Shown here: positions 1 to 64,000 of the stretch, one piece after another
Numbering within the stretch: position 1 is the first letter of the stretch
Layout of the letters: every line of letters begins with the position of its first letter
Source of the DNA: Eledone cirrhosa
Taxonomy: Eukaryota
Length of the DNA stretch: 64,000 nucleotides
Reading direction: 5' to 3'
Assembly (NCBI GenBank): GCA_964016885.1
Contig: OZ024743.1
Span: forward strand, 352,904,001 to 352,968,000
Position numbers and translations under genes: made by a program
The notes under the pieces: model-generated
The model's input: only the letters and a program-made list of their open reading frames with translations
What the model was told of the DNA's origin: nothing
Databases searched by the model: none

Positions 1-1884
1 ATCTGCCACCTTGAAGATCTCTAGGCTTTTGGTGATCCAAGAATGAGGCACCATGTCAAATGCCTTTTTGTAGTCTATCCATCCCATGGCAAGACCAATG
101 TGTCTCCTCTTGCAATTCCTCATTACCATCTTATCAATAAGTAACTGGTCCTTTGTACCACGGGACTTCTTTCGGCATCCTTTCTGTTCGTCCGGTAACA
201 AGTTGTTTGTGTGGAGGTGATGGTAGATTTCCTCAGACATAATGCTTGTCAACAGTTTCCACATTACGGACAGACATGTGATAGGTCTATAGTTGGTAAC
301 ATCATTACCCTTGATTCGGTCTTTCATTATCAGAACTGTGGTACCTTTTGTCAACCACTCTGGTACCTCACCCGACATCAAGCAGTCATTGAACATGGAT
401 GTCAGTTTCGGGTGGAGGGATGTTATATTTTTAATCCAATACCCCTGCACACCATCTGGGCCTGGTGATTTCCAGTTGGTTAGTTTTTTGGCCTGCCCCT
501 TAAGAGTTTCAACTGTAATACTCAAATCAGTTTGTTGGTGTGCCTGTTCACTAATCTCCTTTTGTACTGTCTCAATCCACACTGCCTGATCATCATGTTC
601 AACATCCTGCTCCCATATTCCTCTCCAGAATGTCTTAGTTTGTTCCGCCTCAGGGATCAAGTCGTTACCTCTTTCTTTCCCTTCAAGTTGTCCAAACAAC
701 ATCTTCTGGTTGTTGTCAAACATGCGGTTCTGTCTATACTGACTAACTCTGCTCTCGTATCGCCTAATTTTTGCACTCTTTGTTACAATGTGTTGCTTCA
801 GTTCCTCTATGATAATATTTAGCTTTTTCCTCCTAGTTTTGTACTTTATTTCCAGTCTATTTTTAGTGTCTATGTTTTTAAGTGTCCCATTCAGTAGGGA
901 CTCAAGCTTTCCAATGTCATTTCTCATTTCCCTGATTTGACCACTCAGTCGTTTCTTCCACCAAGGCTCTGATCTTTCTTGTTTGTTGTTTCCTCTCGCT
1001 TTAATACCAAGTAATTTCCTCACCGTATTTGCTGTTGCTTTGAGGATATTGTTGCACTGGTGAAGGCTCCCCGCCTCAAGGTATGGGATGACTTTGTTTA
1101 CCTTAGCTGTTGTTTCTTTTAACTTTTTCCTGTTTACAAATCTTAGGTTCATAGGTTTCCCACTATCATTGTTCAATTAATCTACAACTAAGTTTAGGAT
1201 ATCAACCAAATCTTGTCCTAGCCCGTCAGTATTCATCTCCTCAGTGGCCGTATCTTTGTTCCAGGTATTATTTATTTCAGCATTCAGATCATTGTCTGCT
1301 TCGGATGGTTCCTCTGTTCTCTCAACCTCTTCACCTTCATTTCCCACTGGCTCGTTTGCCTGGCATACTCCACTCTCCATTTCCAAGCTAATCTCTCTGC
1401 TCAGTTCCTCCAGTTCCAGCTCGCTTATCCACCCATTAGTTCTTATTACCCGAGCCTGCCCGGCCAATTTTTGTTCATCTAATTTAAATAGACCAATCTC
1501 GTTCCAGATGTTATGCATCCGTTTCCTATAGCCTTTCTCCTTGGGGTTACTCTTCAGGTAATATTGCATAACAGTTCTATTCAATTCTTTCGTCCAGTTG
1601 GTTCTGGTCCCTTTCCTTCTTCTTCTTCTTCTTCTTCTTCTTCTTCTTCTTCTTCTTCTTCTTCTTCTTCTTCTTCTTCTTCTTCTTCTTCTTCTTCTTC
1701 TTCTTCTTCTTCTTCTTCTTCTTCTTCTTCTTCTTCTTCTTCTTCTTCTTCTTCCGACACCAGCAGTATTTGGTTGACAGCCAGGTCCCTGCTGCTGAGC
1801 CAGGGAGCACCTGTTGGGTGAGAGTCTGTCACATGACATTCTAGTCTCCACTTCACCGTTATTCGAACTGTTTAGGTTCGACAT
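1..1884 (-). pseudogene. Single ORF of R4/Dong-like element #1 with one in-frame TAA at 1177-1179
   Basis: Manual translation continues in the same frame past the stop (LNNDSGKPMNLRFVNRKK...) through RT motifs to the window edge. Confidence 0.85.
1617..1754. repeat. (TTC)46 / (GAA)46 microsatellite inside the element #1 ORF (poly-Arg)
   Basis: Perfect 138-bp trinucleotide run. Confidence 0.97.
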
Positions 1885-2084
1885 TTAAACACTCTTATCG
1901 AGGATTGGCGAATGTATGGTTACATAACCACCGCTAATTTCATCACCTCCGGTGATTTCGTCACTCCCGGTGATTTTTGTGTGGCATTATCACGCTGTAG
2001 ACAAACATAAATAAACAAACAAACAAACAGGCAAAACAAAAAAAAAACAAAAAATGAATAAGCATAAGTTTCATTGTAATGTAA

Positions 2085-2105
2085 TATTATTATTATTATT
2101 ATTAT
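2085..2105. repeat. (ATT)n tract: (AAT)n tail of Dong-like #2 and junction to #1
   Basis: tattattattattattattat directly after the 3'UTR of the minus-strand element. Confidence 0.9.
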
Positions 2106-2248
2106 AGTTGCATTTATCTTGCTTTATGTTCATACGAGTTATCACCAAGTCACAACCAGTGACCTCAAGAGACAACAAGGTCCGCCATGTTCAAGAAAGA
2201 ACATATATACTCACACATGCATCTTTAGTGTTTAGACTTGTGATGTAC

Positions 2249-2630
2249 TTATATTGACAGAATCTTCCTTAGTATATGGGCAGTTCCCATTAGTACTATC
2301 TTTTGTATTTCTCCTATACGCGGGTTTCCTGGGATTTGCGATAAGTAATCAATAGACCCCTTAGGTATCATTCCCAGAGCGCCTACAACCAGTGGTATTG
2401 TTTTAGTTCTCAATTTCCACATTTTTCCAATTTCTATCTCCAGGTCCTTATACTTGCTCAATTTTTCAAATGTTTTTATAGATACATTCTTGTCTATTGG
2501 AACAGACATATCAATTAGCAGGCATACCCTCTTTTTAAAGTCCTTCAATATTATATCAGGTCTATTTGCATCTATTTTTCGGTCTGTTTGGATGCTAAAG
2601 TTCCACAGGATTGAGATGTGATCTTTTTCA
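2249..2630 (-). pseudogene. Restriction-like endonuclease (PD..D) C-terminal domain of Dong-like #2, out of frame
   Basis: ILWNFSIQTDRKIDANRPDIILKD..CLLIDMSVP..KLSKYKDL..IPLVVGALG. Confidence 0.9.
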
Positions 2631-5600
2631 AGTGGGCAGGTCAAAATGATGGGGCAGGTCAAAATGATGGGGCAGGTCAAAATGCTTACACATTATCCAA
2701 TGTATGTATTGTGCAGCTCTGTCATGCCTGTTTAGGTATTCGGTTGGAGCTATAGGACTGCACATTGAAATTATATGGTCAATGGTCTCTGGTTGTTTTT
2801 TGCATACACGGCATAATGGGCTGCATCCATTTTTTATTATGTTGGCTTGGTAATTTTTTGTTGGCAGACACTGATCTTGTGCTGATCTAATCAGTCCTTC
2901 AGTCTCTGATTTCAGTCCAGAGGATGCCAACCACTGATGGGTTAAAGTTTTGTCAACATCAGGATTGTTAGCTCGCTCTGGGTATTTTCCATACAGAGGC
3001 TTTTCTTGCCATTTCTTAGCCAGTTTCTGTAGCAGTTCTTTCTTTGCAGTTACTTTTACCTGCTTTGCTTTTTCTGTGTTTTCCATTTCAGCAGTAAATG
3101 GGACTTCTGAAATTTGTAGTCCATTACTGTATCTTTGTGCATCTTTTGTAATGGAATATGATCTTTTGATGCTTTCGTGTTTCAAAACGAGTTTGATCAT
3201 CCAATCATGTGATTCCCTTAGATATGTAGATAATCCAATTGTCGCAGTTTTCAACGCAATGTCTAACTGGATTAACCCACGTCCTCCTTCTTTCCTAGGG
3301 AGATATATTCTATCTATATCTGCCTTAGGGTGATGCATTCTGTGCATGGTTAAGAATTTTCGAATTTTTGTATCGAGCCTACGGATCTCTGTGCTTGACC
3401 AGTTGATGACATTGTAACTGTAGGTTACTACTGGTATGGCAAGCGTGTTTATGGCATCGATCCTATTCCTTGCATTCAATTCCGTTCTTAAGATTGCTCT
3501 TACTCTGCGGTAACATTCCTTCCTTATCCTTTCCCTCATTGTCGAGTGCTTGATTCCGTCTCCTTCACAAACACCTAGATATTTGTAAGTTTTTTCTTGA
3601 TCAAGTTGTCTTATCACGTTCCCCCGATCAAGATTAATGTCTGAACTCTTCAGCAGCTTTCCTCTGGTGAACGTTGCTTTGGCGCATTTATCTAGTCCAA
3701 ACTCCATTTTAATGTCATCACTGAACTGCTCCACAGTGGATAATAGCCCTTGCAATTGTTCATCATTTTTTGCAAATAGTTTCAGGTCATCCATGTAGAA
3801 CAGGTGATTAATGGTTTTGTCATAGACTTTATATCCATGTTTTGTTTCATTGAGCATTTTACTTAATGGTATAAGTGCGATGCAGAATAAAAGCGGTGAT
3901 AAAGAGTCACCCTGAACAATTCCACAATTAATATTAACTTCTCCAGCTTCCCGTGATTTTGTTTCACTATTCAAAAGGAGTGTCGTTTTCCATGTCTTCA
4001 TACTGAATGACAAAAACCTCCTGACAACGGGGGATATTTTGAAAATCTCTAAACATTTTTCAATCCAACTGTGTGGCAAACTATCGAATGCTTTTTTATA
4101 ATCTATCCAAGCAATCGATAGATTTTTGTGTCTATTATGACAATCTTCCAGTATCATTTTGTTAACCAGAAGCTGATCCTTACAGCCATATGAGCCTCGT
4201 TTACACCCTTTCTGCTCAATGGGAAATAGGTCATTTGTTATCAGGTGGTCATATGTGTATTCAGTTAGGACTGATGTTAAAATGTTATACATTGTGGTCA
4301 AGCAAGTTATCGGTCTGTAATTTTTGGGATTGTTTGTCTCATCATTCTTCGGAAGCAGGAATGTAATGCCGTTAACTAGCCATGATGGTATCTTTTCTGG
4401 CTCCTTAACTATTTCATTGTAAAGTTGGGCTAACAGCTCATGAGACTCTGTGAAGGCATTTATCCAAAAGTTTTGTATTTTGTCTTTTCCTGGGGATTTC
4501 CATTTGCTGGTTTTTCTTAGAGCCAAGCACAACTGTTCAACTGTTATATTTTCCCATATTTGTTCCTCAAGGTGAGCTGTATCTTTCATTTGTCTGTCTA
4601 TCCATGGGGCATGTATGTTATGAACTTTTTCTTCGGCCCAGATCTTTTCCCAGAATTCTTGCACTTCCTCCTTGGGTGGTCTTGATTTAGCAGTTATTGT
4701 TGACTTACCAATTTTTCTGTAGAAGTTTCTTTGGTTGTTTTTGAACATATTATTGTCCTTATAGAATCTAGATCGTTTTTCAAAGCGCCTTATACGAGCA
4801 GCTTTGGCCAACACTTTTTGCTTGATTATTTCTATCAGCATGTCTATGTCACATGTTGATTTTATACTGTACTTTTTTTTCAATTTTCTAAGTTTAGTTT
4901 GTTTAACATGTTCACCTACTTTATAGTTTGTTAAAATTTCTATGTCAGATCGGAGAAGGTTTATTTGGCGATTGATGTTCTCTTGCCAAGTAGATTTCTT
5001 GTGGGAATTCCTTTGTTTTTTCATCTTCACTCCACATAAGTGAGTGGTGACTTTAGCCGATGCATAATAGAGATGATTTAAATCAGTAATGTTTAGTTTG
5101 TTTGTGATGATAATGTTTTTGAGAATTATGTTAGTCTTGTGTATTATCTTTTGGTTCTGTTTGGAGTTCTGGATCTTAGGGAGGGTGTCTCGTTGCCCCA
5201 TGTCAGATTCTTTCATTTTCATCCATTCGATCATAATTTCATCCTTCAAGTTGGCAAGTTCATTCTCATTCATTTCTTTATCATTTACGATCTCATTATT
5301 TTCATTTGGAGTTTCATCCTGAGCATGCACTCCCTCCACTTTTTCGATCCTTTCTTTAATTTGTTCTGTTGCCAGTGATTCCGCCCCAACCCTGGGGTTC
5401 GAAGTGTTACAGTTTACCTCGTTTTCACTGACACATGTTTCATTTTCCCTTCGCTGACTTTGTGCTAATAGCTTGATCTGATCAATTTCTGTATCAGTTA
5501 GTAACTTTTTTCTTACAATATTTCTTCGTATATTGGCTAGTTTGTTACTATCAATATAGCCTCTGTTTTCGGGATGTTTCTTTTTCCAGTTGATATATGT

Positions 5601-5897
5601 CTGTTCTGTATTCGATGTATTTGATGGGTAGTACATGGCAGTGTAGAAAGCCTCAAGGACTTCTTTATTATCTTCCCTTGACCATTTTTCTCTCTTTTTC
5701 TTTGGATTTCTTGGTGGTGAGCATGGAGGGCCAACAGTAGGAGTATTCCGGTTATGGGAGGTCTCCAGCTCCGAAGTGATGGGAAGGTTTGAACCATTAG
5801 CTGATTTTTCGACCCCAGTCTGGTTCCTCTCTGAGGGACGCGGCCCTTTTTTACCCGGGTGACGGCCGATCCGGTATGAGATTTTATCATTAGACAT
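2628..5897 (-). CDS. RT-containing polyprotein of Dong-like #2, cut before the RLE domain by a local rearrangement
   Basis: ORF track 1089 aa with complete RT motifs and zinc knuckle. Confidence 0.92.
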   Translation of the reverse strand: MSNDKISYRIGRHPGKKGPRPSERNQTGVEKSANGSNLPITSELETSHNRNTPTVGPPCSPPRNPKKKREKWSREDNKEVLEAFYTAMYYPSNTSNTEQTYINWKKKHPENRGYIDSNKLANIRRNIVRKKLLTDTEIDQIKLLAQSQRRENETCVSENEVNCNTSNPRVGAESLATEQIKERIEKVEGVHAQDETPNENNEIVNDKEMNENELANLKDEIMIEWMKMKESDMGQRDTLPKIQNSKQNQKIIHKTNIILKNIIITNKLNITDLNHLYYASAKVTTHLCGVKMKKQRNSHKKSTWQENINRQINLLRSDIEILTNYKVGEHVKQTKLRKLKKKYSIKSTCDIDMLIEIIKQKVLAKAARIRRFEKRSRFYKDNNMFKNNQRNFYRKIGKSTITAKSRPPKEEVQEFWEKIWAEEKVHNIHAPWIDRQMKDTAHLEEQIWENITVEQLCLALRKTSKWKSPGKDKIQNFWINAFTESHELLAQLYNEIVKEPEKIPSWLVNGITFLLPKNDETNNPKNYRPITCLTTMYNILTSVLTEYTYDHLITNDLFPIEQKGCKRGSYGCKDQLLVNKMILEDCHNRHKNLSIAWIDYKKAFDSLPHSWIEKCLEIFKISPVVRRFLSFSMKTWKTTLLLNSETKSREAGEVNINCGIVQGDSLSPLLFCIALIPLSKMLNETKHGYKVYDKTINHLFYMDDLKLFAKNDEQLQGLLSTVEQFSDDIKMEFGLDKCAKATFTRGKLLKSSDINLDRGNVIRQLDQEKTYKYLGVCEGDGIKHSTMRERIRKECYRRVRAILRTELNARNRIDAINTLAIPVVTYSYNVINWSSTEIRRLDTKIRKFLTMHRMHHPKADIDRIYLPRKEGGRGLIQLDIALKTATIGLSTYLRESHDWMIKLVLKHESIKRSYSITKDAQRYSNGLQISEVPFTAEMENTEKAKQVKVTAKKELLQKLAKKWQEKPLYGKYPERANNPDVDKTLTHQWLASSGLKSETEGLIRSAQDQCLPTKNYQANIIKNGCSPLCRVCKKQPETIDHIISMCSPIAPTEYLNRHDRAAQYIHWIMCKHFDLPHHFDLPHHFDLPT
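2634..2684. repeat. 18-bp period tandem triplication (gggcaggtcaaaatgatg)
   Basis: Three copies encoding HFDLPH-HFDLPH-HFDLPT-stop on the minus strand. Confidence 0.95.
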
Positions 5898-6138
5898 TTA
5901 CTTTATTTTGTCGCGTTTTATCCTTATCCGCCAAGGGGTAATCATTTCGTGTTACCACTTCTAGAACGAGTGTCAACCAAGACTAGAGGGGTCGTTCTTC
6001 CCTAGAGACACGGCTATTCCCTGCCGGCCGCCATCCCGGTATTTCTTGGTCACGGGGTTTTCTTTTTGTTGTTTTTTTCAAATTGTTATTATCATGAGTG
6101 GTTCCTTAATGTGAGCATTGCGTGGCTTAAGAATGAAA

Positions 6139-6194
6139 TTATTAATAATTGTCTCCACTCCAGGCACAAGGCCAGCAATCACCCAGTGCATTAC
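6139..6194 (-). mobile_element. 3' fragment of tRNA-derived SINE family 1
   Basis: ggcacaaggccagcaatcacccagtgcattac matches the SINE copies at 37292 and 55875. Confidence 0.8.
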
Positions 6195-6196
6195 AA

Positions 6197-6197
<1 letters not shown>

Positions 6198-6233
<36 letters not shown>
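6198..6233. repeat. (ATT)12 tract preceding Tx1-like copy 1
   Basis: Perfect run. Confidence 0.95.
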
Positions 6234-6446
6234 GGCGACCTACGTAGTAAATCGTATCATCGTGAGCTCCGCAAAGGTTTGTTATTTTCAGTTGTTCAAA
6301 ATTGCCATTTATGGAAAATTTTATTGTTAACTGTATATAAGTGCACATACATTGTTATCTGAAAAGGACACCCAAAAAGATTGGGGCCTTGAGCCCAAAA
6401 TTTAAACTTTTATAATTATCAAACAAAAATTTTTCTTTGAAACATC

Positions 6447-8397
6447 ATGGCTGACTCAGAGTCACTCCTTTCTCACAAACTAACACCTCACACCGACACC
6501 ACCATTGTAAATATTTCTTCGTTTGCCAACACTAAAAATATAAGCAGTAGCAATATTTTAAATTTGTCTCAGGCAGACATTCATTTCCCGCCATTACCAA
6601 TGACTGCAGGTATTAAAGCCGCTACCACCCCCACCACCACCGCAACAACAGAAACAAAAGAAAAAAATAAATTAACTCGTGATATCGAAATGATTTCACC
6701 CAGAATGAACTCTTCCACACCGAACACCACTGACGCCACCACCACTACAACTGAAACTAAAATTAACAATAACAAAAATAACGATAACAACAACAGCAAC
6801 AATTAGAATAAGAAAACCACCCTGAGTTTTGCCAGAGTAGCAAAACAGTGCGAAGCATTTACGGTAACTCAGGAGGATTTAGAAAATGCCAAACAAATGG
6901 TAAAAAAAGATGGGTACAGGGTCAGCCTCCCCCCCCACCACCAAATAAAATGGAGCATCGGCGCCTATGCACCGTGTCGTATCGAACTATAAATGTAAAA
7001 TCGCGCCGAGTGGGACGGGCATCCGAGTCCCAAATCCAAAAAGCTTTGGGACATGTGTGGGCAAGAAAAACCCACACCAGACGTGGGCAGAAGTATGGAA
7101 CCGTGGACGTGTTCTTTGAAACACCAGAGGAGGCTAGAGAACACTCCATGGCCCCATTAAGAAGTGACGAATTCACACTCGTCCCAAGCTATTGTGGCCA
7201 GAGACTCGTAAAGATCAGGGTGATCCACGTTCCACCGGCCATCGAAATTCCCTGGCTAATAGCGGCCGTCCTCGCCGGCATCGAAGCCAACACAAAGATA
7301 ATAGCAATAGCAAAAGAAAAGCAGGAGAACTGGTCCGGATCTGGGATGGAGCTCCTGATCCAAGCGGACCAAAAAAGCATTGAGGAGATCCCAGAGGTAA
7401 TAGACCTCACTGACGGCAGCCACCTCACCGTAATTGTCGAGGGCAGAAGGCCTAGGTGTGTCGTTTGTGGTGAAGGAACCCACCTAAGGGCTTTCTGCCC
7501 TCAGGCTAAAAGGTTGAGGCCACCTCTCCTACCCACCCCAGTGACTCAACCATCAACACCACCAGTAGCAGAGATGGCAGCAACAACTGTAGCAGCAACA
7601 ACAGAAGCAACTATAACAGCAACAACCCCAGCAACAGTAGCAAAACCAACACCACCACCACCAGCAAAACCAACACCACCACCACCCAACGCTTAAGAAC
7701 TAGCCCCAGCGCCTACACCATCCACCACGCCACAACCAAAACTAACGCCTGTGGAGGATTTTCCACTCCCCGGCCTATCACAACTGGAGACAGATTGTGA
7801 CGACGAGGAGTGGGAAACGGTATCAGGAAAAAAAAAGAAACCAAAAAAGAAAAAATTCTCTTCCTTCCCCCTCCAAAAACAAAATACAGAGGGAAACAAA
7901 TAAATTAACAAACAAAAAAGTTAGGACAGATATGCCACCATCCACACCAGCATCACCAACCCCATCAACCCAAACACCAACACCATCACCATCAATAACA
8001 CCAACACCACCATCACCTACACCACAAAAGTCACCAAAATGCGAAACAGAAACAAACCCACAACAAACGCAAACAAAACAAAACAACCAAAACGATACAC
8101 ACTACACAGCATTAAATTTGAACAACAACCAATTATTACACTACATCCAACACAACACCAACCAGCATCACAGAAAAAGACTACACAACAACCCAAAAAT
8201 TCACACCACCTCCACACATACAAATCACTCGCATCACACAGAAAACGTACATGACACTAAAACAAAAATTAAACAAAGACATCGGAGACTTCCGACAAGC
8301 ACTCTCTAGGAGGATTTATAAGGACATCCTTCCTGAGGAGGCCACAAGCAGTGAAAAGGATGGAAAAACCGTCCTCCCCCTACGAGAAGTAAGGTAA
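6447..8397 (+). pseudogene. ORF1 type A (gag-like, CVVCGEGTHLRAFC knuckle), disrupted
   Basis: Stops at 6804 and 7694 plus homopolymer frameshifts. Collinear with the copy 5 ORF1. Confidence 0.85.
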
Positions 8398-8431
8398 GTG
8401 GTCTTTCCCATCTTTTCCACTCCTTTTCAAC

Positions 8432-11400
8432 ATGACCTCACTCAGAATAGGCAGCATAAATGCGCGTGGCTTGGGATCGTCATGGAAGCAGGGCCACCTG
8501 CTCAACGACCTCAGGTCACTAAACATAGATGTAGTGGCCATCAGCGAGACCAGAATCTCCGAAGCACGGGCCTTCGCACCGATCCTCGACGGCTACGATG
8601 TGTACGCATCTCCCAGCCGTCCGGGATCGGGGGGAGGAGTTGCTGTGCTTTTTCGGAGAGGTTCGGATCTTGCCATACGGGCCATCTTCCTGGACCCAGA
8701 AGGTAAGTTGGTGGTGCTGGACGTGACCAGCGGAGAAGGGCAAGCTTTCAGGCTAGTGGCCGTCTATGCCCCGACAGGAGCAGGGCGGCCTGATTTCTTC
8801 CGGCGTCTGGAAACCTTTCTTGGAACGTCCCGCTCTTTAGTGTTAGTGGGCGACTGGAACGGGATCTTAGATGCACGCTGGGATTGTGTGGGATTAGTGG
8901 ATAGGGAAGGAGGCTGCAAGAGTCTCACCAACCTGCTCAGGCGTTTTGAACTGTCTCACAGGTACCGAATGGATTTCCCGAATGTACCAATGTGGACTTG
9001 GACAAATCACATAGGGTCATCCAGATCATATCTAGATAGAGTATTTTGTAGGGAAATAGATAGGTCTAGCATAGGCTGTCCACAATTCAAGATAGTCAGC
9101 TACACGGACTACAAATTCGTGATCTGTGTGCTTGACTTAGATAGGCTTCATAGACGAGGACCCGGTTAATGGAAGCTAAACGCGTCCTTACAAGCGCGCA
9201 AGGCCTACAGAGACCGGATTAGCGAACTAGTTAAGCGGGCGTTGACGGGGGCCATCGTCAACAACAAGTGGTGGTTTGCTCTGAAAAGAGCAATTAGAAT
9301 AGAGTCCATTAGGTTTAGTAAGGCTTTAGCAATAGAGAAAAATAGAGCAGAGGGAGAATTAGTTAGAAAATTAGACGAGGCGCTTAGCAAAGGCATCGCG
9401 ATCGACGTACTTGCGGCGAAATTGGCCCTTGACCAATTCTTCAATGCAAAGCACGAAGGCTGTGTTGTCAGAGCTAGGGTACGTGCTCTCAGACACGAGG
9501 GGACGAAAGCCGTTCAATGGGCCCGAGTGGCGGAGGCGCGTCGTGGCAATAAAGCCACGATCCGGTCTTTGGTGGACCACGACGGGCGCATGCTACTCGA
9601 TCCCGGGCAAATGTGTGAAGCTTTTCAGCGACACTTCGCTCAACTGTTCGGGGGCAGTGGCGGGCCGGATCGAGGGATGGACTTTAGTGTCTACCTCGAC
9701 GGACTGCCGCGGCTTTCGGCCACTGAGGCGGAGTGTTGCGAAAAGCCGATAACAACCGCTGAAGTACGGGAGGCAATGACTGGCTGCACAAGGGGTAAAT
9801 CGCCTAGTTTGGATGGTCTGCCCTATTAACTTTACGTACAAATGCCAGACTGGTTCGGAGGCAACAGAACGGGAGAATTCCCAGCTCTGTGAGCCGAGGA
9901 GCGGTGGCGCTGCTGAGAAAGGATCCGAACAAGGGGGATAACATAGATAGTTTTAGGCCCATAACTCTGCTAAACACAGAGTTCAAGATTTTGGCCAAGG
10001 TGCTAGCAAAGAGGTTGGCGCTTGTCGTTGGTGGTCTGGTGGGAGAGGCACAGACATGCGCCATTCCCGACAGATCCATCCACGACAACCTCCACCTCAT
10101 GCGATACATCGTAGAGAGGGTAGCTAGGGAACCTGGCACGGGTGGGTCTTTGATCAATTTAGATCAGTCGAAAGCCTTCGATAGGGTTGACCATCGTTAC
10201 CTAGCGGCAGTCCTGAGGGCGGCTGGTTTTGGGCCCGTCTTCAGAGGCTGGATCGCTGCCATGCACAGCGACATCTGCTCTGTAGTGAGAGTGAACGGTC
10301 ACCTTTCGGAACCGTTCAACATCATGCGCTCGGTCCGCCAAGGATGTCCCCTCTCGTCCCTATTGTACGTATTGACTCTCGAGCCATTACTGCACAAACT
10401 GGAGACGTTGAGCGGGGTCCCGCGCGAACTAGGATGCGGAAGATCCGTGTCAGCATATGTGGACGATGTCACCGTAGTGGTGTCGAACGCCAAATACATC
10501 GAGGCGATCGGCACTACACTAAGAGAATACGAAGCGGTGACAGGAGCAATGATCAACCAGGAAAAGTCAGTGGGCCTGCAGCTCGGCACCTGGAGAGGCA
10601 GGTCCATGCCGTCCAACAGCGTCGTCGGGCGCTGGACGGATGGACCGGTTAAATTGCTAGGGGTCTGGTTCGGTCCAGACCTCCAGACGGACAAAAACTG
10701 GGACGAGGTGACGAGCAGGGTGGCTTCTCTCACCCAGAAATGGGCGGAGAGGAAGCTATCCCTGAAAGGTCGAGCGGAGGTGGCGAATGCGTACATCGCG
10801 TCCGTCATCTACTACCGCCTGACCGTCGTACCTTGTCCTAAGCCCCGCCTGACTGCGCCGGAGCGTTTGCTCTTACGCTTCTTGTGGAAGGGACGCGCTC
10901 CGATGGTCAGGCGGTCCATCTTTTGTCAACACCCGCTACGTGGAGGGCTGGGCATGCCGTGGCTCATGATGCGCAGACATGTGCTCAGGCTACGACATCT
11001 CCACCTCTTCCTCGACGGTGATCAGGTGTGGTCGCCGTTTGCTAGACATGTTTTTCCCCAGCTCGTCTCCTTGACGGAGCTGCAGTCCTGGGTCAAGCGA
11101 AGACCGAGAGGGAGCGCTTGGAGCCTGGAACGTCTTCAGGCGCTCACAGCCCTCGACCAATCGGGCAATGTGATCGGTGGAAACTCCACCTTGGCGTTCT
11201 ATAGGGGATTAGTGGAGGGGAAGAGCGACGACGTACTTGGAGAAACTCTAGGCGTCGACGAAAATCAACTAGCCAATCTCTTCGGAAGGACTTTCGGGCC
11301 GGGGCCTATGGACAACTTCCAGAAATCCCTGGCCTGACAGTGCTACCGAGGAGCTTTGCCAGTTCGGGATAAACTCTACAGGCATCGAGGTGCCGTCAGC

Positions 11401-11823
11401 CGGGCATGTCCGAGATGCGCGCAGGGCGACGAAACCGTCCTGCACGCACTCGTCCAGTGTCCGAGCATTGCTGACTTGTGGGTTTATGTCGAACACCTGC
11501 TGTCACGTGTAGGACGGATCCAGCTATCAGCTGAGTCCATCGTGAGGATTGCCCCGCCCTCTTCCTTTAGCCGGGAAGGGCAGGCAGTTTTTATCTCTCT
11601 GGTGGCCATGGCGAAAGAGATAGTATGGTGGACACGTTTGAAAGGGCTGAAGACGAGCACTTACCTCTTCGGTGATGCCCTGATTAACTTTTTCAAATTT
11701 CATTTGAAAAGGAAAATCAGGGTAGAGAGGGAAGTGCTCTCTTCCCAGCATTTTGTTGAAAGATGGGTGAGAGAAGCAAGTATGGCCCGAATGAATGGGC
11801 CTTCTCTGAGTATGTGTTTGTAA
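8432..11823 (+). pseudogene. ORF2 (APE endonuclease, RT, CCHC), disrupted
   Basis: SINARG, ISETR, VYAP, VGDWNG, SYLDR; RPITLLN, KAFDRVDH, RQGCPLS, YVDD; CPRC..HALVQC. Stops at 9167, 9827 and 11335 plus a short deletion. Confidence 0.93.
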
Positions 11824-12301
11824 ATTAAGGGTGGAAAACTGGGAGAGGGCACTTGCCCTGGTGGTCAGGGTCACTGTGGTCTTTTAACGGGCTTTCTCCA
11901 CAAATGTCCCTCGGAAGTTTCCCCCCTATTGGGTAATTTTTCTTTGTTATTTTATATCATCCTCTGTTTTTTTTAAACGCAGAAATGCCCATTTGTACCG
12001 TCCTGTATTGCCCTGTACTGTCCTTAATGTCTACTTTATGTAAACCCTTGTGGTTAATAAAGAAAACATTATTATTATTATTATTGAATGCCATGGTTGA
12101 CGGAGGCTCGGCTCTGTAAGGTATAGTAATTTTTAACCGTTAAAACAATTGTAAATTGTTTAAAACTTGAACCAAATTGTTGATAAAGACACCCTCCTCC
12201 TCGTGAGAGGGGTCTTTCTGTCCGTTATTTGGCCCTTCGGGGTTAAATAACCAGTTATTGGGGTTTTGTACCCAAAATTTCATTTTAAACAAAAAAACAG
12301 C

Positions 12302-14393
12302 ATGGCTACGAAAAAGAAATTTCATACGTCACTCCCACTCATTCCGTCTTCTTCTTCCTCAATCATCACTACAGCAGAGAGAAGATTGTCTCTCTCCCTC
12401 CCTTCTTTAAATGTCTCTCTCCCTCCCTTCTCTTTCGCAAGTGACGAAAGAAAAGAAAAGTCTCGTGCAAAGCGTGCAAGGTTTCTCCACGACAACGACG
12501 ACAGCGACGAAACAGGTGTGCGGGAAATACGAAAACCCAGTTCATTCGTCTGACGTCAGGAATAATAGCAGTAGCAGCCGTAATAACAACAGCAACAGTG
12601 ACAATGAAAACAACAGTAGCAGCCGCAACAGCATCACCAGCAGCATAAACAACAACAGCATTAGCAGCAGCAACACCAACAACAACCACAGCAACAGCGG
12701 CGGAGGCAGTAGTCGTAGTACCTGCAACAACAACAAAAGTACCAGCAGCTCTGACGACAACAACAACAGCAGAGAAAAAACCAATCTCATTTGCAGGTAT
12801 TGCGAAAAACTTGGAAACAATCCTCATAACAAATGAGGAATTAGAGGAAGCGAAGAAGATGGTGACAAAGAACGGACACCGAGCAATCTGCAAGGCAGCG
12901 GAAAATTTTTCGAAATCCAAGAGCACTGTACGGTCACGTACCGTACAGTAAGTACAAAATCCCGTAGGGTGGAAAGAGCCACAGAGGCCCAAATACAAAA
13001 AGCCTTGGGGTCTGTGTGGCAGCGGAAAACGCACATCACCCGAGGCAAGAAATATGCCACCGTAGACGTACTTTTTGCCACACCCCAGGAGGCAAAGGAC
13101 CAATCAGTAGTGACCCTAAGGAGCGAGGAAATGGTGTTGGTGCCCTCCTACTGCGGGCAAAAAATTGTGAGGGTCAAACTGACCCACGTCCCCCCCGGAA
13201 TGACCCCTTCTTAGCTGGCCGCGTCTGTCCTCGTCGGAATCGAGGACAAAACAACTGTACTGTAAGTACAGAAAAAAGTAAGAGAAGATTGGGTCGGCTC
13301 CTCCATTGAGATGCTAATCCAAACCAACCAGGAGTGCATCGAAGCTATCCCGGATGTGATAGACTTCGATAACGGCACTCAACTGCCCATAAGTGTTGAG
13401 GGCAAACGCCCGAAATGCTTTCGCTGTGGATCGAAGACTCACCTCAGGGCCTTCTGCAACGAGAAGACCCTGAGAAAGGAGAAAACCCCCCTCCTTTCGA
13501 ATCCGGCTCCACGGCTACCAGCAACAGGACAAGCGGCAACCAGGAACGATAGGCCCGTGGCACCCATACCCACTCCACGGAAATCAAAAACAGCAGCAGC
13601 AGTGGAAATATTAACAACAACAGCAATACCAAATGCAGCTGCAACAGAGACTCCAGTGCAAACATCACCAACAACAACAAGTGAAAGAGTGAAGCTGGTA
13701 CCCCTCCCCGACCTCACAGAATCAGACATGGAGTGTGAGGTGGGAGAGGGATGGCAAAAGGTCGTAAGAAGGCACAAACGCAGAAGCAGCGCATCGTCGC
13801 CTTTGAAAAGGGAGGAAAGAAATGAGAAAAGGGTAAAGTCTACTGCAAAGAGACCCACAGCAGCAACAACACCAACACCATCACCACCCACACTAGCGCC
13901 ACCATCACCACCGGCGACAACCCCACCGCCAACAACACCTTCAACACCACCACCACAAGCACCAACATCGCAAACACAACAACAAAACACACACACCCAG
14001 CAACAACGACAAGAAAATAGCAGAACCACACCCCACCCCCAGAAAAACAAATGCACGGCAATAAATACACACAACAAGAAACTAATGACTTACATAATTG
14101 AACACACAGACATTTCACAACAGGACTACATAATACCAGCACCAATCAAAACGCCAACTAACATAAGACTGCTAAAAATAGCACAGAAACAATACACAAA
14201 CATTAAAACGAAATTCCCCAACGCAGTTGGTGATTTCAGGGACCTAGGAGGAACCATCAATCGAAGAGTATACTCAGACATTCTCTTAGAAGAGCCGACG
14301 ACCAGCCGAAGGGACGATTCAACGGTCCCTTCACCAGACGATCAAGTGAAAAGGGATGTAAAAACCATCCCTCCTCTATCAAAAGTACGGTAA
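12302..14393 (+). pseudogene. ORF1 type B (CFRCGSKTHLRAFC knuckle), disrupted
   Basis: Collinear with the 575-aa open stretch of copy 4. Contains frameshifts and stops. Confidence 0.85.
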
Positions 14394-14428
14394 GTGGTCT
14401 TTCCCATCTTTTCCACTCTATTTTAAAC

Positions 14429-17400
14429 ATGACCTCACTCAGAATAGGCAGCATAAATGCGCGTGGCTTGGGGTCGTCATGGAAGCAGGGTCACCTGCTC
14501 AACGACCTCAGGTCACTAAACATAGATGTAGTGGCCATCAGCGAGACCAGAATCTCCGAAGCACGGGCCTTCGCACCGATCTTCGGCGGCTACGATGTGT
14601 ACGCATCTCCCAGCCGTCCTGGATCGGGTGGAGGAGTTGCTGTGCTTTTTCGGAGAGGTTTGGATCTCGCCATACGGGCCATCTTCCTGGACCCAGAGGG
14701 TAAGCTGGTGGTGCTGGACGTGACCAGCGGAGACGGGCAAGCTTTCAGGCTAGTGGCCGTCTATGCCCCGACAGGAGCAGGGCGGCCTGATTTCTTCCGG
14801 CGTCTGGAGACCTTTCTTGGAACGTCCCGCTCTTTAGTGTTAGTGGGCGACTGGAACGGGATCTTAGATGCACGCTGGGACTGTGTGGGATTAGCGGATA
14901 GGGGTGGAGGGTGCAAGAGCCTCACCAACCTGCTCAGGCGTTTTGAACTGTCTGACAGGTACCGATTGGATTTCCCGAATGTGCCAATGTGGACTTGGAC
15001 AAACCGCATAGGGTCATCCAGATCATATCTAGATAGAGTATTTTGTAGGGAAATAGATAGGTCTAGCATAGGCTGTCCACAATTCAAGATAGTCAGCTAC
15101 ACGGACCACAAATTCGTGATCTGTGTGCTTGACTTAGATAGGCTTCATAGACGAGGACCCGGCTACTGGAAGCTAAACGCGTCCTTACCAGCGCGCAAGG
15201 CCTACAGAGACCGGATTAGCGAACTAGTTAAGCGGGCGTTGACGGGGGCCATCGTCAACAACAAGTGGTGGTTTGCTCTGAAAAGAGCGATTAGAATAGA
15301 ATCGATTAGGTTTAGTAAGGCTTTAGCAATAGAGAAAAATAGAGCAGAGGGAGAACTAGTTAGAAAATTAGACGAGGCGCTTAGCAAAGGCATTGCGACC
15401 GACGTGCTTGCGGCGAAATTGGCCCTTGACCAATTCTTCAATGCAAAGCACGAAGGCTGCGTTGTCAGAGCAAGGGTGCGTGCTCTCAGACACGAGGGGA
15501 CGAAAGCCGTTCAATGGGCCCGAGTGGCGGAGGCGCGTCGTGGCAACAAAGCCACGATCCGGTCTTTGGTGGACCACGACGGGCGCATGCTACTCGATCC
15601 CGGGCAAATGTGTGAAGCTTTTCAGCGACACTTCGCTCAGCTGTTCGGGGGCAGCGGTGGGCTGGGTAGAGGGATGGACTTTAGTGTCTACCTCGACGGA
15701 CTGCCGCGGCTCTCGGCCACTGAGGCGAAGTGTTGCGAAAAGCCGATAACAGCCGCTGAAGTAAGGGAGGAAATGACTGGCTGCACAAGGGGTAAATCGC
15801 CTGGTTTGGATGGTCTGCCCTATGAACTTTACGTACAGATGCCAGACTTGTTCGGAGGCCTCTTGGCGGACGTCTACTGCAACTGGCAACAGAACGGGAG
15901 AATTCCCAGTTCTGTGAGCCGAGGAGCGGTGGCACTGCTGAGAAAGGATCCGAACAAGGGGGATAACATAGAAAATTTCCGGCCCATAACTCTGCTAAAC
16001 ACAGAGTTTAAGATTTTGGCCAAGGTGCTAGCAAAGAGGTTGGCGCTTGTCGTTAGTGGTCTGGTGGGAGAGGCGCAGACATGCGCCATTCCCGACAGAT
16101 CCATCCACGACAACCTCCACCTCATGCGATACATCGTAGAGAGGGTAGATAGGGAACCTGGCGCGGGTGGGTCCTTGATCAATTTAGATCAGTCGAAAGC
16201 TTTCGATAGGGTCGACCATCGTTACCTAGCGGCAGTCCTGAGGGCGGCTGGCTTTGGGCCCCTTCTTCAGAGGCTGGATCACTGCCATGCACAGCGACAT
16301 CTGCTCTGTGGTGAGAGTAAACGGTCACCTGTCGGAACCGTTCAACATCATGCGCTCGGTCCGCCAAGGATGTCCCCTCTCGTCCCTCTTGTACGTATTG
16401 ACTCTCGAGCCATTACTGCACAAACTGGAGACGTTGAGGGGAGTCCCGCGCGAACTAGGATGCGGAAGATCCGTGTCAGCATATGCGGACGATGTCACCG
16501 TAGTGGTGTCGAACGCCAAACACATCGAGGCGATCGGCACTACACTAAGAGAATACGAAGCGGTGGCAGGAGCAATGATCAACCAGGAAAAGTCAGTGGG
16601 CCTGCAGCTCGGCACCTGGAGAGGCAGGTCCATGCCGTTCAACAGCGTCGTCGGACGCTGGACGGACGGACCGGTTAAATTGCTAGGGGTCTGGTTCGGT
16701 CCGGACCTCCAGACGGACAAAAACCGGGACGAGGTGACGAGCAGGGTGGCTTCTCTCACCCAGAAATGGGCGGAGAGGAAGCTATCCCTGAACGGTCGAG
16801 CGGAGGTGGCTAACGCGTACATCGCGTCTGTCATCTGCTACCGCCTGACCGTCGTACCTTGTCCTAAGCCTCGCCTGACTGCGCTGGAGCGTTTGCTCTT
16901 TCGCTTTTTGTGGAAGGGACGTGCTCCGATGGTCAGGCGGTCCATCTGTTGTCAACACCCGCTACGTGGAGGGCTGGGCATGCCGTGGCTGATGATGCGC
17001 AGGCACGCGCTCAGGCTACGACATCTCCACCTATTCCTCGACGGTGATCAGGTGTGGTCGCCGTTTGCTAGGCGCGTATTTCCCCAGCTCGTTTCCTTGA
17101 CGGAGCTGCAGTCCTGGGTCAAGCGAAGACCGAGAGGGAGCGCCTGGAGACTGGAATGTCTTCAGGCGCTCACAGCCCTCGACCAATCGGGCAATGTGAT
17201 CGGTGGAAACTCCACCTCGGCGTTCTATAGAGGATTAGTGGAGGGTAAGAGCGACGACGTACTTGGGGAAACTCTAGGCGTCGACGAAAATCAACTAGCC
17301 AATCTCTTCGGAAGGACTTTCGGGCCGGGGCCTATGGACAACTTCCAGAAATCTCTGGCCTGGCAGTGCTACCGAGGAGCCTTGCCAGTTCGGGATAAAC

Positions 17401-17849
17401 TCTACAGGCATGGAGGTGCCGTCAGCCGGGCATGTCCGAGATGCGCGCAGGGCGACGAAACCGTCCTGCACGCACTCGTCCAGTGTCCGAGCATTGCTGA
17501 CTTGTGGGTTTATGTCGAACACCTGCTGTCACGTGTAGGACGGATCCAGCTGTCAGCTGAGTCCATCGTGAGGATTGCCCCGCCCTCCTCCTTTAGCCGG
17601 GAAGGGCAGGCAGTTTTTATCTGTCTGGTGGCCATGGCGAAAGAGATAGTATGGTGGACACGTTTGAAAGGGCTGAAGACGAGCACTTACCTCTTCGGTG
17701 ATGCTCTGATTGACTTTTTCAAATTTCATTTGAAAAGGAAAATCAGAGTAGAGAGGGAAGTGCTCTCTTCCCAGCATTTTGTTGAAAGATGGGTGAGAGA
17801 AGCAAGTATGGCCCGAATGAATGGGCCTTCTCTGAGTATGTGTCTGTAA
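14429..17849 (+). pseudogene. ORF2 APE-RT with a single frameshift near 16260
   Basis: 749-aa and 531-aa overlapping ORFs together cover APE, RT (YADD) and CCHC. Confidence 0.94.
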
Positions 17850-18096
17850 ATTAAAGGTGGAAAACTGGGAGAGGGCACTTGCCCTGGTGGTCAGGGCCAC
17901 TGTGGTCTTTTAATGGGCTTTCTCCACAAATGTCCCTTGGAAGTCTCCCCCCTATTGGGGAATTTTTCTTTGTTATTTTATTTCAACCTCTGTTTTTTTA
18001 CACGCAGAAATGCCCATTTGTACCGTCCTGTATTGTCCTGTACTGTCCTTAATGTCTACTTTATGTGAACCCTTGTGGTTAATAAAGAAAACATTA

Positions 18097-18143
<47 letters not shown>

Positions 18144-18155
18144 GTTATTATTATT

Positions 18156-19896
18156 CCTTGAATCTCAGTCATTGATGTTGGTTAACTGGTAAGTCCGTTG
18201 GAATGAATATCAAGCCATTACCTATATCCTCAGATATTCAGGACGGTTCGGAGGGTTCTTGCTGTTCCCAGCAAGCATGCCTTTTGAAGCGTTCCAAAAA
18301 GCGTGAAGGGGCCGATTTTCTTTAACCATCCCTGGAAACTTTTTGAGATAGTCCCCAGTGCGCCTATGACAATCGGGATCACTTTGACTTCATGGCAGTT
18401 CCAAATCCTTTTTACCTCCCACTTTAAGTCCTAGTATCGGTTAATTTTCTCCCTCTCCTTCTCTTGCACTCTCGTGTCGAATGGGCAGGTCACATCCACA
18501 ATCAGACACGCTCTTTTTTCTTTGTCCACAACCACCAGGTCAGGTCAATTGTGTTCCAGTTTCTTGTCCGTCTGTATCCTAAAATCCCACAGCACCTTCA
18601 CCTGATCGTTCTCCATCACCGCCTCTGGCCTATGCTCATACCATTTCTCAGAATGTGGTAAATTGTTTACTTTGCACAGGTGCCAGTGGATCACCCTGCC
18701 CATCACATCATGTCTCCAGCCCTTATAGTGGGTCTGGGCTAGGTGTTTACACTCGGATACAATGTGAGCCACAGTCTCCTCTCTCTCTCCACAGATCCTG
18801 CACAGTGGGCTAGCCTCCTCCTTGTAAATATGGTGTTTCAACCACTCCGTTTTGAGGGCCTGCTCCTGCGCAGCCATTAACATTCCTTCTGTAGCCTTTT
18901 TGAGGTCTCCTCTTCTCAACCAGTTCCATGTCTGTGGATCTCTAAATTCAGTTTTCTCAAAGAAGGTACTATGAAGGGATTTTCCCTGAAGGCTGCTCTT
19001 TCTCCTTGATGTTATTTCCTCCTTGGACATCCCCTGGCCTACTGTCCCATCCTTCAGTACAGTTCTGAGCATTGGCTCCTTACTATCAGTCAAGTATTTG
19101 TGTAGGTTGTTTTTCTCCATCTGAACACAGTCCTCTATGTTGATAAGACCTCTTCCACCTTCAGATCTTCTTAAGTAGAGTCTATCGACATCACTCCTCT
19201 TGTGGAACATGTTGTAGATAGTGATTAGCTTCCTAGTCTTCCTATCCATTTCTTTTTGTTCAGCAACATTCCATCTCAGAATTCCCGCACTGTACCTAAT
19301 AATAGAGACAGCTCGGGAATTTACTGCACTTATGGCATTCCTACTGTTCAGATGTGACTTTAATACGCTCCTTACTCTCCGAATGTATTCAGTTCTTATC
19401 AATTCCTTCATTTGTTTGTTCTTGATGTCATCATGATGTCATCTATTGTGTTCCAGTTTCTTGTCCGTCTGTATCCTAAAATCCCACAGCACCTTCACCT
19501 GATCGTTTTCTATCACCGACTCTGGCTTATGCTCATACCACTCCTCAGAATGTGGTAAATTGTTTACTTTGCATAGGTGCCAGTGGATCACCCTGCCCAT
19601 CACATCATGTCTCCAGACCTTATAGTGAGTCTGGGCTAGGTGTTTACACTCGGATACAATGTGAGCCACAGTCTCCTCTCTCTCTCTCTCCACAGATCCT
19701 GCACAGTGGGCTAGCCTCCTCCTTGTAAATATGGTGTTTCACCCACATCGTTCTGAGGGCCTGCTCTTGCGCAGCCATTAGAATTCCTTCTGTAGCCTTT
19801 TTAAGGTCTCCTCTTCTCAACCAGTTCCATGTCTGTGGATCTCTAAATTCAGTTTTCTCAAAGAAGGTACTATGAAGGGATTTTTCCTGAAGGCTG
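18156..19896 (-). mobile_element. 5'-truncated, internally duplicated R4/Dong-like element #3
   Basis: DVDRLYLRRSEGGRGL, ATEGMLMAAQEQAL, CRICGEREETVAHIVSEC, LWDFRIQTD, ACLLGTARTL. Flanked by (ATT)n on both sides. Confidence 0.9.
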
Positions 19897-19920
19897 ATTA
19901 TTATTATTATTATTATTATT

Positions 19921-22900
19921 GGCGACCTACGTAGTAAAACGTATCATCGTGAGCTCCGCAAAGGTTTGTTGTTTTCAGTTGTTTAAAATTGCCATTTATA
20001 GAAAATTTTTATTGTTGATTGTATATAAGTGCACATACATTGTTTTCTGAAAAGGACACTCAAAAAGATTGGGGCCTTGAGCCCAAATTTTAAACTTTTA
20101 TAATTATCAAAAAAAAACATTTGAAAAGTCATGGCCGACTCACAGCTGAACCCAGTAGCTGAGAGGCTTACTACAAAGTAACACCTCACACCGACACCAC
20201 CTTTGTAAATATTACTACGTTTGCCAACACTAAAAATATAAGCAGTAGCAATATTTTTAATTTGTCTCAGGCAGACATTCATTTCCTGCTATTACCAATG
20301 ACTGCAGGTGTTGAAGCCGCCACCTCCACCACCACCACAGCGACAACAGAAACAAAAGAAAAAAATAAATTATCTCGTGATATCGAAATGATTTCACCCA
20401 GAATGAACTCTTCCACACCGAACACCACTGACGCCACCACCACTACAACTGAAACTAAAATTAACAATAACAAAAATAACGATAACAACAACAGCAACAA
20501 TTAGAATAAGAAAACCACCCTGTCTTTTGCCAGAGTAGCAAAAAAGTGCGAAACATTCCAGGTAACTCAGGATGAATTAGAAGAAGCCAAATAAATGGTA
20601 AAGAAAGATGGGTACAGGGTCAGCCCCCCCCCCCCTCCCAGCCCCACCACCACCACCTAATAAAATGGAGCATCGGCGCCTATGCACCGTGTCTTATCGG
20701 ACGATTAACATAAAATCGCGCCGAGTGGAACGGGCATCCGAGTCCCAAATCCAAAAAGCTTTGGGACATGTGTGGGCAAAAAAAACCCACATCAGACGTG
20801 GGCAAAAATATGGAACCGTGGACGTGTTCTTTGAAACACCACAGGAGGGTAGAGAACACTCCATGGCCCCATTAAGAAGTGACGACTTCACACTCGTCCC
20901 AAGCTATTGTGGCCAGAGACTCGTGAAGATCAGGGTGACCCACGTTCCACCGGCCATCGAAATTCCCTGGCTAATGGTTGCCCACCTCGCCGGCATCGAA
21001 GCCATCACCAAGATAATCGAAATAGCGAAAGAAAAGCAGGAGAACTGGTCCGGATCTGGGATGGAGCTCCTGATCCAAGCGGACCAAAAAAGCATTGAGG
21101 AGATCCCAGAGGTAATAGACCTCACTGACGGCAGCCAACTCACCGTAATTGTCGAGGGCAGAAGGCCTAGGTGTGTCGTTTATGGTGAAGGAACCCACCT
21201 AAGGGCTTTCTGCCCTCAGGCTAAAAGGTTGAGGCCACCTCTCCTACTCACCCCAGTGACTCAACCATCAACACCACCAGCAGCAGAGATGGCCGCAACA
21301 ACTGTAGCAGCAACAACAGAAGCAACTGTAACAGCAAAACCCCCAGCAACAGTAGCAAAACCAACACCACCACCACCCAACGCTTAAGAACTAGCACCAG
21401 CGCCTACACCATCCACCACGCCACAACCAAAACTAACGCCTGTGGAGGATTTTCCACTCCCCGGCCTATCACATCTGGAGACAGATTGTGACGACGAGGA
21501 GTGGGAAACGGTATCAGGAAAAAAGAAAAAAAGAAACCAAAAAAGAAAAATTCTCTTCCTTCCCCCTCCAAAAACAAAATACAGAGGGATACAAATAAAC
21601 TATCAAACAAAAAAGTTAGGACAGATATGCCACCATCCACACCAGCATCACCAACCCCATCACCACAAACACCAACACCATCACCATCATTAACCCCAAC
21701 ACCACCATCACTAACACCACAAAAGTCACCAAAAAGCGAAACAGAAACAACCCACAACAAACGCAAACAAAACAAAACAACCAAAACGATACACACTACA
21801 CAGCATTAAATTTGAACAACAACCAATTATTACACTACATCCAACACAACACCAGCATCACAGAAAAAGACTACACAACAACCCAAAAGTTCAGACGAAC
21901 TCCACACATACAAATCACTCGCATCACACAGATAACGTACATGACACTAAAACAAAAATTCCCCAAAGACATCGGAGACTTCCGACAAGCACTCTCCGGG
22001 AGGATTTATAAGGACATCCTTCCTGAGAAGGCCACAAGCAGTGAAAATGGTGGAGAAACCATCCTTCATATACGAGAAGTAAGGTAAGTGGTCTTTCCCA
22101 TCTTTTCCACTCCATTTCAACATGACCTCACTCAGTATAAATGCGCGTGGATTGGGGTCGTCATGGTAGCAGGGCCACCTGCTCAACGACCTCAGGTCGC
22201 TAAACATAGATGTGGTGGCCATCAGCGAGACCAGAATCTCTGAAGCACGGGCCTTCGCAACGATCTTCGGCAGCTACGATCTGTACGCATCTCCCAGCCG
22301 TCCGGGATCGGGGAGAGGAGTTGCTGTGCTTTTTCGGAGAGGTGTAGATCTCGCCATACGGGCCATCTTCCTGGACCCAGAATATAAGTTGGTGGCGCTG
22401 GACGTGACCAGCGGAGAAGGGCAAGCTTTCAGGCTAGTGGCCGTCTATGCTCCGACAGGAGCAGGACAGCCTGATTTCTTCCAGCGTCTGGAGACCTTTC
22501 TTGGAACGTCCCGCTCTTTAGTGTTAGTGGGCGACTGGAACGGGATCTTAGATGCACGCTGGGACTGTGTGGGATTAACGGATAGGGGTGGAGGGTGCAA
22601 GAGCCTCACCAACCTGCTCAGGCGTTTTGAACTGTCTGACATGTACCGATTGGATTTCCCGAATGTGCCAATGTGGACTTGGACAAACCGCATAGGGTCA
22701 TCCAGATCATATCTAGATAGAGTATTTTGTAGGGAAATAGATAGGTCTAGCATAGGCTGTTCACAATTCAAGATAGTCAGCTACACGGACCACAAGTTCG
22801 TGATTTGTGTGCTTGACTTAGATAGGATTCATAGACGAGGACCCGGTTAATGGAAGCTAAACGCGTCCTTACAAGCGCGCAAGGCCTACAGAGACCGGAT

Positions 22901-25237
22901 TAGCGAACTAGTTAAGCGGGCGTTGACGGGGGCCATCGTCAACAACAAGTGGTGGTTTGCTCTGAAAAGATCGATTAGAATAGAGTCCATTAGGTTTAGT
23001 AAGGCTTTAGCAATAGAGAAAAATAGAGCAGAGGGAGAACTAGTTAAAAAATTAGACGAGGCGCTTAGCAAAGGCATCGCAACCGACGTACTTTCGGCGA
23101 AGTTGGCCCTTGACCAATTCTTCAATGCAAAGCACGAAGGCTGCGTTGTCAGAGCTAGGGTGCGTGCTCTCAGACACGAGGGGACGAAAGCCGTTCAATT
23201 GGCCCGAGTGGCGGAGGCGCGTCGTGGCAACAAAGCCACGATCCGGTCTTTGGTGGACCACGACGGGCGCATGCTACTCGATCCCGGGCAAATGTGTGAA
23301 GCTTTTCAGCGACACTTCGCTCAGCTGTTCGGTGGCAGCGGCGAGCCGGGTCGAGGGATGGACTTAAGTGTCTACCTCGACGGACTACCGCGGCTCTCGG
23401 CCACTGAGGCGGAGTGTTGCGAAAAGCCGATAACAGCCGCTGAAGTACGGGAGGCAATGACTGGCTGCACAAGGGGTAAATCGCCTGGTTTGGTTGGTCT
23501 GCCGTATGAACTTTACGTACAGATGCCAGACTTGTTCGGAGGCCTCTTGGCAGACGTCTACTGCAATTGGCAACAGAACGGGGGATAACATAGATAATTT
23601 CAGGCCCATAACTCTGCTAAACACAGAGTTCAAGATTTTGGCCAAGGTGCTAGCAAAGAGGTTGGCGCTTGTCGTTGGTGGTCTGGTGGGAGAGGCGCAG
23701 ACATGCGCCATTCCCGACAGATCCATCCACGACAATCTCCACCTTATGCGATACATCTTAGAGAGGGTAGCTAGGGAACCTGGCACGGGTGGGTCCTTGA
23801 TCAATTTAGATCAGTCGAAAGCTTTCGATAGGCTCGACCATCGTTACCTAGCGGCAGTCCTGAGGGCGGCTGGCTTTGGGCCCGTCTTCAGAGGCTGGAT
23901 CGCTGCCATGCACAGCGACATCTGCTCTGTGGTGCGAGTGAACGGTCACCTTTCGGAACCGTTCAACATCATGCGCTCGGTCCGCTAAGGTGACGAGCAG
24001 GGTGGCTTCTCTCACCCAGAAATGGGCGGAGAGGAAGCTATCCCTGAAAGGTCGAGCGGAGGTGGCTAACGCGTACATCGCGTCCGTCATCTACCTCCGC
24101 CTGACCGTCGTACCTTGTCCTAAGCCCCGCCTGACTGCGCTGGAGCGTTTGCTCTTTCGCTTTTTGTGGAAGGGACGCGCTCCGATGGTCAGGCGGTCCA
24201 TCTGCTGTCAACACCCGCTACGTGGAGGGCTGGGCATGCCGTGGCTCATGATGCGCAGACACGCGCTTAAGCTACAACATCTCCACCTCTTCCTCGACGG
24301 TGATCAGGTGTGGTCGCCGTTTGCTAGGCGCGTCTTTCCCCAGCTCGTCTCCGGAGCTGCAGTCCTGGGTCAAGCCTAGACCGAGAGGGAGCGCTTGGAG
24401 CCTGGAATGTCTTCAGGCGCTCACAGCCCTCGACCAATCGGGCAATGTGATCGGTGGAAACTTAACATTGGCGTTCTATAGAGGATTAGTGGAGGGGAAG
24501 AGCGACGACGTACTTGGAAGAAATCTCAGGCCGGGACCTATGGACAACTTCCAGAAATCCCTGGCCTGGCAGTGCTACCGAGGAGCTTTGCTGCACGCAC
24601 TCGTCCAGTGTCCGAGCATTGCTGACTTATGGGTTTATGTCGAACACCTGCTGTCGCGTGTAGGACGGATCCAGCTATCTGCTGAGTCCATCGTGAGGAT
24701 CGCCCCGCCCTCTTCCTTTAGCCGGGAAGGGCAGGCAGTTTTTATCTGTCTGGTGGCCATGGCGAAAGAGATAGTATGGTGGACACGTTTGAAAGGGCTG
24801 AAGACGAGCACTTACTTCTTCTGTGATGCCCTGATTAACTTTTTCATTTGAAAAGGAAAATCAGGGTAGAGAGGGAAGTGCTCTCTTTCCAGCATTTTGT
24901 TGAAAGATGGGTGAGAGAAGCAAGAATGGCCCGAGTGAATGGGCCTACTCTGAGTATGTGTCTGTAAATTAAAGGTGGAAAACTGGGAGAGGGCACTTGC
25001 CCTGGTGGTCAGGGTCACTGTAGCTTTTTAATGGGCTTTCTCCACGAATGTCCCTCGGAACTCTCCCCCGTATTGGGGAATTTTTCATTGTTATTTTTTT
25101 TGTTACATCCTCTGTTTTTGTTTTTTACACGCAGAAATGCCCATTTGTACCGTCCTGTATTGTCCTGTACTGTCCTTAATGTCTACTTTATGTAAACCCT
25201 TGTGGTTAATAAAGAAAACATTATTATTATCATTATT
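19921..25237 (+). mobile_element. Tx1-like copy 3, type A, with several internal ORF2 deletions
   Basis: Starts ggcgacctacgtag after (ATT)8 at 19897-19920. ORF1 remnant 20131-22087, ORF2 remnant 22122-24967, 18-nt ATT tail. Confidence 0.92.
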
Positions 25238-25451
25238 GAATGCCATGGTTGACGGAGGCTCGGCTCTGTAAGGTATAGTAATTTTTAACCGTTAAAACAA
25301 TTGTAAATTGTTTAAAACTTGAACCAAATTGTTGATAAAGACACCCTCCTCCTCGTGAGAGGGGTCTTTCTGTCCGTTATTTGGCCGTTCGGGGTTAAAT
25401 AACCAGTTATTGGGGTTTTGTACCCAATATTCATTTTAAACAAAAAACAAC

Positions 25452-27550
25452 ATGGCTACGAAAAAGAAATTTCATACGTCACTCCCACTCATTCCGTCTT
25501 CTTCCTCAATCATCACTACAGCAGAGAGAAGATTGTCTCTCTCCCTCCCTTCTTTAAATGTGTCTCTCTCCCTCCCTTCTCTTTCGCAAGTGACGAAAGA
25601 AAAGAAAAGTCTCGTGCAAAGCGTACAAGGTTTCTCCACGACGACGACGACAGCGACGAAACAGGTGTGCGGGAAATACGAAAACCCAGTTCATTCGTCT
25701 GACGTCAGGAATAATAGCAGTAGCAGCCGTAATAACAACAGCAACAGTGACAATGAAAACAACAGTAGCAGCCGCAACAGCATCACCAGCAGCATAAACA
25801 ACAACAGCATTAGCAGCAGCAACACCAACAACAACCACAGCAACAGCGGCGGAGGCAGTAGTCGTAGTACCTGCAGCAACAACAAAAGTACCAGCAGCTC
25901 TGACGACAACAACAACAGCAGCAGCAGAGAAAAACCAATCTCATTTGCAGGTATTGCGAAAAACTTGGAATCAATCCTCATAACAAATGAGGAATTAGAG
26001 GAAGCGAAGAAGATGGTGACAAAGAATGGACACCGAGCAATCTGCAAGGCAGCGGAAAAATTTTTCGAAACCCAAGAGCACTGTACGGTCACGTACCGTA
26101 CAGTAAGTACAAAATCCCGTAGGGTGGAAAGAGCCACAGAGGCCCAAATACAAAAAGCCTTGGGGTCTGTGTGGCAGCGGAAAACGCACATCACCCGAGG
26201 CAAAAAATATGCCACCGTAGACGTACTTTTTGCCACACCCCAGGAGGCAAAGGCCCAATCAGTAGTGACCCTAAGGAGCGAGGAAATGGTGTTGGTGCCC
26301 TCCTACTGCGGGCAAAAAATTGTGAGGGTCAAACTGACCCACGTCCCCCCCGGAATGGCCCCTTCTTGGCTGGCCGCGTCTGTCCTCGTCGGAATCGAGG
26401 ACAAAACAACTGTACTGCAAGTACAGAAAAAAGTAAGAGAAGATTGGGTAGGCACCTCCATTGAGATGCTAATCCAAACCAACCAGGAGTGCATCGAAGC
26501 TATCCCGGATGTGATAGACTTCGATAACGGCACTCAACTGCCCATAAGTGTTGAGGGCAAACGCCCGAAATGCTTTCGCTGTGGATCGAAGACTCACCTC
26601 AGGGCCTTCTGCAACGAGAAGACCCTGAGAAAGGAGAAAACCCCCCTCCTTCCGAATCCGGCTCCACAGCTACCAGCAACAGGACAAGCGGCAACCAGGA
26701 ACGATAGGTCCGTGGCACCCATACCCACTCCACGGAAATCAAAAACAGCAGCAGCAGTGGAAATATTAACAACAACAACAGCAATACCAAATGCAGCTGC
26801 AACAGAGACTCCAGTGCAAACATCACCAACAACAACAAGTGAAAGAGTGGAGTTGGTACCCCTCCCCGACCTCACAGAATCAGACATGGAGTGTGAGGTG
26901 GGAGAGGGATGGCAAAAGGTCGTAAGAAGGCACAAACGCAGAAGCAGCGCATCGTCGCCTTTGAAAAGGGAGGAAAGAAATGAGAAAAGGGTAAAGTCTA
27001 CTGCAAAGAGACACACAGCAGCAACAACCACCAACACCATCACCACCCACACTAGCACCATCATCACCACCGGCGACAACCCCACCGCCAACAACACCTT
27101 CAACACCACCACCACAAGCACCAACATCGCAAACACAACAACAAAACACACACACCCAGCAACAACGACAAGAAAATAGCAGAACCACACCCCACCCCCA
27201 TAAAAACAAATGCACGGCAATAAACACACACAACAAGAAACTAATGACTTACATAATTGAACACAGACATTTCACAACAGGACTACATAATACCAGCACC
27301 AATCAAAACGCCAACTAACATAAGACTGCTAAAAATAGCACAGAAACAATACACAAACATTAAAACGAAATTCCCCAACGCAGTTGGTGATTTCAGGGAC
27401 CTAGGAGGAACCATCAATCGAAGAGTATATTCAGACATTCTCTTAGAAGAACCGACAACCAGCCGAAGGGACGATTCAACGGTCCCTTCACCAGACGATC
27501 AAGTGAAAAGGGATGTAAAAACCATCCCTCCTCTACCAAAAGTACGGTAA
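25452..27550 (+). pseudogene. ORF1 type B, best-preserved copy (frameshifted only in the C-terminal low-complexity part)
   Basis: 575-aa ORF with Asn/Ser-rich N-terminus, conserved core and CCHC. The C-terminal piece ends PLPKVR*. Confidence 0.88.
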
Positions 27551-27585
27551 GTGGTCTTTCCCATCTTTTCCACTCTATTTTAAAC

Positions 27586-30500
27586 ATGACCTCACTCAGA
27601 ATAAGCAGCATAAATGCGCGTGGCTTGGGGTCGTCATGGAAGCAGGGTCACCTGCTCAACGACCTCAGGTCACTAAACATAGATGTAGTGGCCATCAGCG
27701 AGACCAGAATCTCCGAAGCACGGGCCTTCGCACCGATCTTCGGCGGCTACGATGTGTACGCATCTCCCAGCCATCCTGGATCGGGTGGAGGAGTTGCTGT
27801 GCTTTTTCGGAGAGGTTTGGATCTCGCCATACGGGCCATCTTCCTGGACCCAGAGGGTAAGCTGGTGGTGCTGGACGTGACCAGCGGAGACGGGCAAGCT
27901 TTCAGGCTAGTGGCCGTCTATGCCCCGACAGGAGCAGGGCGGCCTGATTTCTTCCGGCGTCTGGAGACCTTTCTTGGAACGTCCCGCTCTTTAGTGTTAG
28001 TGGGCGACTGGAACGGGATCTTAGATGCACGCTGGGACTGTGTGGGATTAGCGGATAGGGGTGGAGGGTGCAAGAGCCTCACCAACCTGCTCAGGCGTTT
28101 TGAACTGTCTGACAGGTACCGATTGGATTTCCCGAATGTGCCAATGTGGACTTGGACAAACCGCATAGGGTCATCCAGATCATATCTAGATAGAGTATTT
28201 TGTAGGGAAATAGATAGGTCTAGCATAGGCTGTCCACAATTCAAGATAGTCAGCTACACGGACCACAAATTCGTGATCTGTGTGCTTGACTTAGATAGGC
28301 TTCATAGACGAGGACCCGGCTACTGGAAGCTAAACGCGTCCTTACCAGCGCGCAAGGCCTACAGAGACCGGATTAGCGAACTAGTTAAGCGGGCGTTGAC
28401 GGGGGCCATCGTCAACAACAAGTGGTGGTTTGCTCTGAAAAGAGCGATTAGAATAGAATCGATTAGGTTTAGTAAGGCTTTAGCAATAGAGAAAAATAGA
28501 GCAGAGGGAGAACTAGTTAGAAAATTAGACGAGGCGCTTAGCAAAGGCATTGCGACCGACGTGCTTGCGGCGAAATTGGCCCTTGACCAATTCTTCAATG
28601 CAAAGCACGAAGGCTGCGTTGTCAGAGCAAGGGTGCGTGCTCTCAGACACGAGGGGACGAAAGCCGTTCAATGGGCCCGAGTGGCGGAGGCGCGTCGTGG
28701 CAACAAAGCCACGATCCGGTCTTTGGTGGACCACGACGGGCGCATGCTACTCGATCCCGGGCAAATGTGTGAAGCTTTTCAGCGACACTTCGCTCAGCTG
28801 TTCGGGGGCAGCGGTGGGCTGGGTAGAGGGATGGACTTTAGTGTCTACCTCGACGGACTGCCGCGGCTCTCGGCCACTGAGGCGAAGTGTTGCGAAAAGC
28901 CGATAACAGCCGCTGAAGTAAGGGAGGCAATGACTGGCTGCACAAGGGGTAAATCGCCTGGTTTGGATGGTCTGCCCTATGAACTTTACGTACAGATGCC
29001 AGACTTGTTCGGAGGCCTCTTGGCGGACGTCTACTGCAACTGGCAACAGAACGGGAGAATTCCCAGTTCTGTGAGCCGAGGAGCGGTGGCACTGCTGAGA
29101 AAGGATCCGAACAAGGGGGATAACATAGAAAATTTCCGGCCCATAACTCTGCTAAACACAGAGTTTAAGATTTTGGCCAAGGTGCTAGCAAAGAGGTTGG
29201 TGGTCTGGTGGGAGAGGCGCAGACATGCGCCATTCCCGACAGATCCATCCACGACAACCTCCACCTCATGCGATACATCATAGAGAGGGTAGCTAAGGAA
29301 CCTGGCACGGGTGGGTCCTTGATCAATTTAGATCCGACGAAAGCTTTCGATAGGGTCGACCATCGTTACCTAGCGGCAGTCCTGAGGGCGGCTGGCTTTG
29401 GGCCCGTCTTCAGAGGCTGGATCGCTGCCATGCACAGCGACATCTGCTCTGTGGTGAGAGTGAACGGTCACCTGTAGGAACCGTTCAACATCATGCGCTT
29501 GGTCCGCCAAGGATGTCCCCTCTCGTCCCTCTTGTACGTATTGACTCTCGAGCCATTACTGCACAAACTGGAGACGTTGAGGGGAGTCCCGCGCGAACTA
29601 GGATGCGGAAGATCCGTGTCAGCATATGCGGACGATGTCACCGTAGTGGTGTCGAACGCCAAACACATCGAGGCGATCGGCACTACACTAAGAGAATACG
29701 AAGCGGTGACAGGAGCAATGATCAACCAGGAAAAGTCAGTGGGCCTGCAGCTCGGCACCTGGAGAGGCAGGTCCATGCCGTCCAACAGCGTCGTCGGACG
29801 CTGGACGGACGGACCGGTTAAATTGCTAGGGGTCTGGTTCGGTCCGGACCTCCAGACGGACAAAAACTGGGACGAGGTGACGAGCAGGGTGGCTTCTCTT
29901 ACCCAGAAATGGGCGGAGAGGAAGCTATCCCTGAAAGGTCGAGCGGAGGTGGCTAACGCGTACATCGCGTCTGTCATCTGCTACCGCCTGACCGTCGTAC
30001 CTTGTCCTAAGCCTCGCCTGACTGCGCTGGAGCGTTTGCTCTTTTGCTTTTTGTGGAAGGGACGCGCTCCGATGGTCAGGCGGTCCATCTGTTGTCAACA
30101 CCCGCTACGTGGAGGGCTGGGCATGCCGTGGCTGATGATGCGCAGGCACGCGCTCAGGCTACAACATCTCCACCTCTTCCTCGACGGTGATCAGGTGTGG
30201 TCGCCGTTTGCTAGGCGCGTATTTCCCCAGCTCGTTTCCTTGACGGAGCTGCAGTCCTGGGTCAAGCGAAGACCGAGAGGGAGCGCCTGGAGACTGGAAT
30301 GTCTTCAGGCGCTCACAGCCCTCGACCAATCGGGCAATGTGATCGGTGGAAACTCCACCTCGGCGTTCTATAGAGGATTAGTGGAGGGTAAGAGCGACGT
30401 CGTACTTGGGGAAACTCTAGGCGTCGACGAAAATCAACTAGCCAATCTCTTCGAAAGAACTTTCGGGCCGGGGCCTATGGACAACTTCCAGAAATCTCTG

Positions 30501-30992
30501 GCCTGGCAGTGCTACCGAGGAGTCTTGCCAGTTCGGGATAAACTCTACAGGCATCGAGGTGCCGTCAGCCGGGCATGTCCGAGATGCGCGCAGGGCGACG
30601 AAACCGTCCTGCACGCACTCGTCCAGTGTCCGAAAATTGCTGACTTGTGGATTTATGTCGAACACCTGCTGTCGCGTTTAGGACGGATCCGGCTATCATC
30701 TGAGTCCATCGTGAGGATTGCCCCGCCCTCCTCCTTTAGCCGGGAAGGGCAGGCAGTTTTTATCTGTCTGGTGGCCATGGCGAAAGAGATAGTATGGTGG
30801 ACACGTTTGAAAGGGCTGAAGACGAGCACTTACCTCTTCGGTGATGCTCTGATTGACTTTTTCAAATTTCATTTGAAAAGGAAAATCAGAGTAGAGAGGG
30901 AAGTGCTCTCTTCCCAGCATTTTGTTGAAAGATGGGTGAGAGAAGCAAGAATGGCCCGAGTGAATGGGCCTACTCTGAGTATATATCTGTAA
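27586..30992 (+). pseudogene. ORF2 APE-RT, disrupted by a small deletion (~29200) and a stop (29475)
   Basis: ORF pieces of 565, 89 and 499 aa carry all motifs. Confidence 0.93.
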
Positions 30993-31483
30993 ATTAAAGG
31001 TGGAAAACTGGGAGAGGGCACTTGCCTTGGTGGTCAGGGTCATTATGGCTTTTTACTGGGCTTTCTCCACAAATGTCCCTCCGAAGTCTCCCCCCTATTG
31101 GGGAATTTTTAATTGTTATTTTCATTGTTATTTTTGTTACATCCTCTGTTTTTGTTTTTTACACGCATAAATGCCCATTTGTACCGTCCTGTATTGTCCT
31201 GTACTGTCCTTAATGTCTACTTTATGTGAACCCTTGTGGTTAATAAAGAAAACATTATTATTATTATTATTATTGGCGACCTACGTAGGAAATCGTATTA
31301 TCGTGAGCTCCGCAAAGGTTTGTTATTTCCGTTTGTTTAAAAATTGCCATTTATGGAAAATTTTATTGTAAACTGTTTATAAGCACACATACATTGTTTT
31401 CCGAAAAGGACACCCAAAAAGATTGGGGCCTTGTGCCCAAAATTTTAACTTTTATTATTATCCAAAAATTTCTTTGAAAAAAA

Positions 31484-33479
31484 ATGGCTAATTCCCCTCT
31501 GCACGAAGCAGCTGAAAGCCTTCCTCACAAAATAACACCTCACACCGACACCACCATTGTAAATGTTACTACGTTTGCCAACACAAAAAAAAATATAAGC
31601 AGTAGCAATATTTTAAATTTGTCTCAGGCAGACATTCATTTCCCGCCATTACCAATGACTGCAGGTGTTAAACCCTCCACCACCACCACCACCGCGACAA
31701 CCACCACCACCACCACCACCACCGCGACAACAGAAACAAAAGAAGAAAAAAATAAATTAACTCGTGACGTCGAAATGAAATCAAGCAAAATGGACTCTTC
31801 CCCACCAAAGACGACTGACGTCACAACCACCACAACTGAAAATAAAATTAATATTAACGATAGCAACAACAACAACAATGACATTATAAAACCGACCCTC
31901 AGTTTCGCCATCGTAGCAAAACAATTCGAAGCGTTCACGGTAACCCAAGAAGATTTAGAAAATGCCAAACAAATGGTAAAGAAAGATGGGTACAGGGTCA
32001 GCCTCACCCCCCCCCCCCCCACCTAATAAAATGGAGCATCGGCGCCTGTGCACCGTGTCGTATAGAACAATAAATGTAAAATCGCGCCGAGTGGAACGGG
32101 CATCCGAGTCCCAAATCCAAAAAGCTTTGGGACATGTGTGGGCAAGAAGAACCCACATCAGACGTGGGCAAAAGTATGGAACCGTGGATGTGTTCTTTGA
32201 AACACCAGAGGAGGCTAGAGAACACTCCATGGCCCCATTAAAAAGTGACGACCTCACACTCGTCCCAAGCTATTGTGGCCAGAGACTCGTAAAGATCAGG
32301 GTGACCCACGTTCCACCGGCCATCGAAATTCCCTGGCTAATAGCGGCTGTCCTCACCGGCATCGAAGCCAACACGAAAATAATAGCAGTAGCAAAAGAAA
32401 AGCAGGAAAACTGGTCCGGATCTGGGATGGAGCTCCTGATCCAAGCGGACCAAAAAAGCATTGAGGAGATCCCAGAGGTAATAGACCTCACTGACGGCAG
32501 CCACCTCACGGTAATTGTCGAGGGCAGAAGACCTAGGTGTGTCGTTTGTGGTGAAGGAACCCACCTAAGGGCTTTCTGCCCTCAGGCTAAAAGGTTGAGG
32601 CCACCTCTCCTACCCACCCCAGTGACAAAACCATCAACACCACCAGTAGCAGAGATGGCAGCAACAACTGTAGCAGCAACAACAGAAGCAACTATAACAG
32701 CAACAACCCCAGCAACAGTAGCAAAACCAACACCACTACCACCACCAGCAAAACCAACACCACCACCACCCAACGCTTCAGAACTAGCACCAGCGCCTAC
32801 ACCATCCACCACACCACAACCAAAACTAACGACTGTGGAGGATTTTCCACTCCCCGGCCTATCACAACTGGAGACAGATTGTGACGACGAGGAGTGGGAA
32901 ACGATATCCGGAAAAAAAAAAAGAAACCAAAAAAGAAAAAATTCTCCTCCTTCCCCCTCCAAAAACAAAATACAGAGGGAAACAAATAAACTAAGAAACA
33001 AAAAAGTTAGGACAGATATGCCACCATCCACACCAGCATCACCAACCCCATCAACCCAAACACCAACACCATCACCATCATCATCCCCAGCACCACCATC
33101 ACCTACACCACAAAAGTCACCAAAAAGCGAAACAGAAACAAACCCACAACAAACGCAAACAAAACAAAACAACCAAAACGATACACACTACACAGCATTA
33201 AATTTGAACAACAAGCAATTATTACACTACATCCAACACAACACCAGCATCACAGAAAAAGACTACACAACAACCCCAAAATTCACACCACCTCCACACA
33301 TACAAATCACTCGCATCACACAGAAAACGTACATGACACTAAAACAAAAATTCCCCAAAGACATCGGAGACTTCCGACAAGCACTCTCCAGGAGGATTTA
33401 TAAGGACATCCTTCCTGAGGAGGCCACAAGCAGTGAAAAGGATGGAAAAGCCGTCCTTCCCCTACGAGAAGTAAGGTAA
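31484..33479 (+). CDS. ORF1 type A with a single frameshift in a poly-C run (~32010, possibly a sequencing error)
   Basis: 180-aa and 497-aa ORFs joined at the homopolymer. CCHC knuckle and Pro/Thr-rich tail. Confidence 0.85.
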
Positions 33480-33513
33480 GTGGTCTTTCCCATCTTTTCC
33501 ACTCCTTTTCAAC

Positions 33514-36500
33514 ATGACCTCACTCAGAATAGGCAGCATAAATGCGCGTGGCTTGGGGTCGTCATGGAAGCAGGGCCACCTGCTCAACGACCTCAGGTCA
33601 CTAAACATAGATGTAGTGGCCATCAGCGAGACCAGAATCTCCGAAGCACAGGCTTTCGCACCGATCTTCGGCGGCTACGATGTGTACGCATCTCCCAGCC
33701 GTCCGGGATCGGGGGGAGGAGTTGCTGTGCTTTTTCGGAGAGGTTTGGATCTTGCCATACGGGCCATCTTCCTGGACCCAGAAGGTAAGTTGGTGGTGCT
33801 GGACGTGACCAGCGGAGACGGGCAAGCTTTCAGGTTAGTGGCCGTCTATGCCCCGACAGGAGCAGGGCGGCCTGATTTCTTCCGGCGTCTGGAGACCTTT
33901 CTTGGAACGTCCCGCTCTTTAGTGTTAGTGGGCGACTGGAACGGGATCTTAGATGCACGCTGGGATTGTGTGGGATTAGTGGATAGGGAAGGAGGGTGCA
34001 ATAGTCTCACCAACCTGCTCAGACGTTTTGAACTGTCTGACAGGTACCGAATGGATTTCCCGAATGTACCAATGTGGACTTGGACAAATCGCATAGGGTC
34101 ATCCAGATCATATCTAGATAGAGTATTTTGTAGAGAAATAGATAGGTCTAGCATAGGCTGTCCACAATTCAAGATAGTCAGCTACACGGACCACAAATTC
34201 GTGATCTGTGTGCTTGACTTAGATAGGCTTCATAGACGAGGACCCGGCTACTGGAAGCTAAACGCGTCCTTACCAGCGCGCAAGGCCTACAGAGACCGGA
34301 TTAGCGAACTAGTTAAGCGGGCGTTGACGGGGGCCATCGTCAACAACAAGTGGTGGTTTGCTCTGAAAAGAGCAATTAGAATAGAGTCCATTAGGTTTAG
34401 TAAGACTTTAGCAATAGAGAAAAATAGAGCAGAGGGAGAATTAGTTAGAAAATTAGATGAGGCGCTTAGCAAAGGCATCGCGACCGACGTACTTGCGGCG
34501 AAATTGGCCCTTGACCAATTCTTCAATGCAAAGCACGAAGGCTGCGTTGTCAGAGCTAGGGTGCGTGCTCTCAGACACGAGGGGACGAAAGCCGTTGAAT
34601 GGGCCCGAGTGGCGGAGGCGCGTCGTGGCAACAAAGCCACGATCCGGTCTTTCGTGGACCACGACGGGCGCATGCTACTCGATCCCGGGCAAATGTGTGA
34701 AGCTTTTCAGCGACACTTCGCTCAACTGTTCGGGGGCAGTGGCCGGCCGGATCGAGGGATGGACTTTAGTGTCTACCTCGACGGACTGCCGCGGCTTTCG
34801 GCCACTGAGGTGGAGTGTTGCGAAAAGCCGATAACAACCGCTGAAGTACGGGATGCAATGACTAGTTGCACAAGGGGCAAATCGCCTGGTTTGGATGGTC
34901 TGCCCTATGAACTTTACGTACAAATGCCAAACTTGTTCGGAGGCCTCTTGGCGGACGTCTACTGCAACTGGCAACAGAACGGGAGAATTCCCAGCTCTGT
35001 GAGCCGAGGAGCGGTGGCGCTGCTGAGAAAGGATCCGAACAAGGGGGATAACATAGATAATTTTAGGCCCATAACTCTGCTAAACACAGAGTTCAAGATT
35101 TTGGCCAAGGTGCTAGCAAAGAGGTTGGCGCTTGTCGTTGGTGGTCTGGTGGGAGAGGCACAGATATGCGCCATTCCCGACAGATCCATCCACGACAACC
35201 TCCACCTCATGCGATACATCGTAGAGAGGGTAGCTAGGGAACCTGGCACGGGTGGGTCTTTGATCAATTTAGATCAGTCGAAAGCCTTCGATAGGGTCGA
35301 CCATCGTTACCTAGCGGCAGTCCTGAGGGCGGCTGGCTTTGGGCCCGTCTTCAGAGGCTGGATCGCTGCCATGCACAGCGACATCTGCTCTGTAGTGAGA
35401 GTGAACGGTCACCTTTCGGAACCGTTCAACATCATGCGCTCGGTCCGCCAAGGATGTCCCCTCTCGTCCCTATTGTACGTATTGACTCTCGAGCCATTAC
35501 TGCACAAACTGGAGACGTTGAGGGGGGTCCCGCGCGAACTAGGATGCGGAAGATCCGTGTCAGCATATGCCGACGATGTCACCGTAGTGGTGTCGAACGC
35601 CAAACACATCGAGGCGATCGGCACTACACTAAGAGAATACGAAGCGGTGACAGGAGCAATGATCAACCAGGAAAAGTCAGTGGGCCTGCAGCTCGGCACC
35701 TGGAGAGGCAGGTCCATGCCGTCCAACAGCGTCGTCGGGCGCTGGACGGACGGGCCGGTTAAATTGCTAGGGGTCTGGTTCGGTCCAGACCTCCAGACGG
35801 ACAAAAACTGGGACGAGGTGACGAGCAGGGTGGCTTCTCTCACCCAGAAATGGGCGGAGAGGAAGCTATCCCTAAAAGGTCGAGCGGAGGTGGCGAACGC
35901 GTACATCGCATCCGTCATCTACTACCGCCTGACCGTCGTACCTTGTCCTAAGCCCCGCCTGACTGCGCTGGAGCGTTTGCTCTTTCGCTTCTTGTGGAAG
36001 GGACGCGCTCCGATGGTCAGGCGGTCCATCTGCTGTCAACACCCGCTACGTGGAGGGCTGGGCATGCCGTGGCTGATGATGCGCAGACACGCGCTCAGGC
36101 TACGACATCTCCACCTCTTCCTCGACGGTGATCAGGTGTGGTCGCCGTTTGCAAGACACGTTTTTCCCCAGCTCGTCTCCTTGACGGAGCTGCAGTCCTG
36201 GGTCAAGCGAAGACCGAGAGGGAGCGCTTGGAGACTGGAATGTCTTCAGGCGCTCACAGCCCTCGACCAATCGGGCAATGTGATCGGTGGAAACTCCACC
36301 TTGGCGTTCTATAGGGGATTAGTGGAGGGGAAGAGCGACGACGTACTTGGAGAAACTCTAGGCGTCGACGAAAATCAACTAGCCAATCTCTTCGGAAGGA
36401 CTTTCGGGCCGGGGCCTATGGACAACTTCCAGAAATCCCTGGCCTGGCAGTGCTACCGAGGAGCTTTGCCAGTTCGGGATAAACTCTACAGGCATGGAGG

Positions 36501-37003
36501 TGCCGTCAGCCGGGCATGTCCGAGATGCGCGCAGGGCGACGAAACCGTCCTGCACGCACTCGTGCATTGCTGACTTGTGGGTTTATGTCGAACACCTGCT
36601 GTCACGTGTAGGACGGATCCAGCTGTCAGCTGAGTCCATCGTCAGCATTGCTGACTTGTGGGTTTATGTCGAACACCTGCTGTCACGTGTAGGACGGATC
36701 CAGCTGTCAGCTGAGTCCATCGTGAGGATTGCCCCACCCCCTTCCTTTAGCCGGGAAGGGCAGGCAGTTTTTATCTGTCTGGTGGCCATGGCGAAAGAGA
36801 TAGTATGGTGGACACGTTTGAAAGGGCTGAAGACGAGCACTTACCTCTTCGGTGATGCCCTGATTAACTTTTTCAAATTTCATTTGAAAAGGAAAATCAG
36901 GGTAGAGAGGGAATTGCTCTCTTCCCAGCATTTTGTTGAAAGATGGGTGAGAGAAGCAAGTATGGCCCGAATGAATGGGCCTTCTCTGAGTATGTGTCTG
37001 TAA
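33514..37003 (+). CDS. ORF2 APE-RT, open for 1019 aa and broken at the C-terminal CCHC by a deletion plus duplication
   Basis: All APE and RT motifs are intact (YTDH, YADD). Confidence 0.93.
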
Positions 37004-37245
37004 ATTAAAGGTGGAAAACTGGGAGAGGGCACTTGCCCTGGTGGTCAGGGCCACTGTGGTCTTTTAATGGGCTTTCTCCACAAATGTCCCTTGGAAGTCT
37101 CCCCCCTATTGGGGAATTTTTCTTTGTTATTTTATTTCAACCTCTGTTTTTTTACACGCAGAAATGCCCATTTGTACCGTCCTGTATTGTCCTGTACTGT
37201 CCTTAATGTCTACTTTATGTGAACCCTTGTGGTTAATAAAGAAAA

Positions 37246-37291
<46 letters not shown>

Positions 37292-37501
37292 GCGGGCGGT
37301 GGATTGGCAGTATTGGTAGAGGATCAGACGCCATGCTTTGACGCATAGAGTTACGGCCCTTATCATTCTGAGTTCAAATCCCGCCGAGGTTAACTTTGCC
37401 TTTCATCCTTACGGCGTCGATAAAATCAAGTACCAGTAATGTACTGGGTAATTGCTGGCCTTGTGCCTAAAGTAGAAACAATTATTATTATTATTATTAT
37501 T
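37292..37501 (+). mobile_element. Full-length tRNA-derived SINE family 1 with (ATT)7 tail
   Basis: A-box-like tggcagtattggt and B-box gagttcaaatcc (37370-37381). Other copies at 6139, 55875, 57590 and 58800. Confidence 0.88.
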
Positions 37502-40478
37502 CTTTGAGTCTCAGTCATTGATGTTTTTTAACTGAAAAGTTTGTTGAAATAAATATCAAGCCGCTACCTGCAGCCTCAGATATTCAGGACGTATCAGAGG
37601 GTTCTTGCTGTTCCCAGCAAGCATGCTCTTTGAAGTGTTCCAAAAAGCGGGGCTTGACTAATCTTCTTTAAACATCCTTGGAAACTCTTTGAGATAGTAC
37701 CTAGTGCGCCTATGACAATCGGGACGACTCTGACTTCATGGCAGTTCCAAATCCTTTCTCTCCTTTTCTTGCACTCTCGTGTCAAATGGGCAGGTTATAT
37801 CTACAATCAGGCACGATCTTTTTTCCTTGTCCAAAACCACCAGGTCAGGCCTATTGTGTTCTAATTTCTTGTCCATCTTTATCCTAAAATCTCATAGCAC
37901 CTTCACCTGATCGTTTTCTATTACCGACTCTGGCTTATGCTCATACCACTTATCAGAATGTGGTAAATTGTTTACTTTGCATATGTGCCAGTGGATCACC
38001 CTGCCCATCACATCATGTCTCCAGCCTTTATAGTGAGTCTGGGCTAGGTGTTTACACTCGGATACAATGTGAGCCACAGTCTCCTCTCTCTCTCCACAGA
38101 TCCTACACACTGGGCTAGCCTCCTTCTTGTAAATATGGTGTTTCAGCCACATCGTTCTGGGGGCCTGCTCTTGCGCAGCCATTAGAATTCCTTCTGTAGC
38201 CTTTTTAAGGTCTCCTCTTTTTAACCAGTTCTATGTCTGTGGATTTCTAAATTCAGTTTTCTTAAAGAAGGTACTATGAAGGGATTTGTCATGAAGGTTG
38301 CTCTTCCTCCTTGTTGTTATTTCCTCTTTGGACATGCCCTGGTCTATTGTCCTATCCTTCAGTACAATTTCGAGCATTGGCTCCCTACTGTCAGTCACGT
38401 ATTTGTGCAAATTGTTTTTCTCCATCTGAACACAGTCCTCTATGCTGATAAGACCTCTTCCACCTTTCAGATCTCTTTAAGTAGAGTCTATCGACATCAC
38501 TCCTCTTGTGGAACATGTTGTAGATAGTCAATAGCTTCCTAGTCTTCCTATCCATTTCTTGTTGTTCAGCAACATTCCATTTCTGAATTCCAGCACTGTA
38601 CCTAATAATAGAAACAGCTCGGGAATTCACTGCACTTACGACATTCCTACTATTTCATTTCCTTCTCTTTCATTCGGTCTGTTTCCAGGATGACTAAAAA
38701 AAAATACTTATACCCGTTGTCATCAATTTCCTTCGTAACTTGTCCATCTGCTAATACAATTCCTTCTATCTTATCAATTCTATCTCGTTTCAGTATTAAC
38801 ACATATCTTCTCCATTCACGATATTATTCAGCTGCTCAGCAATTCTCCCATGAAGGGTCTTCAGCTTTTTTTAATTAGAACTCTTGCACCCCCACCTCCG
38901 TCCCTGTTGGGAGGTTTCCAATTTGGTATCTTTCTACACTGGATAGTTACCATATCAATGGTCATCTCGAATGCTCTCTGTTGATTATCCCCAAATTTTT
39001 TTTTATGTTAGTCGGCCACCCCGCACTTCTATTGTGCCCTTTTCCTACACTCCAGATATCGCTCCAAAACTTCTTACTTTCATCTGAATCAGGGATCATT
39101 CATAACCATGCTATTTACCTCTTGATAGAATCTCTCCTGATTTAGTTGGAAACGTACATTCTATTTATACTGCAGGACCTGTTGTTCAAACCTATTTTTT
39201 TTTTTGCTGATTTAGCAAGTATCTTTTGTTTCAGCTTCTCAATTACCGTAGTAATTTTCTTTCTCTTGAAATTGTACTTCCCTGTAAGTTGTTCAATATT
39301 TCCCCCTTTTCTTAATTCACCTTTCCAGTATATTAATATCTTTCCTAATCATTTTGAGTCCCATTCAATTCTCCTCTTTCACCATGGTTCTTTGATCTGC
39401 TTTTGTGTAGTCTGTTTCAGACATAACTCTTTAGCAATGTAGATATTTGCAGTGAGATTGTTGATTTCTGCGATGGTTCTAGTTGGCACCTTGTCAAGGA
39501 TGTTGTTTACTTTGTTGGCTATTTCTTCTAACTGACGTTGATTTGCTTTTGTAAAATTTATTGGATTCCTGCCTCCTGATTTCGAGATCTCCAATATATC
39601 AGTAATCATCCGTCTGTTTTTTTCCAATATATCCTTCAGTTCATTAATGTTAATAACACCCCCAGAATCATCTCGAGTATTCAGTTCCGCCTCTTCTTAT
39701 TGAATTCATTTTCCATACTCTCTTCTCTATTTGAGCTTCTATATCTTCCACACCTTCTTGGCTTATCTTTATCATTCCAATCTCCATCTTAGATAGCCAT
39801 CCGTTTTTGCGTATTTCCCCTTGCCAAATCTCAAATACTCTGTTTAGTTGATTCAACGAGCCCCATCCCTGCCATACTCGTAACATCCTTTTTCTATATC
39901 CTGGCACACCATTTTCATTCACAGACTTGCTTCTAAAATAACATTCCATAACAGCCTCGTTTACCTCCTTACTCCACTTCATTCTAGCTGTGTCTTGATG
40001 ACGACCGGATCTGCGCTGATCAACTACAAAACACCTGCCGGACGAAGCACGTTCGCTAGAATCTTCAGCACCATTCACGTCTTTGTGTAAACAATTGTTT
40101 TGGCTCATTTCACTCATTTATGTTAGTATGAATGGTATTTTCTTTTTTTTTTTGAGAGACCATCTCTAGAGGGTGACGTAAATGACTTTGAGGGGTCACA
40201 AACCTTAAAATTGAAGTGAGCTATCTTGCACGGGTCACCAAACCAGTAGTTTATACTCCACAGCTGCAGATATTACATATTTTTGGATGGTCGTTGATTC
40301 TCCTCGAGTTCCTTCGCCCTTTGACGGGTTTTGCTTTCCACCACGCAGGATGTCCAAAAATCCTCCTCCTCACTATGCAAGTTTGGTGGGGTTGCCGGTG
40401 TAGTCACCGGCGACTCGACTATGCTGCGGGTTGAATTGGGTTACATGTACCAGAAGGGCTCAAGAATGACCTGAACCC
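37502..40478 (-). mobile_element. Degenerate R4/Dong-like element #4 (same family as #3), both ends present, RT core deleted
   Basis: N-terminal RMKWSKEVNEAVMECY..GYRKRM, then KEPW, CCHC and RLE remnants. The 3'UTR matches 18156. (ATT)2 lies at the 5' junction. Confidence 0.87.
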
Positions 40479-40484
40479 ATTATT

Positions 40485-41313
40485 GAACTAACCAATCTCT
40501 TCGGGAGAACTTTCGGGCCGGGGTCCATGGACAACTTCCAGAAATCCCTGGCCTGGCAATGCTACCGAGGAGCCTTACCAGTTCGGGATAAACTCTACTG
40601 GCATGGAAGTGCCGTCAGCCGGGCATGTCCGAGATGCGCACAGGGCGACGAAACCGTCCTGCACGCACTCGTCCAGTGTCCGAGCATTGCTGACTTGTGG
40701 GTTTATGTCGAACACCTACTGTCGCGTGTAGGTCAGATCTGGCTATCAGCTGAGTCCATCGTGAGGATTGCCCCGCCACCTTCCTTTAGCCGGGAAGGGC
40801 AGGAAGTTTTTATCTCTCTGGTGGCCATGGCGAAAGAGATAATGTGGTGGATGCGTTTGAAAGGGCTGAAGACGAGTACTTACCTCTTCGGTGATGCCCT
40901 GATTAACTTTTTCAGGTTTCACCTGAAAAGGAAAATCAGGGTGGAGAGGGAAGTGCTGCTTTCCAGCCAGTTTGTTGAAAGTTGGGTGAGAGAGGCAAGA
41001 ATGGCCCGTGTGAATGGGCCTACCCTGAGCGTGTGCCTGTAGCATCGTAGGAGGAAAACTGGAAGAGGGCATTTGCCTTAGCGGTCAAGGAAACCGTGGA
41101 TTTTTTGTGGGCTTTTTCCACGAGCGACCCTCGGAAGTCTCCCCTCTATTGGAGAATTTTTCTTTGTTTCTTTTTTTTTGTCACATACTCTGTTTTTGTT
41201 TTTTACACGCAGAAATGCCCATTTGTACCGTCCTATATTGCCATGTGTTGTCCTTAATGTTATACTTTGTGTCAACCCTTGTGGTTAATAAAGAAAGCAT
41301 TATTATTATTATT
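40485..41313 (+). mobile_element. 5'-truncated Tx1-like copy 6 (diverged subfamily)
   Basis: ORF2 C-terminus 40527-41042, 3'UTR, aataaagaaagc(att)5. Confidence 0.92.
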
Positions 41314-44300
41314 GAATGCTATGGTTGACGGAGGCTCGGCTCTGTAAGGTATTGTAAATTTTGACCGCTATAACAATTGTAAATTGTTTAAAACTTTAAC
41401 CAAATTGTAGACAAAAATACCCTCCTTCTCGTGAGAGGGGTCTTTCTGCCCGTTATTTGGCCCTTCGGGTTAAATAACCGCTTATTGGGGTTTTGTGCCC
41501 AATATTTATTTTAAACAAAAAAAAAATGGCTGCGAAAAAGAATTTTCATAGGTCACTCCCACTCATTCCGTCTTCTTCTTTCTCAATCGTCACTACAACA
41601 GACAGAAGGTTGTCTCTCTCCCTCCCTTCTCTAAATGTGTCTCTCTCCCTCCCTTCTCTTTCGCAAGCGACGCCAGAAAAGAAAAATCACGTGCAAGGCG
41701 TGCAAAATTTCTCCACGACGACGACGACAACGACGAAAAAGGTGTGCGGGAAATACGAAAACCCATTTCATTCGTCTGACGTCAGGAATAATAGCAGTAG
41801 CAGCCGTAATAACAGCAGCAGCAGCAACAGTGACAAGGAAAACAACAGTAGCAGCTGCAACAGCATCAGCATCAGCATAAACAACAACAGCATTAGCAGC
41901 AACAGCAACAACAACAGCAGCAGCAGCAACAACAACAACAACAACAACCACAGCAACAGCGGCGGCGGCAGTAGTCGTAGTACCTGCAGCAACAACAACA
42001 AAAGTAACAGCAGCTCTGACGACAACAACAACAACAACAACAGCAGCAGCAAAGAAAAACCAATCTCATTTGCAGGTATCGCAAAGAACCTGGAAACCAT
42101 CCTCATAACAAATGAGGAATTAGAGGAAGCGAAGAAGATGGTGACGAAAACCGGACACCGAGCAATCTGCAAGGCAGCCGAAACATTTTTCGAAACTCAA
42201 CAGCACTGTACGGTCACGTACCGTGCAGTAAGCACAAAATCCCGTAGGGTTGAAAGAGCCACAGAGGCTCAAATACAAAAAGCCTTAGGGTCTGTGTGGC
42301 AGCGAAAAACGCACATCACCCGAGGCAAGAAATATGCCACCGTAGACGTGCTTTTTGCCACACCCAGGAGGCAAAGGCTCAATCCTTAGTGACCCTAAGG
42401 AGCGAGGAAATGGTATTGGTGCCCTCCTACTGCGGGCAAAAAATTGTGAGGGTCACACTGACCCACGCCCCCCCCCCCCCCCCCCGGGATGGCCCCTTCT
42501 TGGTTGGCCGCGTCTGTCCTCGTCGGAATCGAGGACAAAACAACTGTACTGCAAGTACAGAAAAAAGTAAGAGAAGATTGGGTCGGCACCTCCATTGCGA
42601 TGTTAATCAAAACCAACCAGGAGTGCATCGAAGCTATCCCGGATGTGATAGACTTCGATAACGGCACTCAACTGCCCATAAGTGTTGATGGAAAACGCCC
42701 AAAATGCTTTCGCTGTGGATCGAAGACTCACCTCGGGGCCTTCTGCAACGAGAAGACCCTGAGAAAGGAGAAAACCCCCTCCTTCCGAAACCGGCTCCAC
42801 GGCTACCAGAAACAGGACAAGCGGCAACCAGGAACGATAGGTCCGTGGCACCCATACCCACGCCACGGAAATCAAGAACAGCAGCAGCAGTGGAAGTATT
42901 AACAACAACAGCAATACCAAATGCAGCTGCAACAGAGACTCCAGTGCAAACATCACCAACAACAACAAGTGAAAGAGTGGAGCTGGTACCCCTCCCCGAC
43001 CTCACAGAATCAGACATGGGGTGTGAGGTGGGAGAGGGATGGCAAAAGGTCGTAAGAAGGCACAAACGCAGAAGCAGCGCATCATCGCCTTCGAAAAGGG
43101 AGGAAAGAAATGAAAAAAGGTAAAAGCTACTGCAAAGAGACTCACAGTAGCAACACCACCAACACCATCACCACCGGCGACAACCCCACCGCCAACAACA
43201 ACAACACCTTCAACACCACCACCACAAGCACCAACATCGCAAACACAACAACAAAACACACACACCCTGCAACAACGACAAGAACAGCAGAACCACACCC
43301 CACCCCCAGAAAAACAAATGCACGGCAATAAATACACACAACAAGAAACTAATGACTTACATAATTGAACACACAGACATTTCACAGCACGACTACATAA
43401 TACCAGCACCAATCAAAACGCCAAATAACATAAGACTGCTAAAAATAGCACAGAAACAATACACAAACATTAAAACGAAATTCCCCAACGCAGTTGGTGA
43501 TTTCAGAGACCTAGGAGGGACTCTCAACCGGAGAGTATATTCGGACATACTCATAGAAGAGCCGACGACCAGCCGAAGAGATGATTCAACGGTCCCTTCA
43601 CCAGACGATCAAGTGAAAAGGGATGGAGAAACCATCCTTCCTCTACGAAAAGTACGGTAAGTGGTCTTTCCCATCTTTTCCACTCTATTTTAAACATGAC
43701 CTCACTCAGAATAGGCAGCATAAATGCGCGTGGATTGGGGTCGTCATGGAAGCAGGGTCACCTGCTCAACGACGTCAGGTCACTAAACATAAATGTAGTG
43801 GCCATCAGCGAGACCAGAATCTCCGAAGCACGGGCCTTCGCACCGATCTTCGGCGGCTAAGATGTGTACGCATTTCCCAGCCGTCCTGGATCGGGGGAAG
43901 GAGTTGCTGTGCTTTTTCGGAGAGGTTTGGATCTCGCCATACGGGCCATCTTTCTGGACCCAGAGGGTAAGTTGGTGGTGCTGGACGTGACCAGCGGAGA
44001 CGGGCAAGCTTTCAGGCTAGTGGCCGTCTATGCCCCGACAGGAGCAGGGAGGCCTGATTTCTTCCGGCGTCTGGAGACCTTTCTTGGAACGTCCCGCTCT
44101 TTAGTGTTATTGGGCGACTGTAACGGGATCTTAGATGCCCGCTGGGACTGTGTGGGATTAGCAGATAGGGGTGGAGGGTGCAAGAGCCTCACCAACCTGC
44201 TCAGGCGTTTTGAACTGTCTGACAGGTACCGATTGGATTTCCCCAACCTGCTCAGGCGTTTTGAACTGTCTGACAGGTACCGATTGGATTTCCCGAATGT

Positions 44301-47300
44301 GCCAATGTGGACTTGGACAAATCGCATAGGGTCATCCAGATCATATCTAGATAGAGTATTTTGTAGGGAAATAGATAGGTCTAGCATAGGCTGTCCACAA
44401 TTCAAAATAGTCAGCTACACGGACCACAAATTCGTGATCTGGGCTACTGGAAGCTAAACGCGTCCTTACCAGCGCGCAAGGCCTACAGAGACCGGATTAG
44501 CGAACTAGTTAAGCGGGCGTTGACGGGGGCCATCGTCAACAACAAGTGGTGGTTTGCTCTGAAAAGAGCAATTAGAATAGAGTCCATTAGGTTTAGTAAG
44601 GCTTTAGCAATAGAGAAAAATAGAACAGAGAGAGAATTAGTTAGAAAATTAGACGAGGCGCTTTGCAAAGAAATCGCGACCGACGTACTTGCGGCGAAAT
44701 TGGCCCTTCACCAATTCTTCAATGCAAAGCACGAAGACTGAGTTGTCAGAGCTAGGGTGCGTGCTCTCAGATACGAGGGGACGAAAGCCGTTCAATGGGC
44801 CCTAGTGGTGGAGGCGCGTCGTGGCAACAAAGCCACGATCCGGTCTTTGGTGGACCACGATGGGCGCATGCTACTCGATCCCGGGCAAATGTGTGAAGCT
44901 TTTCAGCGACACTTCGCTCAGCTGTTCGGGGGCAGCGGTGGGCCGGGTCGAGGGATGGACTTTAGTGTCTACCTCGACGGACTGCCGCGGCTCTCGGCCA
45001 CTTAGGCAGAGTGTTGCGAAAAGCCGATAACAGCCGCTGAAGTACGGGAGGCAATGACTGGCTGCACAAGGGGTAAATCGCCTGGTTTGGATGGTCTGCC
45101 CTATGAACTTTACGTACAGATGCCAGACTTGTTCGGAGGCCTCTTGGCGGACGTCTACTGCAACTGGCAACAGAACGGGAGAATTCCCAGCTCCGTGAGC
45201 CGAGGAGCGGTGGCGCTGCTGAGAAAGGATCCGAACAAGGGGGATAACATACATAATTTTAGGCCCATAACTCTGCTAAACACAGATTTCAAGATTTTGG
45301 TCAAGGTGCTAGCAAAGAGGTTGGCGCTTGTCGTTGGTGGTCTGGTGGGAGAGGCACAGACATGCGCTATTCCCGACAGATCAATCCACGACAACCTCCA
45401 CCTCATGCGATACATCACAGAGAGGGTAGCTAGGGAACCTGGCACGGGTGGGTCTTTGATCAATTTAGATCAGTCGAAAGCCTTCGATAGGGTCGACCAT
45501 CGTTACCTAGAGGCAGTCCTGAGGGCGGCTAGCTTTGGGCCCGTCTTCAGAGGCTGGATCGCTGCCATGCACAGCGACATCTGCTCTGTAGTGAGAGTGA
45601 ACGGTCACCTTTCGGAACCGTTCAACATCATGCGCTCGGTCCGCCAAGGATGTCCCCTCTCGTCCCTATTGTACGTATTGACTCTCGAGCCATTACTGCA
45701 CAAACTGGAGACGTTGAGGGGGGTCCCGCGCGAACTAGGATGCGGAAGATCCGTGTCAGCATATGTGGACGATGTCACCGTAGTGGTGTCGAACGCCAAA
45801 CACATCGAGGCGATCGGCACTACACTAAGAGAATACGAAGCGGTGACAGGAGCAATGATCAACCAGGAAAAGTCAGTGGGCCTGCAGCTCGGCACCTGGA
45901 GAGGCAGGTCCATGCCGTCCAACAGCGTCGTCGGGCGCTGGGCGGACGGACCGGTTAAATTGCTAGGGGTCTGGTTCGGTCCAGACCTCCAGACGAACAA
46001 AAACTGGGACGAGGTGACGAGCAGGGTGGCTTCTCTCACCCAGAAATGGGCCGAGAGGAAGCTATCCCTGAAAGGTCGAGCGGAGGTGGCTAACGCGTAC
46101 ATCACGTCCGTCATCTACTACCGCCTGACCGTCGTACCTTGTCCTAAGCCCCGCCTGACTGCGCTGGAGCGTTTGCTCTTTCGCTTCTTGTGGAAGGGAC
46201 GCGCTCCGATGGTCAGGCGGTCCATCTGCTGTCAACACCCGCTACGTGGAGGGCTGGGCATGCCGTGGCTGAAGATGCGCAGACACGCGCTCAGGCTACG
46301 ACATCTCCACCTCTTCCTCGACGGTGATCAGGTGTGGTCGCCGTTTGCTAGACACGTTTTCCCCCAGCTCGTCTCCTTGACGGAGCTGCAGTCCTGGGTC
46401 AAGCGAAGACCGAGAGGGAGCGCTTGGAGACTGGAATGTCTTCAGGCGCTCACATCCCTCGACCAATCGGGCAATGTGATCGGTGGAAACTCCACCTTGG
46501 CGTTCTATAGGGGATTAGTGGAGGGTAAGAGCGACGACGTACTTGGAGAAACTCTAGGCGTCGACGAAAATCAACTAGCCAATCTCTTCGGAATGACTCT
46601 CGGGCCGGGGCCTATGGACAACTTCCAGAAATCCCTGGCCTGGCAGTGCTACCGGGGTGCTTTACCATTTCGGGATAAACTCTACAAGCATGGAGGTGCC
46701 GTCAGCCGGGCATGTCCGAGATGCGCACAGGGCGACGAAACCGTCCTGCACGCATTCGTCCAGTGTCCGAGCATTGCTGACTTGTGGGTTTATGTCGAAC
46801 ACCTGCTGTCACGTGTAGGACGGATCCAGCTATCAGCTGAGTTCATTGTGAGGATTGCACCGCCCTCCTCCTTTAGCCGGGAAGGGCAGGCAGTTTTTAT
46901 CTGTCTGGTGGCCATGGCGAAAGAGATAGTATGGTGGACACGTTTGAAAGGGCTGAAGACGAGCACTTACCTCTTCGGTGATGCCCTGATTAACTTTTTC
47001 AAATTTCATTTGAAAAGGAAAATCAGGGTAGAGAGGGAATTGCTCTCTTCCCAGCATTTTGTTGAAAGATGGGTGAGAGAAGCAAGTATGGCCCGAATGA
47101 ATGGGCCTTCTCTGAGTATGTGTCTGTAAATTAAAGGTGGAAAACTGGGAGAGGGCACTTGCCCTGGTGGTCAGGGCCACTGTGGTCTTTTAATGGGCTT
47201 TCTCCACAAATGTCCCTTGGAAGTCTCCCCCCTATTGGGGAATTTTTCTTTGTTATTTTATTTCAACCTCCGTTTTTTTACACGCAGAAATGCCCATTTG

Positions 47301-47371
47301 TACCGTCCTGTATTGTCCTGTACTGTCCTTAATGTCTACTTTATGTAAACCCTTGTGGTTAATAAAGAAAA

Positions 47372-47423
<52 letters not shown>
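41314..47423 (+). mobile_element. Tx1-like copy 7, type B variant
   Basis: Starts gaatgctatgg. ORF1 remnant 41526-43660, ORF2 43696-47129 (last 691 aa open), tail (ATT)17. Confidence 0.93.
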
Positions 47424-50400
47424 GGTCGCTGAAGCAAATGGACGTACTATCGTGAGCTCGAGTAAGTTTGTTTTTTCTACGGTTTGAAATACGTTTGTTA
47501 TTAATATTTTTGTTTCAAACGGGGAATAAGACTTCAGTCTTTGCCCCCAAGAAAGGAAGGACTCCCCATTATATTTGGACCTTTTGCCCCAAAACCTTTG
47601 TGTGTTTAAAAGAAAATGTTATCGAAAAAAAAAAACATGGCGGAGCCACGCCCCCAACTTTGAGTTTGCTGTCTAGCGACAGCGAGTCAAACGTCGAGGC
47701 TGATAACGCTGCTCCTCCCGCAACAATTTTAAAATGTAACAACACATCAGGCAATATCGCCAACACCAGCACCAACAACAGTGAGAACACTAATATGAAT
47801 AAAAATGACAACAGCAGCCACAGCGACATTACCAAAAACAGTAAAAAAAAAAACAGCACCAGCAACAATGACAGCAAAACCAACAACAGCTGCAATAATG
47901 ACAACAACACCAACAACAGAAAGAACAACAACAAAGACAACAATATCAACAAGAGTGACAACCAGAACAGCAGCATATCCTCGACAACAGACACCCAACT
48001 ACCACATAAGAAGCCGCTGTGGGAATTACTACCACCAATCCCTGCTACCTTTACACCGGTGAGCAAATCAATGCCAGTAGCACTACAACTTAAAGCGGCA
48101 CTGAATCATCTATTGACACTCCCCCCGGTCGACATTTGCGTGTATACAGATGTATCAACATGCGACGGTACAACCGATGACGGTGCCGGTCTCGTAATCA
48201 TCCAAAATTAAGAGTTAGTTCACGAGTGGCACGCGCTGACGGGCGCTCATAGCAGTTCCTTTCATTCCGAACGAATTGCATTCAAACAAGCCCTCCTATG
48301 GTTACAGGCAGACATCAGCTGGGAGTCCTTCAATGTCATCTGTGACTGCAAGTCGCTGGTTCAAGCAGTCCACAACCCATTCCCCCATGACCCTTTCATT
48401 ACCGAGCTGCAAGGGATCGCTAAAAAAATCACAAAGGGGAGAACCTTAGCAGCTATCTGGGTCCCGGGGCACTGCAGCATCAAAGGGAATGAACTGGCGG
48501 ACGCCCAGGCGAAACAAGGCTCAGCATCTACTCAACTGGAAAGTTCAATCGATGCCGCCACCCGACGCGCCGTCATTCGCCGGGAATTTCGCCCACCACC
48601 GATCCAGCATCAACATCTACAATCAGTCTTTAGCCGCCACCCAAATGAAGAGAATGAGCAAACTCTCTCCAAAGCAGATAGGAACCATCTCGTCCGCTTC
48701 CGCAGTGGACATCACACGTCATTAAGGAGATGGCTCCATATGATCGGCCAAGCAGAAATCAACACATGCCGTCTGTGCGGAAAGGAGGAAGAATCCTCCG
48801 AACATCTTTGGATGAGATGTCCGGCCTTGATGGTGGATTGTTATCACCACCAACTCGGCTCCAGCATGGATGAACTCGTGCGTCTCCCACACGCCAGTCT
48901 AGCGCTACTGAGGGTAATCCTCAGGCGCCTGTGGTAAGAAATAAACAGCAGCAGCAACAACAACAATGATAACAACAGCAACAGCGGTGACAGTGGCAGT
49001 GGTGGTGACAACAGCAGCAGCAGCCACTTGAACAGTAGCACCAGCAGCGCAATGTCAAACTACCACACGAACATTTTCCGTCATTAGAAGGATCGGCAAG
49101 CATCACCAACACCTCCATCTTGGTAGCAACAACAACATCAGCAACAGCCATAAAGTGCCCAGGGAGCAGCAACTGTAACAGCAGCAACACAGAAGAAAAC
49201 AAACTAACAAGACCACCACCACCACCACCAATAACAACAACAACAACAAAGACAAGACTAGCGATGAGTCAGCCCAGCAGACGACAACGATATCGTTCGC
49301 TAAAGCGGCAAACAATGTCGAATGGGTACACATCACCAACGCGGAGATAAAGCATCCCAAGATCTTGATTAAAAAGACCGGACACAGGGTAAGTCTCACC
49401 CGCCCAGCTAACACAATGAAAAACAAGCTTTTGTGTTCGGTCAGTTATCGCACAATTGGTGTAAAATCGTACCGAGTCGAACGGGCAACGAAGTCCCAGG
49501 TCCAAAGGGCTATGGATGCTGGGCACAGAAACCATACATAGCCCGAGGATCGAGGTATGGCACTGTGGATGTGCTCTTCGCTACTCCGGAAGAGGCCAGA
49601 GCACACTCCATTGCGCCACTCCGCAGTGATGAAATAATAAAGACGCCCACATACTGCGGCTAGAGAGTCGTCAGGGTTCGAGTAATCCAGGTTCTTCCCT
49701 CAGTGAAGATGGCGTGGCTGAGAGCGGCTGTCCTCGCTCACGTTGAGGATTCAACAACTATCCTCGACGTCATGCGAATAAGACAGGAGAATTGGACAGG
49801 GTTGGGGATGGAGCTAATCATCCAAGCAGACGATGAGAGCATCGAGGCCATCCCTGATGTAATAGACCTGGACGACGGCAGCCATCTACCCGTGACTGTC
49901 GAAGGTAGGCTCCCAAGGTGTCATGGGTGCGGTGACAAGACGCACCTTAAGGCCTTCTACCCCAAACTCACCAAGACGGGCACGCCCCCCTCCCTCTCCC
50001 TACGCTGTGGACAAACCGACTGGAGTGGACAAAACAACAAATAGCACAGTGGCAGAAGAAAATTCACTATCACCAGCAACAAAAACACCATCTCCTCCAC
50101 CATCAACAGAACCAATGGAGAGCATGCCCCTTCCCGATATTGCTAAATCGAACAAGGAGTGAGATGAGGCCGAAGAATGGAAAACCATCCCAGCAAAAAA
50201 AAAGGAAGAACTCCCTACCTTCGCCCCCCCCCCCCCCCCCAAAAAAAAAGAGGAAGAAAGAAACCCCAAAAAGAAAATGAAAATGGCCCCACCTCCTCCA
50301 CCACCATCAACAGCCACATCCCCACAACCACCGCAACCACAAAACCACCAACACCACCGCCGCCACCATTAGCATCTACCTCACCGTCACCTCCAACAAC

Positions 50401-53341
50401 ACCACAGCAAACACAGAAAGCACCAACACCCCAACAGCAGACACAATACACAGCCATAGACACACACATAAAAATAATAGAAATCACCCTAAAAAATTAC
50501 ATGACATTAAAAAAAATGTTCCCCACGTCAATTGGAGACTACCGAGGGAACATCACTAAAAGAATATTCACAGACATTCTCGTGGAGAAACCCGCCACTG
50601 GTCGGAGGGATGGATCACCCATCCCCTTCCTAAAAAAGAGCCACAGGTAAAGTTTTTTTTTTTACTTTTCTCCTCTCACTTGTTTTTTTCCTATCCTAGC
50701 CAACATGGCTTCTCTCAGGATAGGTAGCATAAATGCACGTGGCCTGGGGTCGTCTTGGAAGCAGGGCCACCAGCTCAGGTCGCTAAACATAGATGTGGTG
50801 GCCATCAGCGTGACCAGAATCTCCGAAGCACGGGAATTCGCACCCATTTTCGGCGGCTACGAGGTGTACACATCTCCAAGCCACCTCGGATCGGGGGGGG
50901 GGGGGGCTGTGTTGTTCCGGAGAAGTCTGGATCTCGAAATACTTGGACCCAGAAGGTAAGTTGGTGGTGCTGAGCGTGACCAGCGGAGAAAGGCAAGCTT
51001 TCAGGCTAGTGGCCGTCTATTCCCCACCAGGAGCAAGACGGCCTGACTTCTTCCGGCGTCTGGAGATCTTTTTTGGAACGTCCGGCTCTTTAGTGTTAGT
51101 GGGCGACTGGAACGGGATCTTAGATGCACGCTGGAACTGTGTGGGATTAGCGGCGCGGATAGGAGAGGAGGGTGTAAAAGCCTCGCAAACCTGCTCAGAC
51201 CTTTCCAACTGTCTGACAAGTACCGTTTGGATTTCCCAAATGTGCCAATGTGGACTTGGACAAACCTTATCGGGTCATGAAGATCATATCTAGATAGGGT
51301 ATTTTGTAGGGAAATAGATAGGTCTAGCATAGGCTGTCCACAATTCAAGATAGTCAACTACACGGACCACAAATTCGTGATCTGTGTGGTTGACTTAGAT
51401 AGGCTTCATAGACAGGGACCCGGATACTGGAAGCTAAACGCGTTGTTAACAGCGTGCAAAGCTTACAGAGACCGGATTAGCGAATTAGTTAAGCGGGCAT
51501 TGACGGGGGCCATCGACAACAAAAATGGTGGTTGGCCCTGAAAAGAGCGATTAGAATAGAGTCCATTAGGTTTAGTAAGGCGTTAGCAATGGAGAAAAAT
51601 AGAGCAGAGGGAGAACTAGTTAGCTAATTAGACGAGGCGCTTAGTAAAGGCATCGCCATCGACGTGCTTGCGGCGAAATTAGCCCTCGACCAATTTTTCA
51701 ATGCAAAGCACGAAGGCTGTGGTGTCAGTGCTAGGGCGCGTGCTCTCAGAAACGAGCGGACGAAAGCCGTTCGATGGGTCCGAGTGGCTGAGACACGTCG
51801 TAGCAACAAAGCCACGATCCGGTCATTGGTGGACCATGACGGGCGCATGTTACTCGATCCCGGGAAAATGTGTGCGGCTTTTCAGCGACACATTGCTCAG
51901 CTGTTCGGGGGCAGCGGCGGGCCGGATCGCGGGATGGACTTTAATGCCTACCTCGACGGACTGCCGCGGCTCTCAGCCACTGAGGCGGAGTGTTGCGAAA
52001 AGCCGATAGCAGCCGCTGAAGTACGGGAGTCAATGACTGGCTGCACAATGGGTAAATCGCCTGGTTTGGATGGTCTGCCCTACGAACTTTACGTACATAT
52101 GCCAGACTTGTTCGGAGACCTCTTGGCGGACGTCTATTGCAACTGGCAGCAGAACGGGAGAATTCCCAGCTCTGTGAGCCGACGAGCGGTGCCGCTGCTG
52201 AGAAAGGATCCGAACAAGGGGGGTAACATAGATAATTTCAGGCCCATAATTCTGCTAAACACAGAGTTCAACATTTTGGCCAAGGTGCTAGCAAAGAGGT
52301 TGGCGCTTGTCGTCGGCGGTCTGGTGGGAGAGGCGCAGACATGGGCTATTCCAGCCAGATCCATCCTCGACAACCTCCACCTCATGCGATACATCGTAGA
52401 GAGGGTAGCTAGGGAACCTGGAACGGGTGGGTCCTTGATCAATTTAGATCAGTCGAAAGCCATCGTTATCTGGCGGCAGTCCTGAGAGCGGCAGGCTTTG
52501 GGCCCGTCTTCAAAGGCTGGATCGCTGCCATGCACAGCGACATCTACTCTGTGGTGAGAGTGAACGGTCACCTTTCGGAACCGTTCAACATCATGCGCTC
52601 GGTCCGCCAAGGATGTCCCCTCTCGTCCCTCTTGTACGTATTGACTCTCGAGCCATTACTGCACAAACTGGAGACGTTGAGGGGAGTCCCGCGCGAACTG
52701 GGATGCGGAAGAACTGTGTCAGCATATGCAGACGACGTCACCCTAGTGGTGTCGAACGCCAAACACATCGAGGCGATCGGCACTACACTAAGAGAATACA
52801 AGGCGGTGACAGGAGCAAAGATCAACCAAGAAAAGTCGGTGGGCCTGCAACTCGGCACCTGGAGAGACAGGTCCATGCCGTCGACAGCATCGCCGGGTGC
52901 TGGACGGATAGGCGGACCGGTTAAATTGCTAGGGGTCTGGTTCGGTCCGGACCTCCAGGCGGACAAAAGCTGGGACTAGGTGACGAGCAGGGTGGCCTCT
53001 CTCACCCAGAAATGGGCCGAGAGGAAGCTATCCCTGAAAGGTCGAGTGGAGGTGGCGAACGCGTACATCGCGTCCGTCATCTACTACTGCCTGACCGTCG
53101 TGCCTTGTCTTAAGCCTCACCTGACTCTGCTGGAACATTTGCTCTTTTGCTTTTTGTGGAAGGGACGTACTCCGATGGTTAGGCGGTCCATTGCTGTCAA
53201 CACCCGCTACGCGGAGGGCTGGGCATGCCGTGGTTGATGATGCACAGACATGCGCTCAGGCTACGGCATCTCCACCTCTTCCTCGACGGTGATCAGGTGT
53301 GGTTGCCGTTTGCTAGAAGTGTGTTTCCCCAGCTCGTCTCC
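47424..53341 (+). mobile_element. Tx1-like copy 8, type C 5' cassette, older and 3'-truncated
   Basis: Starts ggtcgctgaagc. ORF1 remnant 47637-50650 is homologous to A/B (LCSVSYRT..VERAT, CHGCGDKTHLKAF). ORF2 runs from 50705 (MASLRIGSINARG) and ends abruptly at 53341. Confidence 0.9.
47976..48943 (+). mobile_element. 5'-truncated I-group (Nimb/Ingi/I-like) LINE fragment with RNase H and CCHC, nested in the type C ORF1
   Basis: VYTD..GAG, SSFHSE, ICDCKSLV, WVPGHCSIKGNELAD, RFRSGH, CRLC..ESSEHLWMRC. Apparent 10-bp TSD aacagcagca at 47966-47975 and 48944-48953. Confidence 0.88.
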
Positions 53342-53476
53342 TAGCAAATTTTCTAAGGCAAGATTCTTTTTATATCTTGGCAATTTAACATTCTTCATAG
53401 CGCATTGTTTTGATTTTCAAATTTTAAATTTTGTGTTTCCTATTCAACAATGCTTCAAGCAAGCTACAAAACTCTG

Positions 53477-53477
<1 letters not shown>

Positions 53478-53522
<45 letters not shown>
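53478..53522. repeat. (TA)n microsatellite
   Basis: Dinucleotide run. Confidence 0.95.
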
Positions 53523-53527
<5 letters not shown>

Positions 53528-53643
53528 CATACTTAAGGTAAACATTGACGGAATACATGCACATGAGCACGTACATACTGACACATACATTAACACACAT
53601 ACACATACACGCACACGTAATGTATCTTTATGTATGTATGTAT

Positions 53644-55640
53644 ATCATTCCAGAAAGTCCTGTGAAAGTAACTCTCGCAGAACCTCCGACGCTTGTGGAG
53701 GTTTTAGTGGCTATCTCGAAGGTGAACAGTGGAAGGTCACCATGTATGGATGGCATACATGCTGAGCTCCTACAATATGGTGGTGAGAGACTCCTGCAAC
53801 ATCTTCACTCTTTGTTTGGCAGGATATGGGCTAATGAATCCGTACCTGGGGACTGGAGAGATGCAGTAATGGTGGTCTTGTACAAGGGAAAGGGTAACAG
53901 GAATGATTGTGGGAACTACAGAGGTATATCATTGCTTTCTGTCGTAGGGAAAGTTTTATGTAAGGTGCCTCTGGACCGTCTGCTGACACACATTGCAGAT
54001 TGTGTTCTTCCTGAAAGTCAATCTGGTTTTCGTGCTGGACTCGGCACTACTGATATGATCTTCTCAGCTAGACAGCTCCAGGAGAAGTACATGGAACAAG
54101 GTTTGGATCTGTATCAGGTTCTTGTCGATCTGACAAAAGCTTTCGATACTGTTAAATGCATTATGGAAGGTTCTCCAGAAACTTGGTTGCCCTGATAAGT
54201 TCCTTGCTTTAGTTAGGTCTTTCCATGACGACATGAAGGCTTGGGTTAATGTCGGAGGTAACATGTCGGAGCCTATCTCAGTAAAAAATGGAGTGAAACA
54301 GGGGGATATTCCAGCACCGACCCTGTTTGCCATATACTTTGCAATGGTTTTCTGTATTGCATTCAGGAATTGCGAGCATGGTGTTTACATCCGATATCGA
54401 ACCTCAGGCAGCATATTTAACATCAGGCGCTTTGCTGCAAAGACAAACGTATTTACATCAATCATAAGATAGCTCTTGTATGCAGATGATTGCGATCTTG
54501 TAGCGCACACAGAGAGTGATATGCAGCACATTTTCAATGCATTTTCTGATGCTTACACTGCCCTAGAATTGAATGTCAGCCTTAAGAAAACCGTCGTCAT
54601 GTACCAACCTGTCCCTGGTAAGCAGTACAGTGAACCAAATATCTATGTGTATGGTAAACGACTTGGAGTGGTTGATCAGTTTGTCTACCTGGGAAGCACT
54701 GTCAATCGATACAGCAACCTTGATAGTGAAATCTCACTTAGGATTAGGAAAGCAAGTGATGCTTTTGGAAAGCTAGAAAGGCGACTCTGGGGTCGGCGAG
54801 ACATATACAAGAAGACAAAGGTAAAGGTGTACAAGGCATGTGTGCTCTCTTCTCTTCTTTATGCCTGCGAGACCTGGGTCACATATCGACACCACCTTAA
54901 GCAATTGGAGCGTTTCCATCAGATGTGTCTCAGACGGATCCATGCGTTCACTGGAGGGACCACATCAGTGATGTCGAGATTTTGGAAAGCTCTATGTGTG
55001 ACAGTATAGAAGCTCTTGTGCTTAAGCAACGACTCCGTTGGAGTGGTCACCTTGCCAGGATGAAGGATTCTAGAATACCAAAACAACTCTTTTATGGAGA
55101 GTTAGTTAAAGGAAAACGACCGCCACATAAACCAAAAAAGAGGTATAAGGATTCTTTGAAAGCCTCTTTGAAAGTCGCTAACATCTCTGCTGATACATGG
55201 GAAAATATTGCTGCTGATCGTAATAAATGGAGAAAGACTGTCTATGAGGGAAAATTGCCTTTGAAGCATCTCGAATCGCATACGAGAAAGTAAAGCGGGA
55301 TGTGAGGAAGGGATGTGCAGCGTCTGTGCGAGACTCTGCCTAACCAAAGCTGGACTCGAAAGTCATCTTCGCAGTCATAAAATAAGACCAGTGGTTGACT
55401 ACCAGGCTGCTGTTGGAGATGCTACTCAACATGCTTGCCAAGCATGTGGTAGAGAATGTAAATCAGCAGGAGGGCTCAAACGACATGCAAAAGTACATGA
55501 ACTCCAACCACAGCCGGCTATTCCCAGTGAATGTTTTGGTTGCCGACTCTGTGCAAGACATTTTAGATCATTGGCTGGGCTAAAAAGCCACATTCGATCG
55601 CAGTGCTGTTAGTTGCTATCGCGTGTGTGTGTGTGTGTAT
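53644..55640 (+). mobile_element. 5'-truncated RTE-clade (BovB-like) LINE with C-terminal C2H2 fingers and (GT)n tail
   Basis: DGIHAELL, NYRGISLLSVVGKV, PESQSGFR, DLTKAFDTV, GVKQGD..APTLF, YADD, YLGS, RLRWSGHLARM. Frameshifted. Confidence 0.9.
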
Positions 55641-55874
55641 AGATATGTTTATGTGTGTGTATATATATATATGTATATTATTATTGTTGTTGTTGTCGTT
55701 ATTATTATTGTTATTATTATTATTGTATTATTGTATTAATGTGTATATATATATATATACTTAAGGTAAGCATTGATGCAATTCAATTCAAGACTCAACG
55801 TACTTTTTCCACATAGGAGTGACGGAGTATATATCGAATAAGAAAGCGAAGTAATTTCAGATGTTAAAGTCCTT

Positions 55875-56060
55875 TAATAATAATTGTTTATACTTTTGGC
55901 ACAAGGCCAGCAATTACCCAGTGCATTACTGGTACTTTATTTTATCGACCCCGTAAGGTTGAAAGGCAAAGTTAACCTCGGCGGGATTTGAACTCAGAAT
56001 GGCAAGGACCGTAACTCTATGCGTCAAAGCAAGGCGTCTGACCCTCTACCGATACTGCCA
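55875..56060 (-). mobile_element. SINE family 1, near full length
   Basis: Reverse complement of 37292-37490. Confidence 0.9.
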
Positions 56061-56326
56061 AATAATAATGCTGTGATACATATTTCAATGACAACAGTGG
56101 CCACACGGTTCGGTGCGCCCAGTGCCGTGACATCATCACACAGCTTGTTACATAATAAGGTTATGTTTCCGAGGCAATCCAAATTGAATCGACATGGGAA
56201 CGGACCAAGCGTGTGCTCTTGAGTTCTTCGCCCATTCCCCCACCGGTCTGCGCAGGCGGTCTGTGCTGTGTTTGGAAAAAAATATTTATGTTGCAAACAC
56301 GATCATACACACACGCGTGCGCGCGT

Positions 56327-56516
<190 letters not shown>

Positions 56517-56651
56517 TGTTTTATGTGTTTTGATATGGTTTATGTGAGTAAATTACTTAATACTCGTTTGTGGTAAAGTGTATAGAGTTAGATGGATATG
56601 CCAGATAGACTTGACAAACGGACGAAGCGTCGGACAGACAGACGGATGGAT

Positions 56652-56655
<4 letters not shown>

Positions 56656-56732
<77 letters not shown>
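56656..56732. repeat. (GA)n microsatellite
   Basis: Perfect run. Confidence 0.97.
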
Positions 56733-56736
<4 letters not shown>

Positions 56737-56877
56737 CAGACGGGTTGGTAGGTAGATGGAAAGACAGATAGATAATAAGTCTTCCGTCTGAAACTATTAC
56801 ATATTTCCTTGAATTCAAGATTATTTTTTGATAGCCAAGAGAGTAAAATATGTGAGTGTACGTATATATATATATAA

Positions 56878-57470
56878 ATAGCATAAGATGTACAGAGGGT
56901 ACTTACCGAAACATGAAAACGACATACATAGGTGAGACAGCTCGGAGTATAGGGTAGAGACTACTAGACAAACACTTGGGTGAACTAAAAGGACGAAAAG
57001 ACGGTTCGGTGCTATATGAACATGCCAGACTAAGACATGATGGTAATATAGACAACATAGAAATTAAAATAATATCTAAACATAGAAATGACTGAACAGG
57101 TAGGCAAATCAGAGAAGCAACTGAAATAGAACTGAGAAAACCGAAGTTGAACAGAAAAAATGAATGGAATAACAACAACCATGCACAAACACACAATACT
57201 GAACTAAGATAAATATAAATAAATATACACAAGTACTATAACAACAACCACACATAAACACACACTAGTGATCCAAGAAAGAATAAAAACATACACAGAC
57301 ACGAACACACACCAAACAGAAAACTCACACACAAACGCATGCGCAGAGACAAGAATAAATAAATAAATAAAAATAAATAATAGAATAGACAATACAATAC
57401 AACGGGAGGAAACATAAATAGTACCACTGATGATGCCACAGGTGTGTGATGAAAGAACTTTGAAGGACTA
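56878..57470 (+). mobile_element. Penelope-like element 3' fragment (GIY-YIG endonuclease remnant and 3' region)
   Basis: SIRCTEG..TYIGETARSIG*RL..SVLYEHA..RQIREA..LNRKNEW. Paralogous to 62580-62771. A decayed CTGATGA..GAAA motif lies at 57427-57460. Confidence 0.82.
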
Positions 57471-57589
57471 TATATATATATATTTATATCTATATTTTTA
57501 AACGTTGGTTAATCAATCATAAACATTGATTGCCATCTAAATTAACTATAGAGATATAAAAGCGAAAACTAATTCAAACCTTTTATGAT

Positions 57590-57728
57590 CTGAGTTCAAA
57601 TCCCGCCGAGGTTAACTTTGCCTTTCATCCTTACAGGGTCGATAAAATAAAGCACCAGTAACGTACTGGGGTCGATTTAATCGACTTTCCCCTCGCCCCA
57701 AATTACTAGCCTAGAAATCATTATTATT
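57590..57728 (+). mobile_element. SINE family 1 fragment (variant 3' part)
   Basis: tgagttcaaatcccgccgaggttaactttgcctttcatcc, ending in attattatt. Confidence 0.85.
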
Positions 57729-58776
57729 TCTGGCAATATTATAATAATATGACCCTCCCAAATATAACAATATATATATATCTTTAGGTTTGTTGGTTCA
57801 CCACTGGATAGAATTGGTCATTCCGTATGGTCAATCTTGGTGTAATATTGTGGAGAGTACTCAACGTAGTTCACCCGTCTTCGTTTGTGTAGTTGGTGGT
57901 GCGAATACGGAGTTAATTATAAATAAAATAACAGGAGGCTGGACTGGTGTAAATCTTTGAAAGGTTTATTATACTATGATCATTTCAATGACCGGGTTCC
58001 ATATGAATCCGGTGATATCATCAGGTATTGGAATATAACAAAGGAATATGTAAAAAACCATGGGTCCGAAAAATCAGAGACAGAGACAAAGAGGACGACT
58101 GACCAACTAGCTGCTTTCATCTCGGCCAGTCGCCCTCAAAGTGATGGCAACTCAATCTACTAATGACTCATCTGGTGAGGGGGCGAAGGCTTATAATGCA
58201 CTACCACCTCTCCGTCAAAGAAAAAGGGGAAGAAAGAAAGAAAGGAAGAAAGAAGAAAAAAAAAAGGAAGAAAGAAGTCAGCGTAAGGATCACACTACAG
58301 TCATGCTAGAAAATGCCGCGAAAAATGCTACTCCAAAGAATCTATATTTAACAAAGGCATATATAATGGGTGTCTGTATGGTCTAATGTGTGAACCGAAA
58401 AATTGGAACGTTAAACTTATGTTACGAGTTATAGGATGAAATTAAATTAAAAAATATTAAATTGCAAAATAATAAATTGAAAAATAAATTATTAGAAAAT
58501 TAAAGGTTAAGGTAGCGTGATTTATTTAATGAACTTACAGAGAGAGTCTTATATGAAAAAATTAATCTCGATAAGATATCAGGATGGGATATAGAGTAAA
58601 GATTTCGATTGTGAATTCCAACCAGCAGCTCCTAACCATGAGTCAGCCAGTTTCGAGTGGTATCGTCCAGCGAAAGAAATGAAAATTAATTTTTCCGAGT
58701 ACTCTAGGAACATAGCTACCTTAGGCCCCGGGAGTGCTAGCGGGAAGTCTACAATTTCGACAGGCCATCGTCTATA

Positions 58777-59658
58777 CCAAACGAATATTATTAATTCACC
58801 ATGCTTTGCAGCACAGTTACGTCCCTTTACGGACTGAGTTCAAATTTCGCCGAGGTTAACTTTGCCTTTCATCCTTACGGGGTCGATAAAATAAAGTACC
58901 AGTAATGCACTAGGTAATTGCTGGCCTTGTGCCTAAAGTAGAAACAATTATTAATTCACACATGAGGGGTTTATTTACGTGCCAGTAGAGGCATGATACA
59001 GCTAACAGTTATGCCTAAACCTGGAGTTTATAGGTATAAGTATAATATGGCAGCCAAAACAGGCGGCGCAGTGGGACCGGGGAAAAGCAATCCGCTCCGA
59101 GTAATTTCGTTTACTACATCCCTAGCTATTTACTTTTATTAATTTTTTATTAATTTATTAATGTATTTTTATCAATGTATTCTTTATCTTTGTATTTTAT
59201 CTTTATCTTTGTGTTTTATCTTTGTATCCTGCTTTTATTATTTTTTTGAAACTTTCCTTACTCAGGTCATTATGCACCTTTCATAGCCCCCTACCCACCA
59301 AAGAACCACACTACTTATAACCCGGACTAACTGGGACTTTAAAATAATTATGGTCTATTTGCACTTTTCATTGGGTTGCTACCTTCGACTTGTGTGGTGG
59401 GTTTTCGCGGCTGCGCGCTGGGCACTCGGAAAGTTCAGCCTTCCTCGAGTGCTTGGAAAAATAAATTTCCCCTCTTTCGGTAAACGAAATTACTCGGAGC
59501 GGGTTGCTTTGCCTCGGGCCCGCCGCGCCGCCTGTTTTAAACCGCCATATTATATTTATACCTATAAACTCCAGGTTTAGGCATAACTGTTAGCTGTATT
59601 ATGCCTCTACTGGCACGTAAATAAACCCCTCATGTGTGAATTAATAATATTCGTTTGG
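58777..59658. mobile_element. MITE / non-autonomous DNA transposon with ~180-bp imperfect TIRs and TA target duplication (Tc1/mariner-type)
   Basis: ta|ccaaacgaatattattaattcac...gtgaattaataatattcgtttgg|ta. 58947-59115 is the inverse of 59480-59648. Confidence 0.82.
58800..58946 (+). mobile_element. 5'-truncated SINE family 1 inserted in the left TIR of the MITE
   Basis: 13-bp TSD attattaattcac at 58787-58799 and 58947-58959. Confidence 0.88.
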
Positions 59659-59689
59659 TATGTGTATGTGTGTGTCTGTGTCTGTGATT

Positions 59690-60005
59690 GTGCATGGCTT
59701 TGTGGTTGAATGTTCGGTTGACAATCTTATGGTTGTGAGTTCGATTCCCAGTGGCGCGTTGTGGTCTTCAGCAAAATATTTTATTTCGTGTTGCGCCGTC
59801 TCTGCTCAACTGGAAAAAGAAAATAAGTTATGTCTGTAATTCAAAAGGCCAGCGCTGTTACACATTGAGTCACGGTGAATCTCACTGAAAATTACGTTAA
59901 GAATACACATGTCTGGAGAATGCTCAGCCACTTGAACGTTAATTTCATGAGCAGGCTATTTGGTTGATCAAATCAACTGGAAGACTCGTTGTCAGAACTT
60001 CCGGA
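59690..60005 (+). mobile_element. Degenerate tRNA-derived SINE family 2 (CORE-like centre)
   Basis: tggctttgtggtt (A box) and gagttcgattccc (B box), then gcgttgtggtcttcagcaaaatattttatttc. Boundaries are approximate. Confidence 0.65.
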
Positions 60006-60428
60006 GGGCTCACGACCAACATAAGTGGGGTGTGCCATATGCAGTATGTGGTTGCGTGCATATGTTTATTCAAGAAACCTCAAATGCAGAATCTTCTCTG
60101 TACCACTAATCAATTGGATTTGAAGGGTGTGAATTAGTTTGCTTTGTTCTTTCTTTGAAAAACCTCCAGTATGTCCAGGGTTTTATGTAAACCAGTAAAG
60201 TATATAGACCAGAGCACCCATAATAATCGGTCCATATAAGAATTTGTAGCATGTATGCATTTTTTATGTTTGTATGTGTGTCAAATGTTACTTTAATAAG
60301 TAGTCGTAACACTCTTAGAACATGAAGAAACGACTATTGTATATTCTTTATCTTGGTAATCTATTGACTCATTGGAAGCTGCTAAATATACATGCTTGCA
60401 TTCACCTAAATATACATACGTATACATA

Positions 60429-60433
<5 letters not shown>

Positions 60434-60525
<92 letters not shown>

Positions 60526-60536
60526 CATATATATAT

Positions 60537-60600
<64 letters not shown>
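60434..60600. repeat. Compound (CT)n(AT)n(AC)n microsatellite
   Basis: Visible runs. Confidence 0.95.
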
Positions 60601-60604
<4 letters not shown>

Positions 60605-61049
60605 AAATACAAAGAAAAAACAAAAACAAACGAAAGACACACAAGTCAAAGGTCTTCAGCCGTCGAGATGGTCTTTAGCAGTTTCGACCTCTACTGACAG
60701 TATTGCTGGTTCACCCGGGGTCGCAGCGTCTGACACAAGCCAATGCGCTGTCTGTGGAGTAAAAGACAAGACAAATTAACTTACAGCAATTAATCCGTAA
60801 CAGGTACACATAGAATTGTATGTGCCGACTGGGAGAAAGTATTGTACTTTTTATAGTAACGATGGTTTCGGGAGATTAAAAAAAAAAGGAGATAAAGAAA
60901 GAAAAAAGAAAAAGAAAGGAAAACAAGCAAGAAGAAGGAAATATATGTATATATATATATATAAGTATTGAAGTTTCCGTTGAAATTTGAAAAATTCATA
61001 GGAGTGAAGAGTGCTCTATGTAAGTACCAGAGCAAAATTTAATGTAAAC

Positions 61050-61090
<41 letters not shown>

Positions 61091-61796
61091 GCTGAAATGC
61101 TGTCTTTCCATATTGGAGGTTGGCCAGGGAGACAGAGCGGCTGGCAGAGAGGTAAAAGAGTGAATTGAATAAGTTAGTTATTTTTCTATCTATCAAAGTA
61201 ATCCTCTCTATCCACTTCCAATGCCATCATTGCATTAAATACCACCAACATAAGTACCACCTTTATCACCACTCCCACCAACACCACCAACGAAACCACA
61301 CGTAACCTAACTCCCGCTGAACCATCATAAAACACCACCACGACCGCCTCCTCCACTAAACCAAATTTGCACTACCAATTACGTCACTACCATGAGGGCC
61401 ACTATCACTCAATCCTCACCAACACCATTCCTATCAAGCTCCCACCACCTCCAAACAACAACACCACCACCACCACCACCACCACCACCACCACCACCAC
61501 GAAACCACTAACACAACCATCAACAGACCACACAGCCAAACAAAACTACTTTTAGCTAGTTCAGTCATACTTCTTCACCATATGCCTGCAGCTGTAATTG
61601 ATGTCTCTACAGTTCTGCTGTGAGGAAACATTATAAAGACTATATTCATCAGTCATACACACATACAGATGCACACACACACACATACACACACACACAC
61701 ACACACACCAACACACATATGCATATACGCGCGTATGCTGATAATTATATGTATGTATCTATACCTTTCATGACTGTATGTTTATGTATGTGTATA

Positions 61797-61859
<63 letters not shown>

Positions 61860-61862
<3 letters not shown>

Positions 61863-61971
61863 TTTTAATATAGATGAGATTCTACAGGATTAGAACTGTT
61901 TCATTCTTTAGAAATCATCAGAAATCATCAAACAGTTCTAATCCTGTAGAATCTCATCTATATTAAAACTT
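61860..61971. repeat. Perfect 42-bp inverted repeat with a 28-nt spacer
   Basis: 61860-61901 is the exact reverse complement of 61930-61971. Confidence 0.95.
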
Positions 61972-62037
61972 TTATACTCTGCAATGTATTGAGTACCTTA
62001 CTTACTGTGGTTACCTCCGATTCAACCCGGAATAACG

Positions 62038-62068
<31 letters not shown>

Positions 62069-62199
62069 ATACTTTGGGAGGGTCATGTTGCCAATAAGAA
62101 ACACACGCACCAGTTGCTTTCACTTCAATTTATTATATATTTATAAATTTATAAATTTATAAATTTCTGGTTGGTTGGTTGGTTCCACAACCAGATAGT

Positions 62200-64000
62200 T
62201 GTTTATATATAGTCATAGTTCTTTCGTCACACACTCTGTGACCTCTTCAGTGACTGGGGATTCCTTTCTTTGTTTCTGTGTCTCTCCTTTGTTCTGTCCT
62301 ACGCCATTTTGTTTCTGTGTGTGTGTTGTGTGCTCAGTCTGCGCATGCGCCACATCCGGGTGTCTGTGTGTTTATGTTCATTTATTTATTTGTTTATTTA
62401 CATGTTACTGGTTGGTTGTTTGTTCTATGTGTGTGTGTGTTTTCATTTTGTCCTTAATTGTAAGTTGTGATGTTGATGTTGCACTCATATTTTCTATTTA
62501 ATTTTGGTTGTAATTCTTTTATGTTTATTGCCTCTGTAATTTGTCTAAACATTGCGTCTTTTCTGTGTGTAGATTCTATTTATATTTCTATGTTCTCTAA
62601 TTTACCCTTGTGTTCTATTTTAGCATGTTGGTAGAGTACAGATGATTCTTTATTATCTTGAAGGTCTCGCCAGTGTTCATTTATCCGTTCCCCTACACTA
62701 CGAGCTGTCTTACCTATGTACACTATATTTTTGTCTCTACATTGTCCTTCAGTACATCTTATGCTATACACTACATTTCTAGTTTTACAGTTAATATGGG
62801 GGCTTATTTTACAGGTTATACATTTCTTATCTATACATGAGGGTCTTTGAAAAGGGTATGTCTTGCTAATAAGTGTTTTTACGGAGGTACCTGGTCTTTT
62901 TACTATCTTAATATTGAGTTAATGTTTATTTAGGGCCCTTCTAAATTTGTAAGCTAATTCACCTCTAGGGGTTGTATCGATGAACATTACACTCTGGTAT
63001 TTATTGCTATCATACCATGAGTTTATTCTATTAGCCTTGTTCCTAGTTCTTTTTATTCTATTCCAAAATTTGCTCCTATACAAGGGGCAGGTCCCATTTA
63101 TGTCATTATTTACCATTTTTTCCCATTTGGTTCTGGCTCCTCTATACACTCTGATTTTATCTCTCTGATTGTAGCCAGAGAACTGCATACGGTGGATGAA
63201 GTGTTGTATGTGTCTCTCTAGTTCTTCGGGGTTTCACATGCGGGACACATTTCTCATCACCCGTACCAAATCCGCAATCAGTATGTTGATTTTGGTATGG
63301 TCCGAAATGGCCGAGTTTCGGTGGATCAGATGTTTGGAAGTCATGGGTTTGGCATAATGGTAATGGAGGATTTGTTTTTTGTTGTTAATGGTATCTAACC
63401 AGAGCTCTGTGTCTAGTACAGGTAATCGATGGTTGGGGTGTTTACTTGGGTAGTCTATAGTAACTCTAATGCTCTGGGGGATGGAGTTTGCTATTTGCTG
63501 GATGCTTTCCATTGTGTTTTTCTCTAGTTCCTGACTGTTCTCTAGTGGGGGTGTCTTAACTACGATGTTTATATCATCTAAGTAGCGGGAGTACATTATC
63601 AGGGTTAAGGGGTCTTCTAATTGTTCTTTAAGTTTAAGTTTAAGTCTACTGTCCCACCATACCATGAATAAGTTAGCTATGTCGCCTGCAATGCTAACAC
63701 CAATGGCTGCTCCTTCCTCTTGGGCATATGTTTTTCCATTAAATTTGAACATATGTCCCTTAAGGGTTAGTTTTATGCTGGCCCCTACCGCATGTGCAAT
63801 CATTTTCTTCAGTTCATCGTGGTTTTCGGGTGTCCGTATGGCTCTGGTCCACCCGTTCCATCTATCTGTGTGGGTTTTCTTGGCCATTGAGGTAATGGTA
63901 GGTGGTCTGCCTCTTGCTGGTCTTGTAGGGCACAGGTTGCTAAGGTCATATGTGTCTAAGTAATTATTACTATAGGTAAGCTTAAGTAGGAGTCCCAGCT
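62200..64000 (-). mobile_element. Penelope-like element (RT and GIY-YIG), disrupted, running off the right edge
   Basis: FKFNGKTYAQEEGAAIGVSIAGDIANLFM, YSRYLDDI, LPVLD, YAKPM; YSIRC..VYIGKTARSVGERINEH. Confidence 0.9.
62211..62255 (-). ncRNA. Minimal type I hammerhead ribozyme of the Penelope-like element
   Basis: Minus strand reads AGTCA-CTGAAGA-g-GTCACA-gagtg-TGTGAC-GAAA-gaac-TA^TGACT (stem I, core, stem II, core, minimal stem III). Confidence 0.8.

Follow-up and report, generated by a model that had tools for sequence, protein, structure and literature searches.

Divergent 5'UTR-ORF1 cassettes on a mosaic ORF2 in a head-to-tail array of L1-group LINEs from Eledone cirrhosa

The window, by which we mean the whole 64-kb stretch of DNA that was analysed, contains an array of seven head-to-tail copies of an L1/Tx1-group LINE with 5'UTR-ORF1 cassettes of three types, A, B and C, and these seven copies from one locus constitute our dataset. 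A sequence-only reading had placed the 5' ends of type A at 6234, 19921 and 31275, of type B at 12086, 25238 and 41314, and of type C at 47424; each was confirmed directly behind an (ATT)n tract.

Copy A1, 6234..12067, + strand: 5'UTR 6234-6446, ORF1 6447-8397 (broken), spacer, ORF2 from 8432 with its first stop at codon 246, then 3'UTR; (ATT)12 before and (ATT)6 after
Copy B1, 12086..18092, + strand: ORF1 12302-14393, ORF2 from 14429; 21-unit ATT tail
RLE-type LINE fragments ending in (TAA)n, 18156..19896, - strand: between B1 and A2
Copy A2, 19921..25219, + strand: A cassette, ORF1 ATG 20131, stop 22085; ORF2 with several deletions
Copy B2, 25238..31253, + strand: ORF1 ATG 25452, stop 27548; ORF2 from 27586
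ORF1 core of B2, 25920..26660, + strand: two predicted RRM-like domains, then one CCHC knuckle
Copy A3, the best preserved, 31275..37246, + strand: ORF1 ATG 31484, stop 33477; 15-unit tail
ORF2 of A3, from 33514, + strand: open for 1019 codons; APE, RT, zf-RVT
Tandem duplication in A3, 36564-36732, + strand: 81 nt
Fragment F, 40486..41298, + strand: 5'-truncated 3' fragment immediately ahead of B3, with 88% identity to the A/B copies
Copy B3, 41314..47372, + strand: B cassette, ATG 41526, stop 43658; 17-unit tail
Duplication in B3, 44192-44294, + strand: 51 nt
Copy C, 47424..53341, + strand: third cassette, ATG 47637, stop 50648; 54-nt spacer; ORF2 from 50705
RNase H and zf-RVT fragment of another LINE, inserted in the ORF1 of C, 48000..48945 (ends approximate), + strand

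ORF2 carries a premature stop in all seven copies. Copy C is 3'-truncated at 53341, and its apparent N-terminus contains the inserted RNase H fragment. Relatives of the RLE-type fragments lie at 1-1884, 2086-5897 and 37502-38654.

The Pfam domains of ORF2 (Exo_endo_phos, RVT_1 and zf-RVT) correspond to an APE endonuclease, a reverse transcriptase and a C-terminal cysteine-rich domain, and the closest solved structure is human L1 ORF2p (E 5.5e-54), with R2 at 1e-20. The layout of 5'UTR, two ORFs with a short spacer, 3'UTR and simple-repeat tail fits the L1 group. By domains, closest structure and layout, the element belongs to the L1 group of non-LTR retrotransposons. No named Tx1 reference element was among the matches listed; the element is likely an octopod LINE of the L1/Tx1 group, sitting in (ATT)n tracts. 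The model of the ORF1 core (pLDDT 90) contains two RRM-like domains and matched tandem-RRM proteins in Foldseek (E about 1e-4) with a middling VIA Z of up to 8.2, and a CCHC motif, CX2CX4HX4C, is present in the ORF1 of A and B. Pfam returned no Transposase_22 match in ORF1; its MBD matches were below the cut-off and were disregarded. ORF1 is predicted to be of type I (RRM plus CCHC) rather than of the coiled-coil/Transposase_22 kind, and type I ORF1s are described in other clades too (PMC4120745).

All seven full-length 5' ends lie directly behind (ATT)n of 5-17 units, and all seven complete 3' ends bear an ATT tract; the window holds 11 perfect ATT tracts of at least 4 units in total. At this one locus, insertion targets a single repeat, (ATT)n, which is the element's own tail.

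The ORF1 cores are homologous yet clearly diverged, as first read from the sequence: protein identity is 0.48-0.52 (about 51%) for A/B, 0.57-0.60 for A/C and 0.47-0.50 for B/C, and silent sites are saturated in all 15 between-type pairs (pS 0.735-0.77). Within types, pS is 0.08-0.14 for ORF1 and 0.04-0.10 for ORF2 (0.01 for B1/B2), so ORF1 is not simply mutating faster. Both cassettes are under purifying selection, with pN/pS of 0.26-0.43 within A and 0.22-0.40 within B (Fisher p 0.03 to 4e-5; five of six pairs). The 5'UTRs had been described as largely unalignable, but they measure 209-216 nt in every copy, and the A/C alignment beats every shuffle (0/500, both pairs). The A/B alignment is weak (6/500 and 1/500 shuffles as good), and B/C similarity is undetectable (79/500 and 240/500). 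The 5'UTRs of A and C are clearly homologous and were probably not recruited. Searches for other records of the cassettes yielded nothing among 880 candidates at E 0.001 (protein word search using the ORF1 core of A), and a profile search returned 542 relatives, none of the best 150 being at least 65% identical to A, B or C. A metagenome scan with the endonuclease gave 150 pattern matches, 0 confirmed.

Identity between A and B rises in steps, from 54-58% in the ORF1 C-terminal domain through 73-80% in the last 14 codons to 96-98% from GTAAGT onward. The earlier observation that identity switches on within the last ORF1 codons, at GTAAGT, is borne out for these two types. C has no GTAAGT at its stop and a spacer of 54 nt against 34/35 nt in A/B. 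Two features mark this junction:

Junction scar of two homologous 14-codon blocks, + strand: 14307..14390 in B1, 27464-27547 in B2 and 43574-43657 in B3
ORF1 stop and 34-nt pyrimidine-rich spacer of A3, 33476..33527, + strand, as read from the sequence only

The first block of the scar is old, matching A, C and the second block at 16-21 of 42 nt; the second is A-like, with 29-34 of 42 nt matching A. GTAAGT...CTCAG could be a candidate intron of 52 nt (53 nt in B, 72 nt in C), the splicing of which could fuse ORF1 to ORF2 in frame. Nothing relevant to a spliced ORF1-ORF2 fusion was among the literature matches listed.

Downstream of the junction, spacer, ORF2 and 3'UTR are 95.0-96.9% identical in all nine A/B pairs, and ORF2 pS is 0.061-0.098 (6-10% of silent sites), equal to the differences among same-type copies. 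The near-identical ORF2 that had been claimed for A, B and C is thus a property of A and B; C differs (89.8-91.0% nucleotide identity to the others; ORF2 pS 0.18-0.19). A and B differ at 36-40 of 50-56 fourfold-degenerate sites in ORF1 versus 24-41 of 482-501 in ORF2, a silent divergence about ten times lower in ORF2 before any saturation correction. Congruence of ORF2 trees with ORF1 type, coupled with matching synonymous divergence, would have spoken against the sequence-only reading; neither is seen, the trees being incongruent. Only 8 of the 97 informative sites in ORF2/3'UTR split by ORF1 type, and six of the nine fixed A/B columns fall within the first 320 of 3870. Along the sequence, incompatible sites are clustered (0/5000 permutations, three window sizes). 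Moreover, five of eight triplet tests detected a breakpoint (each 0/2000 permutations); the other three (A2 twice, A1) did not.

The segment trees separate A2 from A1/A3 in all four segments and group B1 with B2 (97-100), switching to A3+B3 (91) at the 3' end. B1 is B2-like until about its last 370-630 nt and then resembles A3/B3; B2, although 98.5% identical to B1, has an A2/F-like 3' end; and the ORF2 of B3 is B1/B2-like for its first ~1.6 kb and A-like behind. In the last 453 columns, A3, B1 and B3 carry 1 private change versus 13.6 expected (Poisson p 2e-5). These could be fresh 3' ends on older bodies; conversion or assembly polishing could also produce them. A steady 3'-to-5' gradient is absent, A3/B1 pS being 0.06-0.14 throughout ORF2. 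Taken together, ORF2 is a mosaic that does not track ORF1 type. For A and B, this supports the earlier idea of several 5'UTR-ORF1 modules sharing one EN-RT pool; equal membership of C in the present pool is not supported.

Both cassettes also occur in contigs from public sequencing runs. Run X1 has A and B at high depth; in run X5, A is hundreds of times shallower than B. These depths are the figures tied to the reading, given below, that cassettes rise and fall between species. Two letters of the B3 ORF2 (28563, 30014) are common in X1 and under 1% in the B-dominated X5. In run X4, record 10 is a contig leading from the ORF1 of B into the spacer (14 differences in 1516), and the contig of record 16 spans the A ORF1 end and continues beyond. 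Runs X4 and X8 contain both cassettes at about 98-99% identity and low depth (about 3-44), which is compatible with trace DNA, so we draw no claim on species range from them.

The order along the array is A-B-A-B-A-B-C. That no neighbouring copies share a type is real, but 18 of the 140 possible orders have this property (p 0.13), and 40 of 140 fit if only the four direct contacts are scored, B1/A2 and A3/B3 lying 1.8 and 4 kb apart with other elements in between. We therefore dismissed the alternation as a meaningful signal. Duplication of a whole A-B unit was ruled out (A1/A2 94-95% versus B1/B2 98.5%), and HeT-A style mobilisation of B together with the 3' end upstream of it is unsupported, since F reaches just 83-89% identity to the 3' ends of A1 and A2.

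The data show recombination; its route is what we infer. We give even weight to and against the explanation that two anciently diverged cassettes, A and B, were joined to one repeatedly recombined ORF2/3'UTR pool, likely via self-tail targeting. A new cDNA landing in the (ATT)n tail of an older copy would pair with that resident, which lies immediately upstream, and would replace the resident's 3' part while sparing its cassette. B may once have gained an A-type block (last 14 codons, spacer and ORF2) through an out-of-register joint, with subsequent exchanges falling further downstream. Exchange would halt at ORF1, presumably because pairing fails at 60% identity, and C may have exchanged longer ago or be an older dead copy. 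An RNA/DNA-heteroduplex model and the recruitment of old 5' ends by young 3' ends have been discussed for rodent L1 (PMC3600994). Against this route stand the missing 3'-to-5' gradient, the three triplet tests that gave no breakpoint, and the premature stop in every ORF2, with which residents repaired from the 3' end would often remain dead. Local gene conversion probably contributes as well.

Gene conversion and unequal crossing-over at the DNA level could even be the whole explanation, homogenising ORF2 in head-to-tail arrays where the cassettes are too diverged to pair, with no need for retrotransposition; we consider this unlikely. The copies all lie as direct repeats within a single array, and B1 and B2 are near-identical, differ neutrally (pN/pS 1.1-1.5) and have letters in common (28629, 28820, 28825) that are rare in run X1, which points to local duplication or conversion. 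The neighbours A2 and B2 also have 9 sites of the 3' part in common, but many of these letters occur in the outgroup F as well and may be ancestral. Furthermore, the A-B unit was not duplicated whole, and between-copy ORF2 differences are under purifying selection (pN/pS 0.16-0.45), which argues that the mosaics passed through active elements. Copy choice, in which the RT switches between A-type and B-type RNAs during insertion independently of any resident copy, is preferred for most mouse L1 mosaics (PMC3600994). The two cassettes were active during one and the same period (within-type pS as above, pN/pS below 0.45), and the microhomology-type tandem duplications in A3 and B3 suit a jumping RT; copy choice alone, however, leaves three bodies of differing age and type with near-identical last 450 nt unexplained, and we regard it as rather improbable.

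A single capture, in which B, a cassette of foreign or old origin, became attached on one occasion to an A-type ORF2 (cf. mouse Tf/Gf and canonical Ty1) and the products persisted as ordinary sister families with a few later conversions, would account for the identical scar in all three B copies, for the two ORF2 haplotypes 0.09 apart (A1/A3 and B1/B2) and for the persistence of A-linked spacer letters. Nevertheless, silent divergence within cassettes is as deep as that of the whole A+B ORF2 pool (0.04-0.10), A2, B3 and either B1 or B2 break the congruence, and C requires another capture, which makes this account quite improbable. A tandem array of 95% identical repeats with near-identical 3' ends in three copies invites blending during assembly or polishing, but every junction recurs in three copies that carry private changes, and the X4 contigs cross the B and A ORF1 ends, so an artefact is very improbable. 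Purifying selection does act on ORF2; yet separate old families under stronger ORF2 constraint, to which we assign practically no probability, are refuted by the gap in silent-site divergence between ORF1 and ORF2 and by the incongruent ORF2 trees, and spacer and 3'UTR are common to both types too.

Parts of this arrangement are already known: mouse L1 has 5'UTRs that coexist and breakpoints close to where ORF2 begins, and Ty1 swaps gag. Mammalian L1 had been taken to recruit 5'UTRs only sequentially; lineages with different 5'UTRs in fact coexist and recombine in mouse and horse (PMC3600994, PMC5872511). Mouse L1MdTf/Gf and A, and horse L1, resemble our array in their coexisting 5' ends, breakpoints near the ORF2 5' end and young 3' with older 5' parts. 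There, however, the 5'UTRs lack homology and the families share a strongly conserved 3' half of ORF1, whereas here the 5'UTRs have the same length, with A/C homologous, and the whole ORF1 is saturated at silent sites (47-60% protein identity in the core) (PMC3600994, PMC5872511). The Tx1 families Kibi in (TC)n, Koshi in (TTC)n and those of crocodilians in (TTCC)n/(TTTC)n likewise combine APE-RT, two ORFs, a simple-repeat target and tandem insertions (PMC4494074); here the target (ATT)n is the element's own tail and the host is a cephalopod. The available text of PMC4494074 makes no mention of cassette exchange in such families.

Yeast Ty1/Ty1' also places two divergent RNA-packaging genes on a recombining pol, with exchanges near the gag/pol boundary and inside pol and a content that varies among host lineages; it is an LTR element with particles and co-packaged RNAs, and a restriction factor that has been tested is linked to its gag difference, a link with no counterpart among our results (PMC7055915). 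In CR1/L2, the history of ORF1 (type I, RRMs plus CCHC) is unlike that of ORF2, through ancient between-clade transfer; here the exchange is recent, inside one ORF2 family and visible in nucleotides (PMC4120745). Drosophila HeT-A/TART/TAHRE form head-to-tail arrays of non-LTR subfamilies whose adjacency can be tested, but they belong to the Jockey clade, are telomeric and tend to neighbour themselves (10.1101/782904); the present array is mixed with opposite-strand RLE elements and bears no telomeric mark. In a search without most subscription papers and Repbase reports, we found no published report of this element or of saturated ORF1 types on one ORF2. What seems unusual here is how deeply ORF1 has diverged over a single ORF2 pool, together with a self-tail target that could drive exchange.

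LINE families are defined and dated by their RT. In this element, at least two and probably three RNA-binding/promoter modules, as divergent as unrelated families, lie behind a single RT family, so that RT-based libraries would miss them. We tentatively hypothesize that the LINE is a recombining population, in which the self-tail target mates new ORF2s with resident, long-lived ORF1/promoter "alleles", of an age beyond silent-site saturation, that rise and fall between related species; frequency-dependent host silencing, as the reason why both cassettes persist, is part of this hypothesis only and equally tentative. The sequence-only reading had suggested that the modules may serve different tissues or help to evade silencing. 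The niche hypothesis for coexisting L1 5' ends has been described as not yet validated (PMC5872511). With one enzyme pool and two very different cassettes that seem to abound together in one host but are unequal in another, the element would be a clean natural experiment on whether LINEs are silenced or licensed by their hosts by way of the 5' module. Moreover, a target that is the element's own tail offers a concrete, countable recombination route for elements without particles.

Self-comparison and translation of the window revealed one L1/Tx1-group LINE in seven copies with full-length starts, named by the type (A, B or C) of their 5'UTR+ORF1 cassette, and a 5'-truncated fragment of the same family directly before B3.

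6234, + strand: start of A1
12086, + strand: start of B1
19921, + strand: start of A2
25238, + strand: start of B2
31275, + strand: start of A3
40486, + strand: start of 3' fragment F
41314, + strand: start of B3
47424, + strand: start of C

An (ATT)n tract lies directly before the 5' end of all seven copies and behind all seven complete 3' ends (5-21 units). The tracts before B copies (12068, 25220, 41299) are short, at 5-6 ATT units; those before A copies have 7-12 and that before C has 17. APE, RT and zf-RVT domains were recognised in ORF2, and among solved structures human L1 ORF2p matches it best. Among the matches listed, the nearest named relatives are from Argonauta hians for ORF2 (71%) and from Octopus species for ORF1, which makes an octopod the likely host. 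For the ORF1 core, the predicted fold is two RRM-like domains ahead of a CCHC knuckle; this type I ORF1 architecture is tied to Tx1-like elements of non-mammalian animals in PMC5203782. ORF2 has a premature stop in 7/7 copies.

Divergence of the ORF1 core and of ORF2 was compared by codon counts, between and within cassette types. A/B ORF1 cores differ at a proportion of silent sites (pS) of 0.74-0.77 and at 36-40 of 50-56 fourfold-degenerate sites, with ~51% protein identity; A/C and B/C cores are equally saturated at silent sites. For A/B ORF2, pS is 0.061-0.098, with 24-41 of 482-501 fourfold sites different. The silent clock of ORF1 is not intrinsically faster, since same-type pairs give pS 0.08-0.14 in ORF1 and 0.04-0.10 in ORF2 (B1/B2 about 0.01). 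The two halves have separate histories. The sequence-only reading had proposed that the modules share one ORF2 pool; it named equal silent divergence in ORF2 and ORF1 as the refuting result, and the opposite was found. It had placed C on the same near-identical ORF2: C follows the A/B pattern, but more loosely (ORF2 pS 0.18-0.19 and 90% nucleotide identity to A/B), and has a 54-nt spacer unlike theirs.

Other parts of that reading need revision. The 5'UTRs are not all unalignable: each is 209-216 nt long, A and C are plainly homologous, and A and B have one common 24-nt motif at similar distance from the ATG. They look to have diverged in place rather than been recruited. The N-terminus of C ORF1 is odd, partly owing to an RNase H + zf-RVT piece from a different LINE (~48000-48945) inserted in its low-complexity sequence. 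Alternation of types along the array gave p 0.13 and is not significant. Nor was mammalian L1 5'UTR recruitment purely sequential: lineages with differing 5'UTRs coexisted in mouse, horse and early primates, according to PMC3600994 and PMC5872511.

Exchange within ORF2 was repeated, more than a single event. Among the six A/B copies, 8/97 informative sites split by ORF1 type, and 6/9 fixed A/B columns lie <=320 nt from the ORF1 stop. At 95 biallelic sites 27% of pairs are incompatible, and compatible sites are grouped by position (0/5000 permutations as strong). Triplet scans found a breakpoint in 5/8 cases (B1 twice, B3 twice, B2 once; 0/2000 permutations) and none in three (A2 twice, A1). 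A2 stands apart from A1/A3 in all four segment trees, B3 parts from B1/B2 beyond the endonuclease, and B1 groups with A3 and B3 at the 3' end. Tandem duplications of 81 nt (36564-36732, A3) and 51 nt (44192-44294, B3) lie within ORF2, the former near 36645, where a breakpoint maps, and with microhomology at its joint. Within cassettes, changes are mainly silent (pN/pS 0.22-0.43 in 5/6 copy pairs), and thus both A and B were spread by functional elements for a comparable length of time; B1/B2 differences are neutral, and this pair reflects a single source or local duplication.

At the ORF1/ORF2 junction, A/B identity rises in two steps, from 54-58% in the ORF1 C-terminal domain to 73-80% over the last 14 codons, and to 96-98% from the ORF1 stop onward. 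B carries 42 additional bases at the ORF1 end. They form a further block homologous to the terminal 14 codons, with ~50% identity to A, to C and to B's own last block (13-52/20000 shuffles); that last block matches A at 29-34/42 positions. From these alignments we read the B junction as probably an old B C-terminus to which a captured A-type end was added, the scar of an out-of-register joint that would predate the later downstream exchanges. Internal duplication with subsequent conversion would produce this arrangement equally well.

The recombination itself is observed; its route we infer. The target tract is also the tail of every copy, so an incoming element would sit immediately downstream of a homologous 3' end that reads the same way. 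Its cDNA could pair with the resident upstream copy, yielding a seamless chimera of old 5' part and new 3' part; pairing across the cassette would be impossible at 60% identity. We give this route about an even chance. The fresh 3' ends of three copies fit cDNA replacement in particular, with 1 private change in the last 453 columns against 13.6 expected.

17640-18092, + strand: near-identical last ~450 nt of B1
36794-37246, + strand: the same, A3
46920-47372, + strand: the same, B3

These copies also have the longest tails (15-21 units vs 5-7 in A1, A2, B2 and F), a pattern noticed post hoc and confounded with the neighbour's type. Against the cDNA route count the lack of a steady divergence gradient along ORF2, the dead resident copies, and the signs of local copying in B1/B2, which favour gene conversion inside arrays, itself unlikely. 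RNA switching and a single capture are both improbable, to nearly the same degree.

A donor-like GTAAGT (GTAAAG in C) spans the ORF1 stop, followed by a pyrimidine tract and an acceptor-like CTCAG 14 nt inside ORF2.

33476-33527, + strand: donor-like site over the ORF1 stop, donor to acceptor, A3
8394, 14390, 22084, 27547, 43657, 50647, + strand: the same site in other copies

Excision of this stretch (52, 53 and 72 nt) would join ORF1 and ORF2 in frame in A, B and C despite spacers of differing frame; 7/7 copies retain it. Splicing of this putative intron into an ORF1-ORF2 fusion is improbable at best.

The window holds other elements as well.

1-1884, 2086-5897, 18156-19896, 37502-38654, - strand: RT elements whose C-terminus bears a restriction-like endonuclease (RLE) motif (PD..D)
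37292-37490, 55875-56061, 58799-58953, 58947-59114, 59480-59648, both orientations: short SINE- or MITE-like repeats, ~160-190 nt, 88-94% identical
53542-55293, + strand, and 63234-63998, - strand: disrupted RT remnants of further types (weak RVT_1 matches)

The RLE elements, which we take to be R4/Dong-like, end in (TAA)n, the target of Dong. A second, unrelated LINE group shares the microsatellite of the A, B and C copies, oriented the other way round, and provides targets. One RLE element has a 451-nt direct duplication (19442-19896 and 18545-18995, 95%) that directly abuts the ATT tract preceding A2, and a perfect (CTT)46 tract (1616-1754) lies in the 5' region of another.

Parts of A3 occur in 20 public runs from 15 studies, none recorded as RNA. 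Four runs were compared with the B2 copy plus the A3 cassette; depth is summed contig depth, not copy number, and variant letters are those among the rows listed (40 of 1289). In run X1 both cassettes are deep (B bins 128,000-198,000; A bins 93,000-291,000). Run X5, under a different organism label, has similar B depth (102,000-384,000) and A depth of 116-1,245 in six bins without simple repeats. Each cassette shows fixed letters particular to X5 (26051, 26991, 31894, 32368), so its signal is no carry-over from the organism of X1. Two ORF2 letters common to A1-A3 and B3 are frequent in X1 and <1% in X5, which fits their acquisition by B3 from an A-linked pool. Run X4 has contigs that extend into the spacer out of either cassette, evidence against an artefact at the junction; at its low depth the run supports no statement on range. 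In X1 and X5, endonuclease depth exceeds the A and B cassette depths summed; further cassette types or related families may contribute.

The literature covered, which excludes most subscription papers, yielded no description of this octopod LINE. The process itself is known. ORF1 reticulation is documented at clade level (PMC4120745); mouse Tf/Gf L1 recombinants and yeast Ty1/Ty1' (PMC7055915) are closest in behaviour, and microsatellite-targeting Tx1 families (PMC4494074) are closest in kind. What appears new here is the depth of divergence, two cassettes both live on a single pool, and a target that is the element's own tail.

Follow-up and report, generated by a model that had tools for sequence, protein, structure and literature searches.

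Elements of the locus

The window, i.e. the whole 64,000-nucleotide stretch of Eledone cirrhosa DNA that was analysed, carries seven tandem copies of elements of types A, B and C on the forward strand, which start after (ATT)n and end in (ATT)n; an (ATT)n tail is indistinguishable from an (ATT)n target unless empty sites are compared. Copy 5 (type A) is a full-length LINE lying between (ATT)n runs at 31275-37246, as delimited by self-BLAST, a microsatellite map and reading of the ends. Its ORF1 (31484-33479), which changes frame at a poly-C run near 32010 and ends in Arg-TAA, contains a zinc-knuckle motif CX2CX4HX4C (32538-32579) visible in the sequence, with no Pfam family above cut-off. ORF2 (33514-37003, interrupted near 36570) comprises an APE endonuclease, a reverse transcriptase and a C-terminal zf-RVT domain; Exo_endo_phos and RVT_1 exceed their Pfam cut-offs, and zf-RVT (cut-off 27.5 bits) scores 34.6 bits in copy 2 and 27.0 bits in the interrupted copy 5. 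The best PDB match of an intact type B ORF2 (L152) is human L1 ORF2p (E 3.8e-52), ahead of R2. The element closes with a 3' UTR pyrimidine tract and CAG (37140-37161), present at A/B-type ends only, and with an AATAAA signal and (ATT)n tail (37235-37291).

The domain content indicates that these are most likely bicistronic L1/Tx1-type LINEs, Tx1 being a putative clade label that goes back to the earlier note. They resemble human LINE-1 and the L1-Tx1 elements of Octopus vulgaris in having two ORFs, an ORF2 with APE endonuclease, reverse transcriptase and C-terminal zinc domain, a short inter-ORF spacer, a polyadenylation signal and a simple-repeat tail; the available part of the O. vulgaris study lists 13 recently active L1-Tx1 families (PMC13282606). 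They differ from these relatives in that every family has a near-perfect 5' splice donor overlying the stop of ORF1, of which no report was found in the literature covered (Repbase notes and subscription papers lay outside it).

The junction between ORF1 and ORF2

In copy 5 the U1-pairing 9-mer AAG/GTAAGT at 33473-33481, which contains the ORF1 stop, is followed by a pyrimidine-rich spacer without AG (33482-33513), with CAAC just before the ORF2 start codon (33514-33516) that is kept in all families examined. Two AGs come next as possible acceptors, namely the proposed CAG (33525-33527), which arises from the adjoining codons CTC (Leu) and AGA (Arg) and lacks conservation in families E, E2, E3, F and G, and a TAG in phase 1 (33530-33532) formed by Ile/Val-Gly codons. 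U1 scoring also gave a putative weaker donor-like site near the 5' end (31315-31323, 7/9) and a second 9/9 match within ORF2 (33782-33790), near the position of which B, E and E3 hold matches of 6-8/9.

The earlier note had read this junction as a mini-intron fusing ORF1 to ORF2 in frame, and within the window its geometry was borne out. All seven predicted introns (52, 53, 52, 53, 52, 53 and 72 nt in copies 1-7) start with GT and end with AG, ORF1 terminates in every copy with an Arg codon and a stop that falls within the donor, and joining donor to AG in silico keeps the frame in all of them. Besides copies 5 and 7, the junction check covered type A copies 1 (8394-8445) and 3 (22084-22135, with a deletion past the AG) and type B copies 2 (14390-14442), 4 (27547-27599) and 6 (43657-43709). 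The joined product reads R-IGSINARG in five of the seven copies, R-ISSINARG in copy 4 owing to a point change, and SINARG in copy 3, where three codons past the acceptor are missing. In types A and B the stretch from donor to acceptor is indeed free of AG. It should be stressed that seven copies are not seven independent events: A and B have a common spacer, and the N-terminal identity of their ORF2 is 98%.

For type C, in which donor, tract, acceptor and phase had all been described as kept, the donor and the pyrimidine-rich spacer stood, but the acceptor phase did not. Copy 7 (50647-50718), in which the T runs are extended and a TAG at 50697-50699 is out of frame, proved atypical in its 72 nt; the typical C spacer measures 52 nt, its donor is GTAATT and its TAG, 47 nt from the donor, is out of frame. 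A pyrimidine-rich spacer follows the donor in every family (74-81% pyrimidine in the seven measured). A constant intron length of 51-53 nt was dropped in part, the values for C, E2 and H being 66, 58 and 59 nt. In family D, known from single old copies, L250 is in phase 2, and L091 is in phase 1 because it has one base fewer than L250 through a deletion. The apparent natural read-through from ORF1 to ORF2 in L235 was set aside, as it concerns a single old copy whose relatives stop at the donor.

Conservation of the donor

At least 8 of 9 positions of the U1-pairing consensus are matched by 84 of 109 distinct junction sequences (related to one another, not independent) vs three of 271 control windows, and in all six elements scored the donor is the best or tied-best U1 match among 299-350 GT sites per element. 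In a donor-anchored alignment of seven families, positions -2 to +6 agree in 6-7 of 7 rows, and positions +7 to +21 mostly in 2-5 of 7. According to the tree the donor is present in three deep lineages (A/B/C/H, the E group and F/G), the ORF2s of which are 67-75% identical overall and 48-61% at four-fold sites, and it occupies phase 2 in A, B, C, D, F and G, phase 1 in E, E2, E3' and H, and phase 0 in E3. A consensus 5' splice site with the marks of selection was thus found; it is most likely a selected U1-type site, kept across lineages and reading frames, to judge from these comparisons. The claim of a conserved junction signal therefore survives for the donor, conserved past what ancestry or the stop codon would give, but not for acceptor and phase.

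Ancestry nevertheless accounts for part of this conservation, because 32% of four-fold columns (95/295) show no variation among B, E, F and G. Rather unlikely, though worth weighing, is conservation of the motif on grounds that do not involve U1, be it stop-codon context, a site acting at the DNA level, a local hairpin or plain ancestry. In phase-2 families the stop forces T at +2 and A at +3, a purine after the stop favours termination, and four-fold sites are unsaturated; in human L1, moreover, a conserved donor is ascribed to a RUNX3 DNA site in the available part of PMC5860796. Such explanations have to face the same 9-mer in E, H and E3, in which the stop is differently placed and reads TAA, TGA or TAG, and a match that ends at +6, as expected of U1 pairing. 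A donor-covering hairpin was rejected, being better than in shuffled spacers in only two of 13 families.

The acceptor and the search for spliced copies

The acceptor presents a different picture. Synonymous changes abolish CAG in E2, E3, F and G with Met1 and Leu-Arg retained, i.e. Met1 and Leu/Ile-Arg survive the CAG-destroying swaps CTC/TTA and AGA/CGA. Three of four database homologues likewise start M-x-x-L. Judged by these codons, the CAG is a by-product of the ORF2 sequence Leu-Arg-Ile-Gly-Ser. The same CTCAG occurs in family H (229 copies) but is out of frame there, the 191 copies of E3 lack an in-frame AG in the first ORF2 codons and are left with a sole in-frame option of 30 nt, and young G (184 copies) has none before 128 nt, its ORF2 of 1,148 aa being intact and 99% identical in all four copies fetched. 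Purifying selection on the young-G branch, as an argument for autonomy, was considered and dropped (3 synonymous vs 6 replacement differences in 364 codons; two of five old copies out of register). The earlier note regarded relatives without CAG, or with it out of phase, as evidence against its own reading, and H, E3, young G and typical C are such relatives, none having the conserved acceptor in matching phase; the statement that acceptor and phase are kept does not hold.

Since the opening codons of ORF2 contain an AG for phase 2 and another for phase 1, most donors find an in-frame partner. By these counts the in-frame acceptor match is not beyond chance, whereas the donor match is. Removal of an intron of 45-66 nt in frame, giving an ORF1-EN-RT fusion with unspliced RNA as the template, must be regarded as very improbable, even though A and B join in frame, 7 of the 12 families or subfamilies have an in-frame YAG, located at 45-58 nt, as their first YAG from 45 nt onwards, and old G and E each have an in-frame TAG at 53 nt with differing spacers and phases. 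The proposed acceptors rank low for pyrimidine content (21/129, 40/121, 101/126, 63/121 and 67/98), and no conserved 3' splice site of the U2 type in matching phase was found. The clustering of in-frame YAGs at 45-58 nt is not fully explained and counts against a U1 site as the whole account.

Intronless copies, the lack of which had been a caveat of the earlier note, are expected from retrotransposition under cis preference, and their absence was confirmed genome-wide: none was found vs 4,581 A/B copies with intact donor in the 3.0-Gb genome of the species (95% upper bound 0.065%). The same genome gave none vs 338 for the E junction and none vs 647 G donors for old G. Rare splicing of human L1, in contrast, yielded 131 of 6,609 copies according to the available part of PMC5860796. 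Allowing up to two mismatches, the junction search gave 141 matches vs 133 for the control, with no element junction among the 30 opened, and the 54 A/B variant matches (30 of them opened) included no case of an exon end fused to the mini-intron, +5 or 3' UTR acceptor. A weak database search with E ORF1 found no fused protein above 1,113 aa; 24 of 25 homologues of the ORF1 C-domain do not exceed 623 aa, and the remaining protein of 1,923 aa looks unrelated. Among metagenome contigs no relatives were found.

Contigs X1, X4, X5 and X6, the kind of which is not on record, are not counted as evidence. Against the A junction, the 15 of 29 joints listed include none at the spacer, and X4 contigs against L152 (B and E junctions) gave 21 joints, none at either donor, one further row being dropped at repeats. 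Unspliced X4 contigs span the A/B-like and the E spacer, and an X4 contig of E ORF1 ends at L152:6376, 14 nt before the donor, with no sign of donor use.

It can be said that the fusion of ORF1 to ORF2, as a general mechanism and as a switch, is largely refuted on this sequence evidence. A narrower version is hardly more credible: a minor fraction of the RNA of most families, spliced in frame, would give an ORF1-EN-RT fusion that copies unspliced RNA only, with the spacer as a template-selection signal, whereas H, E3 and young G would rely on different acceptors or be mobilised in trans. If true, a LINE would divide its RNA between mRNA and template in the manner of a retrovirus.

The main rival to a U1 control site, possible but doubtful, is splicing of the donor to some acceptor farther downstream, whether or not early polyadenylation accompanies it, which would produce an ORF1-only mRNA devoid of reverse transcriptase, like the short GAG RNA of plant Ty1/copia elements. 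The frame would then be irrelevant, and the spliced RNA would stay uncopied, as no ORF2 protein is translated from it in cis. This would account for frame independence, for a donor located where ORF1 ends and for the retention of the AUG of ORF2, and it has a precedent in EVD (PMC5580714, available part). Candidate distal acceptors are at hand. One is the A/B 3' UTR pyrimidine tract with CAG, which in A ranks second among 129 YAGs; in E, E3, F and G the stop codon of ORF2 is itself a YAG/G, with ranks of 3-6 for E, F and G. Such candidates differ by family, however, and an acceptor common to all is lacking; the 3' UTR CAG was discarded as a universal partner, being absent in E, F and G. Furthermore, no ORF2-less spliced copies were found among A/B or E in the species' own genome, although a short RNA that keeps the 3' end should be easily copied in trans.

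A proposed U1-binding control site

The explanation which we favour, with about even confidence, is that the conserved donor serves mainly as a U1-binding control site and not as the start of an in-frame mini-intron, unspliced RNA being the message on which translation of ORF2 starts at its own AUG. By binding where the A-rich ORF1 ends, U1 would suppress premature cleavage and polyadenylation and so let full-length RNA be made, splicing from the donor would be rare, and ribosomes ending ORF1 may restart at the CAAC-AUG located 31-52 nt downstream. The site probably sits on the ORF1 stop because few places within the element are free of coding constraint. AATAAA/ATTAAA hexamers number 1.7-3.9 per kb before the donor vs 0-0.6 per kb in ORF2 in six of seven elements, H with its partial ORF2 being the exception (0.56 vs 1.39 per kb), and the A-rich ORF1 of copy 5 has seven of them in the 1.8 kb upstream of the donor. 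A-richness by itself yields such hexamers, which weakens the polyadenylation argument. It also counts against the U1-site reading that a perfect donor with pyrimidine tract and AG is expected to splice sometimes, and fossil copies are absent.

Comparison with known systems

According to the available parts of the sources, conserved donors have been described in other elements. The Arabidopsis Ty1/copia element EVD has a conserved donor ending the structural gene, as found here, with the acceptor less important, and U1 at that donor both permits splicing and blocks premature termination (PMC5580714). EVD is, however, an LTR element that has a single ORF and is proven to be spliced, whereas the present one is a bicistronic LINE whose candidate acceptors and premature poly(A) sites differ by family. 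Human L1 retains the conserved, seldom used donor G98U99, the source of SpIREs; it lies in the 5' UTR and has left spliced fossils amounting to about 2% of full-length copies, in contrast to a donor at the end of ORF1 with none in 4,581 (PMC5860796). SART1 would be similar in translating ORF2 from bicistronic RNA at its own AUG, as proposed here, but its UAAUG overlap is replaced by a pyrimidine spacer of 31-52 nt that parts stop and start; ORF2 initiation is termed an open question in the available text (PMC3894237). The available part of a Chlamydomonas preprint makes no mention of intron-bearing LINEs.

Fusion of ORF1 to ORF2 by a mini-intron is improbable. Outside mammals, the balance of ORF1 and ORF2 and the escape from premature termination in bicistronic LINEs are still an open question, and the donor, retained at the stop of ORF1 across lineages and reading frames, offers one mutable site through which U1-based control of a LINE is directly testable. 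Such control, if true, would parallel that of plant Ty1/copia in an unrelated class of elements.

Elements and junctions

A single LINE group accounts for seven ORF1-ORF2 junctions in the window, in tandem between (ATT)n runs. It was proposed in the earlier note that a mini-intron of 52-53 or 72 nt (GT..AG) fuses ORF1 to ORF2 in frame, and the stated introns, the Arg codon and stop within GT(A), a spacer free of AG and a join that keeps the frame can all be read from the sequence as described. ORF2 carries APE, RT and zf-RVT domains, human L1 ORF2p is the nearest solved structure to an intact copy, and the element belongs to a known class; the putative label Tx1 is plausible. Four of ten ORF1 homologues looked up are assigned to Octopus bimaculoides, O. 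sinensis or Argonauta, in line with the cephalopod origin supposed in the earlier note.

Families A, B and E stand head-to-tail at a spacing of ~6 kb (window 6234-47423 and G000 C1:423365215-423418066, the latter on an own-genome contig), each element starting directly after the preceding (ATT)n tail; one array holds ten copies of E. Copies of F and G have TATC-type repeats at their ends, not (ATT)n, which suggests different insertion targets. A (window 6234-12067) and B (window 12086-18101) differ in 5' UTR and ORF1 but are nearly identical in spacer and ORF2, as would follow from an exchange of ORF1 whose breakpoint lay shortly upstream of the donor. Other RT-like ORFs and fragments of different retroelements, putatively RTE-like and Penelope-like, lie between the arrays (window 2628-5897, 18144-19896, 37481-38654, 53557-55009 and 63234-63887).

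Conservation of the donor

The donor, a 9-mer of AAG/GTAAGT type at the end of ORF1, matches U1 better than, or as well as, any other of the 299-350 GT sites in all six elements scored, and the conserved stretch runs from -2 to +6 and stops there. It is present across three well-supported ORF2 lineages and persists wherever the acceptor is lost; both H, which falls within A/B/C, and the E group have phase-1 donors, with TAA, TGA or TAG as the stop. Several of 25 database ORF1 homologues end in Gly-Lys, Gly-Lys-Ser or Ser-Lys (P0006, P0019, P0020, P0025, P0014), endings, read at the protein level only, that a phase-1 donor would encode. Between lineages, identity at four-fold sites is 48-61%, and across four families 95 of 295 such sites do not vary; as they are unsaturated, ancestry accounts for part of the donor conservation. 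That the motif is kept through a cause other than U1 appears quite unlikely. About 35-45 nt from their 5' ends, A, B, E and a further element, which begins at window 47424, each carry a donor-like site (window 31315-31323, 12110-12125, 47460-47470; genomic copy L152 near 4310) that recalls the 5' UTR donor of human L1.

Candidate acceptors and reading frame

Further families were recovered through searches with divergent proteins and motifs; C2 and C3, whose old copies disagree on frame, were excluded from the comparison. With distances in nt from donor to AG and frame taken after the join, the phase-2 donors are followed by CAG 52 in frame (A), CAG 53 in (B), TAG 47 out and CAG 66 in (C), CAG 45 in (D, one copy), AAG 51 in and TAG 56 out (F) and TAG 53 in (old G), the earliest in-frame AG of young G being at 128. 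Phase-1 donors precede CAG 54 out and TAG 59 in (H), CAG 36 out, AAG 48 out and TAG 53 in (E), or AAG 53 out and TAG 58 in (E2 and E3'), and the phase-0 donor of E3 has TAG 30 in frame as sole candidate. In 7 of 12 families or subfamilies the earliest YAG at a distance of at least 45 nt keeps the frame, which is little evidence because the Leu-Arg-Ile/Val-Gly-Ser codons supply AGs in both phase 2 and phase 1; even among random 25-nt stretches of ORF2, 23-32% contain a YAG in phase 1 or 2. The claimed conservation of acceptor and phase breaks down in subfamilies that are amplified, whether by their own proteins or in trans (exact matches: H 229, E3 191, young G 184), with ORF2 intact in E3 (L262) and in four of four young G copies.

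If ORF2 came from spliced RNA only, its codons 1-5 would be intron. They behave as protein: Met1 is retained, Leu is CTC or TTA and Arg AGA or CGA, synonymous changes that destroy the proposed CAG acceptor.

In E3 (L262:2593-2634; 191 exact copies) ORF1 and ORF2 share a frame and are parted by one spacer TAG, and the two would be fused if that stop were read through or 30 nt were removed. One old C2 copy (L235/L280, G000 C1:244651116-244651326) lacks a stop between the ORFs, and its relatives differ. The ORF2 stop is YAG/G after a fairly pyrimidine-rich lead-in in E (L143), E3 (L262), F (L271) and G (L259), where the whole ORF2 could, judging by sequence, be removed exactly as a single intron; in A and B it is TAA, but a CAG lies in the 3' UTR. 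Two acceptor-like TAGs within ORF2 (window ~33928 and ~36314), ~453 and 2,840 nt past the donor, are among the high-ranking sites in most or all of the families scored and may be conserved codons only.

Search for intronless copies

LINE proteins preferentially copy their own encoding RNA, as established for L1, so a spliced RNA that makes RT should leave intronless copies. The search of the own genome (2,996 Mb) covered the junctions of A/B, E and old G. The A/B intronless junction gave no match, against 4,581 intact donors (95% upper bound 0.065%) and 5,038 intact acceptor sides. Two mismatches gave 141 matches vs 133 in a reversed control, with no element junction among 30 opened. A wider pattern (the end of ORF1 and then letters other than those of the spacer), which is blind to acceptors followed by an exon with T as its second or sixth letter, gave 54 matches, none starting with mini-intron, +5 or 3' UTR acceptor letters; 8 of 30 opened were copies of the element that carry small indels, point changes or deletions. 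The intronless junction was likewise absent in E (0 vs 338) and old G (0 vs 647 G donors). Most human L1 RNA is reported as unspliced on northern blots, and spliced copies nonetheless number 131 of 6,609 (PMC5860796).

Splicing of the RT-making RNA through the mini-intron finds no support among the A/B copies genome-wide, and an ORF1-EN-RT fusion, which would require both a device barring spliced RNA from being copied and exceptions for three subfamilies, is highly improbable. Splicing of the donor to make an RT-less ORF1 mRNA, an unlikely use, has candidate acceptors at its disposal; these vary by family, however, and ORF2-less copies were not found in A/B or E.

Possible role of the donor

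The element is bicistronic; its donor is under selection, 31-52 nt of pyrimidine spacer follow, the AUG keeps its CAAC-type context, and spliced fossils are absent. ORF1 would terminate and ORF2 would then initiate from its own AUG, as L1 ORF2 does after ORF1 termination. Translational coupling is described for SART1 in a paper that calls ORF2 initiation an open question and doubts re-initiation across long spacers (PMC3894237). There is about an even chance that the donor mostly binds U1 without splicing, and that the bound U1 would shield the RNA from early 3'-end formation. Poly(A) hexamers number 1.7-3.9 per kb on the ORF1 side vs 0-0.6 in ORF2 in six of seven elements. The protective role proposed here for a LINE is the one reported for U1 at the donor of EVD, an Arabidopsis Ty1/copia element that makes a spliced short GAG RNA (PMC5580714).

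The observation of the earlier note was confirmed, and its interpretation is supported in part only. The literature searched, which included PMC13282606 and bioRxiv 10.1101/2020.06.13.149070, showed no LINE in which the ORF1 stop carries a conserved donor. The frame-independent donor is a real variant feature, apparently undescribed, with a putative use in these elements.
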